From IMG/VR virus record IMGVR_UViG_3300032323_002779, positions 9,241-73,240 of that record: a stretch of DNA of 64,000 nt. One strand, written 5' to 3'. Numbering within the stretch: the stretch's first letter is position 1; every line of letters begins with the position of its first letter. The translations under genes and the position numbers were made by a program. Below the pieces are notes generated by a model. That model was not told the origin of the DNA and did not search any database. It saw only the letters and a program-made list of their open reading frames with translations. The stretch comes from a virus. Of the stretch, positions 1 through 64,000 are shown piece after piece.

Positions 1-70
1 GGATTAAAGTATTGTGGACATTGTTTCCGCCAAGCCAATTTGGACTGCTGATGTCAAATGTTCCTTTCAT
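1..70 (-). CDS. 5' end of a divergently transcribed gene running off the window (MKGTFDISSPNWLGGNNVHNTLI...)
   Basis: ATG at 70 on the minus strand, open to the window edge, A-rich upstream context and its own promoter. Confidence 0.55.
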   Translation of the reverse strand, partial: MKGTFDISSPNWLGGNNVHNTLI

Positions 71-102
71 AATTTTTTAAATTAATTATTAATAATTAGA
101 CA

Positions 103-135
103 CAAATGTAATTAATAATTTTTTACATTTACAAA
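103..135 (-). promoter_or_regulatory. Bacteroidota sigma70 promoter (leftward)
   Basis: Minus strand TTTG(135-132)-N21-TACATTTG(110-103), matching the -33/-7 consensus. Confidence 0.6.
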
Positions 136-226
136 TTATTATCTCATTTATGCTTTAGTAATTAAAAAGTTACGAAAAAAAATCAAACTAACGACTATCC
201 TAAATTATTATTATTTAAGATAAGAT

Positions 227-257
227 TTTGATAATTCGTTTCGGTTTATTATATTTG
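227..257 (+). promoter_or_regulatory. Bacteroidota sigma70 promoter (rightward)
   Basis: TTTG(227-230)-N19-TATATTTG(250-257), 19 nt upstream of ATG 277. Confidence 0.75.
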
Positions 258-276
258 GCACTTAATCCTTAATGCA

Positions 277-1224
277 ATGAAAGACAGTCATATAGATTAT
301 TCAGATTACTACGAAAATGGTGGAAAAGTAGATACCAAAATACCTTTAAGAATTAGAAAAGAAATTTATGATGCGGACGGCGAAAGACGCATCGATGAAA
401 GAGCGATAGAGGTTTTAACAGACTACGCTGAAAATTTACCACAAACCAAAGACTTAAATACCAACTCAAGAACAGGAAGTTATTTTCCTGAAAGACAAAG
501 GCTTCATCGGAAAATTATGGATTCTTTTAAAAAGGATTTGGTTTGTATTGAAAATGACGAACCAATCGCTATTCTTATGGGAGGTTCTCCTGCGAGTGGA
601 AAAAGCACATTCTTGAGAAAATACGCCCCGTATTTGCTAAAAGAAGAAATTTTAAAAGTTGATGCTGACGAGATTAGAGCAAAACTTCCTGAATACAGAG
701 GTTGGAACGCAACCCAAACACATCAAGAAACCAAAGATATTGTTAATACACTTTTGAGTGATAGAACTATTGGAATTCCTTGTAAGTACGATGTTATTTA
801 TGATGGAACTATGAATAGCACCAAGAGTTATTATCCGCTAATTGCCCTATTGAAAAAATTAGGGTACAAAATCTTTATCGTTTATATCGATAAGGTTGAA
901 GAAGAAGTTATTAAAAAACGTGCTTTAGAAAGGTACAAAAAGAGTGGTCGCTTCGTCCCTATGGCGGTAATAGATGATTTCTTTACAAGGGGCAAAAGCG
1001 CACTTAACGAACTAAAAGACAAAGCGGACGGTTATATGATTGTTGACGGGTCAGGCGGAGATTACAAAGTAATTGAGCGTGGGGGAATGAGATTGCCTAA
1101 ACGCCGTGCTTACTCGAAATTGGGAGTTCCTATTGCGCAGTTAGAGAAAGAAAGTAAAATGGAAAGTGGTGGGGCTACTGAAAGCAGAACGCCTGACTAT
1201 TTAAGAATGTTTTTGGGGAAATAA
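277..1224 (+). CDS. Zeta-toxin-family P-loop kinase with C-terminal PDYLRMFLGK tag
   Basis: GGSPASGKST Walker A, VDADEIR, YDGT and R..KSGRFVP motifs; bracketed by YYENGG and KMESGG. Confidence 0.75.
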   Translation: MKDSHIDYSDYYENGGKVDTKIPLRIRKEIYDADGERRIDERAIEVLTDYAENLPQTKDLNTNSRTGSYFPERQRLHRKIMDSFKKDLVCIENDEPIAILMGGSPASGKSTFLRKYAPYLLKEEILKVDADEIRAKLPEYRGWNATQTHQETKDIVNTLLSDRTIGIPCKYDVIYDGTMNSTKSYYPLIALLKKLGYKIFIVYIDKVEEEVIKKRALERYKKSGRFVPMAVIDDFFTRGKSALNELKDKADGYMIVDGSGGDYKVIERGGMRLPKRRAYSKLGVPIAQLEKESKMESGGATESRTPDYLRMFLGK

Positions 1225-1225
1225 A

Positions 1226-2122
1226 ATGAAAAACTTCGCCTTTATATTGGTAATAGAAAACATAAAAAACCCAAACTTAATTTCAAGTGATGGGGTTAAA
1301 AACAAGTATAAAGGTGCTTACAAAAAGATTTTTGATATTTTAAATGAAGATTTTGTATTTGTTGAATTTGAAAGCGAAGACGAAGAGTTGATTGGAAACG
1401 ATTTTTACTTGTATTTCAATCTCACTCCTGATTTAGAAAAATTACAACGAATAAGTAAAATTCCAAATGTGAAAATAATTAGTCAAAGATATGGGTTAGG
1501 CGGAAGAACGATAGCCCAAACTCCTGCTCCCAAGAAAGACCGTGTTTATGGAAGCGATTTGAACAAGAGTGATTCGTCAAAAGATTTGTCAAGCGCAAAA
1601 CTAATCAAGTTTGACGAAAAGACGCTTGAGGCTATTAAAAATAAGGTTCGGGAGCATAATGAGGAACACCCTGATAAGAAAATAAACTTGTCAAGTGCTA
1701 AAGCGGTTGTTCGTAGAGGAATGGGGGCTTATTCTAAATCCCACAGACCGACTATCAAGGGCGGTAAACCGAACAGTAGAGTTGCTTGGGGATTAGCAAG
1801 ATTAAACGCCTTTACATACAAAATTGTGAACGGCAAAAGTAAGTCGGGAAAATATAACCAAGACGATGATTTGATTGAGGAATTAGGTTTTAAAGTTGCT
1901 AATTATAAAAACGGCGGAGAAATGAAAAAAGACATACGTTGTATCAACTGCGGTTGGGAATGGAATAAAAAGGATTCCGAGTTATGGGATATGTATGTTT
2001 GTCACAAGTGCGGTTTTGACAACACAACTTTCTATACTTCTATTCCTGTTAATAATTATAGCAAGGGAGGTAAAGTAGAATCGAAAAACCCTGACTATTT
2101 AAGAATGTTTTTAGGAAAATAA
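1226..2122 (+). CDS. Modular hypothetical protein (RGMGAY..SHRP..WGLARLNAF module, CxxC...CxxC zinc ribbon) with PDYLRMFLGK tag
   Basis: ORF; modules separated by YGLGG, YKNGG and YSKGG. Confidence 0.7.
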   Translation: MKNFAFILVIENIKNPNLISSDGVKNKYKGAYKKIFDILNEDFVFVEFESEDEELIGNDFYLYFNLTPDLEKLQRISKIPNVKIISQRYGLGGRTIAQTPAPKKDRVYGSDLNKSDSSKDLSSAKLIKFDEKTLEAIKNKVREHNEEHPDKKINLSSAKAVVRRGMGAYSKSHRPTIKGGKPNSRVAWGLARLNAFTYKIVNGKSKSGKYNQDDDLIEELGFKVANYKNGGEMKKDIRCINCGWEWNKKDSELWDMYVCHKCGFDNTTFYTSIPVNNYSKGGKVESKNPDYLRMFLGK

Positions 2123-2126
2123 AGAT

Positions 2127-3119
2127 ATGAGCAACAAGTTATTAGCACCTAACGGCAAACCAACCAACCTAAATGCTATGCAGTACGAATTAGTTCGTAC
2201 CCCTGCGTTTAAAAAGTGGTTTGGGGATTGGGAAAACGACCCTGCTAATGCGAGTAAAGTTGTTGATGAAAATGGAGAGCCTTTGGTTGTTTATCACGGA
2301 ACTAATAGCGATTTTACAAAATTCAGTTTAGAAAGAGTTGGTTCAAATGTTGATTACGGAATGTGGGGAAGTGGATTTTACTTTTCTCCCTTGAGGTCAT
2401 TTAGCAAATATTACGGAAGTAAGATTTTAAAATTATTTTTGAATATTAGAAATCCGTTTGTTAGGAATCCAAATATTCAAGGAAGTACTGTTCAATTCAA
2501 GCCTGTATATGGTAAAGAAGCATCTCTTAATTTAAGAAATCAAATATTATCATATAACTATGATGGTGTTTTTCAATACGAATCGGGTCAAAAAAATCCG
2601 CTTATTCAAATTGTTGCGTTTCAGCCAAACCAAATAAAACTTGCTGACGGAACTAATAGGTTGTTTGATGCTAATTCAGACGACATTAGATTTGTAAAAG
2701 GAGGAAAAGTTAAAGGGGATTGTTATTTAGTTGCAGGTCAAATTGCAATGGAAATAAGAAGTAAAAAAATTGACTACAAAGGAACGCCTTATTTGGTTCA
2801 CGCAGAAGTTAAGCATAGTACTTTAGACGGAGTTCGTTTTGGACACGCTTTTATTGAGGACGATGAAAACGTTTATGATTTTTCAAACAACAGAGAAATT
2901 ATAATGCCAAAGCAATTATACTACTATTTTGGGGACATAAACCCAAAAGACAAAAAGAAGTATAGAAAATATACTTTCAAACAGGCAAGAGAAAAAATGT
3001 TAAGTACAGGCAATTATGGTTGTTGGGATATAGATGTTGAGTTTAATAGCGGAGGGGAAATAGTTAAGTCGTACAAAATGGAAATCCCCGATTATTTAAA
3101 AATGTTTTTAGGATTTTAG
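2127..3119 (+). CDS. ART-PolyVal-like ADP-ribosyltransferase domain plus Cys-His-Asp (transglutaminase/papain-like) domain, with PDYLKMFLGF tag
   Basis: FKKWFGDW..SKVVDENGEPLVVYHGT..GFYFS..YDG..F.PNQIK; then GDCY..GHAFIE..VYD after FVKGG. Confidence 0.7.
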   Translation: MSNKLLAPNGKPTNLNAMQYELVRTPAFKKWFGDWENDPANASKVVDENGEPLVVYHGTNSDFTKFSLERVGSNVDYGMWGSGFYFSPLRSFSKYYGSKILKLFLNIRNPFVRNPNIQGSTVQFKPVYGKEASLNLRNQILSYNYDGVFQYESGQKNPLIQIVAFQPNQIKLADGTNRLFDANSDDIRFVKGGKVKGDCYLVAGQIAMEIRSKKIDYKGTPYLVHAEVKHSTLDGVRFGHAFIEDDENVYDFSNNREIIMPKQLYYYFGDINPKDKKKYRKYTFKQAREKMLSTGNYGCWDIDVEFNSGGEIVKSYKMEIPDYLKMFLGF

Positions 3120-3122
3120 GTT

Positions 3123-3674
3123 ATGGAAAATTTAGAAATTTGGAAAGACATATCCGAATATGAGGGACGCTATCAAGTATCTAATATTGGTAGAGTAAAG
3201 TCTGTTGCAAGAATAGTTGAAAGTAGAAAAGGTGTTTTCGGTAATAAAAAAGAGATTGTTTTAAAGCCAACTAAAACTAAAAAAGGATATTTAAGAATTA
3301 AACTATGTAAAGTTTTTTGCGAAAAATCTATTGAGAATAATTTTTACATACATACTTTAGTTGCTAAATCATTTTTAGAAAACCCTTTAAAAAAACCTCA
3401 AGTTAATCACATTAACGGAGTTAAAGACGATAATAGAATTGAGAATTTGGAGTGGGTTACGGGTTCTGAAAATGTAATACATTCTCTTAATAATAATTTA
3501 AAAATACCACAGAAAGGTTCTGAACACGGAATGTCAAAACTTACGGAAAAGGAGGTTTTAGAAATAAGAGCAATAGGGAGGTCAAAAACATTAAAAGAAG
3601 TTTCTTTAAAATACAATGTTGACCAATCTTTGATTAGTTCAATCTTGTTAAATAAAATTTGGAATCACGTTTAA
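3123..3674 (+). CDS. NUMOD4-HNH homing endonuclease with C-terminal HTH
   Basis: EIWKDI..YEGRYQVSNIGRVKS (NUMOD4); VNHINGVKDDNRIENLEWVT..EN (HNH). Confidence 0.9.
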   Translation: MENLEIWKDISEYEGRYQVSNIGRVKSVARIVESRKGVFGNKKEIVLKPTKTKKGYLRIKLCKVFCEKSIENNFYIHTLVAKSFLENPLKKPQVNHINGVKDDNRIENLEWVTGSENVIHSLNNNLKIPQKGSEHGMSKLTEKEVLEIRAIGRSKTLKEVSLKYNVDQSLISSILLNKIWNHV

Positions 3675-3688
3675 AAAAACAATTTAAA

Positions 3689-6600
3689 ATGCGAAAAGGC
3701 AAAATAAAATTAACTCAAAAAGAAGCAGAAAACACACCCGCAGGAGGTGTTGTTGTTGGTAAAAGAGATGGTCAAACAATGATTTATGATGACGCTTCTC
3801 TTGGAGGGTATTTTGTAGGTAAACTACATCGTGACGGGGGTATCAAAATGATTAATAAATCAACGGGACAACCTTTGGAAGTTCAAGGTTCGGAGGTCAT
3901 TATTACCGCTCCTGCCGTAAACGACCCTACTAAAAAAGAGTTTGAGGGCAAGATGATGACTAATCGTGAAATACTTTCTAAAATTAATTCGGACGGTGGT
4001 GGCGTGTCTTTTGCGGACGGAGGCGATATTCCCGCTAAAATCCATACAACTGATTGCGAATACAAATTTGGCGGAAAGTTGGTTAAAGACACCGACATAG
4101 CGCACTCTTTAGGTATGAACTCTACCTTGAAAAAAGGAAAACAACAATTTTCTTCAGGAGATACAACTTATGACGTAGATGGTATTTATAATGCTATTAA
4201 AAAGGGCAAACTTCGCTTAAAAACTAAAGAGATTGAAACTTTCCCGATGAAGTACCCTGTGTATGACAAAAATTACGCAGAAAACCACAAAATTGATTTC
4301 AGAAAACCAAACGGGATTACTGTTCGCACAGAAAGTGGCGAAGAGGTTTTGATTGACGGTAATCATAGAATGAATGATGCCTACCTAAAGGGCAGAAAAA
4401 CTATGAAAACTTATTACATCGAAGACCCAAAACAAATAGCCAAGTTTGCCAAAAAGAACAAATTTGAGTTAGGCGGGGAAAATAAAGTTGGCGGTCATTT
4501 ATCAAAAAACAAATCATTGAAGCAAATTGCTGAAATGCACAATGTTTCTTTGGCTCACATTAACGAAGAACTTGCGAAAGGTTTGGAGGTAGAGAAAGAA
4601 CATTTTTCTGATTTTAAAGAGCGCACAAGGGTTGCTAAAGACCATTTAGTAGAAAACCCTAACTATTACACTATTCTTGCTAAAGCAGGGCTTAAAATGG
4701 GTGGACGTGTTCAAAGACAAGAGTTGGTTGAGAAATCGAAAAAAGGCGATACCCCTGCAAGAGATTTGAATAATTACAATGACATTATGGATTTAGAAGC
4801 AGACGGAGCGGTAGGTGGAGATAGTGGTTTGGCTTTTGCTGATGGTGGACAGGTATCTGATTTGAAAATAGGAGATGTTCTTGAAATAGATTCAAATAGC
4901 AAGTATAGCGGACTGTCGTTGTATGTGCCGAGTGAAAACAACACTTATTTTTTTAACAACGGAACTCAATTAAAATTAGTTAAGTTAAATAGCGGGGGAG
5001 ATGAAGATTATAAGTCTTTTAGTTTAGAACAAGCGGGAGAAAAAATAATTGTTTCAATCGCAAACATAAGTTTGCAAAAAATGATTAATGAAAAATCCTT
5101 AAAAAAGGTTTCTTTTGCTGATGGCGGAATAACGCCGTATGATGCTAATGAAGAGGGGGATTCAGTTGATATTGTTGAAGACGAATTCGCAAAAGGCGGG
5201 GTGGTTTATGATACCACAAAACCAAAAATTGAAAAAGTAACTATAAAAGAAACAAGGTTTGATGCGAGTTCTCCTGTTTATTCAGGTAGCCGACAAAACA
5301 TCGTAGGTAAAATTGCTAACAATGTTTCTGAATTGCAACAAATTGTTTCTGACTACATAGGTTCAAGTCCTAAAGAAGAATACGATTGGATTAGTTTTTA
5401 TGTGAATGATGCCTCAAGAGGTAAATATTATGTAGATTTAAACAAAGACAAGAAAAACACGGTAAAAAATGTAAACCCCGAAACGCTTAATTCTGTAAAC
5501 TTTAAAAGAGTAATAGATGCTAAAGATTATTTAGTGAAAAACTACGATTGGACTGACTTTTTTGAGGGCGCAAGTAATATACCTGCTCGTAGAGGCAAAA
5601 CTGTTGAAGGAGTTAACGTGGTTTACTTTGATGTTGACGGAAAAACACGTCTAATTCAAGATGTCAGAAATCCATTTCAACTTTATAATTTTTTAAAGAA
5701 GTTATATAATGACGGTAGTCGTTATGTAGAATTACAACCAAGCGGTTATGGAATTGTTAAACAATTCCCTAAAATTATTCCAATCACTAATTCTGCTTGG
5801 CAAGACATACTTTTTGTAAAACCTGAAAAAGAGGCGGTTGAAGCAATTATGAACACACTTGCTTTTGCTCTTTTCCCTAAATTAGATTTTTCTAAATTTA
5901 ATAATAGGTCTAATATCCCTGCTTCAACTTCTGCTTACAAAGCAGACAAAGAGGTTCAGTCAGTTTTGATTAAATACGGAAAAGGCAACGAATATACCGC
6001 ATTGAACGGGGAATCTCTTTTATCTATGATGCAAGATATTTGGAACTCAAATGGCAAAACAGTAAGAACGATTCAGATACAACCTAAAGGCAGGATAGCG
6101 CAGTTGTCTGTTTTAAAAATAATTGACTTGGTTGAAAAACCTTTTAATATTGAGTATGAAATTAATCCTGATAAAATTACACTTAATGAATTAAGAGATA
6201 AATTATCAAAAGGAGAAGAATGGTACAATGACTTGGATTGGACGAGTTTCTTTAAAGAAAACACTCCTGCCTCTTCAACTTCTGTTTCATCTCCAAAAAA
6301 AGAAAATGTTGTTCAATCAGTAAGGTTAAATTTTGAAAAACAAGACGGAACGCCATATAATAAGATAACGGCAAATTCGGGCAGAGAACTCTTTAAAGAA
6401 CTTGAATATGCTGAAAATAATTGGTTGACTGCTGAAGATGATTTTTTCAGATTTCAGTTCATTGCTTATTATACGGATAGTAATGGCATTGGTAAATCTA
6501 TGTCCGAACAATTTAATTTTGGAGATAAATTTTTTCTTCCAAGTAATTGGTCTTACGACAGTTTTAGAAGATTAGTCTATTATGATTGGTTTGGTAATAA

Positions 6601-9352
6601 GTTAGATTTTAGCGAGTTTTTCCATAAAACATACATTGCTTCGAGCGAAAGAGAAGTTAGCAAAGTTACGTTGACTTACGATACAGGTGTTTTACTTAAA
6701 GAAATTTGCTATAACGGGTCTGAATTGTTTGAGGCTTACAAATTAATTGAAGAAATGGCAGAGGGCGGTTCTTTGGAGGTTAATGTTACTTTAAGCGGAA
6801 AAGATAAAAGCGGACAATTTTTTGAAACTCAAGGTACTCCTCAAGAAGTTGGTCAGGGAGGTTTTGAGCCAAGTCAAATTTATTCTTTTGAGGAATTTGA
6901 AAAATATTTTAAAAGTTTGTATAGGCGGTTTGATTTTAATAATTTCTTTAGCGGAATTACAGTTCCCAATAGTAGTGGAAATTCTGCTCAATCAACCGTA
7001 AATAGTTCGCCAATAGCAAATGCCAATAAAATATTAGGTCAAGACTTATATAACTCTAAAATTTGGATTGGAAATGATTTAAAATTAAGAGATAAGGTTT
7101 TTGAAAAACTTGTGGATTTAGGATTTGTAATTGACCGCCAATATGACGGGGATTTTGACGTGGTTGTAACTATTGACGATTACAATTTCTATGTAAGTCA
7201 AGTTTCAAGAGAGGATTTTGAAAAAAACAAATTGTTAAAAGAAATATTTCCGTCAGATTTAGGGATTGATGTTCCTGCTTCTGCTAAAGGCAAACCAATA
7301 GTTGAAAAGTTATACACCGCTAATGGAGATGTTTTTTCTAATATCGAACAGGTTAGATATTTCCTCGATAACAGAACTGCTTTTGTTGATAAAGTGTTCT
7401 TTAACGTAAATTCTTTAAATAGTCAAGATGTTTTTAGGGTTGAACTAAACGATGTAAATAGTGATTATTACTATAACAAAAGTGCAGGTTTAGAGCCTAA
7501 ATATAGAAAACTGCAAGATATATTTGAGTTGAATCCTGCTTTTAAAAATTATGATTGGGAGGAATTCTTTTCGTTTTTTTCAAATACACAAACGCCTACA
7601 ACGTCAAGTAATCCTAATAACATAGAACCTTATGATGCTTACCGAATTACTCTTATTTGGAAAGATAATTCAGGAAAGGAAATTATAGACTCTATGGATA
7701 TTTTTAATGGAGTTAGTGGAGCATTTTTCATATCTCGATTAAAAGAAATAGAAGAGCAGTCACAAGGTAAAGATGTAGAGGTTATAATAAGAGCATTTGC
7801 TAATGATGACGAGGGCAATCAATTTGAAAAAAATGATTATTTTACTATTGGAGAAATTTGGTTTAAGCCAAGCACAAGAACAAATGAGGAAATAAAATCA
7901 GTTGTTGAAGAATGGATTGACGGAGTTAATTTTGACAAGTATTTTGCAGATGTGATTCCTTTAAGCGGAAGCCAATCATCTGCTACTCAATACAAGCCTA
8001 TCGACTTATCTCAAACTAAAATTTGGATTGGAGATAATAGAGATGTTAGCAAACAGATACAGGAAAGAGTGTTTGAACTTGGTTGGTCTTGGAAAAATTT
8101 AGCATTGCCTACAAGTCCAAATTATATGTTTCAACCTGCTCTTTATTTTCATAGCGACAAAGACATAAGTTACGGAGATGATAAGCAGTTGTTTGATAGC
8201 AATAAAGATTTCAAGGAAATTACTTTAGAAGACTTGTTTGCTAAAATCGAACCTGCACAAATCACACAAACGCCTACTGTAAGTGGTGTGTCAGGCTCGG
8301 TTAAGGAAATTAACAATTTGAAAGAAGCCGTTGATGTTTTAGAGGGAATCGCTTCACAAGCATCTCAAAAATACAATACCAAAAAATATGAGGAAAGTTT
8401 AGAGTTGTTAAAACAAGTAAAAGAGGAATACGCACTTGCTTTAAGTTTTACTCCTGAAAGTTCATTTATGTATGAGCGAATTGAGTTGATGAAGAAAATA
8501 ACCGAAATCCAAAAGGAAATCACAAGGATTACCGAGTTGAAAAACGGCGGAGCGTACTATATTTTGTCCAAAGTAATTGAAAGATTGAACAGAGGGGAAA
8601 ATTGGAAAGAACTTGGAAACGGCGAGATAATGGTTAATGAAGTTCCTCAACAAGAAATCGATACGGTTATTTATACCGAAAAATTCAAAAATTGGTTTGG
8701 AGATTGGGAACAAGCATTAATTACAAAAGAGTATGATTATGTGAGTAAAGCATTAACCGAAAGTGGAAAGCCTTGTGTGATGTATCACGGAGCGAAACGT
8801 ATTAAATTCTCTTATCGACAAGTTAGCAACGGGGTTGTTTATTTGGCTGAAAACAGAAGTTATGCGGAATGGTTTAGCGCAAATGAAAGTCCTTATCAAA
8901 AGCAGGGGGATTATTTAACGCAATGTTTCGTAAATCTTAAAAATCCGATTGATTTAACTCCTTTTGGGGTAGAGGAAGTTGATTTAAGAGATATTATACA
9001 ATACATTGATGCTTTATACCCACTTGCTAAAATCTATGATGTGTTGCCTCCAAATACGGCTATGGCAATTATGAATAATCAGTTGATTGGAAGAAACTTT
9101 AGGGCTTGGTACATAATTAGACAATTCCCTGAATTAAACAAGCACATAAGAGATAATACAACTTATGATGGATTTATTTATTATGAGAACAACCCAAGCG
9201 ATATGATTAGGACTGAATCAGGGGAGTTTGTAGAGAACGTAACCAAAGCAACTGCCGTGTTTAATTCAAACCAAGTAAAATTGGTAGATGCGATGTTGTT
9301 TGACAGTTCTTTAGACGATTGGAGATTTGAAACAGGAGGAAAAGTAAATTAA
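3689..9352 (+). CDS. Large polyvalent protein (~1887 aa): ParB-like, DUF5661-like, internal repeats and C-terminal ART-PolyVal-like domain
   Basis: ATG 3689 preferred over TTG 3659; LIDGNHR; GLEVEKEH..AKDHLVENPNYY; FKNWFGDW..MYHG; about 9 GG motifs. Confidence 0.75.
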   Translation: MRKGKIKLTQKEAENTPAGGVVVGKRDGQTMIYDDASLGGYFVGKLHRDGGIKMINKSTGQPLEVQGSEVIITAPAVNDPTKKEFEGKMMTNREILSKINSDGGGVSFADGGDIPAKIHTTDCEYKFGGKLVKDTDIAHSLGMNSTLKKGKQQFSSGDTTYDVDGIYNAIKKGKLRLKTKEIETFPMKYPVYDKNYAENHKIDFRKPNGITVRTESGEEVLIDGNHRMNDAYLKGRKTMKTYYIEDPKQIAKFAKKNKFELGGENKVGGHLSKNKSLKQIAEMHNVSLAHINEELAKGLEVEKEHFSDFKERTRVAKDHLVENPNYYTILAKAGLKMGGRVQRQELVEKSKKGDTPARDLNNYNDIMDLEADGAVGGDSGLAFADGGQVSDLKIGDVLEIDSNSKYSGLSLYVPSENNTYFFNNGTQLKLVKLNSGGDEDYKSFSLEQAGEKIIVSIANISLQKMINEKSLKKVSFADGGITPYDANEEGDSVDIVEDEFAKGGVVYDTTKPKIEKVTIKETRFDASSPVYSGSRQNIVGKIANNVSELQQIVSDYIGSSPKEEYDWISFYVNDASRGKYYVDLNKDKKNTVKNVNPETLNSVNFKRVIDAKDYLVKNYDWTDFFEGASNIPARRGKTVEGVNVVYFDVDGKTRLIQDVRNPFQLYNFLKKLYNDGSRYVELQPSGYGIVKQFPKIIPITNSAWQDILFVKPEKEAVEAIMNTLAFALFPKLDFSKFNNRSNIPASTSAYKADKEVQSVLIKYGKGNEYTALNGESLLSMMQDIWNSNGKTVRTIQIQPKGRIAQLSVLKIIDLVEKPFNIEYEINPDKITLNELRDKLSKGEEWYNDLDWTSFFKENTPASSTSVSSPKKENVVQSVRLNFEKQDGTPYNKITANSGRELFKELEYAENNWLTAEDDFFRFQFIAYYTDSNGIGKSMSEQFNFGDKFFLPSNWSYDSFRRLVYYDWFGNKLDFSEFFHKTYIASSEREVSKVTLTYDTGVLLKEICYNGSELFEAYKLIEEMAEGGSLEVNVTLSGKDKSGQFFETQGTPQEVGQGGFEPSQIYSFEEFEKYFKSLYRRFDFNNFFSGITVPNSSGNSAQSTVNSSPIANANKILGQDLYNSKIWIGNDLKLRDKVFEKLVDLGFVIDRQYDGDFDVVVTIDDYNFYVSQVSREDFEKNKLLKEIFPSDLGIDVPASAKGKPIVEKLYTANGDVFSNIEQVRYFLDNRTAFVDKVFFNVNSLNSQDVFRVELNDVNSDYYYNKSAGLEPKYRKLQDIFELNPAFKNYDWEEFFSFFSNTQTPTTSSNPNNIEPYDAYRITLIWKDNSGKEIIDSMDIFNGVSGAFFISRLKEIEEQSQGKDVEVIIRAFANDDEGNQFEKNDYFTIGEIWFKPSTRTNEEIKSVVEEWIDGVNFDKYFADVIPLSGSQSSATQYKPIDLSQTKIWIGDNRDVSKQIQERVFELGWSWKNLALPTSPNYMFQPALYFHSDKDISYGDDKQLFDSNKDFKEITLEDLFAKIEPAQITQTPTVSGVSGSVKEINNLKEAVDVLEGIASQASQKYNTKKYEESLELLKQVKEEYALALSFTPESSFMYERIELMKKITEIQKEITRITELKNGGAYYILSKVIERLNRGENWKELGNGEIMVNEVPQQEIDTVIYTEKFKNWFGDWEQALITKEYDYVSKALTESGKPCVMYHGAKRIKFSYRQVSNGVVYLAENRSYAEWFSANESPYQKQGDYLTQCFVNLKNPIDLTPFGVEEVDLRDIIQYIDALYPLAKIYDVLPPNTAMAIMNNQLIGRNFRAWYIIRQFPELNKHIRDNTTYDGFIYYENNPSDMIRTESGEFVENVTKATAVFNSNQVKLVDAMLFDSSLDDWRFETGGKVN

Positions 9353-9358
9353 AAAAAA

Positions 9359-10705
9359 ATGGAACAAGAAAAACAGTTATTAGCGAGTTTATTAGCGTAT
9401 AATCAAATTCCTTTTGGAGATTACAAAAATTATGTAACTACCGATAGAGCAGTTGATTTATTTGTTCAGGGGACACCTAAACAGGAAATTGACAAAATGT
9501 TCGTTTCGGCAGGTTTACCCGTACCAAAAGACGAATACCAAGCGTCACAAATATTTCAAAGAATTTATAATGAAATTTCTAACGTAGATAAAACTTCCTA
9601 TTCGGGAACTTATCGTCAAGAGAAAGAGGAGGAACAACTACACAATCTATTAAATTCTTTACACGAAAACCCGCACACAATACAGGTGGGCGGAAGCGGA
9701 GTAAATATGCCTAATAGTGGAAATAGTTTCTCTAATATTTTAAATCAAATTGAAAGTGGCTTTGTTTCAGGTCAAGGTCAAGGTCAAGGACAAGGACAAG
9801 GTCAAGGTCAAGGTCAAGGTCAGGGACAAGGACAAGGTCAGGGTCAAGGTCAAGGACAAGGTCAGGGTCAAGGTCAAGGTCAGGGTCAAGGTCAAGGTCA
9901 AGGACAAGAACAGGGTCAGGGTCAAGGAGAAAGCGGAGGAGAAGAGGGAGGAGAAAGAGAGCAAGAGCAAGGTCAAGGGCAGGGTCAAAGTCAGCAGGAG
10001 CAAGAGCAAGAGCAACGGGAAAATGATTTAGAAAGAGAAATCAGACTTTGTAGTGAGCAGATTGCATCTTTGCAAATCACTTTAGCGGAACTTGAGGCTA
10101 AAAAGAAAAAAACACAAGCCGAACAAGACAATATTGAAAGTTTGGTAAAGCAAATAGCCGATTTAGAGAACCAAATTTATATAATGATGGGGGCTTTGAA
10201 TAATACTGAAGTATTGCAGGTTAACGACCAACAAGACTACGAATTGCCTTTGTATATGTTTGCCAATGTCAATAAACAATTAGGCGATTTAAAGTTTCAA
10301 ATAGCAAAAAAATCTAATGATATTGAAAATCCTTATTTGAACGAAGTTGAAGATAAAAAAAGACGCAACGATTTAATTATCGATGTGGTGCTAACTAACT
10401 TAAAATATTACACTTACCAAAAATTAAAAAACGAAAATAAATTGTTAGATTTGTACCTTACGGAAAAAGATTTAAAAGACCTTTTGATTAAATTCGGTAA
10501 AGGAAATTCAGTCGATAAAGTCGTTTTGAAAGTCAATGTGGCAGGTGCAGATGATTTAGTTATTGACAACGAAACAAGTATAGATTCTTTAGTTTATCAG
10601 TTGAACACAATTGAGAAAAACGTAGAAACTCTAAATAAAGATAAAAACATAGAACTTATTTTTACTGAAATGAAAAACGAATTACTAAATAAATTTATTA
10701 TATAA
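9359..10705 (+). CDS. Hypothetical protein with (GQ)n linker and coiled coil
   Basis: 448-aa ORF; stop overlaps the AAA+ start (TAATG). Confidence 0.75.
   Translation: MEQEKQLLASLLAYNQIPFGDYKNYVTTDRAVDLFVQGTPKQEIDKMFVSAGLPVPKDEYQASQIFQRIYNEISNVDKTSYSGTYRQEKEEEQLHNLLNSLHENPHTIQVGGSGVNMPNSGNSFSNILNQIESGFVSGQGQGQGQGQGQGQGQGQGQGQGQGQGQGQGQGQGQGQGQGQGQGQEQGQGQGESGGEEGGEREQEQGQGQGQSQQEQEQEQRENDLEREIRLCSEQIASLQITLAELEAKKKKTQAEQDNIESLVKQIADLENQIYIMMGALNNTEVLQVNDQQDYELPLYMFANVNKQLGDLKFQIAKKSNDIENPYLNEVEDKKRRNDLIIDVVLTNLKYYTYQKLKNENKLLDLYLTEKDLKDLLIKFGKGNSVDKVVLKVNVAGADDLVIDNETSIDSLVYQLNTIEKNVETLNKDKNIELIFTEMKNELLNKFII
9770..9928 (+). repeat. 6-nt tandem repeat encoding (GQ)n, about 23 uninterrupted units
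   Basis: GGTCAA/GGACAA/GGTCAG units with synonymous variation. Confidence 0.95.
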
Positions 10706-12117
10706 TGGAAGATAATACAAGAGAAATAGAAAAATACCAAAGAATCATCGACAACAACGACCCCGATAGTGTTGCGGTCAAAGTTGCGAAAGAACGGTTA
10801 GCCCAAATTCAACAACGTAAAAAAGTCGATGTTGACAAAGATTTTTCAGGAGTAGTTACTTCTATAAACACCTTAATCGATAAGGTTTACAATAGTAATG
10901 CGAGTTTGTCTAATAGAGATATTGACAATGCTATTAACGAAAGACTTAAAAAGTTCAAGATTAAAGAAACCAATCTTTCTCCTGAACTTCAAAAGTTAAT
11001 TGGGGAAACGAAAACTATTGAGGTAAAAGTAAATAACGTAAAAACTTTTGGTGGTAAAACAGGCGAAGACCGAAGATTAATCGATGTTTTATTATCTGAC
11101 TATGAGGCGCAAAACAACGTGTATTTGTACGGGGAGGCGGGAACAGGTAAAACTTTCGTAGCAGGTATTATTGCTGACAGAATTAACTACAAGTTGATTA
11201 CCTTGAACTGTAACCAATATACTTCTCCTTTGGATATTTTAGGGGGACAAACAATTGACGGTTATCAAGAGGGTAGGTTGACCGAAGCGTGGGGGAATAT
11301 CGATTTAGGATTAAATGCCAAAAATCAGCCTTACGAGGGTGCTTTATTGCTTTTGGACGAGTTGCCTAAAATCGACCCTAACACCGCAGGTTTATTGAAT
11401 GACGCTTTAGCGAAAATCAAAGATGCCGTCAAAGTAGTTGAATTGGCTAACGGAAGCAAAATAGAAGTTCAACCTACAATATCAAACGGTAGAGGGCAAA
11501 GAATTTCAAGAGCAAAGATTTTCATTATTGCCACAGGTAACTCTTTGCTGAACGAAGCAAACAAAGACTACGAGGCGAATTTTAAACAGGACTTGTCGTT
11601 GCAAGACCGTTTTGCGGGAAGTTGTTACAGAATTACATACAACTACAAATTTGAGTATGAAAAAATAATGACAAACATATCTTCTGACAGTTTCCCTGAC
11701 GGAACTATTATCGATATGACCTTTGCGTTTAACTTCTTGGCTCAATTGCGTATGAAAATTGTAGAGAAGAAATTGACAGGTATTGCTTTCGTTTCAACTC
11801 GTTTAATGATTGTAGCGAGAGATACTTTTATTGCTTACCTTGTGAACAGAGAGCAAACACCAAACGTTATACCAAGACCTAAAAAGTTAAGCGAGGTTGT
11901 TAAGTCGTTCTTGTCTTTGTTTTCACAACAACAAAAAGAAACAATTGAGCAGGAATTGTCGGCAGAATTTAAAGCGTTTTACGACACCTGTGACGTCAAA
12001 GATGTAACGCCTTTGGCGCAATTAAATACGGCGACTGACGAAGAAAAAGAAACTGCTAAACTGATTATTGAAGAAGCAGAAAAAAAATACGCTGACATTA
12101 GCGCAATTCCGTTATAA
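10705..12117 (+). CDS. MoxR/CbbQ/CobS-type AAA+ ATPase
   Basis: LYGEAGTGKT Walker A, LLLLDE Walker B, IATGN sensor I, QDLSLQDRF arginine finger, VSTR sensor II. Confidence 0.85.
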   Translation: MEDNTREIEKYQRIIDNNDPDSVAVKVAKERLAQIQQRKKVDVDKDFSGVVTSINTLIDKVYNSNASLSNRDIDNAINERLKKFKIKETNLSPELQKLIGETKTIEVKVNNVKTFGGKTGEDRRLIDVLLSDYEAQNNVYLYGEAGTGKTFVAGIIADRINYKLITLNCNQYTSPLDILGGQTIDGYQEGRLTEAWGNIDLGLNAKNQPYEGALLLLDELPKIDPNTAGLLNDALAKIKDAVKVVELANGSKIEVQPTISNGRGQRISRAKIFIIATGNSLLNEANKDYEANFKQDLSLQDRFAGSCYRITYNYKFEYEKIMTNISSDSFPDGTIIDMTFAFNFLAQLRMKIVEKKLTGIAFVSTRLMIVARDTFIAYLVNREQTPNVIPRPKKLSEVVKSFLSLFSQQQKETIEQELSAEFKAFYDTCDVKDVTPLAQLNTATDEEKETAKLIIEEAEKKYADISAIPL

Positions 12118-12120
12118 GAT

Positions 12121-13710
12121 ATGATAAATGCAACTCTTGCAAATAGATTAGAATTTTACTTCTACAATTCTCAAAGAGATTTGTTAAAAGAAGTTGAAGA
12201 CTATTGGTTGAATAATCCAACAGAGGTGGATTCAATCAATAGTTATTCTACATCTGATAGAGATATTCGGAATTCTCCAAGTTTTTACGGCTACGACCCT
12301 AATAGCCCTAAAACTCTTGCGGAGCAGTTTTCTTATGACGAGATTAAAGCATTTAGCGATATGCCTTTGTTGGAAAGCACTTTAAATAGTTTTTCTGATA
12401 TTAGAAAAAACTTGGACTTGGGAGGCGATTTTGATTCAGCAAGAATGAAGTTTACTTCCTTGCCTAAAGGGGTTTTTAATTTTGGCGTTGCCTCAAAAGG
12501 TTTGTACAGAAAAGTTGAGTATTATGACGAAGCAAACGATGTTGTAGTCGATAGCAACCTTGTTTTGCAAAGCGAAATAAATAATACCCCGTATTACATC
12601 TTTAAAGGAAACAGAGTTTATTTAAGAAAGCAACAAGAGGGTACTTCTTTGATTGAAAAATATTGCAAAGACGTAAAAGTTGAATATTCAGAGGTTCATA
12701 AATTGAGTTTGCCTTTTAAAGACGGTAAAATTTATAATGGTTGTGGATTTGAGGTAGATAAAGAAAAAGGTATTTACGCAAAATTGAAGTACGCTACCAC
12801 TACCAAAAAAGTCTTTATGTATAGAGAGAAACTTGGTGGCGGAATTTCGCCTTACGTTGATTTATTCATAGTTGTAGGAGGTCTTGGAGATGTTGATACA
12901 GAGAATATGTTGGCTAAAAACTTACCGACATTTATCGTTGCTGACATTTTGGAAAAAGCGGGTGTTAAGGTTAGGATATATGGGGTTAGAGGGTATGATA
13001 CACCTGAAAACACATTGGTTTTTTTACCTTTTGCTATAAAAGAGTACGGAGAAACGCTCGACTTTGGAAATCTTGCCTCTTTTACTTCTGACATACGTTT
13101 TTTCAGGGTAAATCTTTGGCGCAGTTTGGCTACTGTTAGAAGAATGGCTCAAAAGGCAAATGACCCAAATAGCACGAATTATCCTTACGGGTATGGTTCT
13201 ACTTTATATGGGTTTAAAAACGGTCAGCGTGATGACTTATACGATGCTTTTCAAATGTTTAAAAATTGGGTTTTTAATCAAAAAGGCTCTGTAAGAAATA
13301 CAACAAAAATTAACGACAAAGGATTAATGATTCTTGGTGGTTTAAGAAATTTGAGCAGTACCGATAGGTTGACAAGTACAAATCAAGCACAGACTTTTCA
13401 AAAAATAAAAGAAGAGGTTTATAGAATTTTGGATTATGTAGGTATGTTGTTGACTAACAACCCCTCAAAATTCATTCAAAATATTTACATCAGGGAGAAA
13501 GAAGACCCTAAATACGCAAATTTATCCGATGCTTATGTAAAGCAGGTAATTACAGGATATTTGTCAGGTTTAATAAGGGATAATCTTCAAATCGTTCCAA
13601 ATTTAGGCGACCCAAGATTAAAGGTTTACGAAACGCCTACTGATGAAGTTTTAAGAATCAAAGAAAGAACAGACGACTTGATTAAGGCAATCGAAAAAAC
13701 ATTAAGGTAA
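12121..13710 (+). CDS. Hypothetical protein, probable vWA-like partner of the AAA+ ATPase
   Basis: Position directly after a MoxR-type ATPase; alpha/beta C-terminal half (VDLFIVVGG..ADILEKAGVKVRIYG); no clear MIDAS motif. Confidence 0.45.
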   Translation: MINATLANRLEFYFYNSQRDLLKEVEDYWLNNPTEVDSINSYSTSDRDIRNSPSFYGYDPNSPKTLAEQFSYDEIKAFSDMPLLESTLNSFSDIRKNLDLGGDFDSARMKFTSLPKGVFNFGVASKGLYRKVEYYDEANDVVVDSNLVLQSEINNTPYYIFKGNRVYLRKQQEGTSLIEKYCKDVKVEYSEVHKLSLPFKDGKIYNGCGFEVDKEKGIYAKLKYATTTKKVFMYREKLGGGISPYVDLFIVVGGLGDVDTENMLAKNLPTFIVADILEKAGVKVRIYGVRGYDTPENTLVFLPFAIKEYGETLDFGNLASFTSDIRFFRVNLWRSLATVRRMAQKANDPNSTNYPYGYGSTLYGFKNGQRDDLYDAFQMFKNWVFNQKGSVRNTTKINDKGLMILGGLRNLSSTDRLTSTNQAQTFQKIKEEVYRILDYVGMLLTNNPSKFIQNIYIREKEDPKYANLSDAYVKQVITGYLSGLIRDNLQIVPNLGDPRLKVYETPTDEVLRIKERTDDLIKAIEKTLR

Positions 13711-13711
13711 G

Positions 13712-13987
13712 ATGATAGAAGAAGTAACAAAGCGGAAAAAATATTACCAAGATTTTGGTAAACATAAAAACGTGTCTTTAAGTAAAGTTGAGGTGTTGAA
13801 GCACCCTGAAATTCCAAACACTTTTTTTATTCACGTCAATTACCATATTGGAGAGGGCGGTATTTACAAGGAAACAGAGATACTTGAAACATACATTCCT
13901 GAAAAGGGTTGGCAAAGTTTAGAAGACGGAATGACAAGGTTGGAATACGGTGCTTTTTTAGGCGATTTAAAGCCAACAGAAATTTAA
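13712..13987 (+). CDS. Hypothetical protein
   Basis: 91-aa ORF tightly packed in the operon. Confidence 0.7.
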   Translation: MIEEVTKRKKYYQDFGKHKNVSLSKVEVLKHPEIPNTFFIHVNYHIGEGGIYKETEILETYIPEKGWQSLEDGMTRLEYGAFLGDLKPTEI

Positions 13988-14003
13988 TTTTAAAAGGTAA
14001 GAG

Positions 14004-15134
14004 ATGGAATTAATAATGGATTATAAAGAGGGTGGTTTAATATATGATTGGCGAGGCAATATGTACTTGGTTTCATTTAAGACCCTTTACAACTTGGTTT
14101 TGATAGAGTTTCAAAACGAAATTAAAAATGACAATCCGTATTCTCAATGGCAAGGTAATTTGCCTTTGTTCACTTGGAAAAATTATAATTTAACCAATTT
14201 GGACGATATTCGTGAACTAAATACAAAATTTGATGGTTCAGGTATGGTAACTGCCCCTGTGGGAGATTATAAAAAGGTTTATGGGGTTGAAATAGGTTCT
14301 GTTGTTGAGTTCGATTATAAGCAAATGATGTTGGTCGGACAAACAGACAGAAAGATTTTAAGTTTCACGCTAAAAAGACCTGTTTTATTTGATTTTAATA
14401 AGGTAAAAGAAAAATACATAGTATTTGATAGGTTGAACAAATTAAGCGATTTGCAGAGAGAATTTGATGCTAATTGGTCTGAATATCTAATAACTCCTTT
14501 TGCTTCAAAAGAAAACATTGATTGGACTGTTGTTAGAGATAGATTGCCTTTTGAAGAAGTTTTTACTAAATCGTTGATTATCGACACTTTTAAATATGCA
14601 ACAACTTCGGACATAACTTTAGATGAATTTTATAGTGTAATTGACACTAAAAAGTTAAATCAGATTAAAGACGAAAGCATTAAAAATGAGATTGTAGAAC
14701 TCATAAAACAAACTTTGGTTCTTGCAAAAGAAAACAACAGTATCGGTGTTAAGGCAGAACCTAAAAAGACTGTCGAACCAATAAATGTAGTTGATGATGA
14801 AAATGCGGGTAAAACTCTTTACAGGATAAATGTTGTTGTTTCAGCAATGGAAAAAGACGGCGGGACTAAATATCCTAAAATCTATGATGTTTATGCTGAT
14901 AACGAAACGGAAGCATTAGAGAAAATAAGGCAGGATTTTAAAGACGATGAAGATTTTAGATTAGGCGATTTGTACTATGACTATGATGAAATTGTAGAAG
15001 TAATTCCTCCGACTAAAAAAGAGCCTGTTTTAGAAAAACCGATTGAAGAAACAGATAATCTTGATGATTTGTTGGCACTTTATCAAATTGAAGAAACCGA
15101 AAATCTTGACGACTTATTAAAACTATACGAATAA
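14004..15134 (+). CDS. Hypothetical protein with N-terminal YKEGG and duplicated C-terminal NLDDLL.LY helix
   Basis: 376-aa ORF. Confidence 0.75.
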   Translation: MELIMDYKEGGLIYDWRGNMYLVSFKTLYNLVLIEFQNEIKNDNPYSQWQGNLPLFTWKNYNLTNLDDIRELNTKFDGSGMVTAPVGDYKKVYGVEIGSVVEFDYKQMMLVGQTDRKILSFTLKRPVLFDFNKVKEKYIVFDRLNKLSDLQREFDANWSEYLITPFASKENIDWTVVRDRLPFEEVFTKSLIIDTFKYATTSDITLDEFYSVIDTKKLNQIKDESIKNEIVELIKQTLVLAKENNSIGVKAEPKKTVEPINVVDDENAGKTLYRINVVVSAMEKDGGTKYPKIYDVYADNETEALEKIRQDFKDDEDFRLGDLYYDYDEIVEVIPPTKKEPVLEKPIEETDNLDDLLALYQIEETENLDDLLKLYE

Positions 15135-15149
15135 TTAAAAATTAAAAAT

Positions 15150-18100
15150 ATGAACGCTACTTTATTAAAAAAATACGAAACGATTGACCAATCTAAAGTG
15201 TCTGAAAAAGACAAAAAAGTATTGGAGCAAGTGAAAAAACTTACCAATAGTTTCGAGGAAACCGATGAAGCAAAAAACAAAGTTGCTGAAAAGATATTAG
15301 ACCAAATTACAATGCTTAATCCTGATGCCGTAAAAAAGCCACAGGTGGTTGCTCAAAAAGTAGCCAAAGCGAAGAAAGTTGCTAAAGCAAAAAAACCTGC
15401 CACTACGTCAACCGCTAAAGGTTCAGGAAACAACATTATGTCTGTTGCCAAAGAAATCCAAAAAGCAGGAGAGTCTTGGAAAGATGCTATGGAACGTGCC
15501 AAACAAGTTCTTAAAGAGCGTAGAGAAAAAGTTGTTGAACAAAAGAAAACAGAATTAGAAAAACTTTATGCTCTTGTTAAAACTAAAAAAGAGTTGCAGG
15601 GTTTTGCGAAATCTGATATTCAACGTGACGCAGTTCGTGATGCTAAACCGAGAGGAGCGAGAGTTGTAACAAAAGCAGGTAAAACTTATAATCAATACGG
15701 AGAGTGGGATAACAAGATTGGAAGAAAGTATTGGGAAACTCGTGACCGCCACTCTGACCGTTTAGCACCTAACTACCCAAAAGATATGCCTAAATTGGCA
15801 AGTGGGGGTGCGGTAAGCGATGCTCCTTTTTCCGTTGAGGTTTTTAAAACTAAATTGAGATTCGATAATCAACTTCCAAGTTCCTCAAAAGGCGACTTCC
15901 CAACATTTGCTAAAGCAAAAGAGTTTGCTATTGATATGATTGACAACGGTAATTACTACGCTTACATAAACAGTAAAAATGGTTACTTATGGGGGGTTGA
16001 TTCTAAAGGTGTAGAGCAATTTGCTGACGGCGGAATGTTCAACACAAATGTTCATAGCGGTACTGCTTTTATGGATAATGCCTACTTCGCAGATGGCGGA
16101 GAATTAGATGATGAAATGCTTAAAAGCATATATTCTATAACTGAATTGACAAGTAAAAGGGAGCATAAGGCTTACATTGCTCTTCAAAATAAAAACAATA
16201 AATACGATATTATATTTGAGCCGTATGAGAAATACATAAACAATAGAGAGGATTATAAGGACTATAAAAAACTTTATCAAGCAGGAGTACGCCATTTAGA
16301 CGGAACTCCTTATTATGATAACGGTGGTAATGTAGGTCAAAAGAAATACCAAGTACAATATAATGTTGGAAACGTTAAGTATTTGGTTAGTTTCCACGAT
16401 GGTATTCAGAAACATAAAGACGGTAGTAATTTTTATGAAATTAGGACTTTTAATAACAAAAAAGACCTTGAGGATTTCTTAAACAAATTATCAAAACAGG
16501 GTTACAGAGAAATGGGTTATAATACTGCTTTTGATAATGGCGGAATGTTTGAAGCCCCTATCGCAAAAATGAAAGAGGTTAAAGGCAAAACTGTTAGTGT
16601 GCCTGTAAGTGAAGAAATATACAGTTCAGAGATTAACGAGTTCGTTAACTATGTAGATTCTTTTTATGGTAAAAAAGGAATTTACGCAGAAGATTTGAAC
16701 GGTGGTTTTACAAAAGCGGAAATTAGAAAAGCGGTCAATAAATACATTGAAAACTTAAACTCTAATGGAACTTGGGGTGGTGGAGATTCTTTGGACAGAG
16801 AGCGTGTTAGACAGATATTGCAACCGTCATATAGTTTGTTAGAAAACGGAGGTGGAATTGATGGCGGAATGAACAAATTAACAATTCAGGACGTTTCTTT
16901 CGCAAACGGCGGTGGCGTTGGTAAAATGCCTGAATGGTCTGTATCTATTACAAGCGAAGATGGAGATACTTATGATTGGGTAGGTTTTGCTAAAAACGAA
17001 GACGATGCTTTATATAAAGCGGAACAAGAGGCGGGTTTTGAAAGCGTTGAATCGGGTATTAACGAAATTACCGATGCAGACGGTAATAAAATTGAATATG
17101 CAAACGGCGGTTCGCTTCCGTTTATGACAGACCCGAACTTTGGTAATTTCCAAGATACAGGTATGTTTGAGAGTGGTGGTAGTATGGCAAACTTAACCGA
17201 GCAAGAATTTTTGAAACAATACTTTGGCGTGAATGTATTTACTGAAAACCCGTCACAATACTTTGAAATTAAAAAAATGTCAAGTTCTAATGATGACAAA
17301 ATAGATGCTTTTGTAAAAGAGTTAAAAGCGGACGGCTTTACTGTTAAGAAAAGAGCGTACTCTGATTTTACCTCTGTAATGGGTGTTAAAAAGAAAGGTT
17401 CTTACGAACTTGGCGGTGCGTTTGTGATGACTGATTTAGCAGGTCACACGGGAGGTTCTGACGGTTTGGGTAATCCAATGCCTTTAAGCGGTACTTCAGG
17501 GACTTATTACACGGGTCTTGTAGGAGAAACAGGTGCTATGTCAAGCGGAGAGTTGTTTGCAAGAGGTGGTGCAGTTGGAGATAATGTTTTAGGATTGAAA
17601 AAAGGAGATATTTATAAAATTATAGATACATTCCATACCGCAAGTTATGATACAACAATGTCAGTATTTACTTTTATAGACTACGAAGACAAATACGGCG
17701 AAATCGTATTAAAGTCTATACCTTTTCCTCCAAACCCAAAACGAAAAAATGATTTTATTTATGTTTCTGATGTTTCAAGTGACGGAATAAAAATTTTAAA
17801 TGACGAAGAGATTGGTCAAGTAATTTCGAGAAAATATAAAAATTTCGTTCAAAATAATTACGAAGCAGGTGGAGTTATGGCTCAAAACCAACAAGTAATC
17901 AACGATGCTTCTCAACCTTATGTAATTACCGAAGCATTTGGAAATCCTGCTCAACAACTTGGTATGTTGGCTAAAGGAGGGTCAATAGAAAATCAATATG
18001 AGGGTAGAACTCCTGAAGATGTTTGGGATAATTGGACGGAAAAACAAAAAATACATTTTTTATTAGACCATATATCGAACAAAGAGATTGTTAAATCTTC

Positions 18101-21100
18101 TAATTTAGAAGAAATATGTAAATTAACAGGAAGCGAGTTAATGGATTTTGAAAATCGTAAAATTATTGATGGTATTAAAGTTGTAGATATTAGAAATGCT
18201 TTAGTCATTCACGTTAGAGAGGGTCAATACGCTAAAGGTGGTTCAATCCCTAATAATTATGAGGGAAGAGAACCTGAAGATATTTGGAATAATTGGGATT
18301 TATCACAAAAATTACATTTTTTAAGTGACCATACCGAAGAAGTTTATGGAAGAATATCAGTAAAAGGAGAAACAAATGATGAAATAAACGAGTTTTTCGG
18401 AAAATTGATTTATAAAAAATATGAGGACTTACCTCTAAACACAAAATTTGCTTTAGTTATGCACACAACTCGTGGTCAATACGCAAGTGGCGGTTCATTA
18501 GGCGAAGAGTTAATGGGAGGTCAATCTAACGCAACTTTAAAACCAAGTGGTTATCATTTAGTTTCTGCAAAAGGTAGAGAAATAATCGTTTCTGATGACG
18601 GAGGAAACTCTAAAGAGAGATGGGTTAAAAATAACGGATTTAGTGGTTATAGACTTGTTTACAAAGGAAACGACTATGAGTTTACAGATAGTTTTGAGGG
18701 AGGCGGAATGTTCGACCCAAACGTTTCTGACGGAACTCAATTTATGAATGGGGTTTATGCTAACGGCGGTTCGATTGAAGAGGGCGATAAAGTTACAATA
18801 ACAACGAGTTCTTTAGGAAAAGACTATGTAGGTATGTCAGGAACTATAACTTCAAGAAAGTTGTTGAATGACAAATATTCTGTTAGATTATCAAATGGAC
18901 TTGAAATGGCTTTTAGCAAAGACGAATTCAAACATAATTCTATAAATCCAAGATTTGCCAAAGGCGGATTTGTAGGAACAGTTGAATTTAATGCAGGAGA
19001 TATTGTTTGGCAAAAAGACGAAAAACGATACGCTTTTGTAATGAATAATTACGGCGACCCTATTAACGGAAGTAGCGGAGAGATTAGACTTGACACAACA
19101 GGGAATACGCCTATTTTTACTTATAATAAAAATTTTACAAAGGAAACAGGTTACAACCTTGTTAAATTAGGAGAAAAAGGCGATACAGGAAAATTTACTC
19201 CTGAAGTTCTCGCTGAAATGAAAGAACAAGGAAAAAAGTATTTAGATTCTGCAAAAAGTAATAAAGGAAGCCAACAAAAAGAAAATATCGCTTACATCGA
19301 AAAAGTTGTAAGAAGAACTCTTGACGGAGAGTTTGACGATATGGTTAAACCAACTATCTCAAGTGAAACTACTTATGTTCCAAACGCAGACGTAAAGGAA
19401 TTAAGTGTGGTTGTTAAGGGGGAATTGAAAAATTTAACGGGTTCTGATATTGTAAACGGAGTTTATATCAAAAATACAGGCAAATCTACTCCCAAAGCAG
19501 ATGCCAATGCCGTGTTTGCTAAAATCCTTAAAGATGCTAAAGAAGCAAAGGTTGGAAAGTCTAAAAAATTCGATGCTACTGATTTGAAGAAAATAAATCT
19601 TGAAATGGTGCAAAAACTTGTTGAAGCAGGTTATACAGAACAACAAATAAGAAATATTATTTTCGGCTACGCTTTTGATAACGAAATTATTGCTGATAAC
19701 GAACTTGAATACGATAATGGTATTTTTTCTTATGAAGAAAGTTATGTTGCTCAAAAAGTAGATGGTTTGGTTCAGGCTAAAAAAGAGAATGAGTTTGTAT
19801 TAGGAATTGAATATCCTGATTTTGATTGGCAAGGTATTATTAAAAAATACAAAATATCTTCTAAACCAAAAGATTTGGTTCGCAAATTAAGAGCGGGAAG
19901 TTGGGGTCATACTGAATATTTCTACGAAGTGTTCGTAGGGGAAAATATTGTGTTAGGTCACAATTACGGATACAAAAATTTTGATGCTGACGGAAAAGTG
20001 AAAGACGACTATATTGAGAAAGGTAAAAAAGTTTCAGACCCTACTAAACAAAATGCTTGGCAAAAAGAAAGAGAGTATAGAGCAGGTTTTAATGGTGGTT
20101 ATTGGTATATCGTTTCTTCAAAAATCGAGATTATCGATGATGTTTTGAAAACCTTACTTGCTCAAAAAGGAGGGTATTGCAAAGAAATATCGTTTTATGA
20201 TGATAATTTTGCTGAAACATTAACTGAAAACAAAATTTCTTTTGCTGATGGTGGCGCAATCGGAATCGGTAAAAATGGATATGTAGCCTTTTACAAAGGA
20301 AAACGTATTGAAGTTTATGCTGACACTATGTATGAAGCACAAAAGACCGCTTCTCAACATTTTAAAGCACGAAAAGATTACGATGTAAACGTTGTATTGG
20401 CAGAGGTTGACGGTAAGCCTTATATTAACTCTACTATGTTTGCTGACGGTGGCTCTATGTCGGAAGACGTGTCGGAGTGTAAGAAACTTGTTTCTGCTTT
20501 CTGTAAAGAATTTGGAGATAAATTTGGTCTTAATGAAGAAGCGATTTTAGAAAAAGTTAAGTTTAGAGATTATCTTGGATATGGCGCAAGTGTTTTTGTT
20601 AGTCTTTCAGTTTCTTCAAATGTTACAGATTTAAAAGTAGGAGAAACAAGACCGACAGGAGGTTATATAATTTTTACAAGTGACATTAATCCAAATGGAG
20701 TTACAGGTAAAGACGATATAGCAAGAACTTACACTATTGATATTGAAATAAAAGGAAGTAAAAGATATACCCAAAGAAGAACGGAAGAGGGTAGATACTT
20801 TAAGTCTTACAATTACGGAAGAACAATTGAGGAGGCTATGGATAAAACCGATACTAAAATAATTTACGACCTATATCCTTTAGAGAAAAAAGATGATTTA
20901 AAATTTAAAATGAGTCATCTATTTGCTGACGGCGGAGGTGTTTCAGGAAAATTAGAAAGCGGTGTTTATAGAGTTGGTAAACCAACAAAAGTTTCGGCTA
21001 ATTTGTACGAACAAAAAATTGCTGAAATTTTTGATAATGGAGATATTTCAACTGCAAGTGATTACGGAAGAAAGTTGGGCGATTTTAAATCTCAAAAATA

Positions 21101-23495
21101 TCCAATAATTACCAAAGAGCAATTAGAGAATCAATACAAAATGGCTGACGGCGGAAGTACAGGTTCAGGTTTAGACCCTGTAAAAGTAAAAGTAGTTATG
21201 GCGGTAGGTCTTGATAGCGCAATTGAGTTCTATGATGCTGACTACCCAATCAGACCTTATCAGTTACTTGAAAGAGCAGTAAGAGCAGGTTATATTACTC
21301 TTGACGAAATAAACGAAAGAGTTGTTGATTCTGCTATGGAAACTGCTCAAGATAGCGAAGATATGGAGGAAGTCGGAAGTAGTGATTTTGGGGCTTATTT
21401 GCGTGATTTTTTAGACGAAGCAGGTTTTAAAGTTGGATATGTAAATGGTCGATTGACACGAGAGTATGCTAACGGCGGATTTATGAATGATGTTTATGCT
21501 AAAGGTGGTATATTTAATGACAATAACGCAAGTGTTTTTGGTTCTATTTTCCCGATTGGAACTGAATTTAAAAGCGGAATTTACAGAACAAATATTGGAA
21601 TAATAGGTGTTACCGATGTAAAAAACATTAATGGGTACGATTGGCATATTGTAACAAAATTACCTTACTACGAGGGTGGTCTAACTACTTACGCTTATGC
21701 AGGTAAGTTTGTAAATGCAGGTAAATTACGTCCGCTTAATAACTACCATTATAAAAGCAAAGGCGACCCTATGATTAAATTATATAAGGATAAAAAAGAA
21801 CCATTAAGAAATTCTGTAAAAAAGGTTGAAAAACAACATCTTTTGGCATTAGAAATTTTTAAAGAAAAAATGGAAAAAGGGGACTTTTCAGATAATAGTT
21901 TTGAAAATGATGTTTATGCTGACGGCGGATTTATGAATAATGTTTATGCTGACGGCGGTGGTGTTGATATGTTTTCAGAATTTGAATTAGACAAAAACGG
22001 AAATTTTTCTTCAACAATAAACGGTAAAAATTATGAAATAATTTACCGAGATGATAAAAGCCAATTGTATGACCTTTTTGAAAATGGAAAAAAAATAAGA
22101 AGCAGTAAATCTCTCCGTGATTTAATGAAATTTCAAAAATTTGCTGACGGCGGATTTATGAACGATGTTTATGCTGACGGTGGAGATTTAAGTGGTGTAG
22201 AACTGAATTTTACATTTGATACAGAGGGAGATGCTGAATATGAATATCCGCAAGAAGTTGAAAAAATTAGACTTTTGAGAGAAAGAATTAATTTTGATGA
22301 AGTTAGAGGTTCTATTGATTACGGAAAGACCAAAGACAATACTAATTTGGAGTTTTATAAAAACGGTAAATTGGTTATGACTTTGAAAGGAGATTACGAT
22401 ACCGCTTCTGAAATTTTAGATACTGATGTTGAAATTTTAGGTTCTAAACACAAAATTAACTACCACCCTTACGATGGTATGGGAGGTGTAGATTACTACG
22501 CTCTTAAAAGCCAATTAGAAAAAACGGTTTTTGCTGACGGCGGAAGTACCGAGCAAAATAATTGGTTAGAAAACCTACCTTATAAATTTGCTATTGATTT
22601 CGCTAATAAATTAGCAAAAAAAACACATAAAGACGTATTTGTTTACTACTATAAGCACGATGATTCTTATGCGATAGACACAAAACCTTTAACTAATGAA
22701 AGAAAACACTATGAGTTAAAAGAAATCGTAAAATATTCGGACGGCGGTTTTATGAATGATGTTTATGCTAAAGGTGGTTCAGCAGATAGTCTTTCTGTAA
22801 ATAAAGCAAGTATTCTTTCTGCGACAAAAAAATGTACTGACGGAGATTCTGATAGAAGCACTTGTCAAAGCGGAAATTTTGAAGTAACTATGGTTTATGA
22901 TTACGGTACATTAGATTTAGATTTTGTTTATTTGGACTATAATAATCCAAGATTTAATCCGTCTAAAGAGCATTACGCTTCTTATAGTTTTACAAAAGGA
23001 GGTAAAGGAGTTTTAACTGATTTTGACCAAACTGTATATACTAAACAAGGAAGAAGAACAGATGCGAAAACAATTATTTCAAAAACTATTGATGTGTTAA
23101 AATCTTTAGGCTATCCTGTTGATTTAATTGTAGATTCAGATGGAGAGGAAATACAAGATGCTAAATATGCTAACGGCGGAATTTTTGACGACAATGACGG
23201 GTTTATGAGAGCAGACAATAATAGAAATTTCAGATACCCTGAAATGGAAGTTTATGTAGAAACTTTTGAAGAACCGATTGATTTGACGAGCAATATTAGT
23301 GTTCAAACAAATGAGGTTGTTGTTAGACCTCTTGACGAAGACATCGATTTAAGCGATGATGGTAGAATAAGAGCAAGAATGACACAATCACATAGAGGTT
23401 CTGCTGAAAGTTTTTCTAAAATAAATCCAAGAGCATTTGAGTTTATTGGCGAAGAATTACCAATGCCTATATCTCACACACATAAAAACGATTAA
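15150..23495 (+). CDS. Giant modular polyprotein (2781 aa) with about 30 [FYML]xxGG motifs
   Basis: Long ORF; repeated YADGG/FADGG/YAKGG/YANGG between unrelated modules. Confidence 0.85.
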   Translation: MNATLLKKYETIDQSKVSEKDKKVLEQVKKLTNSFEETDEAKNKVAEKILDQITMLNPDAVKKPQVVAQKVAKAKKVAKAKKPATTSTAKGSGNNIMSVAKEIQKAGESWKDAMERAKQVLKERREKVVEQKKTELEKLYALVKTKKELQGFAKSDIQRDAVRDAKPRGARVVTKAGKTYNQYGEWDNKIGRKYWETRDRHSDRLAPNYPKDMPKLASGGAVSDAPFSVEVFKTKLRFDNQLPSSSKGDFPTFAKAKEFAIDMIDNGNYYAYINSKNGYLWGVDSKGVEQFADGGMFNTNVHSGTAFMDNAYFADGGELDDEMLKSIYSITELTSKREHKAYIALQNKNNKYDIIFEPYEKYINNREDYKDYKKLYQAGVRHLDGTPYYDNGGNVGQKKYQVQYNVGNVKYLVSFHDGIQKHKDGSNFYEIRTFNNKKDLEDFLNKLSKQGYREMGYNTAFDNGGMFEAPIAKMKEVKGKTVSVPVSEEIYSSEINEFVNYVDSFYGKKGIYAEDLNGGFTKAEIRKAVNKYIENLNSNGTWGGGDSLDRERVRQILQPSYSLLENGGGIDGGMNKLTIQDVSFANGGGVGKMPEWSVSITSEDGDTYDWVGFAKNEDDALYKAEQEAGFESVESGINEITDADGNKIEYANGGSLPFMTDPNFGNFQDTGMFESGGSMANLTEQEFLKQYFGVNVFTENPSQYFEIKKMSSSNDDKIDAFVKELKADGFTVKKRAYSDFTSVMGVKKKGSYELGGAFVMTDLAGHTGGSDGLGNPMPLSGTSGTYYTGLVGETGAMSSGELFARGGAVGDNVLGLKKGDIYKIIDTFHTASYDTTMSVFTFIDYEDKYGEIVLKSIPFPPNPKRKNDFIYVSDVSSDGIKILNDEEIGQVISRKYKNFVQNNYEAGGVMAQNQQVINDASQPYVITEAFGNPAQQLGMLAKGGSIENQYEGRTPEDVWDNWTEKQKIHFLLDHISNKEIVKSSNLEEICKLTGSELMDFENRKIIDGIKVVDIRNALVIHVREGQYAKGGSIPNNYEGREPEDIWNNWDLSQKLHFLSDHTEEVYGRISVKGETNDEINEFFGKLIYKKYEDLPLNTKFALVMHTTRGQYASGGSLGEELMGGQSNATLKPSGYHLVSAKGREIIVSDDGGNSKERWVKNNGFSGYRLVYKGNDYEFTDSFEGGGMFDPNVSDGTQFMNGVYANGGSIEEGDKVTITTSSLGKDYVGMSGTITSRKLLNDKYSVRLSNGLEMAFSKDEFKHNSINPRFAKGGFVGTVEFNAGDIVWQKDEKRYAFVMNNYGDPINGSSGEIRLDTTGNTPIFTYNKNFTKETGYNLVKLGEKGDTGKFTPEVLAEMKEQGKKYLDSAKSNKGSQQKENIAYIEKVVRRTLDGEFDDMVKPTISSETTYVPNADVKELSVVVKGELKNLTGSDIVNGVYIKNTGKSTPKADANAVFAKILKDAKEAKVGKSKKFDATDLKKINLEMVQKLVEAGYTEQQIRNIIFGYAFDNEIIADNELEYDNGIFSYEESYVAQKVDGLVQAKKENEFVLGIEYPDFDWQGIIKKYKISSKPKDLVRKLRAGSWGHTEYFYEVFVGENIVLGHNYGYKNFDADGKVKDDYIEKGKKVSDPTKQNAWQKEREYRAGFNGGYWYIVSSKIEIIDDVLKTLLAQKGGYCKEISFYDDNFAETLTENKISFADGGAIGIGKNGYVAFYKGKRIEVYADTMYEAQKTASQHFKARKDYDVNVVLAEVDGKPYINSTMFADGGSMSEDVSECKKLVSAFCKEFGDKFGLNEEAILEKVKFRDYLGYGASVFVSLSVSSNVTDLKVGETRPTGGYIIFTSDINPNGVTGKDDIARTYTIDIEIKGSKRYTQRRTEEGRYFKSYNYGRTIEEAMDKTDTKIIYDLYPLEKKDDLKFKMSHLFADGGGVSGKLESGVYRVGKPTKVSANLYEQKIAEIFDNGDISTASDYGRKLGDFKSQKYPIITKEQLENQYKMADGGSTGSGLDPVKVKVVMAVGLDSAIEFYDADYPIRPYQLLERAVRAGYITLDEINERVVDSAMETAQDSEDMEEVGSSDFGAYLRDFLDEAGFKVGYVNGRLTREYANGGFMNDVYAKGGIFNDNNASVFGSIFPIGTEFKSGIYRTNIGIIGVTDVKNINGYDWHIVTKLPYYEGGLTTYAYAGKFVNAGKLRPLNNYHYKSKGDPMIKLYKDKKEPLRNSVKKVEKQHLLALEIFKEKMEKGDFSDNSFENDVYADGGFMNNVYADGGGVDMFSEFELDKNGNFSSTINGKNYEIIYRDDKSQLYDLFENGKKIRSSKSLRDLMKFQKFADGGFMNDVYADGGDLSGVELNFTFDTEGDAEYEYPQEVEKIRLLRERINFDEVRGSIDYGKTKDNTNLEFYKNGKLVMTLKGDYDTASEILDTDVEILGSKHKINYHPYDGMGGVDYYALKSQLEKTVFADGGSTEQNNWLENLPYKFAIDFANKLAKKTHKDVFVYYYKHDDSYAIDTKPLTNERKHYELKEIVKYSDGGFMNDVYAKGGSADSLSVNKASILSATKKCTDGDSDRSTCQSGNFEVTMVYDYGTLDLDFVYLDYNNPRFNPSKEHYASYSFTKGGKGVLTDFDQTVYTKQGRRTDAKTIISKTIDVLKSLGYPVDLIVDSDGEEIQDAKYANGGIFDDNDGFMRADNNRNFRYPEMEVYVETFEEPIDLTSNISVQTNEVVVRPLDEDIDLSDDGRIRARMTQSHRGSAESFSKINPRAFEFIGEELPMPISHTHKND

Positions 23496-23507
23496 TTTAG
23501 AAATACT

Positions 23508-26500
23508 ATGAAGTTATTTAATAAAACAATAGATAGACAATTATTTAGTCAATATTCACTTGGTAGCGACCTCTCTAAACAAGAGGTTGTTGTCAAGATA
23601 TTTAATCCTCAAGGCGCAGGGACGTGGTTTATATTAAATTCCGACCCTGAAGACCCTGATTACCTTTGGGCTATTGTTGATTTGGGGTATGGTGCTGAAG
23701 TTGGTTCGGTTAGCCGTAGTGACCTTGAAAATTATCGTGGTCGATTTGGATTAGGCTTTGAGCGTGATTTGTCTTTTGACCCTATAAACGCATTAGAACT
23801 TTATCAAGGGCTTCTTAATGGAGAATATTATGCTGACGGCGGAAACCTTTCAAGAGATAGAAAATTCTTGAATCATAGACAGAAATACGAAGTTCGTTAT
23901 TCAAAGGGTAAAAATCGAAAAGGTTATGGTTATGCTGACGGTGGGGATATTTCAAGCGAATTACAAGATTTGTTTTCTAAAATGAAAAACAGTTTAAGTA
24001 AAAAAGATTTTGATTCTTTTAATGAATTATCTAATCAAGTTCACGAAATATCTGATTCAAGGGGATTAAATGAAGAGGAGTACGATTTATGGGATTCTTT
24101 AAGAGAAGAAGAAAGAAACTTGCAAATGGAAAATTTTTTAAATAAATCTAAATATGCTGACGGTGGCGACATTGAAAGTTTTAGCGATAACCAACGTATG
24201 ATTATGAATCAAAACGTTGAGGTAGAGCATCATCACGAGGAATTAGAGGATATTTTAGAAGACGAAGTAGAAGTACCTGCTTGGGTTGTCGCAAAAATGG
24301 AAACCGCAACACAAAACCTTTCAGACATTACTCATTACCTTGACGGACAAAAAGAGATAATGGAAGACCAATTAGAGGGAGATGATGACGATGATGACGA
24401 TGATGACGATGATGATGAAATGACGGAAATCGAAAACAAAGAAGTTGTCGAACCAATAAATGTTTCTGCGGGAACAAAGGCAGAATTGACTAAAAAGTTT
24501 ACTGATGATGCTTGGGGGAACTTGAGAGGTTTCTTGAAAGGTATGGAGGGAATTGACCTGCGTGACGATTATACGTTTGATTACAAGGACGAACAGTTTG
24601 AAGTTGAGCCAATCATTAACTCTGATGAAAATGGTGTTTCTAATGCCGTGTTTACGATTTTTGACGGGGACGGAGAAGAACAAGGAGAGATTAGTTATAG
24701 CCGTGAGGGTGGAAAACAAAAGTTTACTGCTAACTCTGATTATTTTGAGTGGAGAAATGCGAAGTTTGAAGACGGCGGGTATTTTGACGGAACTATCCCG
24801 AATGTTTCAACCTATATGAGTACTTATGCTGATGGTGGAGAAATAAATCTTTGGAAGAGCGAACCAAATAACAAACCTGAAAAATTAAAAACTTTTAAAT
24901 CATTACGGGCTTTTAATGCGTATATGACTAAAAACGCTAAATCCTTTAGAGATGAACATTCTAAAAATGGTGCAGGATTTTATGGGTTTGAAGCAGATGC
25001 TACTCAACAAGAAGTTGAAAGAAGTTTAGAAAATTTATATACTTCTGAAAATCAATATGCTGACGGTGGATTTATGGCTAATGTTTACGCAAAAGGCGGA
25101 GAAATTGCCAAAGCAGAAATTCTTGGTTTGAGCAAAAACATAATGGGAACTACTGATATTGAAATGAAAATTTCAGGAATGAGAAAATCTCAAGACTTCA
25201 TTGTTTACCCAATTAGCAAAGACGATACAGATAAAATTATTACTATTCAATCTTCTACGAGAATTGGTAAAATTGATTTAAGTTCAGGTCGTGGATTAAT
25301 GAGCCAAAGCCATTCTAACGGTGCTTACTTTGTGCATTTCCAAATGGACAAACTTACTCCTTTTATGTTAAGTGAAAGTGATTTACAAGACCTAAAATCT
25401 CACATATTTAAAACTGCGGGAGATAATGTAGGTTCGAGAGGTATTGTTTCTGATAATTCAGGGGCTTCAAGAATATTTGCTGACGGAGGAGAAGTTACGC
25501 CAAAATTAAATATGGAAATAACAAAAAGAGCAGAAGAAATTTATGCTAAAAATGGCGGTAAAACAAAAAAAGACTTTGACATAGCGTATGATAAGGCAAT
25601 AAAAGAATTTGGCTACGACCCTGAATATTTCAAAAAAGAAATGCGGGAAATTGGTTCAGAATATGGGTCTGAAGATGATGATTTTTACGCAAAAGGCGGA
25701 GAAGTTTATTCGCACAAACATAGTAAAGGTTGGGGCGAGGACATAACTATTGAGTTGTTACAACCTACGGCTAAAGGTTGGAAAGTTAAGCAAACCACTA
25801 AAAAAGGAAGAAAAACATCAACCAAAACTGCCTTTTTCAGTAAAGAAGAAATAAGCGAACTATTTGAAAAACAATATGCAAAAGGGGGAATTACTTACTA
25901 CAAAAGCGAAAATGAACGTTTAAGCAGACCTAAAAGCGATATGGAGGAAGAGGTTTTTCAAAAAGTAAAAAACCAAATCAACCCTGAATTATTTGTTGGG
26001 AACTTTGGTTGGAAAACCCCGATGAACAAAACTACTTATGGGTATTTGTATTCGTTGGACGACTTCGACAAAGATTATGTGAAAGACGTAAAACTTAAAC
26101 AGGGAGAGGTAATTTTTAGATACGTCACTCGTATTACGGCTATTGGCGGAATGATGCCTTTTATTAAGATAAACATTGAAAAAGGGCTTTTGTATTTTCC
26201 TGTTTCAAACGATAATGATGATATAATTTTTGAAACAAAAGGCGTGACTCCGTTGTGGATAAGTTTAATCGAGGATAGTTTCGCTAAAGGCGGAATTGTT
26301 GTTACTTCAATCAAAGATATACCGAATTTTGAGGAAAGGTTGAATCAAGGTAAAATAACTTATCGTGGATTAGGTTTGGGCAAATTATTTGATGATTTCT
26401 ATGAATTAACAGGAACAACGGGAACAAGAATAAAAGTTGACGGAAAAGAATACTATATTACCGATGAAGAATTTAAAACTTTCTCAAGAGATGCTGACGG

Positions 26501-27761
26501 AAAATTGAGAGTCCGTTTTGATGCGCCTTATAGAAAAGGATATGCTAACGGTGGAGGGATAGGTTTTATTCCTATGGATTTAGAAGAAACTTTGCGTATT
26601 ACGGCTAAATGGGGCGGAACTGACATCAAGGGTGTTATTGGTATTTTAAATGCTATGATTGATTCAGGTTTGACAGACGAAGATTTACAACCAAAACCAA
26701 CAAAATCGGGTAGCGCATATCAAAACGCACTCGCAAAAAAGACAAAAGAAATTTGGGCTAAAATTGAGCCGAATTACAAAGGCGACTTCAAAGGCTATAT
26801 GTATTATAGCACTATTCTTCACTTGGTTGAAAGGTCAACAACTTCTGATAATACTTTGAAGCGATTTAAACCTTTCAGAAAGTATCAAAAAGATTCTTAT
26901 GCTGACGGTGGTTTTATGAATGATGTTTATGCTGACGGCGGACAAATCAGAGTTGGCGACAGATTTAAGTACGATTGGACTGACGGCAGAACAGGTGGTG
27001 TGAGAGGTTATGATGTTGTTGAGGTAATAAAAAGCAACGCCACAAGTAGCAGGGACTTCAAAACTAAAGTTATGGTTTTGAAAGTAATTGAAAGTTCAGA
27101 CCCAAGCAACGTTGGACGAATAGATGAAGACCTTAAACCAAGTTTCAAAAAAGCAATTAGATTAGGTATGATAGTGCCGTTGCAAGAAAGAAGAAGAAAA
27201 ATGGTTGACGAATTTTACGCTAAAGGAGGAATGTCAAAATTTGAGAAACTTTCTGCTAAAGTGGCTAAAGAGTACGAGGGTAAACCCGTAAAAAGCGAAT
27301 ATCAAGACGAATACGGTAAAGTTTATTCTAAAGCGGAGGCGCAAGAAGTGGGCGACAAAGTTGCAGGAAAAGTAAAGGCGATGCAAACTGATAAAAAATC
27401 ATTTGGAGGCTTTTTTAGCGGGGCGAAAAAGTTGGTAACTCCGAGCAAAAATTACCCTAATTTAAGAGGCAAACAGGTTATGCTAAAGTCAGGTAAATAT
27501 GTTCAGGTTTTTGAACAAATGGACAACAAAATAAGTATTGTAGAGTTGGGCAAAATAGGTTCAGGCGTAAGACCACATTATATTGACATTTCTGAAGTTG
27601 ATATGGATTCTTTTAAAGCAGGAGGTAAAATTGCAAGGAAAAGAGTGAACGGCGGAACTGAAACCCTAAAAAGAGCAAATGAATTGGCTAAAAAAATCCG
27701 TAAAGACGGAGAAAGTTGGTTAGACGCTAAAAAAAGAGCGTTTGCGCAATTGAAAAAATAA
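23508..27761 (+). CDS. Modular polyprotein (1417 aa) with N-terminal DUF2958-like domain and about 16 GG motifs
   Basis: VVKIFNPQGAGTWF..DLGYGAEVGSVS..L..GLGFERDLSF; repeated [YF]A[DK]GG. Confidence 0.85.
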   Translation: MKLFNKTIDRQLFSQYSLGSDLSKQEVVVKIFNPQGAGTWFILNSDPEDPDYLWAIVDLGYGAEVGSVSRSDLENYRGRFGLGFERDLSFDPINALELYQGLLNGEYYADGGNLSRDRKFLNHRQKYEVRYSKGKNRKGYGYADGGDISSELQDLFSKMKNSLSKKDFDSFNELSNQVHEISDSRGLNEEEYDLWDSLREEERNLQMENFLNKSKYADGGDIESFSDNQRMIMNQNVEVEHHHEELEDILEDEVEVPAWVVAKMETATQNLSDITHYLDGQKEIMEDQLEGDDDDDDDDDDDDEMTEIENKEVVEPINVSAGTKAELTKKFTDDAWGNLRGFLKGMEGIDLRDDYTFDYKDEQFEVEPIINSDENGVSNAVFTIFDGDGEEQGEISYSREGGKQKFTANSDYFEWRNAKFEDGGYFDGTIPNVSTYMSTYADGGEINLWKSEPNNKPEKLKTFKSLRAFNAYMTKNAKSFRDEHSKNGAGFYGFEADATQQEVERSLENLYTSENQYADGGFMANVYAKGGEIAKAEILGLSKNIMGTTDIEMKISGMRKSQDFIVYPISKDDTDKIITIQSSTRIGKIDLSSGRGLMSQSHSNGAYFVHFQMDKLTPFMLSESDLQDLKSHIFKTAGDNVGSRGIVSDNSGASRIFADGGEVTPKLNMEITKRAEEIYAKNGGKTKKDFDIAYDKAIKEFGYDPEYFKKEMREIGSEYGSEDDDFYAKGGEVYSHKHSKGWGEDITIELLQPTAKGWKVKQTTKKGRKTSTKTAFFSKEEISELFEKQYAKGGITYYKSENERLSRPKSDMEEEVFQKVKNQINPELFVGNFGWKTPMNKTTYGYLYSLDDFDKDYVKDVKLKQGEVIFRYVTRITAIGGMMPFIKINIEKGLLYFPVSNDNDDIIFETKGVTPLWISLIEDSFAKGGIVVTSIKDIPNFEERLNQGKITYRGLGLGKLFDDFYELTGTTGTRIKVDGKEYYITDEEFKTFSRDADGKLRVRFDAPYRKGYANGGGIGFIPMDLEETLRITAKWGGTDIKGVIGILNAMIDSGLTDEDLQPKPTKSGSAYQNALAKKTKEIWAKIEPNYKGDFKGYMYYSTILHLVERSTTSDNTLKRFKPFRKYQKDSYADGGFMNDVYADGGQIRVGDRFKYDWTDGRTGGVRGYDVVEVIKSNATSSRDFKTKVMVLKVIESSDPSNVGRIDEDLKPSFKKAIRLGMIVPLQERRRKMVDEFYAKGGMSKFEKLSAKVAKEYEGKPVKSEYQDEYGKVYSKAEAQEVGDKVAGKVKAMQTDKKSFGGFFSGAKKLVTPSKNYPNLRGKQVMLKSGKYVQVFEQMDNKISIVELGKIGSGVRPHYIDISEVDMDSFKAGGKIARKRVNGGTETLKRANELAKKIRKDGESWLDAKKRAFAQLKK
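24381..24416 (+). repeat. GAT/GAC repeat encoding poly-Asp (about 12 residues)
   Basis: gatgatgacgatgatgac... Confidence 0.9.
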
Positions 27762-27762
27762 T

Positions 27763-28443
27763 ATGAACAAGAAATTATTTTATACCGTAACCACATTGAT
27801 TGGGATTACTATAATTTATTTTACAGTTAAGAAATTCTTCGGCAAAAAGGCGCAACCTGTTGGTAGCGTTCTTTTTGTTGGGGATTCTATTACTGCAATC
27901 GAACACGATGGAAAACCTGTTACCACTACATATCCAAACATCATAAAAAAAGAGTTAGAACCTAAAGGGGTCAAAGTTGATGTTGTGGCGCAGGGCGGTA
28001 AAAGAACTGATTGGATATTGGCTAATTTAATTGAAAAATTAAAAACTAACACTTACGACAGAGTTTATATCTACGGAGGGGTTAACGATATGTTTAGTGC
28101 GGTTTCCAAACAAAGAGCATTGCAAAACGTTCAGAAAATGGTTGATTTAATAAAAAGCAAGGGCGCAGAGCCGTTTGTAATTATTGGATATGATGCAGAA
28201 ACTTTTATGGACAATGACAAGTTAAAACCAACAAGTTATGTTCCCACTAAAGCAGGAATGATAGAATTAAAAAAGAAATATGTTGATTACCAAAATTCGA
28301 TAGCAGACACTATTAAGGGGGCTACTATTGTTGAAAAGTTCAACATACCAAGCAGTATGACCACCGATGCAATACACCCGACACCAAGAGGGCAAAAAAT
28401 CATCGCAGAAAAACTTTTAGAAAACTTGAGTAAAAGCGTGTAA
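27763..28443 (+). CDS. Membrane-anchored SGNH/GDSL hydrolase
   Basis: N-terminal TM; FVGDSIT, GGVND and DAIHP blocks. Confidence 0.88.
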   Translation: MNKKLFYTVTTLIGITIIYFTVKKFFGKKAQPVGSVLFVGDSITAIEHDGKPVTTTYPNIIKKELEPKGVKVDVVAQGGKRTDWILANLIEKLKTNTYDRVYIYGGVNDMFSAVSKQRALQNVQKMVDLIKSKGAEPFVIIGYDAETFMDNDKLKPTSYVPTKAGMIELKKKYVDYQNSIADTIKGATIVEKFNIPSSMTTDAIHPTPRGQKIIAEKLLENLSKSV

Positions 28444-28465
28444 AACAAAAAGAATGTAATAATTA

Positions 28466-28494
28466 TTTGCATATCTAATAATTTTTTATATTTG
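28466..28494 (+). promoter_or_regulatory. Bacteroidota sigma70 promoter
   Basis: TTTG-N17-TATATTTG in the intergenic gap before 28529. Confidence 0.6.
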
Positions 28495-28528
28495 TAAATT
28501 AAATTAACTTTATTAAGTTCAAAACACT

Positions 28529-29023
28529 ATGGAAACAATTAATGATTTATTAAGAGCGTTGGACAACAAAGTACCTGCTTCAATTGCTAAAAGATTAGAC
28601 GGTTTAAGTAAACTGAATGATAAATTAGTATTAGCAAGACAGGAAAATAGTGAAAATCCAACAGAGGAATCGCAAGAGAAATTAGAACAGATTATTGAAT
28701 TCATCTCGGACACCCAAGAGGATTTAAGAGAAGATTTGGCTGAACTTGTTGCTAAAAAAAGAGAGGCGGACGCAAAAGCCCGTCAAATTGCTAAAAACAA
28801 AGCAGATGCAGAGGCTAAAAAATTAGAGGAAGCAGAAGCCCTTAAAGCAAAGGAAAAAGAAGAATTAGAGCAGAAAGAATTATTGGAAAAACAAGCACTT
28901 GAGGCTACTCCAACAACTGACCCAAAAAAGAAGTCAGGAATTGGTTGGGGAGGTTTAGTTTTAGGAGGTGCGTTATTAATTCTTTCCGCAGGTGCAATAA
29001 ACTATTTTGGAAAAAAACGATAA
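28529..29023 (+). CDS. Coiled-coil protein with C-terminal TM anchor
   Basis: K/E/A-rich helix, then GIGWGGLVLGGALLILSAGAINYFGKKR. Confidence 0.8.
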   Translation: METINDLLRALDNKVPASIAKRLDGLSKLNDKLVLARQENSENPTEESQEKLEQIIEFISDTQEDLREDLAELVAKKREADAKARQIAKNKADAEAKKLEEAEALKAKEKEELEQKELLEKQALEATPTTDPKKKSGIGWGGLVLGGALLILSAGAINYFGKKR

Positions 29024-29191
29024 ATGACAAAAGCGCAAAAAATTTTATTAGTAGTAGGCATTATAGGTGTTGGAATCGGAGGCTTTGTTCTCACGAAATA
29101 CCTTACTCGTAACGTTAGAAAAATTCGAGGAGGAACTATTACGTTACAAACGTATGATACTCCTCCAAGTGAAGAACCTTTAAGCGAATAA
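29024..29191 (+). CDS. Small membrane protein (55 aa, MTKAQKILLVVGIIGVG...), not in the ORF track
   Basis: Fills the gap exactly; N-terminal TM. Confidence 0.75.
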   Translation: MTKAQKILLVVGIIGVGIGGFVLTKYLTRNVRKIRGGTITLQTYDTPPSEEPLSE

Positions 29192-29193
29192 TT

Positions 29194-29904
29194 ATGGGAA
29201 AGTACACGAAAATAGAGTTTAAAGTACCTGATGTTAATAGAAGTTTTGCGCAGGGAAGTTATAAATATTCAAACCAAAGTGTGATTACGGCAAATACTGC
29301 TTTATTAAAAAAAATAGTCAGCACCTATTCACGCCAAATAAACACTTGGGGAGAAGAATTTGAAATTGATAATTCTATAATTGCGAGTTTTATTGCAACC
29401 GAAAGCGGAGGCAAAAACTCTCCTCCAAATAAATTCGATGCAACAGGTCTTATGCAAGTTACCCCAAATGCAGTTTGGGAAACTATTGCTAAATGGAGAG
29501 TAATGGTAGATTCTCCGTTATCCGAAAAAGCAAAATCTTTTTTCAACAAAGTTATTCCGTCAAGCAAAAATTATAGTCCAAATAAATTGCCAACTTCTGC
29601 TATTAGAAGTGAAATACTTTTGGCATTACAAAAAAATCCTGAATTTAATATCGCAATAGGTACTGCGCTTTTAAGATGGCTTTTAGAAGCATTTAAAGAC
29701 GGAAACACTACTCACTTAAATAAAGTAATGGTTTCTTATAACGCAGGTTACTACTCTATGAGAAATAAAGTCAAAGGCAAATTGACTACGGCAGAATTGC
29801 TTAACAACAAGTCAATTCCTTTTGAAAGCAGAGCGTATCTTTTAAAGATGTTAGGTATAAATGGATTTTTAGATTTGTGGTTTAAGAGTAATATAAACGT
29901 TTAA
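29194..29904 (+). CDS. Lytic transglycosylase (SLT family)
   Basis: IATESGG catalytic Glu, GLMQV and SYNAG motifs. Confidence 0.88.
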   Translation: MGKYTKIEFKVPDVNRSFAQGSYKYSNQSVITANTALLKKIVSTYSRQINTWGEEFEIDNSIIASFIATESGGKNSPPNKFDATGLMQVTPNAVWETIAKWRVMVDSPLSEKAKSFFNKVIPSSKNYSPNKLPTSAIRSEILLALQKNPEFNIAIGTALLRWLLEAFKDGNTTHLNKVMVSYNAGYYSMRNKVKGKLTTAELLNNKSIPFESRAYLLKMLGINGFLDLWFKSNINV

Positions 29905-29914
29905 AATTAAAAAT

Positions 29915-30046
29915 ATGAAAAAAGAGTATGTTATTGGAGGTTTGGCATTAGTAGGCGTTATTGCCTTGTTTGCTTGGTACAGTAAGCCGAAAAAGAACAA
30001 AGAGGGGTTTTATAGCGCAAGTGGTTGCGGTTGTGGAGCAAAATAA
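29915..30046 (+). CDS. MKKEY-leader family peptide 1 (43 aa, ends EGFYSASGCGCGAK), not in the ORF track
   Basis: Translated manually; paralog of 30065 and 42568-43542. Confidence 0.8.
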   Translation: MKKEYVIGGLALVGVIALFAWYSKPKKNKEGFYSASGCGCGAK

Positions 30047-30064
30047 TCATTAAAATCGAATAAA

Positions 30065-30196
30065 ATGAAAAAAGAGTATATCATCGGAGGTTTAGCATTA
30101 GTTGGCATTATTGCCTTGTTTGCTTTTTATACAAAACCAAAAAAGAACAAAGACGGGTTTTATAGCGCAAGTGGTTGCGGTTATGGAGCAAAATAA
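30065..30196 (+). CDS. MKKEY-leader family peptide 2 (43 aa, ends DGFYSASGCGYGAK), not in the ORF track
   Basis: Tandem duplicate of 29915; TAATG overlap with the next gene. Confidence 0.8.
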   Translation: MKKEYIIGGLALVGIIALFAFYTKPKKNKDGFYSASGCGYGAK

Positions 30197-30489
30197 TGGC
30201 TTATAAAATTTTACCATATTCAAAAGCACAGGCGAACAAGTTGGGGGTTGAAATAAAACCCTCAACGAATTCGCTAAAAAAAATTGATGTTTTTAAGAAT
30301 GGTAAAAAAGTCGCTACAATAGGGGCTTTGGGTATGAATGATTATCCAACCTATTTAGAGAAAGAAAAAAAAGGATATTTCCCAAAAGGGTATGCCAAAG
30401 AAAGACGCAGGTTGTATAAACAACGCCACGAAAAAGACCGTCATAAAAGAGGGACAAATGGTTGGTATGCAGACAAAATATTGTGGTAA
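30196..30489 (+). CDS. Basic viral protein, DUF5754-like
   Basis: IG..GMNDY..RR.LY..RH..GWYA..ILW pattern; ATG 30196. Confidence 0.55.
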   Translation: MAYKILPYSKAQANKLGVEIKPSTNSLKKIDVFKNGKKVATIGALGMNDYPTYLEKEKKGYFPKGYAKERRRLYKQRHEKDRHKRGTNGWYADKILW

Positions 30490-31131
30490 ATGGCTTTAAT
30501 ATACGAAGATAAAGTACCCGCTTCTTATAGAAGTGGTTTTGTAAAAAAAGTATCTGAAATTTCAGATAAGATAGGTATTAACCCTAATTGGTTAATGGCT
30601 ATTATGTATTTTGAAAGCGCAAGAACGTTTAGTCCGTCAAAAGGCAATGATATTGGTTGTTACGGTCTTATTCAGTTTTGTCCTGATAGGGGTAAAAATT
30701 ACAAAACTGTCAACGGTAAGCGATACTTAATGTCGGATATTGCTAAAATGGATTATTCCGAGCAATTAGACTTGGTTTACGAATATTACAAGCCATATAC
30801 AGGAAAACTAAAAAGTTACACCGATACATATTTTGTAACATTTTTTCCTTTGGCTATCGGTAAGCCTGATGATTGGATTATTCAGGGCGGAGGTTTTACC
30901 GCAAGACAAATATACAATTCAAACCCTGCTTTTCATCAAGTAAAAGATGGTAAAATTAGGGTTTGGGAAGTAAAGAAAAAGATATTAGAAAAACTACCAA
31001 GCGAATGGGTTAATGAGGGGAGCGTTGGTTTAGCGGTTAAAGCATACAAAAATTATATTGCAGTTGGTATTTTGTCAATTGTAGCGGGGTTAACATTATT
31101 TTATTACACTTATGATAGACGCAGTAAATAA
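30490..31131 (+). CDS. Lysozyme-fold/SLT-like enzyme with C-terminal TM anchor
   Basis: WLMAIMYFES..F.P, GLIQF, EQLD.V..Y; hydrophobic tail. Confidence 0.75.
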   Translation: MALIYEDKVPASYRSGFVKKVSEISDKIGINPNWLMAIMYFESARTFSPSKGNDIGCYGLIQFCPDRGKNYKTVNGKRYLMSDIAKMDYSEQLDLVYEYYKPYTGKLKSYTDTYFVTFFPLAIGKPDDWIIQGGGFTARQIYNSNPAFHQVKDGKIRVWEVKKKILEKLPSEWVNEGSVGLAVKAYKNYIAVGILSIVAGLTLFYYTYDRRSK

Positions 31132-31306
31132 TAGTCAAGGTGCATCTAAAAATGGTCAAATTGACGAAAAAATACAAAAGGACGTAAATAAACAAATCCA
31201 TCAACACTTATCTACAATTTTTGTAGTAGTAGGTATTGTTTCTTTTACATTAGGTGCTATCGTAAATTGGTACACAATCAAAAGGATTAAAGCAGGTAAG
31301 TCGTAA
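31112..31306 (+). CDS. Small membrane protein
   Basis: C-terminal TM followed by basic residues. Confidence 0.7.
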   Translation: MIDAVNNSQGASKNGQIDEKIQKDVNKQIHQHLSTIFVVVGIVSFTLGAIVNWYTIKRIKAGKS

Positions 31307-31731
31307 TGAAAATATTCGGACAGGTTTTAGATGTAGACGGTTTGCCAATGAGTTTGGCTAACATAACTATTACAACAGGGGATAAAGCAGGAAAATTTGG
31401 CGATGAAGCCGACTTGGACGGTAACTTTGTGATAGACGATGCTTCTATTACTCCTGATTCTGAATTTAAAATTTCATACATTGGATATGTCCCTCAATTT
31501 TTCAAAGCGAGTGAACTTCAAGGTAAAAAAATAAAACTAAAGGAGGATATATTTGCTCTTGACGAAGTAATAATTACTTCGGGCGGAGGTAAGCCTAAAG
31601 GCAATTATCCTCAAGTAGTCGCCTCTAAAAAGAACAAATTCGTTCAGCACTTACAAGACCATAAATTTATTTATGCAGGATTAGGTGGTTTAGCAGGTAT
31701 ATTGCTAATTGTTAGAGCGTTAAAAAAATAA
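31306..31731 (+). CDS. CarboxypepD_reg-like domain protein with C-terminal TM
   Basis: I.GQVLD.DG.P...ANI...DLDGNF..ISYIGY..LDEVII, like the SusC N-terminal domain of Bacteroidota. Confidence 0.75.
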   Translation: MKIFGQVLDVDGLPMSLANITITTGDKAGKFGDEADLDGNFVIDDASITPDSEFKISYIGYVPQFFKASELQGKKIKLKEDIFALDEVIITSGGGKPKGNYPQVVASKKNKFVQHLQDHKFIYAGLGGLAGILLIVRALKK

Positions 31732-31737
31732 AAATTT

Positions 31738-32082
31738 ATGGAAAAATATAAATTAAAAGAAGATATAGTTTGGGGTGTTTTACAAAATGGCGAACCAAAT
31801 ATAATTTTCAAAAAAGGAGATGTAATACAAGGCGTAGAAATCGAAAAATTTATTTTTAATAAAATTACTAAAGGAGTTGAGTCAAAACCTACTGTTACAA
31901 GCGCAAAAGTAGAAACATCAGATGGTTTAGCCTTTGTTCCGTTATCAAGTATTGAAAAAATAACTGATACTTCAATCGCAGACGTTCCACCGCAAACATT
32001 TTTACAAAAAAATAAAACCAATTTACTAATAATAGGAGTATTGGTTTTAGGATATTTAGCATATAAAAAATTTAATAAATAA
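31738..32082 (+). CDS. Tail-anchored protein, FKKG/SH3-like family
   Basis: KYKLKED..FKKGDVI..VPLSSIEK; C-terminal TM plus KKFNK. Confidence 0.75.
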   Translation: MEKYKLKEDIVWGVLQNGEPNIIFKKGDVIQGVEIEKFIFNKITKGVESKPTVTSAKVETSDGLAFVPLSSIEKITDTSIADVPPQTFLQKNKTNLLIIGVLVLGYLAYKKFNK

Positions 32083-32088
32083 AATATT

Positions 32089-32421
32089 ATGGAAGCAGAA
32101 GTGGCAGTAGCACCCGTAGCACCCGCACCCGTAGCACCCGCACCCGTAGCACCCGCACCCGTAGCACCGACATCAGGTGGAGGCGGAGATGACGTGTTTG
32201 AAAGTATGGGGTCACAAAAACCAATGGATTTAAAAAGTTTGCTTGTGTTCGGGCTTTTGATTGCATTTTCAATATATGGAATTACATATTATAGAAAGGC
32301 AATTGCCAAACTGAATGACGACAAAAAGCCAAACGAAGATTTCCTTAATTTGGTAGATGACGTAGAGGAAGTGAAATACAATGTTAAAAAAGCATTGGGG
32401 AAAAGATACTCAACAACTTAA
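32089..32421 (+). CDS. Membrane protein with (PVAPA)n N-terminus
   Basis: 15-nt repeat at about 32104-32170; central TM. Confidence 0.75.
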   Translation: MEAEVAVAPVAPAPVAPAPVAPAPVAPTSGGGGDDVFESMGSQKPMDLKSLLVFGLLIAFSIYGITYYRKAIAKLNDDKKPNEDFLNLVDDVEEVKYNVKKALGKRYSTT

Positions 32422-32430
32422 TAAGTAGTT

Positions 32431-32634
32431 ATGGCAACTGAATCAAATAACGGCAAAGCAGTTTTGTTAGCAGTCCCTTTGGGATTTGCCATCTACTCTT
32501 ATTCCAAAGGTTTTAGCATCGGCAAAGGAATATTAGTAACTGTTTTGGGAAGTTTAGCAGTAGGCGTTGCGTTAGGTGTAACAACTGTTGTTTACGGCAC
32601 TTATAAAATTGCCAATAAAGATTATACAAAATAA
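32431..32634 (+). CDS. Small two-TM protein
   Basis: Two hydrophobic segments. Confidence 0.7.
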   Translation: MATESNNGKAVLLAVPLGFAIYSYSKGFSIGKGILVTVLGSLAVGVALGVTTVVYGTYKIANKDYTK

Positions 32635-32658
32635 ACCAAGAAATAACAACAAAGGACT

Positions 32659-32841
32659 ATGGAAAAGAGCAAAGGGTTAGGCGATACCGTAGCAAAAATT
32701 ACTAAATTTACAGGAATTAAAATGATTGTAGATGCGGTAACAGAAGATTGTGGTTGCGAAGCAAGACAAGAGTGGTTAAACGGCAAAGTGCCTTATGACG
32801 GAAAGAACGTTCAGAGAATTTTGAAGTTATTTAAAAAATAA
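32659..32841 (+). CDS. Small phage protein (SKGLGDT..DCGC..RQE.LN)
   Basis: Pattern resembles a common small phage ORF of unknown function. Confidence 0.7.
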   Translation: MEKSKGLGDTVAKITKFTGIKMIVDAVTEDCGCEARQEWLNGKVPYDGKNVQRILKLFKK

Positions 32842-32855
32842 AAACTTTTAAAAAA

Positions 32856-33071
32856 GTGAAAATAAACGAAGTTAGGACAGAAACAATACAAGAATTTCAA
32901 AAAAGCCAAGCGATTAGAATTATTGATGTTTTTGTTATCGCTCCAATTTGCGTTTATGCAGGATTAAAAGGTAAAACTCTGCCAAAACTAATACAATACA
33001 GTTTGATTATTATTGGCATTTCTACTTTTTATTACAATGGGAAAAACTATTTAAAAAACAAAAAAAAATAA
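32856..33071 (+). CDS. Small two-TM protein
   Basis: GTG start; two hydrophobic helices. Confidence 0.65.
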   Translation: MKINEVRTETIQEFQKSQAIRIIDVFVIAPICVYAGLKGKTLPKLIQYSLIIIGISTFYYNGKNYLKNKKK

Positions 33072-33082
33072 AAATAGAAATT

Positions 33083-33220
33083 ATGGCAAAAAAATTAAAC
33101 GGGTATTTCAAGGCAATGTTGGAAGCCAAAAAGAGTAATAAGGCATCATTTACCTACAACGGTAAAACGTATGTAGCATTAAAAACCAAAACAGGTATGA
33201 CTGTTTACAAAGCAAAATAA
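33083..33220 (+). CDS. Small basic protein (45 aa, MAKKLNGYFKAMLEAKK...), possible DNA-binding; not in the ORF track
   Basis: Fills the gap; Lys-rich. Confidence 0.7.
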   Translation: MAKKLNGYFKAMLEAKKSNKASFTYNGKTYVALKTKTGMTVYKAK

Positions 33221-33222
33221 TT

Positions 33223-33477
33223 ATGAAGACAAGAGATTTAGTATTAGTAGGAGCAGGATTGTTAGTAGGCTACCTTTTAGTGGGGTATTTGAATAAATCA
33301 AAAGACAACGCTCAAGGAACAATGGGTTCATCAGATTCAACAGTTGACCAAGCAAAAATTGACGCTTGTAATAAACAAGTAGCGGATTTTATGGCTACTG
33401 CTAAATTTGGGGCAGGTGCAGATTTAGACGCAATTAGAAAAGAGCAGTTTGATGCTTGTATGGCGAAAACCGCTTAA
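33223..33477 (+). CDS. Signal-anchored protein with C-terminal Cys pair
   Basis: N-terminal TM; KID.C...F..CM; paralog of 33490. Confidence 0.75.
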   Translation: MKTRDLVLVGAGLLVGYLLVGYLNKSKDNAQGTMGSSDSTVDQAKIDACNKQVADFMATAKFGAGADLDAIRKEQFDACMAKTA

Positions 33478-33489
33478 TTAAAAAAAAAT

Positions 33490-33819
33490 ATGAACAATAG
33501 AGAGGTAATTTTATTTGGAGTTGGTTTTTTAGTCGGGTATATGGTTATAAGAGCAACAAAAAACAATGTTGTTCTTAATCCTGCAACTCAAAGTCTTCCG
33601 AACACTTATGCTGAAACAATTCCACCTGCAACGGCAGGGACGGTGGCAGGTACTACTCAAATTCAAGAACCTGAAATTGTGGAAACATTAGAAGACCCTA
33701 AAATCGCAGATTGTAAAGAAAAATGGATTAAATTCGCAGAAACAAGAAAATTTGCTTCTGCGGAACAAGAACAAGCGACATACGATAACTTTATGACAAG
33801 TTGCGTAGCGCAATCTTAA
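33490..33819 (+). CDS. Signal-anchored protein with C-terminal Cys pair
   Basis: N-terminal TM; KIADC...KF...FM.SC. Confidence 0.75.
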   Translation: MNNREVILFGVGFLVGYMVIRATKNNVVLNPATQSLPNTYAETIPPATAGTVAGTTQIQEPEIVETLEDPKIADCKEKWIKFAETRKFASAEQEQATYDNFMTSCVAQS

Positions 33820-33829
33820 AAAAACGTAT

Positions 33830-34474
33830 ATGGAGTTTAATGATTTGACATACGGAAATCCTACTCACGACCAATTACAGTTCGTCAAAGAGGCTTGTTT
33901 GGTCGATAATCTATTTGAAACTTTTAAGGATTCGGTTATACCTAAAAATGATTCGGAATTAGTTAAAGAAGAACTTAACGAAATTGCTGACTGTTTAGCG
34001 GTTATTTCTCAACCTGAAAACCAAAATTACCTCAAAAGATATTTGGCTTACGACAGGAATTTAATTCAAGCGTTGTCAAGTATTTTTAAGCAAAAAGATA
34101 TTGAGGTTGAGGAACTAATCACGGAGGTTGTAAAGGATATTCAGAATTTGATTTACAAATTAAAGTTTCACTTTCAAAGACCAAGACCTTTTCAATTGGC
34201 GCAGTATTACAAACTCAAACTTTTTCCTTATAAAAGTTTCTCTGCTCATACACCGTCATACCCGTCAGGGCATACGATTCAAGCAATTGTAATACTTAAT
34301 GTCATCGGAAATAAATATCCAACAGAATACCAATATTGCAAAGAATTAATAGAAGATATTATTTATAGCAGGGTGTATTTAGGGCATCATTTCCCAAGCG
34401 ATAATGACGGCGGAAGAGAAATAGGCAAGGCGATATTAAAAGACCCTGAATTTACCAAGAAATACGGAATTTAA
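33830..34474 (+). CDS. PAP2/haloperoxidase-family phosphatase
   Basis: K..F.RPRP, PSYPSGH and SR...G.HFPSD motifs. Confidence 0.88.
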   Translation: MEFNDLTYGNPTHDQLQFVKEACLVDNLFETFKDSVIPKNDSELVKEELNEIADCLAVISQPENQNYLKRYLAYDRNLIQALSSIFKQKDIEVEELITEVVKDIQNLIYKLKFHFQRPRPFQLAQYYKLKLFPYKSFSAHTPSYPSGHTIQAIVILNVIGNKYPTEYQYCKELIEDIIYSRVYLGHHFPSDNDGGREIGKAILKDPEFTKKYGI

Positions 34475-34497
34475 CAACCAAGAACAAAACAACAACA

Positions 34498-34884
34498 ATG
34501 AAACACGAGGAATATGAATTACAAAAATCGGTAGCCCGTTATTTATCTTACCAATATCCTGACGTTGATTTTTTATCAGATACAATCGCATCTATAAAAC
34601 TAACGGAAAGACAGGCGGGGAGAAATAAACTCATTCAAAAGAACGGGTTTAAATGTCCTGATGTTTTAATTCTTGAACCACGAAAAAACTACTGTGGCTT
34701 ATTTATAGAACTTAAAACAGAAAGCCCTTTTAAAAAAGACGGCACAATTAAGGCTTCTCAAAAAGACCACTTAAAATTACAACACGAATCTTTGCAAAGA
34801 CTATCTTCAAAAGGTTATTGCGCAGAATTTTCGTGGAGTTTTGATATGACCAAAAAAATTATTGACGAATACTTAACAGATTAG
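34498..34884 (+). CDS. VRR-NUC (PD-(D/E)xK) nuclease
   Basis: E..LQ, PDVLI..GLFIELK, Q...L..L...GY. Confidence 0.8.
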   Translation: MKHEEYELQKSVARYLSYQYPDVDFLSDTIASIKLTERQAGRNKLIQKNGFKCPDVLILEPRKNYCGLFIELKTESPFKKDGTIKASQKDHLKLQHESLQRLSSKGYCAEFSWSFDMTKKIIDEYLTD

Positions 34885-34886
34885 AT

Positions 34887-35330
34887 ATGAAACAGGAAAC
34901 TGACAACGTGTCTATGGTCTTTAAGGAATTAGATAAGACGATACAGATTATTGGTGCTGAAAAACTAATTGAAATTTTGAAGTACTCAAGAAAAAATCCC
35001 CCAACACTAAATCAAGAGCAAATTGAAAAAGCGTTGAAATTAGTTCAGGTGGTGTGTGATGAATTTAAAATTTCTTTGGACGACATTTTCGATATGAAGC
35101 GAAAAAACAACCGAAGAATTTCAATAGGCATTTGCGCCTTTGTAATACAGAAACAATTGAATCTTGACAACTCCAACATATCCTATATTTTGAAGAAATC
35201 AGATACTTTAGTATCTTTGTATAAGCAAGAAATTTTACGTTTAAATTCAAACCACCCGTCAGATAGACAAATATTAGAAAAAATTGACAACATTAATGCT
35301 AACATAGATAAATTATTTAAAAATGGTTAA
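34887..35330 (+). CDS. Hypothetical protein with DnaA-C-terminal-like HTH
   Basis: VC.EF.IS..DI...R...R...I...L.K..T.V pattern. Confidence 0.5.
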   Translation: MKQETDNVSMVFKELDKTIQIIGAEKLIEILKYSRKNPPTLNQEQIEKALKLVQVVCDEFKISLDDIFDMKRKNNRRISIGICAFVIQKQLNLDNSNISYILKKSDTLVSLYKQEILRLNSNHPSDRQILEKIDNINANIDKLFKNG

Positions 35331-36417
35331 CCAAGAAAACTTTGAAACAATTGAGGACGCACAAATTATTAATGATGATTTTTCTCCTTTAGACGCACCT
35401 GTAAAACAAAGGTCGTACACACAACACAAAATGGACGATGCTCAATATATGGGCGAATTAGAAGAGCCGTCTTTTGAAAGACCGAGTTTTGCCGACCTTG
35501 ATGGTAGTGCTGAAGAAGAAGCCTCTGAACCCGAAAGACCATTCAACCCGTCTTACAACGAGTTAGACGGTAAAGAGAAAACTATGGGGGCAGAAATGAT
35601 GGCTGAAATGACTTTAGACATCTACGAGAAAGGTTGCTTCTATTTAGGTAAAATCCCTGAAATAAGTGAGGGTAAAATCGATAAGTTAATTGCGGAGGGG
35701 GAAATAGACCCGTCAATCCAACTTCAAACTGAAGCAGGAGCAATGCCAATCAAAGAATTTGCAGTAGAATTTAACGACAGTATAAAAGAAGCGTTTCTTG
35801 TAAGTGATGAATTTAAAGAAAAGGTAAAACCGCCTTTAATTCGTGTGTTCAAAAAGCGTGGTATCGGAATGACTGACGAACAGTTGTTGGCATACTACTT
35901 TGTTACGGATTTAGGCGCAAAGGGCGCACAAGCATTTATGTTGCGTAAAACAACAAATAGCATTATAGATTCTTTAAGAGAGAACACTATGGCTATGAGA
36001 GAAAACCAAATGAATAGCGAAAGACCTCAACCACAGGGTCAGCCTCAACAACAATATCAGGAAAGACCTCCTGTTTATTCAGAACCGTCAACAGATGACG
36101 TTTCCTACACAGATAATATAGCGGAAGTTGTAGAAGAACCTGTAAGCAGAACTCGAAGAAGACCACAAAGAAGTGAACCTAAAACTAATTTAGACGAACA
36201 GTTGGCTTATTTTGAACCTGAAGAACAAGGCGTTTATAGCAACCTTAAAGATAATGGAGGCTTTACAGATGACTTTACAGACGTAGCAGGTATGCCAAAG
36301 TTCGGCGACCCTACAATTCTTTCGGAATTAGAAAGATTAAGTGGCAACGAGCCGACCAAGCCTGTGAGAAAGAGAAGAACTACCGCAGTAAAAAAACCAA
36401 GAGGAGGTAAAAAATAA
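35323..36417 (+). CDS. Acidic/disordered hypothetical protein upstream of the packaging ATPase
   Basis: 364-aa ORF with a basic C-terminus. Confidence 0.75.
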   Translation: MVNQENFETIEDAQIINDDFSPLDAPVKQRSYTQHKMDDAQYMGELEEPSFERPSFADLDGSAEEEASEPERPFNPSYNELDGKEKTMGAEMMAEMTLDIYEKGCFYLGKIPEISEGKIDKLIAEGEIDPSIQLQTEAGAMPIKEFAVEFNDSIKEAFLVSDEFKEKVKPPLIRVFKKRGIGMTDEQLLAYYFVTDLGAKGAQAFMLRKTTNSIIDSLRENTMAMRENQMNSERPQPQGQPQQQYQERPPVYSEPSTDDVSYTDNIAEVVEEPVSRTRRRPQRSEPKTNLDEQLAYFEPEEQGVYSNLKDNGGFTDDFTDVAGMPKFGDPTILSELERLSGNEPTKPVRKRRTTAVKKPRGGKK

Positions 36418-36419
36418 TT

Positions 36420-36536
36420 ATGGCTACCAATTTGACGAATAATAAAAACAACAATAACAACTCTTTGTGGGTTGTTTTGTTGGTATTCGTGATTTGGTTT
36501 ATTGTATTTATTTTTAAACTAAAACAACAAATGTAA
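36420..36536 (+). CDS. Small membrane protein (38 aa), not in the ORF track
   Basis: MATNLTNNKNNNNNSLWVVLLVFVIWFIVFIFKLKQQM fills the gap before the ATPase. Confidence 0.6.
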   Translation: MATNLTNNKNNNNNSLWVVLLVFVIWFIVFIFKLKQQM

Positions 36537-36537
36537 T

Positions 36538-37353
36538 ATGGAGATTAGAGAACCAAAATTAGGAGTTGCGGTAGGTAGGAAAGGTTGCGGAAAGACCTAC
36601 ACTACTACTAAAATGATTAAACAATACGTTTTAGGAAATCCCTCAAGAGGTGTTCCTGCAAGACGTGCATTAATTCTTGATGTTAATGATGAATTTGAAG
36701 ACATTAAAGCATTAAAACAATCGGACATAGTTAGATTTTCGGCGCACCCTAAAATTGAAGCGAGAAGAATTAGACCGTTTCACGACAACGGTGTTAGAAT
36801 GACTTTAAGAGAAATACAAGAAGTACTATTTAAAATATTAAACGATTACAGGGGTGGATTATTACTTATCGAAGACATTAACCGCTACGTTAGTGACTAC
36901 TTACCGAATGACCTTGTTGGTGCAATCTGTACTAACAGACACACGGACACAGACATTATTCTTCACTTTCAGTCCATAGGGCGTATTTCGCCTAAAATTT
37001 GGCAGAATTTGAATTGGATTAGATTTCATAAAATCACAGATGATGTAATCAAGCACAGGAATAAGTTTGAGGAAAAATTAGAGTTACTGCTATTGGTTGA
37101 GGCATACATCAACACACAATACGAAGAGGGCGATAAAAGGGTTTTTACCTACGTTGATATTGATGACGAAAAGGTTTTGGTAAAAGACAAGGCGAGGTTT
37201 CAAAAAATAATTGAAAACTACCTTATTGCCAATCAAAAGAAATTATTAGTACCTTTAACGGTTAAAAATCCGCTTATCTCTGCGAAGCCTATGACGCTTG
37301 AGGGTGCTTTAAAACACAAAACACAATTGCTTATGAAGCAATATGTCGGATAA
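36538..37353 (+). CDS. FtsK-HerA superfamily genome-packaging ATPase (A32/PRD1 P9-like)
   Basis: VAVGRKGCGKT Walker A near the N-terminus, LILD.N.E, LLLIED Walker B, NRH arginine finger, hhhQ motif; about 270 aa with no nuclease domain. Confidence 0.75.
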   Translation: MEIREPKLGVAVGRKGCGKTYTTTKMIKQYVLGNPSRGVPARRALILDVNDEFEDIKALKQSDIVRFSAHPKIEARRIRPFHDNGVRMTLREIQEVLFKILNDYRGGLLLIEDINRYVSDYLPNDLVGAICTNRHTDTDIILHFQSIGRISPKIWQNLNWIRFHKITDDVIKHRNKFEEKLELLLLVEAYINTQYEEGDKRVFTYVDIDDEKVLVKDKARFQKIIENYLIANQKKLLVPLTVKNPLISAKPMTLEGALKHKTQLLMKQYVG

Positions 37354-37378
37354 ACATTAACCATTAAATTAACAGACT

Positions 37379-37741
37379 ATGAGAAAGTTTTTAGTTAAAA
37401 ATTTTGTGCTTGACTACCAAATCAAGTTATTTGGAAAATGCTACAACGCTCCGAGAGCAAGTAGAATAATTTTTCCGCTTTTTGTAATTACGGGAACGGC
37501 AAACGCTTTAAACGACAACTTTCCTACGCCAACAACCTTAATATGGGTTTTATATGCTCTAACTGTTTTGGCTTTGTTTTTCGGGTTTGTTTATTTCCAT
37601 ATTTATCCTGTAAAATTTTCAGAACTTGACAATTATCAAAAATTGCTTTACGGTTTTGTTGCTTTTGAACGGCTTACAAAAGACGAAATCAAAGAATGGG
37701 AAGAAATAAGAAAAGAATACGAATTAACGACTAATTGTTAA
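37379..37741 (+). CDS. Two-TM membrane protein
   Basis: Two hydrophobic helices. Confidence 0.7.
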   Translation: MRKFLVKNFVLDYQIKLFGKCYNAPRASRIIFPLFVITGTANALNDNFPTPTTLIWVLYALTVLALFFGFVYFHIYPVKFSELDNYQKLLYGFVAFERLTKDEIKEWEEIRKEYELTTNC

Positions 37742-37822
37742 TATTTTTTTTATTTTTGAAAAATAATATTTCCAAACCAAGAAACTTTAATTAACTGAAT
37801 ATTAATCAATAAAATTAAAGTT

Positions 37823-38098
37823 ATGGAAAAAAATAAACAAGAAAGATGGTTTTTGACAAAGTTTTTTTGTGAAAAATCAGAGCCAAGTTCCAAAAGACTT
37901 GTTGGTATAGTTGGGGCTTTTACATTATTCGCAACACTTTTTGCAAATAGTTTTACTCACGTTGATAATGCGCCAAGCGACACTTTAGTTCAAGCAGTCG
38001 CATTTTTATCTTTTGGAGCATTAGGTATTACAGGTTTTGAAAGGATATTTTCAAAAAAAGAGCCTGTTTCTAAAAACGAAGAAAACTCTCCTGAATAA
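37823..38098 (+). CDS. Putative holin
   Basis: SSKRL followed by two TMs, directly upstream of the endolysin. Confidence 0.6.
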   Translation: MEKNKQERWFLTKFFCEKSEPSSKRLVGIVGAFTLFATLFANSFTHVDNAPSDTLVQAVAFLSFGALGITGFERIFSKKEPVSKNEENSPE

Positions 38099-38126
38099 TA
38101 AAAAAAACAACTAAAAAATAAAAATT

Positions 38127-38591
38127 ATGAAATTATCAGAGCATTTATCATTGTCAGAAGTTACTCGAAGCGATATGGCAAAAAGAAAGGGCATTAGCAA
38201 TATGCCGACACCTGAACACATTGAGAACTTTAAAAAATTGGCAGAAAATATTTTTGAGCCAATTCGTAAACATTTTGGAGTTCCAATATTTGTATCGTCA
38301 GGGTACAGAAGCAAGGCACTCAATACTGCTATCGGCGGAAGTTTGTCAAGCCAACATTGTCAGGGCGAAGCAATTGACATCGATATGGACGGTAGCGCAA
38401 ATGGAGTTACAAACAAAATGGTTTTTGATTACATCAAAGCCCATTTAAACTTTGACCAATTAATTTGGGAGTTTGGAACTAAAGACAATCCTGATTGGGT
38501 ACACGTTTCTTACGAATCCACAGGAAAGCAACGTAAACAAGTTTTAAGAGCAATAAAAAGCGGAGGAAAAACTACTTATCAGCCTTATTAG
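38127..38591 (+). CDS. Peptidase M15 endolysin
   Basis: SSGYRS..LN..IGG...SQH..GEA.D and WVHVSY zinc-binding motifs. Confidence 0.9.
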   Translation: MKLSEHLSLSEVTRSDMAKRKGISNMPTPEHIENFKKLAENIFEPIRKHFGVPIFVSSGYRSKALNTAIGGSLSSQHCQGEAIDIDMDGSANGVTNKMVFDYIKAHLNFDQLIWEFGTKDNPDWVHVSYESTGKQRKQVLRAIKSGGKTTYQPY

Positions 38592-38593
38592 TA

Positions 38594-38989
38594 ATGGAAA
38601 ACGTAAAAAACGTCCTGTCAAATAAGATGACATTATTAATGATAATGATTTGTCTTGTTTTTTGCTTTCAAGTATTCAACTTGTTTAGTAACGGTACTGA
38701 ATCTGTAAAGGTAGATTATATCAAAAAGGAAATAAACGGCTTAAAAGATGACGTAAACGAAATCCATAAGTCGGAAAAGGCTTTAGACAAAAAAATAGAT
38801 ACTTTTAATTATCAAATTAAAAACATACACGAAGCAGTTACCATAAATAACACGAAAATTGAAAACCTTAAAAAATATGAAAAAGTTCAAAATGATAAGT
38901 TTAAGTCTTATGATGCTCGTATGTGGGAGAAGTATTTCGCAGACCGTTACGCCTCAAAAATTACCAACTCCACAGAAACAAGAGAATAG
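38594..38989 (+). CDS. Putative spanin-like protein (N-terminal TM plus coiled coil)
   Basis: Follows the endolysin and overlaps the next gene. Confidence 0.5.
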   Translation: MENVKNVLSNKMTLLMIMICLVFCFQVFNLFSNGTESVKVDYIKKEINGLKDDVNEIHKSEKALDKKIDTFNYQIKNIHEAVTINNTKIENLKKYEKVQNDKFKSYDARMWEKYFADRYASKITNSTETRE

Positions 38990-39320
38990 TGTTGTCATAG
39001 ACACGACTGTCGCAAGACTAATAGCCAAAGACCTTGTTAGCGGAGATGTTTGTAAGCAGGAAATAAAGTTAGTTAGGAGCAATTTGGCTTTAACCAAGAA
39101 AGAAGTTGTTTTCAAAGACAGTATTATTAACACGTTAAGTATTCAAAAAGATAAACTTAATTTGATTATCTCAAAGAAAGACGAAATGTTTACCAAGCAA
39201 GAGGAAATTTCTAATACATACAAAAAGGCACTTTCAAAGCAAAAGACAACAACCTTTCTTTACAAAGCATTATCCTTGTTAGGTGTAATTTCCACCACAC
39301 TACTTATAATTAAACCATAA
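38877..39320 (+). CDS. Putative second spanin-like component (signal peptide, coiled coil, C-terminal TM)
   Basis: Overlaps 38594 in another frame; ATG 38877 gives MKKFKMISLSLMMLVCGRSISQ; lipobox weak. Confidence 0.45.
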   Translation: MKKFKMISLSLMMLVCGRSISQTVTPQKLPTPQKQENSVVIDTTVARLIAKDLVSGDVCKQEIKLVRSNLALTKKEVVFKDSIINTLSIQKDKLNLIISKKDEMFTKQEEISNTYKKALSKQKTTTFLYKALSLLGVISTTLLIIKP

Positions 39321-39325
39321 AAACG

Positions 39326-39354
39326 AAGCGCACCAATACGGTGCGTTTTTTTTT
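39326..39354 (+). terminator. Rho-independent terminator
   Basis: aagcgcacc-aatac-ggtgcgttt hairpin followed by a T-run. Confidence 0.85.
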
Positions 39355-39436
39355 GCGCAATTAATTTAAAATAGTTTAAAAAAAATTTGTTTAAGATAAA
39401 GTAGGCATTAACTTATCATCAATGTAGTTTATATTA

Positions 39437-39444
39437 TAAATTTG
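39437..39444 (+). promoter_or_regulatory. Bacteroidota -7 promoter element for the capsid-candidate unit
   Basis: TAAATTTG in the intergenic region; -33 element unclear. Confidence 0.5.
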
Positions 39445-39508
39445 GCTTGATATTATTTCTGTAAATAATTATCATTAAAAATAAGTTTAATCGAAAAATC
39501 ATTCTGTA

Positions 39509-39637
39509 ATGAAAAACGAAATTGTTCCTTTACTAAAAAGTGTTGCCGTAGTTGTTGTAGGTGTGTTAATTGCGAATTATGTTCAGACAACATTGTTAGC
39601 AAAGAAAGTTGACGCTCCTGCTGATGCAAAAATGTAA
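39509..39637 (+). CDS. Small membrane protein (42 aa, MKNEIVPLLKSVAVVVVGVLIANYVQ...), not in the ORF track
   Basis: Single TM; lies between the promoter element and the capsid candidate. Confidence 0.75.
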   Translation: MKNEIVPLLKSVAVVVVGVLIANYVQTTLLAKKVDAPADAKM

Positions 39638-39692
39638 TTTGGTGTCAAACCGAGTTTAGAAAAAAGTTATTAAATCATAAAAATTAATCAAA

Positions 39693-40394
39693 ATGTCAAA
39701 CGTAAGAAGATATTTAAGCAACGCACGTCAGAGTGCAATGGAATCTTTCTCAAATGCTGACGGATTCATCGACCAAGACTTGTCTTTCACAGGCGATGAT
39801 TTCTTCCGTGCAGATGGAGGAATGTCTATGGGTGGAGATATTCAAACATCTCAACCGTATATTATCAACGTGACTTCTACTTCAGGGTCAGCAGTTGCTA
39901 ATTTTGACGTATTAGGTTCATACCAATACATCAACAACGCAGGTTTCCAAACAAACGGAAACTTGATTATCGGTTCTGTAACTATTAGTTCAGGAATCCC
40001 TAACATTACATACCAAGAGATGTTGTATCAGTTTATGAACAACCCGTATTCTGTTGGTTTAACTTACATTCAATCTGCTACTGCTAACCAAGTGTTACAA
40101 ACATTGGCGGTTAACACACGAGATGCGAATGGTAACTTGGCGCAAAAGACTTTAGTGCCTACAATCGACCCATATCAGCAACAAACTACAATTATTGCGA
40201 TGAAGTATGCTTACAGAATTGATGGTTTCACAAAAATCACAATTGCTCAAGTGTTAGCAAATGCTACTGTATCGTTATACTTCTATCCTGCTGATAACAT
40301 CAACCTTGCGAGAGCATTAGGTGGACAACCTGTAAGCAGACAATTCGGTACGCCTCCTGTAACTAATGGTCAAACCATTAAGTTAAGAGCGTAA
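39693..40394 (+). CDS. Candidate major capsid protein (beta-rich, possibly jelly-roll) with N-terminal extension ending FFRADGG
   Basis: Bounded by two terminators; C-ending codons (TTC/ATC/AAC/TAC) enriched against the AT-rich background; beta-strand-rich, no TM; near the packaging ATPase. Confidence 0.55.
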   Translation: MSNVRRYLSNARQSAMESFSNADGFIDQDLSFTGDDFFRADGGMSMGGDIQTSQPYIINVTSTSGSAVANFDVLGSYQYINNAGFQTNGNLIIGSVTISSGIPNITYQEMLYQFMNNPYSVGLTYIQSATANQVLQTLAVNTRDANGNLAQKTLVPTIDPYQQQTTIIAMKYAYRIDGFTKITIAQVLANATVSLYFYPADNINLARALGGQPVSRQFGTPPVTNGQTIKLRA

Positions 40395-40432
40395 TTATCA
40401 GCAATGATATAACGAATTAATGTATAATTTAG

Positions 40433-40470
40433 AAAGAGAGCAAGTGATTCATTTCTACTTGCTCTTTTTT
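40433..40470 (+). terminator. Rho-independent terminator
   Basis: agagcaagt...acttgctct hairpin followed by a T-run. Confidence 0.8.
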
Positions 40471-40488
40471 GCTTAAAAACAAAAAATT

Positions 40489-40917
40489 ATGAACGTATTC
40501 AGATATGTTGCAGAGTCTAATCCAAATGGCGCAGTACAGATAATCAATTCTTTCGGTTATGATGTTACAAGCACCTCTGATTTAGGTAAAAGTTTGAGTG
40601 AGTTAGTAGCCGAAGTAGGAGAACCTGCTTTCAAAAAGGTTATGGACAACCACCCTGACAAAGATGTTATTTTAGAATTATACGGAAGCGATATTACCAA
40701 AGATAAAGAAGAGAAAACTTGCGGTTGCGACTTTTGTCGAAATAGGTATAGAGCCGTAGAGCATTTACAGTATCTTAACGCCACAGGTAGTGGTACTTTC
40801 GCAGACGAAAAACCAAGTGGTTCTAACACAAATACACATTTATTGGCTAACCAAACAAACGTTATTTTAGTCGTTTCTGCTTTGTTCATAGCAACTGCAT
40901 TAATCTTAAAAAAATAA
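40489..40917 (+). CDS. Helical-domain protein with CGCDFC, YLNATG motif and C-terminal TM
   Basis: ORF; tail anchor plus KK. Confidence 0.8.
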   Translation: MNVFRYVAESNPNGAVQIINSFGYDVTSTSDLGKSLSELVAEVGEPAFKKVMDNHPDKDVILELYGSDITKDKEEKTCGCDFCRNRYRAVEHLQYLNATGSGTFADEKPSGSNTNTHLLANQTNVILVVSALFIATALILKK

Positions 40918-40922
40918 AAAAA

Positions 40923-41642
40923 ATGGCAAAAACAGTCAAACCAACGATTGAAACGGGAGCAATGACTTTAGTCTTGCTTGTTAAGTATTACAAAAGCCAA
41001 ATGATTGCTTTATTGTTGAAGAATGGAGTTACTGTACCAAGAGGGGCTTCTGACCAACAAATCGCAATGCTTATGGCTAATTTATTAAAAGTGTCAAAAT
41101 CATTTTTTGTTGATTTGAACAATTTTATTCAAAATCCAAAAGTTATTGAAACTCTTGCGGGAGGAATGACGCAAACCGCCGAATACTTTAAAATGAGTGG
41201 AAACGCTCAATATTTTAGAATGAGTGGAAATGCTCAATATTTTAAAATGAGCGGAAAGGGCTATATGAATAGCACAGGCGGAGAAGACGGTTTTACAGAC
41301 ACAGGAGAACCTGCACCGTCAGGAACGCCAATAAAAGATAAAGAGGGTTTTTGGTCAAACCTTAATTTCGGAAATTTATTTTCTCAAGCATTAGGTGCTT
41401 TTGGACAGTTTAACACTAACCAAGCCAACGTTGCTATTGCTAATGCTCACGCACAATCACAACAAGCAGGTTCAGACGTAGGTTCAGGTGGAGTCACAGG
41501 TGGAGGCGCAGGTGGAAGCACAAGTTCAGGGAAAAAAACTCCTGAAAAGGGAATGTCAACAACTACAATTGTAGTATTGAGTTTGTTGGGTGTTGCCGTA
41601 ATAGGAACAATTATCTACTTCGTAGCAAAACCTAAAGAATAA
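40923..41642 (+). CDS. Helical domain, (YF[KR]MSG)x3, Q/N/A/G-rich segment and C-terminal TM
   Basis: ORF with an internal 27-nt repeat. Confidence 0.8.
   Translation: MAKTVKPTIETGAMTLVLLVKYYKSQMIALLLKNGVTVPRGASDQQIAMLMANLLKVSKSFFVDLNNFIQNPKVIETLAGGMTQTAEYFKMSGNAQYFRMSGNAQYFKMSGKGYMNSTGGEDGFTDTGEPAPSGTPIKDKEGFWSNLNFGNLFSQALGAFGQFNTNQANVAIANAHAQSQQAGSDVGSGGVTGGGAGGSTSSGKKTPEKGMSTTTIVVLSLLGVAVIGTIIYFVAKPKE
41184..41255 (+). repeat. 27-nt repeat (three copies, the last partial) encoding YF[KR]MSG(NAQ)
   Basis: tactttaaaatgagtggaaacgctcaa / tattttagaatgagtggaaatgctcaa / tattttaaaatgagcgga. Confidence 0.9.
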
Positions 41643-41654
41643 AAACAAACAGTT

Positions 41655-41882
41655 ATGGTTATTGATGAACAAATGTTGTCAAAAATAATTGGGTCTTCTG
41701 TTGGAATGTACCCAAATGATGTAGCGGATATGCTTGTTCGTAATAACGTACTTGCACCCGCACCTGATTACACGCTAAACCAATTGGTAGAGGGTGTTTT
41801 TGTTGGTTTAAATCAAAACCCAAGTTTTACTCAAGAGTATGGTTCTTGGTTAGAGCAAATCGTAACTACATTAACTTTTTAA
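41655..41882 (+). CDS. Stand-alone helical domain resembling the N-terminus of 40923
   Basis: V.D.L.RN.V.....L...V...L.....F pattern. Confidence 0.7.
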   Translation: MVIDEQMLSKIIGSSVGMYPNDVADMLVRNNVLAPAPDYTLNQLVEGVFVGLNQNPSFTQEYGSWLEQIVTTLTF

Positions 41883-41892
41883 ATATATAGAT

Positions 41893-42201
41893 ATGGCTTG
41901 GGATTGGGGAGGAATAGTTAAGTCGATAGCACCTGCTCTTGTAGGTTTTGGGACAAGTATGATTGTCAATAATCAAAACGTCAAAAACGCACAAGGTCAA
42001 GCAAACGCAACTCAAAATGCACTTAATCAGCAATATCAAATTGCTTTGCAAAATCAGCAAAACATAAAATTGATGCAACAGGCAGGTCAAGCACCTCCTG
42101 AAAAAGAAAAAAGCAATTTACCTCTTTACATAGGTTTAGGTGTTGGCGGAGTAGTATTACTTGGAGTTGTAATATTTGCGGTCACACGGAGGTCTAATTA
42201 A
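41893..42201 (+). CDS. Q/N/A-rich tail-anchored protein
   Basis: Amphipathic N-terminus, Q-rich coil, C-terminal TM. Confidence 0.8.
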   Translation: MAWDWGGIVKSIAPALVGFGTSMIVNNQNVKNAQGQANATQNALNQQYQIALQNQQNIKLMQQAGQAPPEKEKSNLPLYIGLGVGGVVLLGVVIFAVTRRSN

Positions 42202-42214
42202 TTAAACATCTATT

Positions 42215-42430
42215 ATGCAAAATTTTATAGCGGAAGCAAAGGCAATTGCGAGTAAAGACAAAAGAGAAGTTCTTATGGTAACTACAAGAGCATCAGTTAA
42301 TGGTGCGGTTACGGGACTTGTTTTAGGTCTTATGCTTGGATATTGGAAAAACAAAAACGTTTATGTAACGGGTCTTGTGGGTGCTATTATTGGTGGCGTT
42401 GCTACAAGCATTATAGTTAACAAAAAATAA
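42215..42430 (+). CDS. Small two-TM glycine-zipper protein
   Basis: GxxxG-rich helices. Confidence 0.75.
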   Translation: MQNFIAEAKAIASKDKREVLMVTTRASVNGAVTGLVLGLMLGYWKNKNVYVTGLVGAIIGGVATSIIVNKK

Positions 42431-42437
42431 ATCAAAA

Positions 42438-42548
42438 ATGAAAAAACCAAATATTTTAATGGCGGTAGTAGGATTAGTAGTTTCTATTGGAGTTATTTAT
42501 GGCTACACATACGTTATAGGAAAGTCTTGGAAAGCAAGTCAAAAATAA
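42438..42548 (+). CDS. Small membrane protein (36 aa, ends GKSWKASQK), not in the ORF track
   Basis: TM; resembles 43587 (GRAWKKSQ). Confidence 0.7.
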   Translation: MKKPNILMAVVGLVVSIGVIYGYTYVIGKSWKASQK

Positions 42549-42567
42549 TCTAACTTTTTAAATCAAA

Positions 42568-42990
42568 ATGAAAAAAGAGTATATCATCGGAGGTTTAGCA
42601 CTATTAGGCGTTATTGGGGTTATTTCTTATTTGAGAAAACCAAAGAGAAATTCAGAGGGCTTTTATAATGCGGTAGGAACAAAAACGGCAGGAAATATTC
42701 GACCGTTCCCGACAAAACAAGAGGTTTGTAATTTGCCTAATAATTTTGTTAGACAAGTAGTTACTAATAACAATGGCGTGACTAAAACTTTTTGTGGTAG
42801 ATACGATAGGGTTGTAACTATGACTCCAACAGGTAAAGGGTTTCAATATAGATTACGACCTGAAATTCCAAATGCAACTTTTGTGAATGGTGGTTTTGTA
42901 AATTCAAACGGAACAAGTATTGTTACAACATTTCAAATAATTAGTGGTTCTGATTATGAATCCGCATTTATAAATGGACAATACTGTTAA
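42568..42990 (+). CDS. MKKEY-leader family protein 3
   Basis: Constant leader to EGFYNAVG, then a variable domain with 3 Cys. Confidence 0.8.
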   Translation: MKKEYIIGGLALLGVIGVISYLRKPKRNSEGFYNAVGTKTAGNIRPFPTKQEVCNLPNNFVRQVVTNNNGVTKTFCGRYDRVVTMTPTGKGFQYRLRPEIPNATFVNGGFVNSNGTSIVTTFQIISGSDYESAFINGQYC

Positions 42991-43017
42991 AAAACATTAA
43001 TCAATAAATCAAAAAAA

Positions 43018-43278
43018 ATGAAGAAAGAGTATATCATCGGAGGTTTAGCACTATTAGGCGTTATTGGGGTTGTTTCTTATTTGAGAAAACCAAAGAGAAA
43101 TTCAGAGGGTTTTTTCGGAGCGTCAGGTAGAGGCAGTTCGATAAGAAGAGTTTCAAGTCAAAATTGCGCTTGGTGCAAAACGAATGACGGAACTATTTAT
43201 CACACAGGAGGCGACAGAAATTGTAGCGCAGGAGATAGATGTATCACAAGATACGCTTTTTCTAAAGGCATTAATTAA
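43018..43278 (+). CDS. MKKEY-leader family protein 4
   Basis: Leader to EGFFGASG, then CxxC...C...GDRC. Confidence 0.8.
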   Translation: MKKEYIIGGLALLGVIGVVSYLRKPKRNSEGFFGASGRGSSIRRVSSQNCAWCKTNDGTIYHTGGDRNCSAGDRCITRYAFSKGIN

Positions 43279-43296
43279 TCATTAAAATCAAATAAA

Positions 43297-43542
43297 ATGA
43301 AAAAAGAGTATATCATCGGAGGTTTAGCCTTGTTAGGCATTATTGGGGTTGTTTCTTATTTAAGAAAACCAAAAAGAAATTCAGAGGGCTTCTTTGGAGC
43401 AAGTGGAAGAACGAGTACAGGAGGTTGTAGAGTTTGTGAGGGCGGAAGCAGTAATTATTTTGCCGTTTATGGTCAATGCAGACGAGGCGACAGATGTTTA
43501 CAAACTGTAAAACAGTTTACTCAAGCGCAAAGTATGGATTAA
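43297..43542 (+). CDS. MKKEY-leader family protein 5
   Basis: Leader to EGFFGASG, then CxxC...C..GDRC. Confidence 0.8.
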   Translation: MKKEYIIGGLALLGIIGVVSYLRKPKRNSEGFFGASGRTSTGGCRVCEGGSSNYFAVYGQCRRGDRCLQTVKQFTQAQSMD

Positions 43543-43586
43543 GAACTTTTGTTAAAAAAAACATTAATAAAATAAAATTTAAGAAT

Positions 43587-43721
43587 ATGGACAATTTTTA
43601 TGACAATCAAAAAAAGGCGAGTACAACAGATAAATTGATTTACATTGGGGTATCAGCGGTAGTTGTATTTGGATTGGTTTATCTTGTAGGTCGTGCTTGG
43701 AAAAAAAGTCAAACTGCATAA
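43587..43721 (+). CDS. Small membrane protein (44 aa)
   Basis: ATG 43587 preferred over the 43476 track start; TM. Confidence 0.7.
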   Translation: MDNFYDNQKKASTTDKLIYIGVSAVVVFGLVYLVGRAWKKSQTA

Positions 43722-43727
43722 TTAATT

Positions 43728-44135
43728 ATGGTTTCTGTTCCGCACCCTAAATATAAATTTAAGGAGGATTTTACTGCGAAGTTATGTACTAACTACATAG
43801 AGTCTTACACCACTAAAACACCTTGTAAATCTTACGAGGATTTAGTGTTTAAAAAGGGGAATGTTTTTGAGGCGGTAAAAAACATCAATATAACTGACCC
43901 AAATGTAATTGTTGGGTTGGCTAAAATGACACCTTTTCAAGTCCCTTTAAATGTTTTAGAAAAAGTTGACGATTCAACACCAATTACAGACATTATTCAA
44001 GGCGACCCTTTGGTTAACAAAGCGAAAAAACAAGCGGAAACAGATGCGGAAGAAAAAAAAGTAAAAATGATGTTTATTGTACCTACAATCGCTATATTAG
44101 CAATTGTTTGGATATACGGCATTAAAAAACTTTAA
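43728..44135 (+). CDS. Tail-anchored FKKG/SH3-like family protein
   Basis: KYKFKEDF..FKKGNVF..VPLNVLEKV; C-terminal TM. Confidence 0.75.
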   Translation: MVSVPHPKYKFKEDFTAKLCTNYIESYTTKTPCKSYEDLVFKKGNVFEAVKNINITDPNVIVGLAKMTPFQVPLNVLEKVDDSTPITDIIQGDPLVNKAKKQAETDAEEKKVKMMFIVPTIAILAIVWIYGIKKL

Positions 44136-44138
44136 ATT

Positions 44139-44315
44139 ATGCAAAAAGTTATAAAAGTAGGAGCGTTATTAGTAGTATCTACGGGTATTATTTACGCCTC
44201 TTACATTATGTACGATAACTATGTTAAGAAGCATAAAAAGCCACAAGAGGTTCAACCTTTATTTTCAGGAGGTACAATGGGTAACATTGGTTGCATACAA
44301 CCTCCCTGTTTTTAA
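44139..44315 (+). CDS. Small membrane protein (58 aa, ends LFSGGTMGNIGCIQPPCF), not in the ORF track
   Basis: N-terminal TM; fills the gap. Confidence 0.7.
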   Translation: MQKVIKVGALLVVSTGIIYASYIMYDNYVKKHKKPQEVQPLFSGGTMGNIGCIQPPCF

Positions 44316-44329
44316 GAAAAAAAATTATT

Positions 44330-44632
44330 ATGAGTAAAAATACAATGCTTTACGGATTATTGATTGCAGGGGGTTTACTTGCTTACTTCGCTTGGAAAAA
44401 AAAGAGCGCAGAATCGGCAAAATCTTCTGAAACCGCATCTAATTCTACTTCAGGGACTTTTGTAGATGACGTTCCTGTTTCACAAGAAGTTGCTAATGAG
44501 TTGTTGCAGGGTACAGGCGGTATTAGACCTCCAAAAACCATAAAAAACACGTTAAGTCAAATTGCCGAGCCTTTAATCGGGACAAAGCAACAAGTGGAAT
44601 TATCAGGCAAGGGTCAATTCCTTGAATCATAA
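44330..44632 (+). CDS. Signal-anchored membrane protein
   Basis: ATG 44330; TM plus WKKK. Confidence 0.75.
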   Translation: MSKNTMLYGLLIAGGLLAYFAWKKKSAESAKSSETASNSTSGTFVDDVPVSQEVANELLQGTGGIRPPKTIKNTLSQIAEPLIGTKQQVELSGKGQFLES

Positions 44633-44644
44633 AAACGAAACCTT

Positions 44645-44791
44645 ATGGAAACTAAAAAAATCATAGGAATAGTAATGTTAGGTGCTTCTGTGGGGCTATT
44701 AGTTTTTCTCTACAAGGGCTATTTACAACCAAGAATAGAAGTTGATAACGAGGCAAAAGACGGTAAGACTTCTCCAACAACAACAAAATAA
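44645..44791 (+). CDS. Small membrane protein (48 aa, METKKIIGIVMLG...), not in the ORF track
   Basis: N-terminal TM; fills the gap. Confidence 0.7.
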   Translation: METKKIIGIVMLGASVGLLVFLYKGYLQPRIEVDNEAKDGKTSPTTTK

Positions 44792-44797
44792 CAAGAT

Positions 44798-45130
44798 ATG
44801 GAAGCAGAAAAGAAAAGTCCTAATAAACTTTGGAGAGAAAGTGGAACTTCATTAAGTTTTGCTGATTGGATTCAAAGAGAAAAAGACAAAGGTGCTTTTT
44901 TAGCCAATAAAAAATTCGAGAACTTCGCAAGTGTTGAGGGAGGAATCGACTATATGGATTGGATTGAAAAAATTAAGGCGCAAAACAGACTTGATTTAGG
45001 GATTGATAAGGTTATTGACCCAAACAAAAAAGACAATACGTTTTTAGGTTTAAGCAAACCTGTATTGATTGTGTCGGGGTTATTGATACTTGGGGCAATA
45101 GGGTATAAGATTTATCAAAATAGAAAGTAG
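44798..45130 (+). CDS. Tail-anchored protein
   Basis: C-terminal TM; internal FASVEGG. Confidence 0.75.
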   Translation: MEAEKKSPNKLWRESGTSLSFADWIQREKDKGAFLANKKFENFASVEGGIDYMDWIEKIKAQNRLDLGIDKVIDPNKKDNTFLGLSKPVLIVSGLLILGAIGYKIYQNRK

Positions 45131-45131
45131 T

Positions 45132-45917
45132 ATGAATTTAAGGTTAGATACACGATACGAAGAAATGTGCTTGGTGGTAAAAGTAGCAGTTACAATGCCT
45201 ACTAAAGTCAGAATTAGAATTTTTGACGAGCAAAAGCCGAAAATCGTTTTTACCGACAGATATAAAACCGTTACTTCTGACTACACTTTTTATGTTCGTA
45301 TGCCAATTACTTCCAAAAGCATTATAGTTTCTGTTTACGATGATAAAAAAGGGAATACGCCTCAAGAACAAGAAAAAAACGTAAGGGTGGTTTCGGTTGA
45401 CAAAACTCCTTTACAAAAAAGAATTGACGTAGTTGATATTCACAATCCGACCATAGCGTATTTCGTTGATTTTGCGCAAAGATTTTGTTTTAATGCACCT
45501 TATCTACAAGCAAACAAGTCTTATCAGTCAGATAACGGAAATTTTATGATTGAGTACTTGCCAACGATAGTGGATTCAAGAGGAAAGGAACTTACAACAC
45601 CTGCGAGAATATCAAGAATTTCAGGTCGTATTCAAGTTTCAAAGAAACAGTTTGACGAATACACAGTACCAATGAGATTTGCCATTCTTTGTCACGAGTT
45701 CGCTCATTTCTACGTTAACGAAGATATGACCGATGAAAGTGAGGCTGACATAAATGGATTGTTGATTTATTTAGGGCTTGGTTATCCAAGAATCGAAGCG
45801 TTTGAAGCGTTTTTAGAAGTTTTTGAGCATTACCCAAGTCAAGAGAACAAAAGACGTTACGATAAGATTAAAAATTTTATCGACAACTTTGAAAAAAACA
45901 ATATTGTATTTAGATAA
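45132..45917 (+). CDS. Zincin-like metalloprotease
   Basis: ILCHEFAH (HExxH) followed by E.EAD third-ligand motif; soluble gene amid membrane genes. Confidence 0.7.
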   Translation: MNLRLDTRYEEMCLVVKVAVTMPTKVRIRIFDEQKPKIVFTDRYKTVTSDYTFYVRMPITSKSIIVSVYDDKKGNTPQEQEKNVRVVSVDKTPLQKRIDVVDIHNPTIAYFVDFAQRFCFNAPYLQANKSYQSDNGNFMIEYLPTIVDSRGKELTTPARISRISGRIQVSKKQFDEYTVPMRFAILCHEFAHFYVNEDMTDESEADINGLLIYLGLGYPRIEAFEAFLEVFEHYPSQENKRRYDKIKNFIDNFEKNNIVFR

Positions 45918-45928
45918 AATTTACAGTT

Positions 45929-46876
45929 ATGGAAAAAGACCAATCAATGATAAGACCAATTAAAGGAGGTGTTTCAGTTATAAATGAGAATCCGATAGGT
46001 GTTCTTGAGAAATTAGGTAAGTATGAATTTGTTTATGATTACAAAGTGCCTAATTATTGGGATAATTTAATGTCGGTGTCTTTTCCGAAACCTGTAAAGG
46101 TAAATTCAGACCCGCAAAGTGGACTTTTGTCGGGAGAATCTCTCCCGCAACCTGTTAAAATAAATTCAGAGGCGCAAGTTGGTTTTTTCTCAAAGGGTAA
46201 TATTGTAAATGTTCTTCGTTTTGACGGAAACAATGCTATTATCGAAAACATTAATTATAAAGCCCCTGACCCAACTGTCGTAAAGACTGTTTGGGGAGAA
46301 TTATTAGGGAGTGTCTTAAATAAAAAAGAATTTTCTGTTCCTAAAGATTATTTAAGAAAGGCAGACGATACTTTAGAGCCAACGCTTTTAACAGGAATTA
46401 ATTATGGGACTAATATGAAGCAACCAACTTTCATTATGCCTCCTGTAAAACCAATTCCTTATAGCCCTGTAACCCAAACTATTCTTGAAGAAAACGCAAG
46501 TTTTGTTTTAAATAGAGATTTTCAGTACGTTTCACATTATGGTTCAAGTTATTGTAGTCCTGACGGATTGTGTACTACGGATATGTCGCCTAAATTTTCT
46601 ACTCTTAAAGCAGGAACTAAAGTAACAGGTCGCTTATTTAGCGAAAGCCAAACATTCAAGACATCTATGGTTATAGTTGAGCCAAAACAATTTCTTGCCG
46701 TTAAAGGTTATGGAGATAAAGGCTCAATTAATATTCCAATAGAATTTTTAACAAAAGAAGTTCCAACAAATAGCGGTGCGGTTGTTCCCGCAAAAAATGA
46801 CAACAAAAATCTGTTGATGATAGTAGGTGCTTTTTTAGTAGGCTACGTTGTATTCAGCAAAGGAAAGAGCGAATAA
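45929..46876 (+). CDS. Tail-anchored protein with two SH3-like modules; paralog of 46892
   Basis: LGKYEF..DY, FSKGNIV, KNLLMI-TM-KSE. Confidence 0.75.
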   Translation: MEKDQSMIRPIKGGVSVINENPIGVLEKLGKYEFVYDYKVPNYWDNLMSVSFPKPVKVNSDPQSGLLSGESLPQPVKINSEAQVGFFSKGNIVNVLRFDGNNAIIENINYKAPDPTVVKTVWGELLGSVLNKKEFSVPKDYLRKADDTLEPTLLTGINYGTNMKQPTFIMPPVKPIPYSPVTQTILEENASFVLNRDFQYVSHYGSSYCSPDGLCTTDMSPKFSTLKAGTKVTGRLFSESQTFKTSMVIVEPKQFLAVKGYGDKGSINIPIEFLTKEVPTNSGAVVPAKNDNKNLLMIVGAFLVGYVVFSKGKSE

Positions 46877-46891
46877 TTAAAAAAGGAAGTT

Positions 46892-47566
46892 ATGGCACTT
46901 GCAAAAAAACAACTAATAAATACCCAATTTCTAACTCCTATGCAGGAAATAGAAGTTTTGGAAATACAACCAATTGTAAAAGAAAAACCGTTGGGTAAAT
47001 TTGTTTTTTTATTCGATTACGAAACAACAATCTATACTAACGAGGCAAAGACAATAATGGCTCAATCTAAAGGTAATTTTATTTTGCCTCCCAATTCATC
47101 ATTTAATTTAAGATACTCAAAAGGAGATGTTGTTGATGTTGTTGGGTTAGGGGTTAATAGCAATGGAATCGGAAGCACGATAAATAGTGATTTAAAAATT
47201 ATTGATGTTCCTAAATTTGTAAAACCGTTGTGTACGAGTTTAACACCTTATACGGAAACTTGTCCAACGCCCCAATCATATTCGCCAACAATAACAATTG
47301 ACAATAGTTTAGGGTTTTTACAAAAAGTAGCCGATTCAACACCTGCGACATTAAAATTAGGCAAAAACTTTGGAAGTAACCCAAATCCTAAAATCCAACC
47401 TGTAATGCCTATTCAAACAGATATAAAAACAGACGCTCCTGTTGTAGTCTATGGTGTTCAAAATGCAACAGAAACAGAAAGTTTTTTTGACGATAAAAAT
47501 AATTTACTAATGGTAGCGGGTATTCTTTTAATTGGGTACTTGTTACTGAACGATAAAAGCGAATAA
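46892..47566 (+). CDS. Tail-anchored protein; paralog of 45929
   Basis: LGKFVF..DY, YSKGDVV, KNNLLMV-TM-KSE. Confidence 0.75.
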   Translation: MALAKKQLINTQFLTPMQEIEVLEIQPIVKEKPLGKFVFLFDYETTIYTNEAKTIMAQSKGNFILPPNSSFNLRYSKGDVVDVVGLGVNSNGIGSTINSDLKIIDVPKFVKPLCTSLTPYTETCPTPQSYSPTITIDNSLGFLQKVADSTPATLKLGKNFGSNPNPKIQPVMPIQTDIKTDAPVVVYGVQNATETESFFDDKNNLLMVAGILLIGYLLLNDKSE

Positions 47567-47568
47567 TT

Positions 47569-48291
47569 ATGGCTAATAAACCTATTAATGTAAATAAAGC
47601 GATGACCGTTGTTTACTTCAATAATCTAATTCTTGGAGAATTAAGAAAAAACGGGATTGAAAGTTGGATTGCGGGTGGTGTTTTAAGGGATTACTTCTTG
47701 GATAAGCCCTTAAAATCTGATTGCGATATTTTCTTTCCTAACATTGAAGAGTTCAACAAAGCAAAAGCATATTTAACGTCAAAAGGAGCAAAAATAATTT
47801 GGGAAAGTGAAAACGGAATGAAAGTTACCTACAAGGGCAATACTTTTGATTTAGTTAAAATCTTTGCGCCAAATCCTTTGGCTACTATTGGTCGTTTTGA
47901 TTTTACGATTTCAATGTTGGCTACTGACGGAAAACAAGTTTTTTACGGAAATAATACCCTAAAAGACTTACAAGATAGAAAATTGGTAATCAATACTATT
48001 GTGAATCCATTAAGCACTCTTAAAAGAGTATTGAAGCACTATAAGAAAGGGTTCACTATGTCTGCGGAGGAAACCAAAAAACTATATGAGGCTTTAAATA
48101 GTATGCCTTATAACGATACTGACGATATGCTCAATGCAAGAGGGGTTTCAGGGGATAATTTTAGACCAACGGTTGTGGCAACGCAACCTGCGCCTGTGGC
48201 TAAACCTGATTATTTGAAGTACGCTATGATTGGCGTACTTGCGCTTTTGGTTGGGTATGTTGCTTATAAAAAATTTAATAAACCACAGTAA
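47569..48291 (+). CDS. Class II nucleotidyltransferase (CCA/poly(A) polymerase head domain) with C-terminal TM
   Basis: WIAGGVLRD, DCDIF and RFDFTI motifs; tail anchor. Confidence 0.75.
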   Translation: MANKPINVNKAMTVVYFNNLILGELRKNGIESWIAGGVLRDYFLDKPLKSDCDIFFPNIEEFNKAKAYLTSKGAKIIWESENGMKVTYKGNTFDLVKIFAPNPLATIGRFDFTISMLATDGKQVFYGNNTLKDLQDRKLVINTIVNPLSTLKRVLKHYKKGFTMSAEETKKLYEALNSMPYNDTDDMLNARGVSGDNFRPTVVATQPAPVAKPDYLKYAMIGVLALLVGYVAYKKFNKPQ

Positions 48292-48293
48292 TT

Positions 48294-48815
48294 ATGGGAA
48301 GTTTCGGAGGAGTAAAAATTGATGCGCAAAATTTCAATGAAACTGTTGCTTTGGCTCAAGAAAAAGCACTATTTCAGCAACAATTAATTGACCAAAATAG
48401 AGTGAATACTTTAGCACAGTCTTTACAAGATTATCGTGTTAATTTATTGAATTCTACATTTCCTGACGGGCAATATTATATCACGTCTGATTTCAATTCA
48501 ACTTTAGTTCAGTTTCAGGGAGGTAAATATAGCGCAAATGAAATAATCGCAGTTATGCCTGTTGTAAGGCAATTTAAAAGAGGCGAATTAGTTACCGTCA
48601 TTACAACGCCTACTAATATGGTAGGAGGCGTAGCAAAGGCAATTCAAACTGATTCAGGTAACTTTTATGCAGACCAAAACAGACTTTCTAAAACAAAGCC
48701 TGTTGACCCTGTAACGACTGAATCTTTAAGTGAAACGAGAGCGAAAAACGTAAATAAAACAACGGTAATGATTATAGGGGCTTTTATATTAGGGTTCTTG
48801 TTGAGTAATGATTAA
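48294..48815 (+). CDS. Tail-anchored protein with FKRG/SH3-like module
   Basis: FKRGELV; C-terminal TM. Confidence 0.7.
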   Translation: MGSFGGVKIDAQNFNETVALAQEKALFQQQLIDQNRVNTLAQSLQDYRVNLLNSTFPDGQYYITSDFNSTLVQFQGGKYSANEIIAVMPVVRQFKRGELVTVITTPTNMVGGVAKAIQTDSGNFYADQNRLSKTKPVDPVTTESLSETRAKNVNKTTVMIIGAFILGFLLSND

Positions 48816-48837
48816 AGTTTAATAAATAGAATTTAAA

Positions 48838-49278
48838 ATGGGGTTTTTTCGAGATTTGAGTTTTAATAACATAGAAGATTTTATTAAAGGTAATGTAAAA
48901 TCTGCCGTGAAAGATAGCGCACATTTAGTACAACAGTACATTAACAACCCTATAACAAGTGCTATTGCGCCAACTGCTTTATCTGCTTTTGGAGTGCCAC
49001 CTGAAGCCTACAATGTTGTAAAGAATTTACAAAACAAAGGATTAAATAGTCTTCAGGGGATAAAAGAAGCGGTTGCGGGTACTGAATACAGTCAAGAAAT
49101 TCAAGGCTTGAACGAAGTGCAGTTTCAGGCAATGTTAAGAATGATTGAAGAAGAAAAAAGACAGGAAGAAGAGAAAAAGAAAAAGGAGAATAGAAAGAAA
49201 CTATACATAGTGCTTGGTGGTGTATTTTTAATAGTGGCTACGTCTTTTGTGACATACAAAATATTAAAGAAAAAATAA
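48838..49278 (+). CDS. Tail-anchored protein
   Basis: C-terminal TM plus KKK. Confidence 0.75.
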   Translation: MGFFRDLSFNNIEDFIKGNVKSAVKDSAHLVQQYINNPITSAIAPTALSAFGVPPEAYNVVKNLQNKGLNSLQGIKEAVAGTEYSQEIQGLNEVQFQAMLRMIEEEKRQEEEKKKKENRKKLYIVLGGVFLIVATSFVTYKILKKK

Positions 49279-49284
49279 AAAAAT

Positions 49285-49587
49285 ATGAAAGGAAATAAAA
49301 TTTTAATTGCAGGTTTGGTTTTGGCGGGAGTTGGAACTGCTTTGTTTTTCGTTTTGAAAAAATCAAAAGAAAAGTCAAAAAAAGAATTTATACTTTTGAC
49401 TTTTGAAGAAAAAGGTGTAAATGATGACGAGTATAGCAACATAAGTTATGCTTTGGACAAAATGAGTTCAGAAGAATTAGGGGTTGTTTATGAATTTATG
49501 GTGTTTATTTCAAACGAGGAAAGTGCGCCTCAAAGTTTACAGAACAAAGCGTCAAGAATTTTCGATAGGTACTATTTTCCAAAATAA
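49285..49587 (+). CDS. Signal-anchored protein
   Basis: N-terminal TM plus KK. Confidence 0.75.
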   Translation: MKGNKILIAGLVLAGVGTALFFVLKKSKEKSKKEFILLTFEEKGVNDDEYSNISYALDKMSSEELGVVYEFMVFISNEESAPQSLQNKASRIFDRYYFPK

Positions 49588-49589
49588 TT

Positions 49590-49880
49590 ATGACTAATAC
49601 TAAAAAAGTGTTTTATGTTTTAGGAGGGGCTATTGCTATAACAGGCATAGTCTTGTTTTTGATACCGCCCAAAGCAAAAGTAGTAATAAGAAAGGACGGT
49701 ACAGGAACGGCTTCGTTAGGGGGTTCTACAAAAGAGTTCTCAATGGATAAAGGAGTTGACATTACAACTTTCAATGGGTATGAATTACACGTTTTTGGAG
49801 AGGATATTTGGTTAAGAAAATGGGGTAGAGATGTAAAAAATGCAGACGGTAGCCCTAAAGTAGAAATTGTAGCAGTATAA
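49590..49880 (+). CDS. Signal-anchored beta-rich protein (resembles 54443)
   Basis: N-terminal TM then PKAKV. Confidence 0.7.
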   Translation: MTNTKKVFYVLGGAIAITGIVLFLIPPKAKVVIRKDGTGTASLGGSTKEFSMDKGVDITTFNGYELHVFGEDIWLRKWGRDVKNADGSPKVEIVAV

Positions 49881-49884
49881 AATT

Positions 49885-50217
49885 ATGAATTTAGACGCAA
49901 AACAAAAAAAGTTTTTAATTATTGGCGGAGCAGTTGTGTTAGGTGTTTACTTAATTAGTAAATGGCTTCATAGTTTGCCTAAACCGCTTCCTGCTGATTT
50001 ACAAGCGGAAGTTTTAGATAAAGAAAAAGTTCTTAAAAAAGGCTCTCAAGGTGCGGAGGTTTCCGAACTGCAAAGAGTTCTAAAAAAAGACTATAACGCT
50101 GATTTGGGAAAAACAGGCGTTAATCAAGACGGTATTGACGGCGATTTTGGATTGCTGACAGAAGTTGCTTTAAAAAGCGCAAAAGGTGTAACAGAAATAT
50201 CATTAAAAGATTTGTAA
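49885..50217 (+). CDS. Membrane-anchored peptidoglycan-binding (PG_binding_1) protein
   Basis: TM; LKKGSQGAEVSELQ..L..GIDGDFG..TE.AL. Confidence 0.82.
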   Translation: MNLDAKQKKFLIIGGAVVLGVYLISKWLHSLPKPLPADLQAEVLDKEKVLKKGSQGAEVSELQRVLKKDYNADLGKTGVNQDGIDGDFGLLTEVALKSAKGVTEISLKDL

Positions 50218-50218
50218 T

Positions 50219-50575
50219 ATGAATTCAAAAGACAAAAAAACCGCTATGATTGTTGGCGGAATAGTTTTAGGTTTAGGAGTATTTATTTACTTTTTATTCA
50301 AAAATAAACCATTAGGTGTTGAGGTTAATAAAATTAATCCTGAAGACATAAATCCTCAACCTCAAAATAATTTGGATATGAATTTAGTTTTAAAACAAGG
50401 TTCAGAGGGCGCAGAAGTTGCTGAAATGCAAAGAATCTTAATCGAGAAATACGGTCAGGATTTAGGTACTTTCGGAGAGAATAAAGACGGTATTGACGGA
50501 ATATTTGGGACAGTTACTTTGGCAGGTTTGGTCAAAGCAAAACAAGTTTCTGAAATCGCATTAAAAGATTTGTAA
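50219..50575 (+). CDS. Membrane-anchored peptidoglycan-binding protein (paralog)
   Basis: TM; LKQGSEGAEVAEMQ..GIDGIFG..T. Confidence 0.82.
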   Translation: MNSKDKKTAMIVGGIVLGLGVFIYFLFKNKPLGVEVNKINPEDINPQPQNNLDMNLVLKQGSEGAEVAEMQRILIEKYGQDLGTFGENKDGIDGIFGTVTLAGLVKAKQVSEIALKDL

Positions 50576-50576
50576 A

Positions 50577-50786
50577 ATGGGAAAAGGATATTACATAGTT
50601 GGAGCAGTATTGCTTGGGGTTGGGGTGTATTTCTTGTATAGCAAAATCAAGAAAGGAAACTTGGGTTTTAACTTGAGAAACGAGTATGTGGCAGAATCGG
50701 AAGAGGGTAGTCATTTAGAACCGCCTATGGAAACAACTTCTAACACTCCGCCAATCGCAACACCGCCTTTTGTGCCAACAGTTTAA
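50577..50786 (+). CDS. Small signal-anchored protein
   Basis: N-terminal TM, Pro-rich tail. Confidence 0.7.
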   Translation: MGKGYYIVGAVLLGVGVYFLYSKIKKGNLGFNLRNEYVAESEEGSHLEPPMETTSNTPPIATPPFVPTV

Positions 50787-50797
50787 AAAAAAACGAT

Positions 50798-51124
50798 ATG
50801 ACTAACAATCAAAAAGTAATTATAGTATCGGCAGGTCTAATAATTTTAGGACTGTACTTCTTTTATAAGCAAAAAAAACAAGGTGCTGAACCTGCAAAAC
50901 AAGATGCTAATTCCGAAACAAGTATGCAAACTGAAAAAGCGGATTGGGATAAGGTTTTGAAAAAAGGCTCAAAAGGAGTTGAAGTTGGAATACTTCAAAA
51001 AGCATTGAAAAAATTAGAAGTCGATAATGATTTTGGCGATTTAACTGAAGCAAGGCTTAAAGAAGTTATGAAAGTAACTCAAACGTCATTAAACGAATAT
51101 AATAAGTTCATCAACAAAAAATAA
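50798..51124 (+). CDS. Membrane-anchored peptidoglycan-binding protein (paralog)
   Basis: TM; LKKGSKGVEVGILQ.AL..VD.DFG..TE. Confidence 0.8.
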   Translation: MTNNQKVIIVSAGLIILGLYFFYKQKKQGAEPAKQDANSETSMQTEKADWDKVLKKGSKGVEVGILQKALKKLEVDNDFGDLTEARLKEVMKVTQTSLNEYNKFINKK

Positions 51125-51128
51125 TATT

Positions 51129-51674
51129 ATGAATAAGAACGTAGTAATAATAGGAAGTATCGCTTTGTTAGGGGTTGGTGCGTACTTTTATTTTAAGCCA
51201 AAAGCAAAAGGAGCAACAGGCGCAGGATTAACGGGAACAGGACTAACAGGTACAGGGCTAACAGGCGCAGGATTAACGGGTGCAGGACTAACAGGCGCAG
51301 GACTAACAGGAGTAGGGACAATAGGTACAGGAGCAACAGGCGTAGGCGGAGGCTCTGTAAGCGTCCCACCAACAGGAACGGTTTTGGCTTCTCCTGAACA
51401 AGTCGCAGATATTGCTAAAAAAATTGCTGAAGCCAAAAGTTTAGCGACTAAAATATCGGATTTGAGAACTAAAAGAAATTCTTATTTGGTAATAAGTTTG
51501 AAAGACTATGCGGTTGCTTCGGGTAATGAGTTTTGGAGTAATAATGAGCGTATGTTAAAAACCTTAAAGGCAAACGATATTGCTAAATTTGAAAAAGAAA
51601 TCAAAGATTTAGACGAGAAATTAGGTATGTTAGGGTATATGGAAGTTAATGGTTCTATAAGCAAAATCGTGTAA
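51129..51674 (+). CDS. Signal-anchored protein with (TG[AT]GL)n stalk and helical head
   Basis: 15-nt repeat at about 51217-51310; paralog of 51693. Confidence 0.8.
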   Translation: MNKNVVIIGSIALLGVGAYFYFKPKAKGATGAGLTGTGLTGTGLTGAGLTGAGLTGAGLTGVGTIGTGATGVGGGSVSVPPTGTVLASPEQVADIAKKIAEAKSLATKISDLRTKRNSYLVISLKDYAVASGNEFWSNNERMLKTLKANDIAKFEKEIKDLDEKLGMLGYMEVNGSISKIV

Positions 51675-51692
51675 TTGTAAATTTAAAAAATT

Positions 51693-52178
51693 ATGAATAA
51701 GACCGTAGTAATAATAGGAAGTATCGCTTTGTTAGGAGTTGGTGCGTATTTTTATTTTAAGCCAAAAGCAAAAGGAGCAACAGGCGCAGGAGCAACAGAC
51801 GCAGGAACAACAGGTACAGGCGGAATGGGCGCACTTACAGGAACAACGGGTGCAATTATGCCACCTGCGGGAACTGTTTTTACGACACCTGAACAAGTAG
51901 AAGCAATTACTGTAAAAGTTTCAAACGCAAGAGATTTGACTAAAACCATTTGCGATTTGAAAAAACAGTACAAGATAACTGAAGACGAAATGAATGACTT
52001 TATGAATTTCACAAGTGTAAGCAACGACCTTATAAAAAGCAATATGACTACTGCTCAATCTCTTGCTCAAACTGCACTTGCAAGAAAAAATGCGGTTAAG
52101 ACAGTTGCGGATAGCATCAATAAACTAAAAGAATTGGGTTATAAAGAAGTTGATTGCAAAATGGTGCAAATTGCGTAA
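51693..52178 (+). CDS. Paralog of 51129
   Basis: Near-identical first ~33 aa; PP.GTV...PEQV; LGY.EV. Confidence 0.8.
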   Translation: MNKTVVIIGSIALLGVGAYFYFKPKAKGATGAGATDAGTTGTGGMGALTGTTGAIMPPAGTVFTTPEQVEAITVKVSNARDLTKTICDLKKQYKITEDEMNDFMNFTSVSNDLIKSNMTTAQSLAQTALARKNAVKTVADSINKLKELGYKEVDCKMVQIA

Positions 52179-52212
52179 TTTTTAATAAATTCGTATTTTA
52201 AATAATAATAAT

Positions 52213-52677
52213 ATGGCAGTAATTAATTGGAATACCGTCCCTGATTATGACGAATGGGGTTATGATACTTGGTGGGATTGCGAAGATTGGATAATGTGGC
52301 ATAAAAGGTTGGTTGAACATTTTAATAAACCAACTGCTAATGACATTTGGAATTACGCCTTTGCAAAGTCAGGAAGTTTAAGCGGAAATCTTGATTGCCG
52401 TACATTCAATTCTTCTTTTAGAAAATACGTTAAGGAAAATGGTTTGTCGCCTTATGACGGAGCGGGGGTATTTACTCCTGTTTTACAAGGGTATGGAACT
52501 GCGAGTGATATTGTAATAGGAGGTCTTGACACGACTTCAAATGTTGCGTCAGGTTTATTTGGAACTGTTGATAGTGTTTTTGGTGGTAAAAATTTGAAAA
52601 GAACATTAACCATTGCTTTGGTAGTAGGCGGTATTATAGGTGTTGCTTACGTTTACAAAGCATTTAAAAAAACATAG
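52213..52677 (+). CDS. Trp-rich tail-anchored protein
   Basis: PDYDEWG..WW.C.DW..WH; C-terminal TM; paralog of 52679. Confidence 0.8.
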   Translation: MAVINWNTVPDYDEWGYDTWWDCEDWIMWHKRLVEHFNKPTANDIWNYAFAKSGSLSGNLDCRTFNSSFRKYVKENGLSPYDGAGVFTPVLQGYGTASDIVIGGLDTTSNVASGLFGTVDSVFGGKNLKRTLTIALVVGGIIGVAYVYKAFKKT

Positions 52678-52678
52678 T

Positions 52679-53125
52679 ATGGCGGTAATAAATTGGAACA
52701 CAGTTCCTAATTATGACGAATGGGGTTGGGACGACTATTGGAAATGTGATGATTGGGTAACTTGGCATCAAAAATTGACAGAGCATTTTGGAGAAAAAAC
52801 GGCGACAGAAATATGGAATTACGCTTTTGAAAAGTCATCTTCGTTAAGTAACGTTTATAATTGCAGTTCATTTGACGCTTCTTTTAGGGCTTATTATAAA
52901 AAGCATAATTTAAGAGTAAACGAAGATGTCGCTACTGAAATTTGGGGTACGGCAACCGACATTAGTTTAGGTGCGCTTGGCACTACTTCAAATGTTGCTT
53001 CAGGGTTGTTAGGAACTGTTGATAGCGTATTTGGAGGTAATAATCTTAAAAGAACAATAAATATAGTTCTTATAGTGGGTGGTATTATTGGTGTCGCCTA
53101 TGTTTATAAAGCGTTTAAAAAGTAA
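52679..53125 (+). CDS. Trp-rich tail-anchored protein (tandem paralog)
   Basis: ATG 52679 gives the same MAVINWNTVP start. Confidence 0.8.
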   Translation: MAVINWNTVPNYDEWGWDDYWKCDDWVTWHQKLTEHFGEKTATEIWNYAFEKSSSLSNVYNCSSFDASFRAYYKKHNLRVNEDVATEIWGTATDISLGALGTTSNVASGLLGTVDSVFGGNNLKRTINIVLIVGGIIGVAYVYKAFKK

Positions 53126-53130
53126 AAGTT

Positions 53131-53295
53131 ATGAAAAATAAAAAATTGATAATAATAGGTGCTACGTCTGTAATAGTTTTGGGAATACTTTACTTTGCTT
53201 TCAAAAAAGCAAACCAAAAAGACATTACAAATGACCCTCAACTTAAAGCAGATTTTGATTCTGTAATCAAAGCAATTGATAACGCTGAAAAATAA
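53131..53295 (+). CDS. Small membrane protein (54 aa, MKNKKLIIIG...), not in the ORF track
   Basis: N-terminal TM; fills the gap. Confidence 0.75.
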   Translation: MKNKKLIIIGATSVIVLGILYFAFKKANQKDITNDPQLKADFDSVIKAIDNAEK

Positions 53296-53301
53296 AAAAA
53301 A

Positions 53302-53856
53302 ATGAACGGAGATAAAAAATTATACTTGTATTCAGGATTGGCTATCGCTTTAGCGGTAGTTGCTTATGTTGTTATCACAAAGAAAAAGCCTTTGCCTACT
53401 ACTTCCGCTGAAGAAGCCTCAACCGAAGAACAAGATGACGTGGTTGTTACTCCAAGTGGAGATACTATTACGACTGAACAGGCTATTATAGACCCTGCTT
53501 TAAGCGAAATTTTAAAGTTGCCTCTTGCCGAAATAAAGTTGAAAATGTTGAATAAGAAACTTTATACAAAAGTTGACAACGTTAACCCAAGACAAACTCC
53601 TTATGTGAATAATGGTTGGTTTGTAAATAACGGTGTTGGTGGTAAAATAACTAAAAAAGGCACTTTTGCGGGTACGGTAACAGATGTTGCAAAAGACAAA
53701 GGCTCAATGAGTAATGCTCAAGGCAGAGTTTATATTTGGTTTAAAGTTAAACCGTCTGCTGAAGCCGTAAAGCAAATAAAAGACGATGCAAACATACTTG
53801 TCCCAACAAAAACTGATACTTTTTGGTTGAGAGAAGATGTTGTAGTAAAAAAATAA
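53302..53856 (+). CDS. Signal-anchored protein with SH3b-like C-terminal domain
   Basis: TM; VN.R.TP.V....G.I..KG...G.V...W..V...W.RED.V. Confidence 0.65.
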   Translation: MNGDKKLYLYSGLAIALAVVAYVVITKKKPLPTTSAEEASTEEQDDVVVTPSGDTITTEQAIIDPALSEILKLPLAEIKLKMLNKKLYTKVDNVNPRQTPYVNNGWFVNNGVGGKITKKGTFAGTVTDVAKDKGSMSNAQGRVYIWFKVKPSAEAVKQIKDDANILVPTKTDTFWLREDVVVKK

Positions 53857-53863
53857 AATTATT

Positions 53864-54295
53864 ATGAGAACAAATGATATGCGAACCACTATGTTGGTAG
53901 CGGATTATGACAATCAAATAATGCCTGTTGATGAAAACTCAACATACACAGGGGGTGGTTCAAATATTGTTGAGCCTGAAATTGTAATTCCTGTAAACAA
54001 TGAAATTGCAACTCCGATTGGCGCAGGTTCGGCAAGTGCTGAACAAGTAGAAATATTAACTCAACAAGCAGGAAATACTTCTCAATCAGGTACAAGTACG
54101 GTTGTAGAGCCTAATATAGATGCAGAGCCAAGCGCAACTACTGACGAAACAAAAACATACGTTGGCGGAGGGACTACTCCTGATTCAAATATCATAATAG
54201 ACAAACCAAAACGTAATTATCTTATGTATGGTCTTATTGGTGTTGTTGGGGCGTATGTTATTTACAAAGTGTTTTTCAATAAAAAAAGCCAATAA
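53864..54295 (+). CDS. Acidic low-complexity tail-anchored protein
   Basis: C-terminal TM; YTGGG and YVGGG. Confidence 0.75.
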   Translation: MRTNDMRTTMLVADYDNQIMPVDENSTYTGGGSNIVEPEIVIPVNNEIATPIGAGSASAEQVEILTQQAGNTSQSGTSTVVEPNIDAEPSATTDETKTYVGGGTTPDSNIIIDKPKRNYLMYGLIGVVGAYVIYKVFFNKKSQ

Positions 54296-54306
54296 AATAA
54301 AAGATT

Positions 54307-54441
54307 ATGAGTCAGAATAAAGAGGGTTTGCAAGGCACTCAAAACAAACAGGTTTCTTTTTTAGAGAGCCACCCAAAACTTATAATGACGGTTTTTATTG
54401 CAGTTGGTCTTTACATAGGGTATAAAAAATTTATGAAGTAA
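54307..54441 (+). CDS. Small tail-anchored protein (44 aa), not in the ORF track
   Basis: ...LIMTVFIAVGLYIGYKKFMK. Confidence 0.7.
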   Translation: MSQNKEGLQGTQNKQVSFLESHPKLIMTVFIAVGLYIGYKKFMK

Positions 54442-54442
54442 T

Positions 54443-54826
54443 ATGGTTATAAATCCAAACACATCTTTTCAAAACACATCTTTTCAAAAAGAAAGCAAAT
54501 TCATTTTGAAAGTAGTTGCGGTTGCAAGTGTTATTACTGCTTTGGCGGGAGGATATTACTTTTTTGTAAACAACGTTTGGAAACCAAAGGTTAAGGTTTT
54601 AAGTGTTGATTTTACGAATGGTTTCGCAACAGTAGAAATGCCCTTTGGAAGAAAAGTAGATATTTATGGAGATTCACAGTTTTTGATTGGGGGAGATTGG
54701 GGTGTGAAATTCGGTACTGTGAATAGAGGAGGTAAAACATCATACGAAAATCTACAACTTTTGAAAAAAGGTTTGGTAGAGGAGTATTTAGACACATCGA
54801 AGTTTATTAAGCAAAAAACGGCGTAA
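54443..54826 (+). CDS. Membrane protein with beta-rich ectodomain
   Basis: TM then WKPKVKV; NTSFQ duplicated. Confidence 0.75.
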   Translation: MVINPNTSFQNTSFQKESKFILKVVAVASVITALAGGYYFFVNNVWKPKVKVLSVDFTNGFATVEMPFGRKVDIYGDSQFLIGGDWGVKFGTVNRGGKTSYENLQLLKKGLVEEYLDTSKFIKQKTA

Positions 54827-54829
54827 CAG

Positions 54830-55198
54830 ATGCAATTATACAAAGCAAAATCAGACGGAGTTATTACTCGTAAAAGTAAAGACCCTACTGTTAAGTCAGG
54901 GGAGGAAGTTGCACGGATTATAAAAAAAGGCGAGTTGATTTTAGTTACAAACGTAGAGAGTTTGACTGATAAAAACTTGTCTTTTCCTTATAATAAGTAC
55001 ACCCTTTGGAATGGTAATTATGCCATTTCGGTTTCGCCTCCAATTTCAGAGCAAGAGGCGTATGTTAAAGCAAGTTTTGCAGATGTTCCCGAACACTTGT
55101 TTGTTCAAATACAAAAGCCAAAGGTTTACATAACTTTAGGGCTTTTATTAGTGGGTTTAGCAACATACTCAATCATTAAAGAACGACAAAATAGTTAA
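54830..55198 (+). CDS. Tail-anchored IKKG/SH3-like family protein
   Basis: IKKGELI; C-terminal TM. Confidence 0.7.
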   Translation: MQLYKAKSDGVITRKSKDPTVKSGEEVARIIKKGELILVTNVESLTDKNLSFPYNKYTLWNGNYAISVSPPISEQEAYVKASFADVPEHLFVQIQKPKVYITLGLLLVGLATYSIIKERQNS

Positions 55199-55200
55199 TT

Positions 55201-55419
55201 ATGAGTTATACAGATACAGGTATCGGAAGTAGTGGTAGAATTTATGATGTTGCAGAGGGTGGTCGATTACAAGATGCTTTAAGTCAGCAAGAGCAAATAT
55301 TTTTAGGAATAGAAAAAACTATTGGGAAAGATAAAAAAATTATTAGATACGCAATTATTGGCGTTGGAAGTGTTTTGATATTAGGGTTGTTAATGATTGC
55401 GGTAAGGAAGAAAAAATAA
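55201..55419 (+). CDS. Small tail-anchored protein
   Basis: C-terminal TM plus RKKK. Confidence 0.75.
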   Translation: MSYTDTGIGSSGRIYDVAEGGRLQDALSQQEQIFLGIEKTIGKDKKIIRYAIIGVGSVLILGLLMIAVRKKK

Positions 55420-55424
55420 TCGGT

Positions 55425-55850
55425 ATGAAAAAAGAAAGTATAGGTGCGGTTGTTATGTTAGTAGGCATTGGTATAATTGGCTTCATTTGGTTTAAAAGAA
55501 ACAAGCCAACTATTGCTGACAAGCAATTGGCTGATTTACAAGCGCAGTCTAATGCTTTAAACACGGGTAGTGTTGAAAGTATTGACAAGCCATTTGAATA
55601 CAGTCAGGAAGTTATTAATAACGCAGGAAGCAATCCATACACTACTTCTACCGTAGGCAATATGTATTCAAATTTAACACCTGCTGAAGTTCAGGCTTTG
55701 TCAGTTGCGGTTAACGAGGCTTGTCCGAGTTGCGCAAGTCTTGGAAATCTTGGAGCAGGTCAGATAGCATTAAATATTGAAAACTCAAGTTTAAATCAGT
55801 TAAGCAATTATGATTTTTCTAATATTAATTGGTCTAACATAAAAATATAG
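55425..55850 (+). CDS. Signal-anchored protein; paralog of 56977
   Basis: RNKPT.ADKQLADL.AQSN.L..G...IDKPFEYSQ shared. Confidence 0.8.
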   Translation: MKKESIGAVVMLVGIGIIGFIWFKRNKPTIADKQLADLQAQSNALNTGSVESIDKPFEYSQEVINNAGSNPYTTSTVGNMYSNLTPAEVQALSVAVNEACPSCASLGNLGAGQIALNIENSSLNQLSNYDFSNINWSNIKI

Positions 55851-55856
55851 TGATTA

Positions 55857-56963
55857 GTGAAAAATTTGTCCAAAGAAGAGTTATTAAGTAGGCTTGAAGC
55901 AATTAATAGAAGCAATGCTATTATTTACTTTGACCTAAATGGAAATATATTGGGGGTCAATGATATTTTTTTGGAATCTATGGGTTACGGGGCAGGTAGC
56001 CACAAAGAACTTATTGGCAAACACCATAGTATTTTTGTATGCCAAGAGTACGCAAAATCAGTTGAATACGAAAAGTTTTGGGATATATTAAGAAGTGGTA
56101 AGTTTTATCAGGGGGAGTTTGAAAGAAGAAAAAAAGACGGAAGTCTAATTAATCTTCAGGCAACTTACAATCCTATTTTTGATGAAAATAATAAGATTAC
56201 CAAAATAATGAAAATTGCTACTGACATTACATCAATTGTCGATAGCAAAAAGCAAATAGATGCTATAAACAGAAGTACCGCTCTTGTTAGTTTTAACCCT
56301 GACGGGATTATAACTAACGCAAATTCCATATTTTTAGAAACTATGGGGTATAATTCTGATGAAAAAAATAAAGTTATAGGAAAGCATCATAGTATTTTTG
56401 TAACTTATGAGTACTCAAAGTCTGATGAATACATTAAGTTTTGGGAAAATCTAAAAAAAGGCGTTTTTTTTGACGGGGTATTTGAGAGGTTGAAAGTAGA
56501 TGGCTCTGTCGTTTATTTACAAGCGTCTTACAATCCTGTCGTTGATAGCAAAGGTAATATTACAGACGTGGTTAAAATCGCAACCGATATTACTGAATCT
56601 GTTAATGATAAGAAAAAAATTGATGAACTTACGAACAATTTGACAGTTGAATTAGAGAACTCGAAAAAACTTAAAGATTCAATAGAAATCGAAAAAAATA
56701 TGGCTCTTAATGATTTAGATGTGATGATAAAAAAGAGTCAAAGTGAATTAATAAAAGTAATCGTTAAATGCGCTTTAGCGGTAATAATAGGCGTTGGAAT
56801 TGTAACTACTGTGTTGTATTGGTTAGCGATTGTGACAGATAAGGAAACGCAAATAATTGGTTCGACTTGGAGTAATATGTTTAGCGTTTTGTTGACAAAC
56901 GCATTTTCCATAGTTGGTACAATTATGGGGATTAAATATGCTACGCAGGAAAAAAAGACATAA
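55857..56963 (+). CDS. Tandem PAS/PAC protein with coiled coil and two C-terminal TMs
   Basis: Two AINRS..F..DG.I..N..FL..MGY..IGKHHSIFV..FW..L..G.F.R..KDGS..LQA.YNP..KIATDIT repeats; GTG start. Confidence 0.85.
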   Translation: MKNLSKEELLSRLEAINRSNAIIYFDLNGNILGVNDIFLESMGYGAGSHKELIGKHHSIFVCQEYAKSVEYEKFWDILRSGKFYQGEFERRKKDGSLINLQATYNPIFDENNKITKIMKIATDITSIVDSKKQIDAINRSTALVSFNPDGIITNANSIFLETMGYNSDEKNKVIGKHHSIFVTYEYSKSDEYIKFWENLKKGVFFDGVFERLKVDGSVVYLQASYNPVVDSKGNITDVVKIATDITESVNDKKKIDELTNNLTVELENSKKLKDSIEIEKNMALNDLDVMIKKSQSELIKVIVKCALAVIIGVGIVTTVLYWLAIVTDKETQIIGSTWSNMFSVLLTNAFSIVGTIMGIKYATQEKKT

Positions 56964-56976
56964 ATAAAAAGCGGGT

Positions 56977-57672
56977 ATGAAAAAAAGTAGTTTGGGTGCT
57001 TTAGTTATTTTGGGCGGTATTGCTATAATAGGTTTTGTTTGGTTTAGAAGAAATAAGCCAACTACGGCTGATAAGCAATTGGCTGACTTAACTGCGCAAT
57101 CAAATAGCCTACAAGCGGGTGCTGATACAATTGACAAGCCTTTTGAATATAGTCAAGACACTATAAATAATCAAGGTCAAAATCCGTACTCTTCATCTAT
57201 TTTATCTCCTGCGGAACAACAACAGGTTAATCAAGCCGTAACGGAGAATATAGATTGTGGCTTGGGCTTGGCTTGGTCAACAGGAACAGACTGCACCAAT
57301 TATAACATTCGACACCAACAACAGGCTAACCCAAATAATATTGCTACAAGCGGTTGTAATCCGCCGAAACTTTTGATTACTAATGTGAAGCGATTTAATG
57401 CAAACTTTCCGTTGCCAAGTGGTAGTGGTAGTCTTTGGAATGTGTATTATAGTCTTTGCGGTGCTAATATAAGTGAATTGCTTCCGATAAGTTTTAAGGT
57501 AACAGTTATTGATTCTATTGGTTCTCAAGAGATATTTGTAGATAAGCATTATTTTGTTTTTGACAGTCTTGGAGGAAATTTGCCAAGAAGACCAAAAACC
57601 GCAGTTATAACCCTGTCCATAACGGATAATAAGGGTAAAAATTATATTCAAACATTTAATTATAAAGAATAA
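56977..57672 (+). CDS. Signal-anchored protein with an extra beta-rich C-terminal domain; paralog of 55425
   Basis: Shared N-terminal ~75 aa. Confidence 0.8.
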   Translation: MKKSSLGALVILGGIAIIGFVWFRRNKPTTADKQLADLTAQSNSLQAGADTIDKPFEYSQDTINNQGQNPYSSSILSPAEQQQVNQAVTENIDCGLGLAWSTGTDCTNYNIRHQQQANPNNIATSGCNPPKLLITNVKRFNANFPLPSGSGSLWNVYYSLCGANISELLPISFKVTVIDSIGSQEIFVDKHYFVFDSLGGNLPRRPKTAVITLSITDNKGKNYIQTFNYKE

Positions 57673-57677
57673 AAGTT

Positions 57678-58100
57678 ATGGTTAGTGCAAACTTATTTGG
57701 AAACACGGAATGGGGTAGAGCGCAGGAATTGGCTTATGAAAAGGTTCAAAATGAATTTGGTTCTCTGCCTTATAATTGCGTTTCTTTAGATAAAGACATA
57801 AAGAGAATAAGCGATAGACTTGTTGATGAAAGAAAAAAAAGCCCGTTGCCTAATTTGCAACAAAAGGCTTATTTGGAAGCACTTGAGTTAAAAAAAAGTG
57901 GTTGGGAGAGTACTTTCGCTACAAGAGGTTGTAGAGATATTATTGAAAACATAAGACTTACTACGGGTGCGGTAGAAACAAGTAAATTTGCAATCAGAGC
58001 AGAGCAACAAGTTTTACCTGTCAATCAAAAAGACCAAAGTATTTACATTGGATTAGGAGCGGTTGTGATGTTGATAGGTTTGTATATTGTTCTAAAATAA
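57678..58100 (+). CDS. Helical tail-anchored protein with Cys pair
   Basis: C..L...I.....F...GC; C-terminal TM. Confidence 0.75.
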   Translation: MVSANLFGNTEWGRAQELAYEKVQNEFGSLPYNCVSLDKDIKRISDRLVDERKKSPLPNLQQKAYLEALELKKSGWESTFATRGCRDIIENIRLTTGAVETSKFAIRAEQQVLPVNQKDQSIYIGLGAVVMLIGLYIVLK

Positions 58101-58107
58101 AAAAAAT

Positions 58108-58653
58108 ATGGTTTTTACAAATACAATTCAGGGTACTGCTTACAGTTGCCAATCAGACAAAAGCATTATTGAGATAAAGAAAAATGCTTTAGATTACCAT
58201 ACTAAAAATATCGGTAATCCTGCTAAATCAACTGTGACTCCTGCTCAACTAAAAATTATGGAACTTGATTATGAAACTTCAAAAAAGAAGTATGACGAAT
58301 CTCCTTGTGGAAAAGACCCTGAAACAGATGTCTGTATTGCTTTGCAGGGACAGATAACGTCTATGCAATCAACAATTCAATATTTCCGTAGTAAAGGAGA
58401 TATTCAAACGGCAAATTCAAGAACCAAGCAATTAGAGGAAATGGTTAAGAAATTTGACGATAATAAATGCGGGGAAAAAGTAGGTGGCTTTAGAGCAGGA
58501 GTTATTCGGGAAATTTCAGAAACTTTTCAGGCTTTAGATAAAAAAAGAATTGAAGAGGAAAGCAAGTATCAGGCAAAACAAAAAATATTTTTTGGAGCAA
58601 TAATTTTGGTAGGAGCAGTATTAATTATTACAATGTTCGGTAAAAGACAATAA
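58108..58653 (+). CDS. Helical tail-anchored protein with two Cys-bounded repeats
   Basis: C..L..QI...F...KC; C-terminal TM; resembles 57678. Confidence 0.75.
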   Translation: MVFTNTIQGTAYSCQSDKSIIEIKKNALDYHTKNIGNPAKSTVTPAQLKIMELDYETSKKKYDESPCGKDPETDVCIALQGQITSMQSTIQYFRSKGDIQTANSRTKQLEEMVKKFDDNKCGEKVGGFRAGVIREISETFQALDKKRIEEESKYQAKQKIFFGAIILVGAVLIITMFGKRQ

Positions 58654-58654
58654 G

Positions 58655-59215
58655 ATGAAAAAAGTATTATTATTTGGCGGAATAGCCATAGCGGGTTTCG
58701 GGTTGTATAGATATTTCAAATACCAAATTGATTTGGCTTTAAATTACGATTATAAGTTAAAAGATTTTAAAGTAATAGGTCAGCAAGGGGACTTGCTCAA
58801 AGTTTCTGCTACTTTTGAAATTACTAATAAGTCGTCTTTTAAAGTAGATGTTACAGGATATGAGTTAGAATTGTTTTTCAAAGATGTTCCTTTTGCATTG
58901 ACAAAATCTTCTGAAAAAATAACAATTCAGCCAAACTCTTCATTTCAAATAATTGGTTATGGAGAAATTAATATTAAAACTGCAAAAATCGTAATCGTGC
59001 CTTTCTTAAAAGATGTTTTAGAAAGAAAGCCGATTGATGTTTCGGTTTCAGGTGTTATTAACGTTGTGTTCTTGGGAATACCTACAACTTTGAAATTTGA
59101 CAAGCAAAAGTTCAATTATAGTCTTGATTTGATTGAAGACTATAAATTGGGTAATGCTTATGAAAAATTAAAGGATAAATACCCAAAAATATTTGCTCTT
59201 TTAGGAATTAGATAA
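58655..59215 (+). CDS. LEA_2/WHy-like membrane-anchored protein
   Basis: TM; ITNKSSF.V.V..Y..............I.PNS pattern. Confidence 0.65.
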   Translation: MKKVLLFGGIAIAGFGLYRYFKYQIDLALNYDYKLKDFKVIGQQGDLLKVSATFEITNKSSFKVDVTGYELELFFKDVPFALTKSSEKITIQPNSSFQIIGYGEINIKTAKIVIVPFLKDVLERKPIDVSVSGVINVVFLGIPTTLKFDKQKFNYSLDLIEDYKLGNAYEKLKDKYPKIFALLGIR

Positions 59216-59379
59216 ACTAAAGATATATGGAATGGTTTTTTGGTTGTAGTTGGTATTTTTTTAGTGCGAAAAAAATAAAAAAAGGCATTTTGCAAAATAA
59301 TAAAAAAATTGCTTTTCCTTAAAAAAAAAGATATTATTTTACTATTTTTGACACAAGAAACTATTTAAACTAAAGCATT

Positions 59380-59775
59380 ATGGTTGAGGGTATTGTTAAA
59401 AAAATTATGATGACGGGCATTAACAAATACGCAAAAGCGTATGGCACGTCAAATGAAAACGTTCAAATTAAAGTTACTGACGACATTGACGGGAATGTTT
59501 TTTACACTATGTGTAATGACTTCAAAGATGTTGAACAAGTTACTTTTTTGAATATTATGGATAAGCGAATGGATTTCTTCGGGTATGAGGGTTTGTCATC
59601 GCCTTTCCTTAAAAAAGCATTAGCGATTTTTGCAACCGAAGCAGGTTGTGATGTTTCAAATGTAAACTGTTTTATAATGAAACATAAAGAAACCGTTGGA
59701 TTGGCTTTTTATAACGGATTTAAAAATGGTAAAAACATTCTTCTTGCGAAGCAATTAGAACAGTTAGGATTGTAA
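59380..59775 (+). CDS. Hypothetical protein
   Basis: 131-aa ORF preceded by TATTTTTG (59343-59350). Confidence 0.7.
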   Translation: MVEGIVKKIMMTGINKYAKAYGTSNENVQIKVTDDIDGNVFYTMCNDFKDVEQVTFLNIMDKRMDFFGYEGLSSPFLKKALAIFATEAGCDVSNVNCFIMKHKETVGLAFYNGFKNGKNILLAKQLEQLGL

Positions 59776-59787
59776 AAACATTTAATT

Positions 59788-60090
59788 ATGGCAGTTCAGA
59801 GAAAACCGAGAGAAACTATAACAGTAAACGCAAAAGACATACATTGGATAAAAGAAACGTTAGGTAGTTTAACAGGTAAGGTTGACACAATTGAAAAAAC
59901 AACAACGAAGTTAAATACAACTATCGTTGGAGATGATGCTTATGGACAAGTTGGATTGGTCACTAAAGTCAAAGAACACGCCGATTACATAGAGCAGGAC
60001 AAAGGATTTAAAGCAAAACTTATTGGAGGCAGTATCGTTTTGGGAGGACTTTGGACATTGCTGATAAAGTTTTGGGATAAAATTTTTTAA
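59788..60090 (+). CDS. Coiled-coil protein with C-terminal TM
   Basis: ORF. Confidence 0.7.
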   Translation: MAVQRKPRETITVNAKDIHWIKETLGSLTGKVDTIEKTTTKLNTTIVGDDAYGQVGLVTKVKEHADYIEQDKGFKAKLIGGSIVLGGLWTLLIKFWDKIF

Positions 60091-60102
60091 TAAAAATAAA
60101 AT

Positions 60103-62163
60103 ATGGGAGTTACATCATCACAGGCGCAAAACATTACTTCTCCTAACGGAAACTCATTAGCCGTATTTATTGATGGTGTAACGGGTATTTTGCTATTAAA
60201 AGACATTAATGGCGCAACAGAGCCTTTGTCAAATTATATTTGCGGTGGCGGTGGCGGTGGCACAAGTCCTTTTGAGTACGGAACTACGGGTGGTGGAACA
60301 TCTTCAATACAACCTGTTGTCGGAAGTAATGTAGCGTTTGGAGAAAATGATACAGTAAGTGGTGGTAGTTTTAATACTGCTAATGGAGGTCAATCTACCG
60401 TAAGCGGAGGTATTTATAACGATGCAAGTGGAGATGCTTCTGTTGTTGGTGGCGGGATTTGCAATACTGCTTCGGGATTAAGGTCAATAGTTGCGGGTGG
60501 TCGCTCCAACACCTCTTCGGGTTGTTATTCAATAATCGGAGGCGGTAATTCTAATACCTCTACAAACGATTATTCAGTAGTGGGTGGCGGGAGTACTAAT
60601 ACGGCTTCAGGTATTTACGCAACCGTTGCGGGGGGATATTATAATAACGCTATTTGTGATAGCGCAACAGTTGGAGGCGGGAGATGTAATACTGCTTCAG
60701 AGGCTTGTTCAATAGTTGGAGGGGGTTTTTGTAATATTGCTTCAGGATATACTTCAGCAATTGGAGGTGGTTTTTCTAATACTGCTTCAGGCACTTATTC
60801 AACAATAGGAGGAGGCTCTCTAAATATCACTTCTTGTAATTTGGCAACAGTCGGAGGTGGTAAATATAATACGGTTTCTAATTGTTTTGGTAATATTTCA
60901 GGCGGATTATGTAATACCGTTTCAGGTAAATATAGCAATGTGTCGGGAGGTGTTTGCAATACTGCTTCAGGGGTATATGCTTCGTCTGTTGGTGGCGGAT
61001 TTTCAAATATTTCTTCTTGTTGGTACGCTAATGTTGGTGGGGGTTATCAGAATGAGGCGACCAACTTTAACTCCGTTGTAGGAGGTGGTGCTTTGAATTG
61101 TTCAAGAGGGAATAGCAGTACTGTTGCAGGAGGTTGTAATAATTTGGCGTGTTGTTTTTTTACAAGTATTGGAGGCGGTAGGGCAAATACCGCATCACAA
61201 AATAACGCTACAATAGGAGGAGGTCAATGCAATACTGCTTCGGCTTTATGTTCGACTGTTGGCGGTGGTAGTACAAATATCGCTTCGGGTAATTGCTCGG
61301 TAGTTGGAGGAGGTCAATGCAATAGTGCTTCGGGTGTTTGTTCATCTATTTTAGGCGGTTGCGGAAATACGGCTTCATTTTTAGGCGCAGTAACCATAGG
61401 AGGTTCTGTCAACTGTTCATCAAACGAGCATAGTGTAATTGTTGGAGGGCAATGCAATTGCTCTTTAGGCAAATTTTCTTTCGTTGGAGGAGGTCTTCGT
61501 AATGTAGCGAGATGTTGTAATGCAACAATTGTGGGAGGTCAATACAATGACACCTGTACGTTTTGTAATGTTGTAATTGTAGGAAGCGATTTGTGTGCAA
61601 CGCAAAATTGTACTGCTTTTATGAACTGCGCTTCTATTGCTAATTTAACGGTTGGGTGCGCAGTTGTTGTTGGTGCTAATAAAGTCCTTGTTAATGCTAC
61701 GCCTAAAATTGGTAGTTTCTTCAGTACGGTAACTCAATGCGCTACAACTATTAATACTCCAAAAGCAATGACTTTAAGTAATACTGATGCTATTACTTCG
61801 GGCGTTAGTATAGTTTCAAACTCTCAAATTACAGTTGACACGGCAGGTATTTATAATTTACAATTTTCCGCTCAAGTAGATAGAGTAAGCACTTCGGGAG
61901 TTGACTTAATAGAAATTTGGTTTAGAAAGCAAGGAGTAGATATACCTAATTCAACTACTAAAGTAACTGTGTCGGGAAGTGCTAATCAAGCAAAAGTGGT
62001 TGCGAGTTGGAATTTTTATTTGTCATTAACGGCGGGGCAATATGTGGAATTAATGTATTCTGTGACTGACTTGAACGTTCAACTTGTTGCGGAGGCGGAG
62101 AATTTAGTTGTCCCCTATCCTGCAACACCGTCTTTAATAGTGACAATTCAAAAAATAAATTAA
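60103..62163 (+). CDS. Fibre/spike protein: ~14-aa GG.xN.AS repeats (beta-helix-like) plus C1q/TNF-like C-terminal head
   Basis: About 29 [VI]GGG.xN.AS[GC]..[SA] repeats; ITV..AG.Y.LQFSAQ...L..GQYVEL head. Confidence 0.7.
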   Translation: MGVTSSQAQNITSPNGNSLAVFIDGVTGILLLKDINGATEPLSNYICGGGGGGTSPFEYGTTGGGTSSIQPVVGSNVAFGENDTVSGGSFNTANGGQSTVSGGIYNDASGDASVVGGGICNTASGLRSIVAGGRSNTSSGCYSIIGGGNSNTSTNDYSVVGGGSTNTASGIYATVAGGYYNNAICDSATVGGGRCNTASEACSIVGGGFCNIASGYTSAIGGGFSNTASGTYSTIGGGSLNITSCNLATVGGGKYNTVSNCFGNISGGLCNTVSGKYSNVSGGVCNTASGVYASSVGGGFSNISSCWYANVGGGYQNEATNFNSVVGGGALNCSRGNSSTVAGGCNNLACCFFTSIGGGRANTASQNNATIGGGQCNTASALCSTVGGGSTNIASGNCSVVGGGQCNSASGVCSSILGGCGNTASFLGAVTIGGSVNCSSNEHSVIVGGQCNCSLGKFSFVGGGLRNVARCCNATIVGGQYNDTCTFCNVVIVGSDLCATQNCTAFMNCASIANLTVGCAVVVGANKVLVNATPKIGSFFSTVTQCATTINTPKAMTLSNTDAITSGVSIVSNSQITVDTAGIYNLQFSAQVDRVSTSGVDLIEIWFRKQGVDIPNSTTKVTVSGSANQAKVVASWNFYLSLTAGQYVELMYSVTDLNVQLVAEAENLVVPYPATPSLIVTIQKIN

Positions 62164-62174
62164 ATTTAAAAAAA

Positions 62175-64000
62175 ATGAGTTTAACTAAATCACAATCTCA
62201 AAATATAACTTCTCCTGACGGTAATTCTTTAGCGGTCTTTATTGACGGCGTTACAGGGATTATTACCTTAAAGGACGTTAACGGGAAAACCGAACCTTTA
62301 TCAAACTATGTTTGCGGAGGCGGTGGCGGAGGGACAAGTCCTTTTGAATATAACGCAAACGCAACGGGTATTCAGCCCGTGTTAGGAACAAATGATGCGA
62401 GTGGAGATTACGCCGTAATAGGTGGGGGTCAAAATAATACTGCTTCTTGTAATTGTTCATTTATTGGAGGAGGGGAATATAATAATGTTTCTGAACAATT
62501 ATCAACAATAGGGGGTGGTACTAATAACACGGCATCAGGCAATTCAGCCATAATTGGAGGAGGGCGTTATAACACCACTTCTGATTACGCAACTACTGTT
62601 GGTGGAGGTATATATAATACTGCTTCAAGTTATTACGCAACCGTTGGAGGTGGTAGATGTAACATTGCTTCAAACGAAAGGGCAACTATTGGAGGCGGGG
62701 ATAATAATATATCTTCGGGTTACAGGTCAACAGTAGGGGGTGGTTATGAAAATATCGCTTCTTGCAATGAAGCAACAGTTGCGGGTGGTCGTAGCAATAA
62801 TGCTTGTCATAGTTATACAACAATTGGTGGTGGAGCGAATAATACTGCTTCTTGCAATTTTTCAACAATTTCGGGTGGTCAATGCAATACCGCATCTAAT
62901 ATTTGCACTTTTATAGGAGGCGGATTTTGTAATACTGCTTCGGGTCAATTCTCAAAAATTGGAGCAGGTAGTTGTAATAATGCCTCTTGTTATCACTCAA
63001 TAATTGTAGCAGGTTGTGGAAATTCCGCTTCACAGGCTTTCTCATTTGTAGGAGGTGGTAAATGCAATAATGCTTCAGGCGACTATGGAATAATAGTAGG
63101 TGGTCGTGGCAATACCGCTTCAAATTATTACGCAACGGTTGGTGGCGGTTATTGTAATACTGCTTCGGGTTGTTATGCAACCGTTGGAGGTGGTCGTTGT
63201 AATATTGCTTCGGGCGAATATAGTGCGACAATAAGTGGGGGTCAAAAAAATACTGCTTCCTGTAATTACGCAACAATTGGAGGTGGTTATCGTAATACGG
63301 CTTCTGCTTCTTACACAACGATTGGGGGCGGATATTGCAACACAGTATCAGGACGTCGTTCTACAATTAGTGGTGGTGCGTTTAGTAATGTTTCAGGGTG
63401 TTACGCAACAATAAATGGAGGTTTTGGAAATTTAAACAAATCTAATCTTGGTTTTATTGGTGGCGGTAGTGTAAATGCAAATTCGTCCACGCCTATTTTT
63501 TCCCCTTGTTGCGTAAATAGTAATTGCTTTATATTGGTTGGCAACCAAACTGCAAACTTTGCAATCGGAAATAAAATCGTTGCATCTAATTACAATAATG
63601 ACACTTGTGAATTTAATAACTATGTAGGGGAAGTAGATAATGTTGTTTTTTCGGGTGGTAACACTACTTTACAATTAAGCACAGAGTTTATTTGTAATAA
63701 TCAAATACCAAAATTAATAAACATAACAACCGCACAAGCGGGGTGCGTGTCATCAACAATAGGTGGTGGTTTTGCTAACAGAACTAACGGTTCTTTTGCG
63801 ACAATTGGAGGCGGTAAGGAGAATATTGCATCTTGTTCGTATGCAACCGTTGGAGGAGGTCAAAATAATACTGCATCGGGTCTTTGCTCAACGGTTGGTG
63901 GCGGATTTTGTAACACGGCATCGGGTGTTTGCGCAACAATAAGCGGAGGTCAATGCAATATTGCTTGTGGAGAACTCCCTACTATTTCAGGTGGTAGGGA
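62175..64000 (+). CDS. Second fibre/spike paralog, truncated by the window end (absent from the ORF track)
   Basis: ATG 62175 gives MSLTKSQSQNITSPDGNSLAVFIDGVTG, near-identical to the 60103 N-terminus; same repeats, open to 64000. Confidence 0.85.
   Translation, partial: MSLTKSQSQNITSPDGNSLAVFIDGVTGIITLKDVNGKTEPLSNYVCGGGGGGTSPFEYNANATGIQPVLGTNDASGDYAVIGGGQNNTASCNCSFIGGGEYNNVSEQLSTIGGGTNNTASGNSAIIGGGRYNTTSDYATTVGGGIYNTASSYYATVGGGRCNIASNERATIGGGDNNISSGYRSTVGGGYENIASCNEATVAGGRSNNACHSYTTIGGGANNTASCNFSTISGGQCNTASNICTFIGGGFCNTASGQFSKIGAGSCNNASCYHSIIVAGCGNSASQAFSFVGGGKCNNASGDYGIIVGGRGNTASNYYATVGGGYCNTASGCYATVGGGRCNIASGEYSATISGGQKNTASCNYATIGGGYRNTASASYTTIGGGYCNTVSGRRSTISGGAFSNVSGCYATINGGFGNLNKSNLGFIGGGSVNANSSTPIFSPCCVNSNCFILVGNQTANFAIGNKIVASNYNNDTCEFNNYVGEVDNVVFSGGNTTLQLSTEFICNNQIPKLINITTAQAGCVSSTIGGGFANRTNGSFATIGGGKENIASCSYATVGGGQNNTASGLCSTVGGGFCNTASGVCATISGGQCNIACGELPTISGGR

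Follow-up and report, generated by a model that had tools for sequence, protein, structure and literature searches.

Gly-Gly seam peptides join small modules in the polyvalent proteins of a bacterial virus and may be read by a virus-encoded zincin-like protease

In the window analysed here, a 64,000-nucleotide stretch of the 73,240-bp record of an uncultured bacterial virus with synteny to viral contigs of 77-102 kb, six open reading frames (ORFs) located directly upstream of the lytic enzyme and particle genes, and on the same strand, encode proteins that are punctuated by a recurrent Gly-Gly peptide (Table 1). Our comparisons support the view that this peptide forms a seam at which small, independent and for the most part unrelated modules are joined. 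The products correspond to the polyvalent proteins defined by Iyer et al. (2017; PMC5512222), and the reading we favor, with a probability of roughly one half, is that they are effector strings whose seam is recognised, most likely by a virus-encoded zincin-like processing protease.

Table 1. Positions of the module strings, of two elements of giant protein C and of the candidate seam reader (positions in the window).
Feature	Position	Strand	Basis
o1, 315 aa, Zeta-toxin-like P-loop kinase module	277..1224	+	Pfam, motif count
o2, 298 aa, three modules	1226..2122	+	Motif positions, comparison with G1/G2
o3, 330 aa, ART-PolyVal and second module	2127..3119	+	Pfam, tblastn
Giant protein A, 1897 aa from TTG	3659..9352	+	Motif counts, Pfam
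Giant protein B, 2781 aa, 34 seams (21 strict)	15150..23495	+	Counts, shuffles
Giant protein C, 1417 aa, 16 seams (14 strict) after an N-terminal DUF2958	23508..27761	+	
Double seam example YADGG-FMANV-YAKGG, C residues 517-531	25056..25100	+	pLDDT <50
Module of family 7, C residues 532-656	25101..25475	+	AlphaFold, stand-alone ORFs
261-aa zincin-like protein, candidate seam reader	45132..45917	+	HExxH+E, model, conservation

In o1, an 11-residue leader is followed by YENGG, the kinase module (residues 90-254 match Pfam Zeta_toxin, E 3.7e-25), MESGG and a C-terminal tag, PDYLRMFLGK; the motifs lie at residues 12 and 295, and leader, motif and tag are kept in two relatives (G1 and G2), with G1 carrying one extra module and one extra seam ahead of the tag. 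The modules of o2, one of which is Cys-rich and zinc-ribbon-like, are separated by YGLGG, YKNGG and YSKGG and are followed by the same tag as in o1; residues 52/85-298 correspond to the C-terminal part of a single 764/769-residue ORF in G1/G2 that also holds the o3 modules. The latter comprise an ART-PolyVal module (Pfam match at residues 47-177, E 4.5e-22), FVKGG (motif at 189), a second module (194-305), FNSGG and the tag PDYLKMFLGF. Giant protein A, which would have 1887 residues from the ATG at 3689 taken as its start in a preliminary description of this DNA, is punctuated by FADGG/FAKGG over residues 118-510, also contains DUF5661 and a C-terminal ART-PolyVal domain (residues 1701-1877, motif at 1890), and ends with FETGG plus three residues. 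The DUF2958 match in C spans residues 26-99, with a motif at 108. Across the six ORFs these Pfam domains and several PHROG families each fall in an inter-seam segment of their own. No PDB chain was matched at E <= 1 by the sequence of A, B or C.

To gauge how far the motif exceeds chance, each protein was shuffled internally for 2000 rounds. The general form, [FYML]-x-x-G-G, occurs 68 times across the six ORFs as against about 9.8 expected, and the strict form, [FY]-A-[DKNSR]-G-G, 39 times as against about 0.1. The preliminary description had estimated some 60 copies, with about 30 in B, 16 in C, 9 in A and two to three in each of the small ORFs; our recount of the general form, at 11 in A and 2, 3 and 2 in o1, o2 and o3 alongside the values for B and C in Table 1, bears this out (shuffle means 4.68 for B, 2.33 for C, 1.65 for A, and 0.33, 0.29 and 0.51 for the small ORFs). 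Strict copies are confined to the giants, with four in A (shuffle means 0.05, 0.02 and 0.02 for B, C and A; highest count from a single shuffle 2, 2 and 3), and the motifs of o1-o3 are looser. Apart from three loose copies that stand alone, the motifs in A all fall within residues 118-510, and residues 515-1626, a stretch of about 1100 residues, hold a single motif. Across the set, successive copies are separated by 10 to 594 residues. A motif at residue 7 of the 376-residue ORF at 14004-15134, which reads YKEGN in two relatives, is on this comparison probably a chance occurrence.

Several observations place the motif at module boundaries. None of the nine Pfam- or PHROG-matched stretches in the six ORFs contains a motif, and the Pfam positions agree with the earlier observation that the motif follows the DUF2958-like and both ART-like domains and lies on either side of the Zeta kinase. 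In a comparison with 18 giant ORFs from 10 related loci, homology break points (internal HSP ends) fell within 8 residues of a motif in 43 of 61 cases for B and 34 of 52 for C, against random expectations of 20% and 19%, and at a motif in 2 of 14 cases for A; HSP ends, like the orthologous site pairs used below, are not independent, the sequences being related. The break-point and module-family sets cover 10 of 15 loci, L003, L004, L011 and L013 being duplicate contigs and L010 the window's own record. In one alignment a C module has been swapped for unrelated sequence exactly between two seams, with its neighbours 80-100% conserved. A set of 21 giant ORFs yields 303 inter-seam modules, which resolve into 147 families, 95 of them singletons, set in a conserved frame. 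For o3, tblastn matches in tailed phages end at about residue 183-210, and gp61 of Mycobacterium phage Barnyard aligns with o3 residues 194-321 only.

A module that occurs elsewhere as a gene in its own right, as the preliminary description had proposed to look for, was found in family 7 of C. Stand-alone versions without the motif are encoded in viral contigs L038, L039 and L040 (126, 124 and 125 residues), and a further stand-alone ORF, P0134, has 140 residues. An AlphaFold model of C residues 500-699 has pLDDT <50 at all three seams tested, which show no regular secondary structure, and 79-92 in the module core (model residues 33-140); a fold search with this module found nothing at E <= 0.001. 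Break points, module swaps, the stand-alone module and the model thus agree with the initial proposal that these ORFs are concatemers of small domains. The seam is lineage-specific; in tailed Bacteroides phages, two polyvalent proteins with the same ART module have no [FY]AxGG. In a phage collection, tblastn with C matched six records, in its DUF2958 part only, and megablast with 40000-64000 found no match. Relatives of the protein family in public metagenomes form at least 1958 clusters at 50% identity.

The seam itself has the consensus hydrophobic/aromatic-[A/E]-x-G-G-x-hydrophobic, in which Gly-Gly is invariant, Ala follows the upstream hydrophobic residue in 80% of copies and V, I, M, F or L occupies position +2 after Gly-Gly in 86%. 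Codon comparisons show that it is kept by selection at the level of the peptide: over 65 orthologous site pairs, the two Gly codons carry 28 and 30 synonymous and 6 and 4 non-synonymous changes, and the non-synonymous share is 20% at the seam Ala position and about 50% in the flanks. Seams have also been copied as DNA, as judged from biased seam codons (GAC for 18 of 23 Asp codons, against a background of 37%; GGC for 27 of 49 first Gly codons, against 17%) and from six 15-residue double seams in B and C, which have a 10-residue spacing and are 84% identical in DNA. Tandem seams lie 10 or 20 residues apart, and some genes start or end right at a seam. Two apparent extensions of the motif to particle proteins were set aside: a seam-like FFRADGG at the N-terminus of the capsid candidate reads FYGADAS in a 63%-identical relative (G006), and a loose [FY]x(1-2)AxG pattern in other particle proteins (33 against 14 expected, with overlaps double-counted) is too weak a link.

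As a peptide, the seam resembles a recognition signal for a protease that the virus itself encodes. In the model we favor, the six ORFs are chains of small modules, some of them recognisable as host-modifying enzymes, joined by seam peptides that sit in flexible linkers and arranged by a simple grammar: a short leader, a seam, a repeated unit of module and seam, and an optional C-terminal tag. The zincin-like protein would cut these strings into separate proteins and trim off leaders and tags, either while the particle matures or once the strings have been delivered. With the same seam on every module, relatives can also gain, lose, rearrange, split and fuse modules in frame. We infer that the seam is cut, and by the zincin; that the strings travel in the particle is suggested by their domain types (ART-PolyVal, Zeta toxin, DUF2958) and by their position just upstream of the particle genes. 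A fuller version, which we advance tentatively and hold to be somewhat doubtful, is that of a true polyprotein strategy shared by a widespread lineage of such uncultured viruses, in which a dedicated zincin, acting in trans, would read the seven residues hydrophobic-A-x-G-G-x-hydrophobic as a code, do so at over 60 sites in each genome, free about 60 small effectors, strip leaders and loading tags, and allow in-frame exchange of cassettes.

The best candidate for the reader of the seam is the 261-residue protein encoded within the particle-gene block. Its model comprises an N-terminal beta-sandwich followed by a zincin-like metallopeptidase core (HEFAH at 188-192, E202/E204), in which HExxH and Glu lie on helices 179-194 and 202-215 (pLDDT 89), and 41 sequences that are 58-92% identical all share H188, E189, H192, E202 and E204. 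To our knowledge, M48/SprT-like zincins have no established Gly-Gly preference. The order of elements (helix, sheet, HExxH helix, Glu helix) fits the MPTase core as outlined in the text of PMC5512222, which consists of an N-terminal helix, a small beta-sheet and two C-terminal helices. Orthologues in G1 and G2 are 88.5% and 94.6% identical, and of 940 homologues the 120 listed are almost all 260-264 residues long. Structural alignment with VIA-align paired the model with BepA (Z 8.3 over 121 residues, rmsd 4.2), 3c37 (Z 6.7) and ZMPSTE24 (Z 6.2), values in a range that the tool describes as common, and Foldseek found nothing at E <= 0.001. Within the family, SprT-like is matched by 13 of 41 members (best E 0.01) and Peptidase_M48 by 4 of 41 (best E 0.016), with no curated match above the Pfam gathering scores and no PHROG family. 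The zincin is present in the one further motif-bearing record examined (the distant relative G006) and in neither of two complete records with a seamless stand-alone module, a co-occurrence that is confounded by common descent and very small in number. Complex prediction for the zincin with C residues 500-545 gave a score of 0.00, which speaks neither for nor against binding.

The seam might instead be an uncut hinge, with modules that fold independently, uniform in-frame ends that serve cassette shuffling, and giants that act whole as multi-enzyme strings. Gain, loss and replacement of modules exactly at the seam would be expected of such a junction, as would the codon bias and the 84%-identical doublets. 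A plain recombination seam would explain the DNA copying, which counts against processing, and gene fission at a linker accounts for tandem seams and for gene ends at seams no less well than processing does. According to the text of PMC5512222, N4 vRNAP, ArdC and TraC1 are among the polyvalent proteins that are transferred unprocessed. A hinge, however, does not require a fixed aromatic-Ala-x-Gly-Gly-x-hydrophobic pattern, and selection acts on the peptide, almost half of the Gly codons having changed synonymously. At the protein ends, where no hinge is needed, a seam moreover sets off leaders (11-16 residues) and tags (10-16 residues), and the stand-alone versions of a module lack the seam. 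On balance, we regard the uncut hinge as unlikely, if credible.

Less probable still is that the seam is a short linear motif that serves as a docking handle. A factor that loads or anchors the strings, for instance a chaperone or a protein of the capsid or membrane, would then bind the seam and leave it intact, and with so many copies in each chain packaging would be multivalent. Docking would leave the same recognition-site signature as cleavage; among 144 Met-starting metagenomic homologues, five carry a hydrophobic helix at the N-terminus and a seam after it, at residues 23-40, and the C-terminal tags adjoin a seam. Against this, no binding partner came to light, tandem and extreme-terminal seams have no obvious use to a handle, and a conserved protease-like protein is encoded among the particle genes.

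Adenovirus, ASFV (pp220/pp62) and poxviruses use Ulp1/adenain-type cysteine proteases for Gly-Gly-directed maturation in their particles, with an adenain consensus of (M/I/L)-x-G-G↓x or (M/I/L)-x-G-x↓G. The seam loosely resembles such polyprotein sites in ending in Gly-Gly after an upstream hydrophobic residue, and adenovirus frees a short C-terminal peptide beside such a site, much as tags adjoin the seam here. The hydrophobic residue of the seam is, however, one position further from Gly-Gly than in this consensus. Peptidase_C48 and Peptidase_C5 models found no candidate in the 73-kb record, where remote homologues could escape an HMM, and the C48 model found none in the records of five relatives (two estimated complete). 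The analogy with adenovirus, ASFV and Ulp1-type enzymes drawn in the preliminary description finds no support in these searches, and we consider cutting by a cysteine protease of this type very improbable. Pfam at E <= 5 found no peptidase in the giants and four neighbouring ORFs, and A, B and C contain neither HExxH nor HxxEH and no Pfam peptidase family; C is devoid of Cys. Pfam matches in 90 other ORFs include SLT (two members), Peptidase_M15_3, GDSL lipase, PAP2, PAS and glycosyltransferases, among others, with an M15-type cell-wall peptidase encoded at 30490-31131; no cysteine-protease family and, apart from the M15-type peptidase, no protease family occurs among the best 25 of 52 families. 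No C39 family is present among the Pfam matches listed for the giants and these 90 ORFs, and no serine prohead protease family among those listed for the six ORFs, the giants and the 90. Ten G1 ORFs that lie outside the window's record yielded glycosyl- and sulfotransferases, Phg_2220_C and beta-propeller repeats, and no protease. A second HExxH, at residue 102 of the ORF at 9359-10705, is not kept in G1 or G2 and was dropped. That the motif is part of a structural repeat (a beta-roll, for example, or a repeat that binds the cell wall), for which the fixed spacing of the doublets and the hydrophobic +2 position might speak, is scarcely credible given the irregular spacing, the unrelated intervening sequences, the low model confidence at seams and the location of known domains between, not across, them.

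The polyvalent proteins that the text of PMC5512222 describes from phages and conjugative elements are likewise giant and built of many unrelated effector domains, and there too a peptidase of the zincin-like HExxH+Glu kind is predicted to do the processing; that MPTase domain, found inside about 36% of polyvalent proteins and hence not obligatory, is an in-chain domain, whereas here it is a separate conserved protein. By the same text polyvalent proteins have 2-15 domains, a number far exceeded by the modules of B. No seam peptide, linker or glycine motif is described in that text, the supplementary alignments of which could hold linkers, nor did we find such a seam grammar in the literature searched on polyvalent proteins and phage protein processing.

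Among tailed phages, the gp21 head protease of T4 processes internal proteins that bear a capsid targeting sequence, and similar systems occur in phiKZ/SPN3US-like giant phages. These also pair a short conserved site with a particle-associated protease that frees packaged proteins, as we propose here, and the seam-bounded leaders and tags would match the T4 targeting sequence. Their sites end in Glu (L/I-x-E, A-x-E), however, their enzyme is the serine prohead protease of tailed phages, and their substrates are cut once or a few times, in contrast to the 16-34 seams per chain in B and C. Adenovirus and ASFV differ in employing a cysteine protease on core structural modules, as against a candidate metalloprotease, effector-like modules and a bacterial host here. 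In polymorphic toxins, short junction motifs (VENN in CdiA, PxxxxDPxGL in Rhs) also mark the exchange point of variable modules, and the Rhs junction is also a cleavage site; each such protein has one junction before one C-terminal toxin, as opposed to up to 34 per chain with internal exchange.

Polyvalent proteins are regarded as arsenals that phages and plasmids inject, and how such strings are loaded, disassembled and diversified has so far been largely a matter of conjecture. The present analysis names a candidate enzyme and sets out an explicit, testable grammar (leader, seam, modules, seam, tag). Should the seam be cut, polyvalent proteins would have their first defined cleavage code, and the strings would form a polyprotein system of unusual size for a DNA virus that infects bacteria; hundreds of uncharacterised small anti-host modules could then be parsed, since the seams give domain boundaries without structures. 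If this is so and the particle is non-tailed and membrane-containing, the system would be a bacterial counterpart, with another enzyme class, of the Gly-Gly maturation of adenovirus and ASFV. Even if uncut, the seam would still be a clear peptide-level junction for the in-frame exchange of modules.

The window covers bases 9241-73240 of a 73,240-bp parent virus record, has a G+C content of about 34% and carries all of its ORFs of at least 150 aa on the + strand. Three small ORFs (o1, o2 and o3) and three giants (A, B and C, of 1897, 2781 and 1417 aa) bear the Gly-Gly motif, and interspersed among these six are an HNH endonuclease and four conserved genes, one of them an AAA_5 ATPase. The Pfam domains of the motif-bearing ORFs (Zeta_toxin, ART-PolyVal, DUF5661 and DUF2958) are of the types found in the 'polyvalent proteins' described by Iyer et al. 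2017 (PMC5512222); a PHROGs scan adds three further small families, within A and B. The endonuclease gene, of the HNH/NUMOD4 type, lies between o3 and A, overlapping the TTG start of A; its best match in the relative G1 sits at a different place with 45% identity and a second relative, G2, has none, and the gene is probably a mobile homing endonuclease.

Features discussed in the text, in window positions unless a contig is named
Feature	Position	Strand	Description
o1	277-1224	+	Zeta_toxin (Pfam)
o1 leader	277-330
C-terminal tags	1192-1224, 2090-2122, 3087-3119
o2	1226-2122	+	small motif-bearing ORF
o3	2127-3119	+	ART-PolyVal (Pfam)
HNH/NUMOD4 endonuclease	3123-3674
A, giant	3659-9352	+	DUF5661, terminal ART-PolyVal (Pfam)
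B, giant	15150-23495	+	giant motif-bearing ORF
C, giant	23508-27761	+	DUF2958 at N-terminal start (Pfam)
C module 221-419	24168-24764
Five small ORFs	29915-30196, 42568-43542
233-aa protein	39693-40394		beta-rich
Zincin-like protein	45132-45917		261 aa, HExxH
Two Gly-rich proteins	60103-63998		686 aa and 608+ aa
Stand-alone family 7 gene	L038:1531-1908		~125 aa
Stand-alone family 7 gene	L039:1489-1860		~125 aa
Stand-alone family 7 gene	L040:1513-1887		~125 aa

The loose form of the motif, [FYML]xxGG, was counted 2 times in o1, 3 in o2, 2 in o3, 11 in A, 34 in B and 16 in C, where shuffled sequences average 0.33, 0.29, 0.51, 1.65, 4.68 and 2.33 respectively. Of the strict form, [FY]A[DKNSR]GG, A has 4 copies, B 21 and C 14, the corresponding shuffle means being 0.02, 0.05 and 0.02; the abundance that the preliminary description had claimed for the six ORFs is thus borne out. 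Across 49 sites, the profile of this conserved peptide, which we call the seam, comprises an aromatic residue (Y 55%, F 45%), then alanine (80%, else E, D or S), a residue that is mostly D (47%), K (20%) or N (16%), two glycines (each 100%), any residue, and V/I/M/F/L in 86%. There are six 15-residue doublets, such as YADGG-FMNDV-YADGG, and in further pairs the copies are separated by 20-23 residues that include a second conserved spacer.

With C 100-1299 as query, a full HMMER search retrieved 1958 clusters, defined at 50% identity, under a cut-off of E <= 0.001; 242 of them reach E <= 1e-30. Of the best 150 clusters, 148 have one or more loose motifs and 138 one or more copies of [FY]AxGG, loose motifs averaging 1.15 per 100 residues, and each of the ten clusters whose annotation was checked is a metagenomic 'hypothetical protein'. 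Neither crAss-like cr85_1 (2518 aa) nor BF1-TP2 gp68 (3633 aa), polyvalent proteins from tailed phages of Bacteroides with the same ART module, contains [FY]AxGG, indicating that the seam is not general to polyvalent proteins or to such hosts.

Other proteins of the window are Gly-rich or carry seam-like peptides. In the 233-aa beta-rich protein, FSNADG and FFRADGG lie in an N-terminal extension that is conserved and some 45 residues long; the former is kept as FANADG in G006, a distant motif-bearing relative, where the latter reads FYGADAS, which makes a link to the seam weak. A leader of some 37 residues, which includes a membrane helix and ends GF[YF]xA[SV]G, is common to five small ORFs and precedes Cys-rich tails that vary. 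Two further proteins, probably fibres or spikes, have repeated F[IV]GGG units (G1 counterparts, 1078 and 1451 aa); they contain 51 and 54 GG pairs, which bear no relation to the seam. A 90-ORF Pfam scan found beta-roll, hexapeptide and UspA1-repeat families, its summary giving the families rather than the ORFs matched.

Five lines of evidence place the motif between unrelated modules, as the preliminary description had proposed. First, it falls inside none of the nine Pfam or PHROG matched stretches of the six ORFs, and several matched domains stop 3-13 residues ahead of it (DUF5661 ends at 341 and the motif follows at 345; phrog_7799 at 561, motif at 564; DUF2958 at 99, motif at 108). Second, when A, B and C were compared by BLASTP with 18 giant ORFs from 10 loci, 43 of 61 internal HSP ends in B and 34 of 52 in C lay within 8 residues of a motif, against 20% and 19% for random positions; in A only 2 of 14 did, against 9%. 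In related viral contigs the motif is retained in B- and C-type ORFs, whose lengths run from 1168 to 3282 aa. When C 200-700 is aligned with five relatives, the segment between the seams near 440 and 527 proves to be exchanged for unrelated sequence in three of the five, next to flanking modules that are almost identical, and the linkers differ by the gain or loss of spacer units of 10 and 20 residues, each ending GG. Third, cutting 21 giant ORFs at the motif yields 303 segments of at least 35 aa that form 147 families (95 singletons) placed along a conserved frame. Fourth, in G1 and G2, o2 and o3 are a single ORF (764 and 769 aa) with a different module order, and o1 of G1 has one additional module and one additional seam ahead of its C-terminal tag. 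Fifth, three viral contigs that are more distant encode one module of C (532-656, family 7) by itself, in ORFs of 126, 124 and 125 aa that start where the upstream seam would end and stop where the next would begin, none of the three having a seam.

AlphaFold, run on C 500-699 with an alignment of 17 rows, assigns a pLDDT of 79-92 to the family 7 core (model residues 33-140) and below 50 to residues 1-31 and 141-165, which span all three seams, low pLDDT not being proof of disorder; the fold of the module has no significant match in the PDB. There is no sign of the motif being part of a folded domain or making up a repeat fold, two of the outcomes that the preliminary description had named as counting against its proposal. 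That the motif delimits independent modules is well supported, at a probability of roughly 90%. The family 7 module follows the pattern MRKxQDF…QSxTRIG…GAY…DNSxA, and two of the stand-alone genes have Arg/Ala-rich flanks, a composition that suggests contigs of higher G+C. Another conserved module, C 221-419, has a His/acid-rich stretch (…HHHEELEDILED…) and some 10 consecutive Asp residues, the number differing among relatives.

We also compared codons at 65 orthologous site pairs. The first Gly codon shows 28 synonymous versus 6 non-synonymous differences and the second 30 versus 4, while the non-synonymous share is 20% at the Ala position, 40% at the aromatic position (Y/F swaps included) and about 50% in the surrounding linker, indicating that selection keeps the seam peptide in an otherwise fast-changing linker. 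Codon usage at the 49 sites is skewed (GAC in 18 of 23; GGC in 27 of 49 at the first Gly and GGA in 27 of 49 at the second) and the doublets share 84% DNA identity; seams have therefore been propagated as DNA too, as expected if they travel with modules in recombination. The fixed seven-residue pattern, the selection on the peptide and the leaders and tags that seams bound at protein ends together make it likely that the seam is a recognition site and not a mere hinge.

The tag PDYL[RK]MFLG[KF] closes three unrelated proteins, 6-11 residues after the last seam, and is kept in relatives (PDYLEMFLGK, PEYLKMFLGK, PDYLKMFLDL) despite modules added ahead or gene fusion; absent from A, B and C, it may serve as a peptide for loading or docking. 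The o1 leader places 11-16 residues ahead of the first seam (…DYSDYY[AE]xGG), is kept in G1 and G2, and would be superfluous for a hinge. Some metagenomic homologues (P0068, P0074, P0115, P0145) have a hydrophobic helix (MLPFIL.AIGGY…) at the N-terminus; a seam at residues 23-40 comes next and then modules, a layout that looks like membrane anchor, seam and cargo. Three small homologues (P0059, P0061, P0123) have another ending, …Y[TS]IGGL, after the last seam; A ends in FETGG plus three residues, and stops directly at a seam are frequent among chains.

Searches for a protease found no match to the Peptidase_C48 and C5 models in the 73,240-bp record, nor to C48 in the records of five relatives; A, B and C lack HExxH, and C lacks Cys. 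A pattern scan of all ORFs revealed a conserved HExxH in a 261-aa zincin-like protein, the zincin for short, which initial scans had placed in no Pfam or PHROG family. It has 940 homologues, the 120 listed being nearly all 260-264 aa; H188, E189, H192, N196, E202, E204 and D206 do not vary across 41 sequences (identity down to 58%), and with orthologues 88.5% identical in G1 and 94.6% in G2 it is among the genome's best conserved genes. Its model (pLDDT 89) has a beta-sandwich (1-96), a helix, four strands, the HExxH helix and a Glu-bearing helix, the order of elements given for the zincin-like MPTase core in PMC5512222. Foldseek alone gave no significant match, and VIA-align paired residues 109-255 with M48 peptidases (BepA, Z 8.3; 3c37, Z 6.7; ZMPSTE24, Z 6.2); weak Pfam matches are to SprT-like in 13 of 41 members and Peptidase_M48 in 4 of 41. 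The zincin is detected in G006 (E 1e-102) and absent from two complete records with a seamless stand-alone family 7 gene, a co-occurrence consistent with a link to the seam in a tiny sample confounded by descent.

From domain types and gene position, and solely from these, we infer packaging in the particle; capsid, portal and tail genes were sought with PHROG scans in the remainder of the record, and no clear one was seen. The single mechanism that fits best, to which we would give even odds, is that the seam is cut and that the zincin does the cutting: the virus-encoded enzyme, acting in trans, would cut the strings at their seams. Processing of polyvalent proteins by zincin-like peptidases is an expectation published in PMC5512222; the proposed mechanism would fit that expectation, and would differ in having the enzyme in trans and a site that can be named.

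Follow-up and report, generated by a model that had tools for sequence, protein, structure and literature searches.

The window, a stretch of 64,000 nucleotides from the IMG/VR virus record IMGVR_UViG_3300032323_002779 (positions 9,241 to 73,240 of that record), opens with three adjacent genes, ORF1, ORF2 and ORF3, all on the plus strand and just upstream of the gene for a polyvalent giant of 1887 amino acids. The three products end in nearly the same short peptide, here called the tag, which follows a Gly-Gly (GG) pair and a linker. The features of the cluster are as follows.

277..1224, plus strand: ORF1, 315 aa, a free-standing P-loop kinase module of the Zeta-toxin type, tagged at its C-terminus (Pfam, ORF list)
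1168..1224, plus strand: terminal unit of ORF1, made of GG (1168-1173), linker A-T-E-S-R-T, core P-D-Y-L-R-M-F-L-G-K (1192-1221) and stop
1226..2122, plus strand: ORF2, 298 aa, three modules meeting at GG junctions, then the tag; the modules recur in relatives
2066..2122, plus strand: terminal unit of ORF2, made of GG (2066-2071), linker K-V-E-S-K-N, core (2090-2119) and stop
2127..3119, plus strand: ORF3, 330 aa, ART-PolyVal module (residues 1-192), Cys/His module 'Cpep' (residues 196-312) and tag
3051..3119, plus strand: terminal unit of ORF3, made of GG (3051-3056), a 10-aa linker, core P-D-Y-L-K-M-F-L-G-F (3087-3116) and stop
3123..3674, plus strand: HNH/NUMOD4 homing endonuclease, inserted ahead of the giant gene and past the last of the tagged ones (Pfam)
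3689..9352, plus strand: polyvalent giant of 1887 aa, counted from an ATG at 3689 (Pfam DUF5661, ART-PolyVal)

The kinase module of ORF1 is matched by the Pfam family Zeta_toxin (PF06414, E 3.7e-25, residues 90-254), and the N-terminal module of ORF3 by ART-PolyVal (PF18760, E 4.5e-22); the PHROG matches of ORF3 lie within profiles 1664-2900 aa long. A GG junction at nucleotides 2700-2705 separates ART-PolyVal from Cpep, a conserved module with 80-91% identity across four loci. In the ESM Atlas, the Cpep part gave a lead (0.83) towards YunG-like families, which was left unused. ORF2 has no match in Pfam or PHROG; its modules, O2N (1-92), O2M (93-218) and a Cys4 zinc ribbon (219-283), are bounded by internal GG junctions at nucleotides 1499-1504 and 1913-1918, and are found apart and in different orders in relatives. 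The endonuclease is matched by NUMOD4 (1.6e-15) and HNH_3 (1.1e-9) in Pfam; several relatives, tagged and tag-less alike, also have an HNH gene just ahead of the giant one.

The giant itself has no tag and ends three residues past a GG; the ART-PolyVal match at its C-terminus is weak (E 3.3e-6, 28.3 bits, below the Pfam cut-off of 31.2). Polyvalent-type domains of the cluster are ART-PolyVal, in ORF3 and weakly in the giant, and Zeta_toxin, in ORF1. The many-domain polypeptide of this virus record is the neighboring giant, and the tagged ORFs hold one to three modules each. Judged by sequence, ORF1, ORF2 and ORF3 encode effector modules that stand alone and belong to the polyvalent-protein repertoire; the virus is an uncultured one of Bacteroidota-type bacteria, and a Sediminibacterium-type host is one lead. 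In the GenBank/INPHARED phage collection there was no DNA match to positions 1-12000 of the window and no protein match to a 364-aa ORF or to the N-terminus of the giant, and ORF1 found distant Zeta-domain matches only. The 364-aa ORF fell into unnamed viral clusters of the ESM Atlas, which were left unused. ORF3, a 2781-aa giant, a 271-aa ATPase and profiles of a 233-aa protein had no significant sequence match among solved structures.

A six-frame regular expression search for P-D-Y-L-[RK]-M-F found three matches only in the window, on the plus strand at 1192, 2090 and 3087, each standing two residues and the stop codon before the end of its ORF. The initial annotation had described a common C-terminal tag after GG on three unrelated proteins, and these are exactly its three positions. 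BLASTP agrees that the protein bodies are not homologous: the notable match between ORF1 and ORF2 covers the C-terminal 18 aa only (78% identity), that between ORF1 and ORF3 the 9-aa core only, and all remaining HSPs among the three have E > 0.1. In the complete record of 73,240 bp, a degenerate pattern gave three forward, zero reverse and zero control matches. The GG is separated from the tag by 6 residues in ORF1 and ORF2 and by 10 in ORF3; in the virus family, the terminal unit is about 16 aa long and consists of a semi-conserved linker, x-T-E-S-x-T, followed by P-x-Y-L-[KR]-M-F-L-G-K.

At the DNA level, where the tag with its stop codon takes up 33 nt, copies 1 and 2 are alike at 31 of 33 bases, both differences being synonymous, as had been annotated; copy 3 is like them at 24/33 and 26/33 bases, respectively. 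In class 1, the most frequent of several tag classes (see below), the variable positions are the polar ones (-9, -6, -2 and -1), all 97 proteins have the same L-7 and L-3, and the hydrophobic moment at 100 degrees is 0.40. A divergent tag, P-D-Y-V-R-L-L-F-K-W, shows the same pattern with other codons. The AF2 model of ORF1 has residues 307-312 in helical conformation, with pLDDT of about 30 there and a mean pLDDT of 49, and is too poor to show how the tag folds.

Relatives were gathered with the N-terminus of the giant as query, and its N-terminal ~120 aa are kept in all 23 IMG/VR loci so obtained. Five of the 23 have one to three tagged ORFs immediately upstream of the giant; the other 18 have no tagged ORFs in the available upstream DNA, and their giants end a few residues past a GG, untagged. 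A metagenome scan gave 42 pattern matches in 31 loci. Twenty-six of these (15 loci) lie exactly two residues before a stop, are preceded by GG and occur in module ORFs, and the remaining 16, which have none of those properties, are chance matches. Up to seven tagged ORFs follow one another in a single metagenome contig. The viral, metagenome and genome collections together provided 47 tagged ORFs, in all of which the tag is C-terminal by the rule of selection; the 26 genuine metagenome matches had not been selected by position. At least seven different modules come last before the tag (Zeta, ART, zinc ribbon, Cpep, X1, X2 and a Zeta extension), and modules are shuffled among tagged ORFs. The tag is thus kept in homologues and present on further types of cargo, as a search of related genomes proposed in the initial annotation had been meant to establish.

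Among five related whole records, matches with at most three mismatches were confined to the cluster: three of the records had 3, 3 and 2 copies, and the other two, with divergent tags, had no match; ten tag-less relatives had no genuine tag matches. As a control for chance, 79 viral ART-PolyVal loci were screened for at least two ORFs per locus that are alike in at least seven of the last nine residues, and the three positive loci all belong to the tagged-virus family. ART-PolyVal resides in ORFs of more than 1000 aa, i.e., inside giants, in 70 of those 79 loci. Untagged free-standing modules also exist, namely O2M-only ORFs in loci L011, L027 and L028.

In the tagged-virus family, a hydrophobic-x-x-G-G junction closes every module. 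Between fused modules, the GG leads straight into the next one, with no tag; in a separate polypeptide, whether of one module or several, the last GG is followed by the terminal unit. Split and fused versions of a junction between two ART modules differ by one clean 66-nt indel, which contains the linker, the tag, the stop, a spacer, an ATG and three codons. There are 38 [FY]-A-[DKNES]-G-G motifs, confined to three giants; among the papers listed in which Y-A-D-G-G, F-A-D-G-G, Y-A-K-G-G or F-A-K-G-G occurs, none is on phages, judging by the titles. The tag is portable and strictly C-terminal, and only unfused products have it; its classes are discrete and lineage-specific, and it is acquired or lost in the form of a cassette.

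Among the best 120 free-standing ART homologues, 54 have the class 1 tag, 40 have class 2 (P-D-Y-L-K-F-L-I-G), nine have class 3 (ending in Y-[ST]-I-G-G-L) and two have class 4; the remainder have a C-terminal TM segment (two proteins) or other or truncated ends (13 proteins). Zeta homologues carry class 1 in 57 cases and class 2 in 15. The distance from the GG is near-fixed in classes 1-4, and classes 3 and 4 look strand-like, not helical. In a tree of 69 ART bodies, from which the last 18 aa had been removed, classes 1 and 2 interleave, with well-supported branches requiring at least nine changes each, and close sister pairs have different tag classes. No contig in the DNA set analysed mixes classes; tag class is therefore a property of the virus, which is what would be expected of a label matched to one receptor. 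At least four discrete classes are discerned by the protein searches, and class tracks virus lineage and not cargo phylogeny. Concerted class switching is also expected from gene conversion within a genome.

Synonymous differences between the tags had been taken in the initial annotation as a sign that the peptide is what is conserved. This argument fails, because synonymous sites vary less in the tag core than in the gene body: in 11 distinct Zeta coding sequences, third-position entropy is 0.11 in the core vs 0.31-0.91 in any 15-codon window of the body, and the P, Y, L, R and F codons of the tag are one codon each, whereas invariant L, F, Y and P columns of the body are single-codon in just 17, 0, 7 and 33% of cases. 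Constraint on the DNA itself, or gene conversion, is therefore at work as well, and much of the apparent conservation of the peptide may be due to such conversion, to a DNA cassette that has spread recently or to a role at the RNA level. Low entropy and single-codon usage, the clean indel between split and fused forms, the rampant shuffling of modules and the concerted change of class would all suit a recombination substrate, in which the nucleotides 'linker-tag-stop-ATG' serve to split, fuse and shuffle modules and the peptide is a passenger; small ORFs next to a large polyvalent gene have been likened to recombining cassettes in passages of PMC5512222. We nevertheless hold this to be unlikely, in that the observed changes sit at polar positions of the peptide and the hydrophobic ones never change, divergent forms hold the peptide pattern despite different codons, and classes 3 and 4, whose peptides are unrelated, are placed likewise, with constant spacing from the GG. 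Furthermore, the small ORFs lie upstream of the giant and have their own tightly coupled starts, unlike promoterless orphan cassettes, and recombination has occurred at fused junctions without any tag DNA. Most improbable of the alternatives is that the tag region serves the start of the next, translationally coupled gene, as an A/U-rich leader (with no use of Shine-Dalgarno) or as a nascent peptide by which termination is paused to allow re-initiation. The next ATG does lie 1-7 nt past the stop in the copies checked (one exception is at about 35 nt), the tags are built from the most A/T-rich common codons, and the last two codons differ between the final tag before the giant or HNH gene, mostly F-L-D-L, and the earlier ones, F-L-G-K. 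However, GC3 of the last 10 codons is just slightly lower than in the bodies (0.24 vs 0.29, 40 tightly coupled genes), the D codon is mostly GAC, not GAT (codon table, 43 copies), and most of the coupled pairs in the record do without a peptide of this kind. Conserved RNA structure at the tags was rejected, as the three regions share no fold (z of -2.6, -0.4 and +1.1). Joining of ORFs by frameshift or readthrough was rejected on the ground that relative frames of neighbors differ between genomes, and a +1 frameshift at A-A-A-T-A-A-A as a general device on the ground that neighbors in L006 share a frame.

The tag presumably bears a likeness to the MinD sequence itself, and a C-terminal amphipathic, lipid-binding helix of the MinD type might park the free effectors on a host or viral membrane, with a possible route into a membrane-containing virion. 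The hydrophobic moment of class 1 and the polar nature of its variable positions agree with this, and so do the two proteins among the best 120 ART homologues that have a hydrophobic segment of ~18 aa and basic residues after the GG. In the record, 25 ORFs have a terminal TM-like segment with basic residues after it, and TM-like segments are found in 43 of its 86 ORFs, vs 110 of 540 in control loci. However, the share of such ORFs in eight relatives is 23-35%, vs 20% in 45 unrelated loci, and the idea of a membrane-containing virion is toned down accordingly. A literature search on large viruses of Bacteroidota with a membrane turned up PMC5894146 only. Passages of PMC8155659 present the membrane targeting sequence as a C-terminal amphipathic helix, too weak as a single copy, and by that MinD precedent a lone 9-aa helix would be weak. 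Lipid-binding helices usually keep amphipathicity and not identity, whereas the hydrophobic residues of the tag are invariant within a class; the linker is semi-conserved too, and the strand-like look of classes 3 and 4 is against a helix. We regard membrane targeting as unlikely. Clamp-binding motifs and C-terminal degrons usually have the format of a short hydrophobic C-terminal peptide past a flexible linker, which is also the format of the tag; the clamp-binding consensus starts with Q, which the tag lacks. A host-directed peptide that sets the lifetime or site of the effector after injection, either as a degron or as a binder of a host hub such as the sliding clamp or a chaperone, is very unlikely, since fused modules and the giant go without the tag, which is thus not needed for effector action as such, and tag class follows virus lineage.

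The reading that fits best is that of a sorting tag, as the initial annotation had proposed: the unit is C-terminal and portable on unrelated cargo, is kept in homologues and occurs on further types of cargo. We give a little less than an even chance to the view that the tag is a portable peptide for docking or sorting, which stands in for covalent fusion and probably serves virion loading. Enzymes that are normally fused in one giant injected protein are here made separately, with the same short peptide on each. Under the sorting-tag reading, the terminal unit would be an address label, a short and probably amphipathic docking peptide; one common receptor would bind it, and the free modules would thereby reach the destination of the covalently linked modules of the giant, most likely the virion, for delivery with the DNA. 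We infer receptor binding, the identity of the receptor, virion loading, the helical conformation and any later removal of the tag. Packaging of tagged modules in the virion would be analogous to that of known polyvalent proteins, as portrayed in parts of PMC5512222.

The 95 ORFs of the record were compared with four tag-bearing and four tag-less complete relatives in the search for a tag-specific gene, one that all of the former have and none of the latter; no credible candidate emerged, the sole exception being a weak acetyltransferase-like match. A MoxR-like AAA_5 ATPase (10705-12117), named in the initial annotation as a possible partner, is unlikely to be an obligatory one, because a record with class 2 tags that is rated 100% complete has no homologue of it. 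Complex prediction paired a 233-aa core protein (39693-40394; 94-row alignment) with the C-terminal 40 residues of ORF1 (11-row alignment); it scored 0.00 twice, was run without controls and weighs neither way. The AF2 model of this core protein has pLDDT of 87.1; Foldseek ranks the CPMV small coat protein first (E 9e-4, TM 0.32-0.36), and the VIA matches of the model, in which viral jelly rolls are mixed with non-viral sandwiches, have a best Z of 6.8 (rmsd 4.5, 121 aligned), none reaching 8. A core protein of 261 aa has an H-E-x-x-H motif, read from sequence only. Scaffold, portal, HK97-type capsid and encapsulin genes were not recognised, the ORFs scanned with Pfam and PHROG having no match to capsid families, and no head maturation protease was recognised in the virus.

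A broader scheme, which we regard as distinctly unlikely, is a programmable cargo system, in which modules would be either strung at hydrophobic-x-x-GG junctions or freed with an exchangeable tag of at least four classes, read by a co-evolving virion receptor; the GG pairs, among them the 38 motifs confined to the three giants, would be sites of a viral protease, the giants would be polyproteins, and the tags would be clipped after loading. Processing at Gly-Gly-X takes place in African swine fever virus and adenovirus.

Should the tag prove to be an address label, it would offer a ready-made, portable signal of ~16 aa that loads arbitrary proteins into or next to virus particles. It would moreover reveal how a polyvalent giant can be divided among separate genes with co-delivery preserved, and would make the hypothesis of polyvalent-protein packaging directly testable. 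The virus group is widespread and uncultured, and its most conserved protein alone accounts for 695 representative clusters. The universal GG junction, together with the fission/fusion cassette, amounts to a concrete mechanism for rapid shuffling of anti-host effectors.

Several known systems invite comparison. In CdiA/Rhs polymorphic toxins, a short conserved coding motif marks the border of recombining variable modules; that motif precedes the variable toxin tip, and orphan cassettes have no starts of their own. The tag, in contrast, stands at the end of each product, and the small ORFs all have starts of their own, coupled to the stop before. The tagged ORFs are set apart from orphan cassettes by lying upstream of the giant, by their own ATG 1-7 nt past the previous stop and by the lack of tag sequence in the giant. 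An analogy to polymorphic toxin orphan cassettes is drawn in parts of PMC5512222 (Iyer, Burroughs, Anand, de Souza, Aravind 2017), where small ORFs with polyvalent-type domains beside a large one are also noted. The polyvalent proteins presented in that paper (PMC5512222) are like the cargo described here in their domains, i.e., ART-PolyVal, a Zeta-type kinase and many uncharacterised modules, and a giant adjoins our cluster. The terms 'linker', 'C-terminal motif' and 'split' occur zero times each in the main text of PMC5512222, so that the C-terminal tag on free modules and the universal hydrophobic-x-x-GG junction are undescribed in that main text. A literature text search for the strings D-Y-L-R-M-F, D-Y-L-K-M-F, Y-L-K-F-L-I-G and Y-L-R-M-F-L-G had no match.

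The cargo-loading peptide of encapsulins is short and C-terminal, follows a flexible linker on unrelated cargo enzymes, and docks inside a protein shell. The tag shares the C-terminal position after a linker on unrelated cargo; the motifs are unrelated, and the tag, unlike the encapsulin peptide, alternates with covalent fusion to a giant. The capsid targeting sequence (CTS) of phage T4 lies at the N-terminus, from which the prohead protease removes it, whereas the tag is C-terminal; the likeness is that unrelated effectors have one short sequence in common. According to passages of PMC3012670, T4 internal proteins are diverse, unrelated effectors with only this short targeting sequence in common, which loads them into the head. 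Membrane targeting sequences of the MinD/FtsA type, as described in parts of PMC8155659, are C-terminal, amphipathic, transplantable and about 10 residues long; the tag differs from them in being near-invariant, in falling into discrete classes and in having a semi-conserved linker.

The source record (73,240 bp, 35% G+C), whose long ORFs lie nearly all on the plus strand, contains three copies, and no more, of the tag, the C-terminal peptide P-D-Y-L-[RK]-M-F-L-G-x that follows a GG junction and a short linker. They close three genes (ORF1 to ORF3) upstream of a very large polyvalent protein, here called the giant:

277-1224, plus strand: ORF1, Zeta-toxin-type P-loop kinase (PF06414, E 3.7e-25), ending in P-D-Y-L-R-M-F-L-G-K
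1226-2122, plus strand: ORF2, with an end identical to that of ORF1, P-D-Y-L-R-M-F-L-G-K
2127-3119, plus strand: ORF3, ART-PolyVal domain first (PF18760, E 4.5e-22), ending in P-D-Y-L-K-M-F-L-G-F
3123-3674: HNH/NUMOD4 homing endonuclease, between ORF3 and the giant
3689-9352: the giant, 1887 aa, DUF5661 and a C-terminal ART-PolyVal domain
10705-13710: MoxR-like AAA_5 ATPase with a partner of 529 aa that matches DUF7192 weakly, both found after the giant in most relatives
15150-23495 and 23508-27761: farther downstream, second and third giants of 2781 and 1417 aa

GG precedes each tag by 6 to 10 residues. In ORF3 the ART-PolyVal domain is followed by Cpep, a module of some 115 aa that is highly conserved and contains Cys and His residues; ORF2 has no match in Pfam or PHROG. 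ART-PolyVal and Zeta-type kinases are hallmark domains of polyvalent proteins, which phages and conjugative elements encode and for which packaging and delivery with DNA were proposed by their discoverers (PMC5512222). Of 79 other viral loci that carry an ART-PolyVal homologue, 70 have it inside an ORF longer than 1000 aa. The HNH/NUMOD4 gene recurs just upstream of the giant in seven related loci (L011, L012, L014, L016, L039, L058 and L185), in genomes with and without tagged modules. The start of ORF1 (277-360) encodes a junction-like Y-Y-E-N-G-G-K-V-D, resembling the GG junction ahead of the ORF2 tag, and has the appearance of a leftover from an upstream fusion.

When the three proteins were compared by BLASTP, the C-terminal 18 aa of ORF1 and ORF2 and a 9-aa core of ORF1 and ORF3 aligned, and nothing else notable. 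An unbiased chance test looked for ORFs of one locus that have seven or more of their nine terminal residues in common; of 79 viral loci, three gave a positive result, each of them from this virus family. The initial annotation is confirmed in that three otherwise unrelated proteins share a tag, and not by chance.

We scanned IMG/VR, JGI metagenomes and a species-representative genome collection with degenerate tag patterns, and fetched additional loci around homologues of the giant's N-terminus. Five of the 23 loci found via the giant have one to three tagged ORFs directly upstream of it; the other 18 have none in the upstream DNA covered (less than 2 kb in two of them), and their giants end a few residues past GG, without a tag. 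The metagenome scan gave 42 pattern matches in 31 loci. Of these, 26 (15 loci) lie exactly two residues before a stop with GG ahead, in ORFs of Zeta, ART or zinc-ribbon type, and 16 are scattered chance matches. One 10.7-kb contig carries seven consecutive tagged ORFs, with a conserved gene upstream of them and the HNH gene and the giant downstream. In the genome_contigs scan one of nine loci was genuine: L185, a contig of 132 kb placed in the bin of a Sediminibacterium sp. MAG, which gives a lead to the host group. It has the same cluster and gene order, namely Zeta (tag variant S-D-Y-L), the ORF2 module O2M plus zinc ribbon (tag), ART (tag), HNH and giant. Matches with at most three mismatches were confined to this gene cluster in five related whole records, and ten tag-less relatives yielded one match, at three mismatches, that does not encode the tag. 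The tagged-module feature is real, modular and widespread inside one uncultured virus family.

We mapped 47 tagged ORFs to reference modules. Zeta, several ART subfamilies, Cpep, the ORF2 modules O2N, O2M and zinc ribbon, two further modules (X1 and X2), a NUDIX module and unassigned stretches are freely shuffled among them. All modules close with hydrophobic-x-x-G-G. Immediately past this GG comes either the next module, if the protein is a fusion, or, at polypeptide ends, x-T-E-S-x-T and then the tag. Exceptions are short O2M-only free ORFs, which end untagged in three loci. At least seven kinds of module occur last before the tag. An ART/ART junction that is split in locus L006 and fused in L008 aligns base for base save one 66-nt indel, made of linker, tag, stop, spacer codon, ATG and three codons. 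Taken together, the variety of last modules and this indel indicate that the tag is a mini-module, gained and lost as a cassette along with gene fission and fusion. The last tag before the giant or HNH gene usually ends in F-L-D-L (L006, L008, L035, L042, L058, L060), and earlier tags in F-L-G-K; the start region of the next gene may shape the final two tag codons.

Stand-alone ART proteins, used as a profile, retrieved 2209 homologues (99-450 aa), and the ends of the best 120 were typed. Class 1, P-x-Y-L-x-M-F-L-x-x, the type in the window, accounts for 54; class 2, P-D-Y-L-K-F-L-I-G, for 40; class 3, ending in [FW]-x-Y-[ST]-I-G-G-L, for nine; and class 4, ending in Y-W-Y-K-G-L-F-x, for two. 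Two more have a terminal hydrophobic stretch, about 18 residues long, plus basic residues, and 13 have other ends, mostly on truncated proteins. The distance from GG is near-fixed (mostly 16, 15, 12 and 12 residues for classes 1 to 4), and non-ART last modules also precede classes 2 and 3. The best 120 Zeta homologues include 57 with class 1, 15 with class 2 and a few near variants. In a quick maximum-likelihood analysis of 69 ART bodies, each trimmed of its final 18 residues, classes 1 and 2 interleave on the tree: well-supported branches force at least nine changes for each, and class differs within several well-supported short-branch sister pairs. No contig in the DNA set collected here is of mixed class. 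Tag class therefore goes with the virus lineage rather than with the cargo.

Across 11 distinct Zeta genes, which share 82-93% of their nucleotides, the tag uses one codon each for P, Y, L, R and F, while in the body only 17, 0, 7 and 33% of invariant L, F, Y and P columns are single-codon; third-position entropy is 0.11 in the tag versus 0.31-0.91 in 15-codon body windows. The same fixity holds in 43 canonical tag copies, whose flanking G and T codons vary freely. Neither general codon bias nor the small drop in GC3 at coupled gene ends (0.24 versus 0.29) explains it. Single-codon use and low entropy point to an extra nucleotide-level constraint or to homogenisation, and they undercut the earlier argument that synonymous differences mark the peptide as the conserved entity, since synonymous sites vary less in the tag than in the body. 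A function of the peptide is argued for by other observations. Substitutions fall on polar positions (-9, -6, -2, -1); all 97 class-1 proteins have L-7 and L-3, a set in which P, Y, M and F are fixed by the selection rule. The divergent tag of L011 keeps the peptide pattern with other codons, unrelated peptides take the same slot in other lineages, and the tag regions have no shared RNA fold.

The best-supported reading, which we hold tentatively at somewhat less than even confidence, is that the tag is a sorting tag; the synonymous-site argument of the initial annotation is weakened by the nucleotide-level conservation. On the simplest account of its presence on free modules and absence from fused ones, the tag would stand in for a covalent link and bring free modules to wherever the giant goes unaided, most plausibly into the virion. 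The tag may possibly be removed at GG. Gene-content comparison of relatives found no tag-specific gene, and the AAA_5 ATPase is dispensable in one complete class-2 genome, which lacks both it and the 529-aa protein. Two rival readings are kept at clearly lower odds: the tag may target lipid and not protein, or the cassette may count mainly at the DNA level. A more radical reading, held at low probability, is polyprotein processing. The three giants contain 38 copies of [FY]-A-[DKNES]-G-G, where shuffling predicts 0.07 and none of 200 shuffles gave more than 1; the record's other 92 ORFs have none. These copies could be sites for a protease or repeats of a docking motif. They often form tandem pairs about 10 residues apart and are spaced at about 50-100 aa, like beads on a string.

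As to the virion, no HK97-type capsid or portal was recognised in the scanned ORFs (Pfam, PHROGs), and the sole terminase signal was a weak PHROG match of a 271-aa P-loop protein (36538-37353; Walker A G-R-K-G-C-G-K-T, Walker B-like L-L-L-I-E-D). Kept in all eight relatives and weakly matching AAA_22, it may be a small packaging ATPase. The family's most conserved protein (233 aa, 39693-40394; 59-98% identity in eight relatives, 695 representative homologue clusters at E<=1e-3) is predicted with confidence as a jelly-roll beta sandwich (AF2 pLDDT 87). Its best structural matches include coats of plant and insect viruses as well as proteins of PR772/PRD1, FLiP, phiCjT23 and PM2. At Z <=6.8 they are not decisive, since the capsid jelly rolls of viruses are not set apart from other sandwiches; it may be a capsid protein. 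A 261-aa core protein (45132-45917; 45-94% identity, eight relatives) without a Pfam match is a candidate metalloprotease by its H-E-F-A-H (H-E-x-x-H) motif. By a crude hydropathy test 43 of 86 ORFs of this record have a TM-like segment (by eye, 18 are N-terminal anchors, and 25 are C-terminal anchors with basic residues behind them), for example 28529-29023, 30490-31131, 40489-40917, 45929-46876 and 52213-52677. The share is 23-35% in eight relatives and 20% in 45 unrelated viral loci, so that the excess is clear for this record only. IMG/VR flags inverted terminal repeats in the related records G009, G013 and G014 (loci L014, L026, L027).

The tag motif strings were not found in the literature searched, and the main text of the polyvalent-protein paper mentions no such tag or junction (PMC5512222). 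The T4 CTS and the encapsulin loading peptides are cargo-targeting peptides, and the tag is proposed to work likewise. It falls outside both families, as the CTS is N-terminal whereas the tag is C-terminal, and no encapsulin shell was found here; its cargo is of the polyvalent-protein kind.

What the first reader, a model, noticed from the sequence alone, without database searches (positions are those of the whole stretch)
27763..64000. Apparent large tailless, membrane-containing virus of Bacteroidota
Seen: an A32/P9-like ATPase, a beta-rich capsid candidate, about 60 membrane proteins, membrane-anchored muralytic and PG-binding proteins and two fibres, with no recognisable terminase, portal, HK97 capsid, sheath or tape measure in 64 kb of largely morphogenetic genes. 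Established: FtsK-HerA packaging ATPases with internal membranes typify Varidnaviria prokaryotic viruses (PRD1, PM2, sphaerolipoviruses), whose genomes are typically about 10-30 kb. Inference: a lineage with a genome over 64 kb would be far larger than characterised relatives.
Basis: partly seen in the sequence, partly recalled or inferred. Interest (0 to 1): 0.88.

Follow-up and report, generated by a model that had tools for sequence, protein, structure and literature searches.

The report
Large tailless-type membrane virus of bacteria
This stretch is the particle-building gene block of an uncultured freshwater bacterial virus of 100 kb or more that has the DNA-packaging motor, jelly-roll coat-type protein and dozens of small membrane proteins typical of tailless, lipid-containing viruses, and no recognisable tailed-phage genes, so it would be several times larger than any described virus of that type.

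Summary
The observation mostly holds. The 271-aa ATPase (36538-37353) models best onto the STIV2 packaging NTPase B204 (VIA-align Z 17.5, Foldseek E 4e-9). The 233-aa protein (39693-40394) has a single jelly-roll core. By a hydropathy rule, 51 of 72 ORFs in 27763-60100 have a membrane segment, against 2 of 33 outside. The two fibres are real. PG-binding domains were not confirmed.

Terminase, portal, HK97 capsid, relaxase and VirB4 profiles found nothing in the contig or four relatives.

The contig is truncated. Relatives reach 100-102 kb. A colinear 132,486-bp contig ends in inverted tandem 11-mers.

New here:
- Longer relatives carry a second, 154-aa jelly-roll paralog beyond the window.
- One relative has a 397-aa protein with two tandem copies of this jelly roll.
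- The 261-aa "capsid candidate" at 45132 is an HExxH metalloprotease.

Taillessness, the membrane, the coat role and a Bacteroidota host are all still inferences. The scan found this lineage earlier on other DNA (e1-6055695, e1-6055712). Five literature searches found no description.

The parts
27763..60100 (+). Block of 72 tightly packed + strand ORFs, 51 with a predicted single-pass N- or C-terminal membrane anchor
   Evidence: Kyte-Doolittle scan; ORF list
27763..28443 (+). GDSL-family lipase/acylhydrolase with a hydrophobic N-terminus
   Evidence: Pfam Lipase_GDSL_2 E 3.6e-13
29194..29904 (+). Lytic transglycosylase (SLT domain)
   Evidence: Pfam SLT E 1.1e-13
30175..30489 (+). Small basic core protein (97-104 aa), conserved across the lineage, weakly DUF5754-like
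   Evidence: 76-91% identity in relatives; 2009 homologs; Pfam DUF5754 E 4.3e-4
30490..31131 (+). Weak SLT-like protein with a C-terminal membrane anchor
   Evidence: Pfam SLT E 0.0034; TM at residues 189-207
33830..34474 (+). PAP2-family lipid phosphatase
   Evidence: Pfam PAP2 E 1.5e-13
34498..34884 (+). VRR-NUC / Holliday-junction-resolvase-like nuclease
   Evidence: phrog_824 E 4.6e-13 and phrog_5702 E 1e-4; weak Pfam VRR_NUC
35323..36417 (+). 364-aa core protein with an acidic N-terminus, a Q/P-rich middle and a strongly basic C-terminus; function unknown. A DNA-binding or scaffold role is inference only
   Evidence: Sequence; conserved upstream of the ATPase in relatives; no Pfam or PHROG hit
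36538..37353 (+). FtsK-HerA-superfamily genome-packaging-type ATPase, closest to STIV2 B204
37379..38098 (+). Two small membrane proteins (120 aa with 1 TM; 91 aa with 2 TM) directly after the ATPase
   Evidence: The position is analogous to the PRD1 small packaging-vertex genes P20 and P22, which lie close downstream of P9; this is analogy only
38127..38591 (+). Peptidase_M15_3 cell-wall peptidase
   Evidence: Pfam E 5.7e-20
39325..39349 (+). Intrinsic-terminator-like hairpin followed by a T run, closing the upstream unit
39437..39444 (+). TAAATTTG box (Bacteroidota -7-type TAnnTTTG) upstream of the two-gene unit
39509..39637 (+). 42-aa single-pass membrane peptide, first gene of the two-gene unit
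   Evidence: Translation
39693..40394 (+). 233-aa single jelly-roll protein with a disordered N-terminal leader. It is the most conserved protein of the lineage and the best coat-protein candidate
45132..45917 (+). 261-aa protein with an N-terminal beta domain and a C-terminal zincin-type metalloprotease (invariant HExxH, downstream E..AD); candidate maturation protease
   Evidence: Alignment A3; weak SprT/M56/M48 hits
55857..56963 (+). Membrane-anchored protein with tandem PAS domains
   Evidence: Pfam PAS_3 E 2.5e-23; 2 TM
58655..59215 (+). LEA_2 / beta-sandwich protein with a hydrophobic N-terminus
   Evidence: Pfam LEA_2 E 2e-6
60103..62163 (+). Fibre 1 (686 aa): conserved N-terminal adaptor, then GGxxNxAS-type repeats
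62175..64000 (+). Fibre 2, paralog of fibre 1, cut by the contig end

Best explanation
The region is the virion-assembly module of an uncultured, lytic-type dsDNA virus of bacteria. Its genome is at least 100-132 kb, and it builds particles the way PRD1-, STIV- and P23-77-like viruses do, not the way tailed phages do.

Proposed mechanism (inferred unless marked otherwise):
- About 50 virus-encoded single-pass membrane proteins are inserted into the host cytoplasmic membrane and carried into a virus-specific lipid vesicle. Their presence is shown; their fate is inferred.
- A shell is built on that vesicle from a small jelly-roll protein family. The members are the very conserved 233-aa protein in the window and a 154-aa paralog encoded about 28 kb downstream in full-length relatives. 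The fold and the paralogy are shown; the coat role is inferred.
- The 233-aa protein's disordered N-terminal leader, and the giant polyvalent proteins upstream, are trimmed by the HExxH protease at 45132 (inferred).
- The B204-like ATPase docks at one vertex, possibly through the two small membrane proteins encoded just after it, and pumps the genome into the preformed particle. The ATPase class is shown; the docking is inferred.
- Repeat-rich fibres at the vertices bind the host.
- The SLT and M15 enzymes open peptidoglycan at entry or exit. The GDSL lipase and PAP2 phosphatase act on lipids.

The genome probably ends in short inverted tandem repeats, with both arms transcribed inward.
For: - ATPase: best structural match is B204, by a clear margin in Foldseek (E 3.8e-9 against 1.1e-5 for the next family) and by Z 17.5 against 15.3 in VIA-align. 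hhalign to the P23-77 packaging ATPase gives probability 84.7%, E 6.7e-6, over 143 columns.
- Jelly-roll core of the 233-aa protein. PR772 and PRD1 penton P31, a phiCjT23 capsid chain, and the FLiP, PBCV-1 and faustovirus MCPs appear among the Z 5-6.3 matches.
- It is the most conserved protein of the clade. For example, it is 90% identical to its G003 homolog, where the ATPase is 57%. It is present downstream of the ATPase in all 29 of the 38 loci where the profile detected it. It has 2017 database homologs.
- Each of the four longer genomes has a 154-aa paralog; hhalign probability 97.7%.
- 51 of 72 ORFs have TM segments, against 2 of 33 outside the block.
- Terminase_6N, Phage_capsid and Phage_portal gave 0 of 5 records. 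TerL_ATPase gave nothing on any viral contig. Controls were positive.
- The near-complete relatives G001, G002 and G006:C9 contain no unexplained ORF of portal or terminase size in the conserved core.
- Relaxase and VirB4 gave 0 of 5.
- A colinear 132,486-bp contig has uniform GC of 0.30-0.36 and a 56-nt perfect inverted terminal repeat made of 11-mers.
Against: - No particle, lipid or proteome data exist.
- The jelly-roll matches are generic. The best Z is only 6.6, to a carbohydrate-binding domain of AlgX, and Foldseek found nothing in the PDB at E<=0.001. The best BFVD row is labelled 'minor tail protein', at TM 0.24.
- There is no sequence similarity to the P23-77 VP16 or VP17 coat proteins, or to any SSIP-1 protein.
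- The two paralogs are not adjacent, unlike VP16 and VP17.
- The jelly-roll family has extra divergent copies in some relatives. That could instead fit a lectin-like or decoration role.
- HerA, VirB4 and DndH-C reach Z 15. Atlas neighbours of the ATPase carry Zot or DUF87 labels on 11-20% of members.
- A 160-aa protein in relatives matches PHROGs annotated 'short tail fiber' and 'tail fiber adhesin' (E about 1e-27).
- Only two proteins were folded, so an HK97-fold or portal-fold protein too diverged for Pfam and PHROGs is not excluded.
- All IMG/VR relatives are classed 'linear' with no proof of completeness.
Confidence: 0.6

Rival explanations
1. It is a highly diverged tailed phage (Caudoviricetes). 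Its capsid, portal, terminase and tail genes are too diverged for profile searches, and the many membrane proteins serve host takeover or superinfection exclusion, not virion structure.
For: - Fibre genes with a shared N-terminal adaptor resemble tail-fibre cassettes.
- A 160-aa protein in relatives matches PHROGs annotated as short tail fibre and tail fibre adhesin.
- The ATPase weakly matches phrog_2666 'terminase large subunit' (E 2.7e-5).
- Polyvalent proteins, RecT, Phg_2220_C and HNH are common in tailed phages.
- Atlas clusters are auto-labelled Uroviricota.
- Only two proteins were folded.
Against: - 0 of 5 records match Terminase_6N, HK97 Phage_capsid or Phage_portal, and TerL_ATPase finds nothing on the viral contigs.
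- PHROGs on 23 window ORFs, including all those of 370 aa or more, gave no portal, capsid or tail family.
- The conserved core has no unexplained ORFs of 400-700 aa.
- The only packaging-type ATPase is a 271-aa single-domain enzyme without a nuclease domain, and it models onto B204.
- A bias of 51 of 72 against 2 of 33 in TM content within one late-gene block is, from my own knowledge of tailed phages, unlike any of them.
Confidence: 0.17
2. It is a virus or virus-like element without an icosahedral protein shell. One possibility is an enveloped or pleomorphic particle, or a vesicle-borne element. Another is a non-viral mobile element in which the ATPase acts as a HerA/VirB4/Zot-like membrane translocase. 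In either case the jelly-roll family would be surface lectin-like proteins.
For: - The block is dominated by membrane proteins.
- HerA, VirB4, TrwB and DndH-C reach Z 12.6-15.3 on the ATPase model.
- Zot and DUF87 labels occur in Atlas neighbours.
- The best jelly-roll match is a carbohydrate-binding domain, and TNF/C1q-like heads rank high in Foldseek.
- Jelly-roll paralogs are scattered, some next to glycosyltransferase genes in G003.
- SLT, Zeta-toxin-like and polyvalent proteins also occur in conjugative elements.
Against: - B204 is the best match in both structure searches, and its compact size fits: 184 of 204 residues aligned.
- Zot/pI scores far lower.
- Relaxase and VirB4 profiles gave 0 of 5.
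- The 233-aa protein is under much stronger constraint than receptor-binding proteins usually are.
- Fibres and a lysis-type enzyme set fit a lytic virion.
Confidence: 0.15
3. It is a virus of a eukaryote, or part of a giant-virus genome, not a bacterial virus.
For: - The 132-kb relative sits in a bin that also has contigs with NCLDV-type capsid genes (E 2.7e-58).
- One of those contigs encodes a 64-68% identical homolog of the small core protein at 30175.
- A32-like ATPases are (from my own knowledge) giant-virus hallmarks.
Against: - That giant-virus-like contig shares only that one protein with this lineage.
- No NCLDV capsid or protein-primed polymerase profile hit falls on the viral records or on G006:C9.
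- The genes are unidirectional and nearly gap-free: 1,688 intergenic bases in 64 kb.
- A bacterial-type hairpin-plus-T terminator is present.
- The gene content is prokaryotic-mobile-element type: SLT and M15 peptidoglycan enzymes, RecT, Phg_2220_C, HNH, N6/N4 methylases and polyvalent proteins.
Confidence: 0.03

Closest known systems
Genome-packaging NTPase B204 of Sulfolobus turreted icosahedral viruses STIV/STIV2 (A32-like branch of the FtsK-HerA superfamily)
   Same: Single-domain P-loop ATPase of similar size. It is the best structural match: Z 17.5, rmsd 2.5 over 184 aligned of 204 residues, Foldseek E 3.8e-9.
   Different: About 17-20% sequence identity. No sequence-level hit in the PDB. 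The query has an extra C-terminal helical part of about 55 residues (217-271) that was not aligned. Archaeal host; STIV genomes are small (about 17 kb, recalled, from no call).
Thermus phage P23-77 and other Helvetiavirae, which have two single jelly-roll major capsid proteins plus a packaging ATPase and an internal membrane
   Same: The ATPase profile matches the P23-77 putative packaging ATPase (hhalign probability 84.7%, E 6.7e-6). This lineage also has two small jelly-roll proteins, of 154 and 233 aa; VP16 is 173 aa and VP17 is 291 aa. Both genomes also encode muralytic enzymes (P23-77: endolysins, a virion-associated lysozyme, a transglycosylase).
   Different: No detectable sequence similarity of the jelly-roll proteins to VP16 or VP17. 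The two genes are tens of kb apart, not adjacent. The genome is at least 100 kb against 17 kb. The lineage also has giant polyvalent proteins, long fibres and about 50 membrane proteins.
[quoted passage not shown]
   Same: Large for its class. It is described as encoding two MCP types with PRD1-type architecture (review passages), and it carries one giant structural protein, gp43 (6,960-nt gene).
   Different: No profile or BLAST similarity between any of 34 SSIP-1 proteins and this lineage. The SSIP-1 genome is circular and two to three times smaller. That the host Salisaeta is a halophile related to Bacteroidota is recalled, from no call.
PRD1 / Tectiviridae
   Same: Overall logic: a packaging ATPase gene with small membrane-protein genes close by, a virion transglycosylase, vertex spikes, and a linear record. 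That PRD1 has inverted terminal repeats is recalled, from no call.
   Different: The ATPase profile matches P9 only at the P-loop (probability 5.4%). No double jelly-roll MCP, terminal protein or protein-primed polymerase was detected. PRD1 is 14.9 kb.
Polyvalent proteins of phages and conjugative elements (Iyer et al. 2017, PMC5512222; search listing and abstract seen)
   Same: ART-PolyVal, DUF2958, DUF5661 and Zeta-toxin-like modules occur in proteins of 1,417-2,781 aa just upstream of the block. A zincin-type protease is encoded nearby.
   Different: Here they accompany a virion module that is not of the tailed-phage type. No MuF domain was reported by Pfam for the three giant proteins.

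Membership tests
A32/B204-type FtsK-HerA genome-packaging ATPases of Varidnaviria | Compact single-domain P-loop ATPase with Walker A and Walker B motifs | tested here: met
   271 aa. G13, K15, G16, G18, K19, T20 and L109, L110, E112, D113 are invariant in 20 sequences.
A32/B204-type FtsK-HerA genome-packaging ATPases of Varidnaviria | Fold closest to a solved viral packaging ATPase of this class | tested here: met
   B204 ranks first in Foldseek (E 3.8e-9; next family at 1.1e-5) and in VIA-align (Z 17.5; DndH-C 15.3, HerA 15.2, VirB4 15.1, FtsK 11.3, Zot 11.0).
A32/B204-type FtsK-HerA genome-packaging ATPases of Varidnaviria | Profile-level sequence similarity to accepted members | tested here: inconclusive
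   P23-77 ATPase: probability 84.7%, E 6.7e-6. PRD1 P9: probability 5.4%, P-loop only. M13 pI, used as a control: 2.8%. A32 itself was not available.
A32/B204-type FtsK-HerA genome-packaging ATPases of Varidnaviria | Phylogenetic placement inside the viral clade and not with cellular HerA/FtsK/VirB4 or Zot | not tested
Helvetiavirae-type virion (two vertical single jelly-roll MCPs) | Two single jelly-roll coat proteins | tested here: inconclusive
   The 233-aa protein has a jelly-roll core. A 154-aa paralog occurs in all four longer genomes. The fold matches are generic (best Z 6.6), and neither the coat role nor the barrel orientation has been shown.
Helvetiavirae-type virion (two vertical single jelly-roll MCPs) | Sequence homology to known small and large MCPs | tested here: not met
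   hhalign of A1 against VP17 and VP16 gave probability 0.1% each. No SSIP-1 hit.
Helvetiavirae-type virion (two vertical single jelly-roll MCPs) | Internal lipid membrane | not testable with these tools
   Only indirect evidence: 51 of 72 ORFs with TM segments, and PAP2 and GDSL lipase genes.
Bamfordvirae (double jelly-roll MCP) | [quoted passage not shown] | tested here: inconclusive
   Capsid_NCLDV gave 0 of 4 viral records and nothing on G006:C9. No other DJR profile was run. One relative has a 397-aa tandem fusion of two copies of the lineage's own jelly roll, but it was not folded.
Caudoviricetes (tailed phages) | Large terminase | tested here: not met
   Terminase_6N gave 0 of 5. TerL_ATPase found nothing on the viral contigs; the single sub-threshold hit lies on another contig of the G006 bin. 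Sensitivity is limited to the reach of Pfam.
Caudoviricetes (tailed phages) | Portal protein | tested here: not met
   Phage_portal gave 0 of 5. PHROGs on all large window ORFs gave none. Only one portal family was searched six-frame.
Caudoviricetes (tailed phages) | HK97-fold major capsid protein | tested here: not met
   Phage_capsid gave 0 of 5. Of the two candidates tested, one is a jelly roll and the other a metalloprotease. Not all ORFs were folded.
Conjugative element | Relaxase and a VirB4-type ATPase | tested here: not met
   Relaxase PF03432 gave 0 of 5 and CagE_TrbE_VirB gave 0 of 5, with positive controls.

The most novel reading that the evidence does not exclude
This is a widespread freshwater lineage of bacterial viruses. 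It took the membrane-plus-jelly-roll-plus-FtsK/HerA-ATPase particle plan to giant-virus-like scale (100-132 kb, with inverted-repeat ends, about 50 virion membrane proteins and packaged polyvalent effector proteins). Its coat-protein family is caught in the act of going from separate single jelly rolls to a fused double jelly roll: separate 233-aa and 154-aa paralogs, tandem gene duplicates, and one 397-aa protein with two jelly-roll domains in a row. If so, it would be a living intermediate for the proposed single-to-double jelly-roll transition in Varidnaviria, and a bacterial counterpart of large eukaryotic DNA viruses.
Probability: 0.15. Interest if true: 0.95.

Novelty: new variant of a known kind. 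Interest (0 to 1): 0.8.

Why it matters
Metagenome-mined prokaryotic double-jelly-roll viruses have some of the smallest dsDNA genomes, roughly 7-18 kb (Yutin et al. 2018, PMC5894146, passages seen). The largest cultured membrane-containing tailless phage that I know of, SSIP-1, has 43.8 kb.

A lineage of 100-132 kb would show that this particle plan is not limited to small genomes in bacteria. It would add a large and abundant group to freshwater viromes: about 2,000 database homologs each for two core proteins. Automatic pipelines currently file this group under tailed phages.

It would also give experimentally tractable questions:
- How is a very large membrane-lined shell measured and closed?
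- How does a small B204-like motor package more than 100 kb?
- Did the fused tandem jelly roll seen in one relative arise the way double jelly-roll capsid proteins are thought to have arisen?

Tried and rejected
Capsid candidates rejected:
- 45132-45917 (261 aa) is not a double jelly roll. Its C-terminal half carries an invariant HExxH zincin motif.
- The 408-aa ORF downstream in relatives (L056:18209-19435) is an NHL/SBBP beta-propeller.
- 35323-36417 (364 aa) looks disordered or helical and highly charged by eye. It was not folded.

Searches that led nowhere:
- tblastn of the ATPase, the 233-aa protein and the 261-aa protein against 50,697 phage records: no match.
- PDB sequence searches with the ATPase alone or as a profile: only P-loop noise. 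The A3 profile against the PDB: nothing.
- Atlas search with the 233-aa protein: scores of 0.80 or less, uninformative.
- SSIP-1 proteome against profiles A1-A4 and against all proteins of the 132-kb relative: nothing.
- PG-binding domains: not found.
- Exact scan of IMG/VR for the terminal 22-mer: 0 hits.

Complex prediction of the 233-aa core with the 154-aa paralog returned 'no answer' (score 0.00). This is no evidence either way.

Host search. 20 kb of the window was searched against 401 genomes of the family of the G006 bin. Apart from G006 itself, it gave only short matches (25-91 nt, E 1e-3 to 1.7e-7) in 32 genomes. I did not check whether any lies in a CRISPR array, so I draw no host conclusion from them.

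Genome ends. Public runs were laid on the left end of the 132-kb relative. In two freshwater runs from two studies (one may be the source), the long contig stops at the border of the tandem repeats, and the repeat unitigs have 2-5 times its depth. One short contig runs from the repeats into 156 nt found in none of my loci. Contigs cannot show molecule ends. The choice between linear ends with inverted repeats and a circle with a palindromic repeat therefore stays open.

Literature. Five searches listed no description of such a lineage. Supplementary files were not consulted, and subscription journals are not covered.

The Pfam and PHROGs budget (12 searches) was exhausted, so about half of the small ORFs were never profile-scanned.

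Full report
WHAT THE WINDOW IS. The window is bases 9241-73240 of a 73,240-bp IMG/VR virus record classed 'linear', with a CheckV estimate of 100%. Every long ORF lies on the + strand. GC is 0.31-0.41. The window has no tRNA, and only 1,688 of its 64,000 bases are intergenic. The contig's 3' end cuts a fibre gene, so the record is a fragment despite the estimate.

UPSTREAM HALF, OUTSIDE THE FINDING. Window 1-27761 encodes a Zeta-toxin-like kinase, an ART-PolyVal protein, an HNH/NUMOD4 nuclease and a MoxR-type AAA_5 ATPase. It also encodes three giant proteins of 1,897, 2,781 and 1,417 aa, whose only recognisable pieces are DUF5661, ART-PolyVal, DUF5642 and DUF2958. These are polyvalent-protein modules. 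PHROGs found no portal, terminase or capsid family in any of these large proteins.

CHECKING THE OBSERVATION.
- Membrane proteins. I called 72 + strand ORFs in 27763-60100. By a simple hydropathy rule, 51 have at least one membrane-spanning segment, nearly always a single N- or C-terminal anchor. Elsewhere on the contig the figure is 2 of 33.
- Recognisable enzymes: a GDSL lipase, an SLT transglycosylase, a weak SLT-like protein with a C-terminal anchor, a PAP2 phosphatase, an M15 peptidase, a PAS-domain membrane protein and a LEA_2 protein.
- Fibres. The two fibres are paralogs, 48% identical, E 3e-91.

THE ATPASE (36538-37353). Sequence searches gave only weak P-loop hits. With an alignment of 20 relatives, AlphaFold2 gave a confident model (pLDDT 87.4).
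- Foldseek against the PDB puts the STIV2/STIV packaging NTPase B204 first (E 3.8e-9 to 1e-7). The next families follow at 1e-5: Zot N-domain, HerA, RadA.
- The independent VIA-align search also puts B204 first (Z 17.5, rmsd 2.5, 184 residues). Then come DndH-C 15.3, HerA 15.2, VirB4 15.1, TrwB 12.6, FtsK 11.3 and Zot 11.0.
- At profile level it matches the P23-77 putative packaging ATPase (probability 84.7%, E 6.7e-6, 143 columns). It does not match PRD1 P9 beyond the P-loop or the Zot-family protein pI of M13 (probability 2.8%).
- Atlas neighbours carry Zot or DUF87 labels on 11-20% of members. The family therefore sits in the FtsK-HerA/Zot neighbourhood. By structure it is nearest the viral packaging enzymes, but I could not build a labelled phylogeny.

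THE JELLY-ROLL PROTEIN (39693-40394).
- Conservation. It is the most conserved protein of the clade: 90% identical to its G003 homolog, where the ATPase is 57%. It has 2017 database homologs, none named. The profile found it in 29 of the 38 related loci, in each of them downstream of the ATPase.
- Gene unit. It forms a two-gene unit with a 42-aa membrane peptide. A terminator-like hairpin and a TAAATTTG box lie upstream of the unit.
- Fold. The model is confident for residues 53-201, a jelly-roll sandwich. The 52-residue leader and the tail are disordered.
- Matches. Fold matches are generic. Foldseek finds nothing in the PDB at E<=0.001. VIA-align gives a best Z of 6.6, to an AlgX carbohydrate-binding domain. 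The PR772 and PRD1 penton P31 (6.3, 5.0), a phiCjT23 capsid chain (5.3), and the FLiP, PBCV-1 and faustovirus MCPs (5.0-5.1) appear among many unrelated sandwiches. The top BFVD row is a 'minor tail protein' at TM 0.24.
- Reading. The fold is right for a coat or penton protein, but it does not prove that role.

THE OTHER 'CAPSID CANDIDATE'. The conserved 261-aa protein at 45132 has an invariant HEFxH plus a downstream E..AD, and weak SprT/M56/M48 hits. It is a zincin-type protease with a beta-rich N-domain. It is a plausible maturation protease for the leader of the jelly-roll protein and for the polyvalent proteins (inference).

RELATIVES AND GENOME SIZE.
- The ATPase retrieved 38 IMG/VR loci. 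Three of them come from contigs of 100,322, 101,210 and 102,228 bp, which I fetched whole. They are colinear with the window's contig and extend it on both sides.
- A scan of species-representative genomes with the jelly-roll alignment found a 132,486-bp contig (G006:C9; 97% identity for the 233-aa protein, 98% for the ATPase). It is colinear with contig bases 3728-69515 at 80-88% nucleotide identity and has uniform GC of 0.30-0.36.
- Its two ends carry the same tandem 11-mer in inverted orientation: 56 nt perfect, 84 nt at 90%. Next to them lie G-rich degenerate repeats, and three tRNA genes sit at one end.
- G001 and G002 end in similar C-rich or short tandem repeats at the corresponding end.
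- Genes are transcribed inward from both ends. Several genes sit in opposite arms, inverted, in different members.
- This fits a complete genome with inverted-repeat ends. Laid public contigs cannot distinguish that from a circle with a palindromic repeat.

ABSENCE OF TAILED-PHAGE AND CONJUGATION HALLMARKS.
- Six-frame profile searches of the contig and four relatives found nothing at E<=0.1 for Terminase_6N, Phage_capsid (HK97), Phage_portal, Relaxase or VirB4, with the control genomes positive.
- TerL_ATPase, Capsid_NCLDV and protein-primed PolB gave nothing on the viral records or on G006:C9.
- In the near-complete relatives, the ORFs of 350 aa or more are: the polyvalent proteins; the AAA_5 ATPase and its partner; a protein I read by eye as glycosyltransferase-like (it was not scanned); fibres; a beta-propeller; a PAS protein; methylases; an LRR protein; and a few arm-specific unknowns without family hits.
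- None of these is conserved and unexplained in the way a portal or terminase would be.
- The limit of this argument is profile sensitivity, and only two proteins were folded.

A SECOND JELLY ROLL AND A FUSED ONE.
- All four longer genomes encode a 154-aa protein near the end of the + strand block, beyond the window's contig end. It is a paralog of the 233-aa protein: 37% identity by BLAST, hhalign probability 97.7%, E 1.9e-12.
- It sits in a conserved cluster with small membrane proteins, an LRAT/NlpC-like protein, the beta-propeller, and a 160-aa protein matching PHROGs annotated as tail-fibre adhesin.
- Some relatives have tandem duplicates or extra divergent copies.
- G003 has a 397-aa protein made of two consecutive copies of the domain (residues 20-205 and 226-394; E 6e-50 and 4.6e-45).
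- Two small jelly-roll proteins recall P23-77, whose VP16 is 173 aa and VP17 is 291 aa, as well as IN93 and SSIP-1, described as having two MCP types (review passages). There is no sequence similarity to VP16 or VP17, or to SSIP-1 proteins.
- The multiplicity could equally fit specialised capsomers of a very large shell or a lectin-like surface family.

HOST.
- A bacterial host is strongly indicated by peptidoglycan enzymes, RecT, Phg_2220_C, HNH, methylases, a bacterial-type terminator and operon-like packing.
- A Bacteroidota host is only weakly indicated. There are four TAnnTTTG boxes in the 1,688 intergenic bases, where about 1.5 are expected from their density in the window. The 132-kb relative is binned with a Sediminibacterium-labelled MAG.
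- That bin also contains contigs with giant-virus capsid genes, so the label carries little weight. Other relatives are binned in unrelated MAGs.
- Runs holding the genome are freshwater metagenomes from two studies.

COMPARISON WITH WHAT IS KNOWN. Functionally the closest models are the membrane-containing icosahedral viruses that use an FtsK-HerA packaging ATPase: STIV, P23-77, PRD1 and SSIP-1. Membership in Varidnaviria is not established, because its defining feature, a vertical jelly-roll major capsid protein, has been shown neither by homology nor by structure of an assembly. The known prokaryotic members are far smaller: 7-18 kb for the metagenomic DJR groups, 14.9 kb for PRD1, 17.0 kb for P23-77 and 43.8 kb for SSIP-1. 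Five literature searches listed no description of a lineage like this one.

EARLIER NOTES OF THIS SCAN. They reached the same reading on other genomes of the lineage. I re-derived the B204 match independently. I add the second paralog, the fused tandem jelly roll, the 132-kb genome with inverted-repeat ends, the P23-77 ATPase link, the negative conjugation tests and the warning about the host label.

VERDICT. The finding is real and unusual. The best reading is a large, tailless-type, membrane-containing bacterial virus (confidence about 0.6). A very diverged tailed phage (0.17) and a shell-less or non-viral membrane element (0.15) are the main rivals.

Noticed in passing
L052:17225-18418 (G003, a 102-kb relative): A 397-aa protein made of two consecutive copies of the lineage's jelly-roll domain (residues 20-205 and 226-394). 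Extra single-domain paralogs lie at G003 6650-7174 and 14648-15112, among glycosyltransferase-like genes.
   Followed up: partly
G006:C9 ends (L067:1-90 and L073:12330-12486): The 132,486-bp relative ends on both sides in 4-5 tandem copies of one 11-mer in inverted orientation, flanked by G-rich degenerate repeats. Three tRNA genes (Pro, Gln, Leu) sit beside one end. G001 and G002 end in similar repeats at one end.
   Followed up: partly
window 30175-30489; G006:C20:29790-30068: The small basic core protein (97-104 aa, weakly DUF5754-like) has a 64-68% identical homolog on a giant-virus-like contig that carries NCLDV-type capsid genes. That contig is in the same MAG bin as the 132-kb relative, and this is the only protein the two share.
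   Followed up: partly
G006 (MAG labelled Sediminibacterium sp.), contigs C12, C20, C25: The bin holds four Capsid_NCLDV matches (best E 2.7e-58) and a DNA_pol_B_2 match in a 1,411-aa frame. It mixes viral and bacterial contigs, so its taxonomic label should not be used for host assignment.
   Followed up: no
window 45132-45917: A conserved zincin-type (HExxH) protease with a beta-rich N-domain inside the structural block. It is a candidate for cutting the Gly-Gly-type seams noted by other readers in the polyvalent proteins and in the leader of the jelly-roll protein.
   Followed up: partly
window 10705-13710: A MoxR-type AAA_5 ATPase (470 aa) followed by a 529-aa partner with a weak DUF7192 hit. 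The pair is conserved in all relatives, between the giant polyvalent proteins. Function unknown.
   Followed up: no
window 42568-43542 and 29915-30196: Five small ORFs (three of 81-140 aa and two of 43 aa) share a nearly identical N-terminal membrane anchor (MKKEYIIGGLALLG...RKPKRNSEGF). Where a C-terminal part is present it is divergent and Cys-containing.
   Followed up: no
window 51129-52178; G002 61924-64033: Membrane-anchored proteins with low-complexity Gly/Thr (TGAGL / STG) repeat spacers. The repeat length differs between relatives.
   Followed up: no
L050:16372-16728 (G002): ARAGORN calls a tmRNA with an atypical tag peptide. It was not checked against Rfam and may be a false positive.
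   Followed up: no
G002 1943-7910 and 94482-95360; G006rc 104417-106012: Several paralogous DNA methyltransferase-like genes (a shared DLPYGTT-type motif in five G002 ORFs; Pfam N6_N4_Mtase confirmed for the one G006 ORF that was scanned) in the terminal arms of relatives. Arm genes occur in opposite arms and orientations in different genomes.
   Followed up: no
G000 record as a whole: CheckV completeness is given as 100 for this 73-kb record and for 77-102-kb relatives. Yet the record is cut inside a gene and lacks about 25 kb and 49 kb at its two ends relative to the 132-kb genome.
   Followed up: yes
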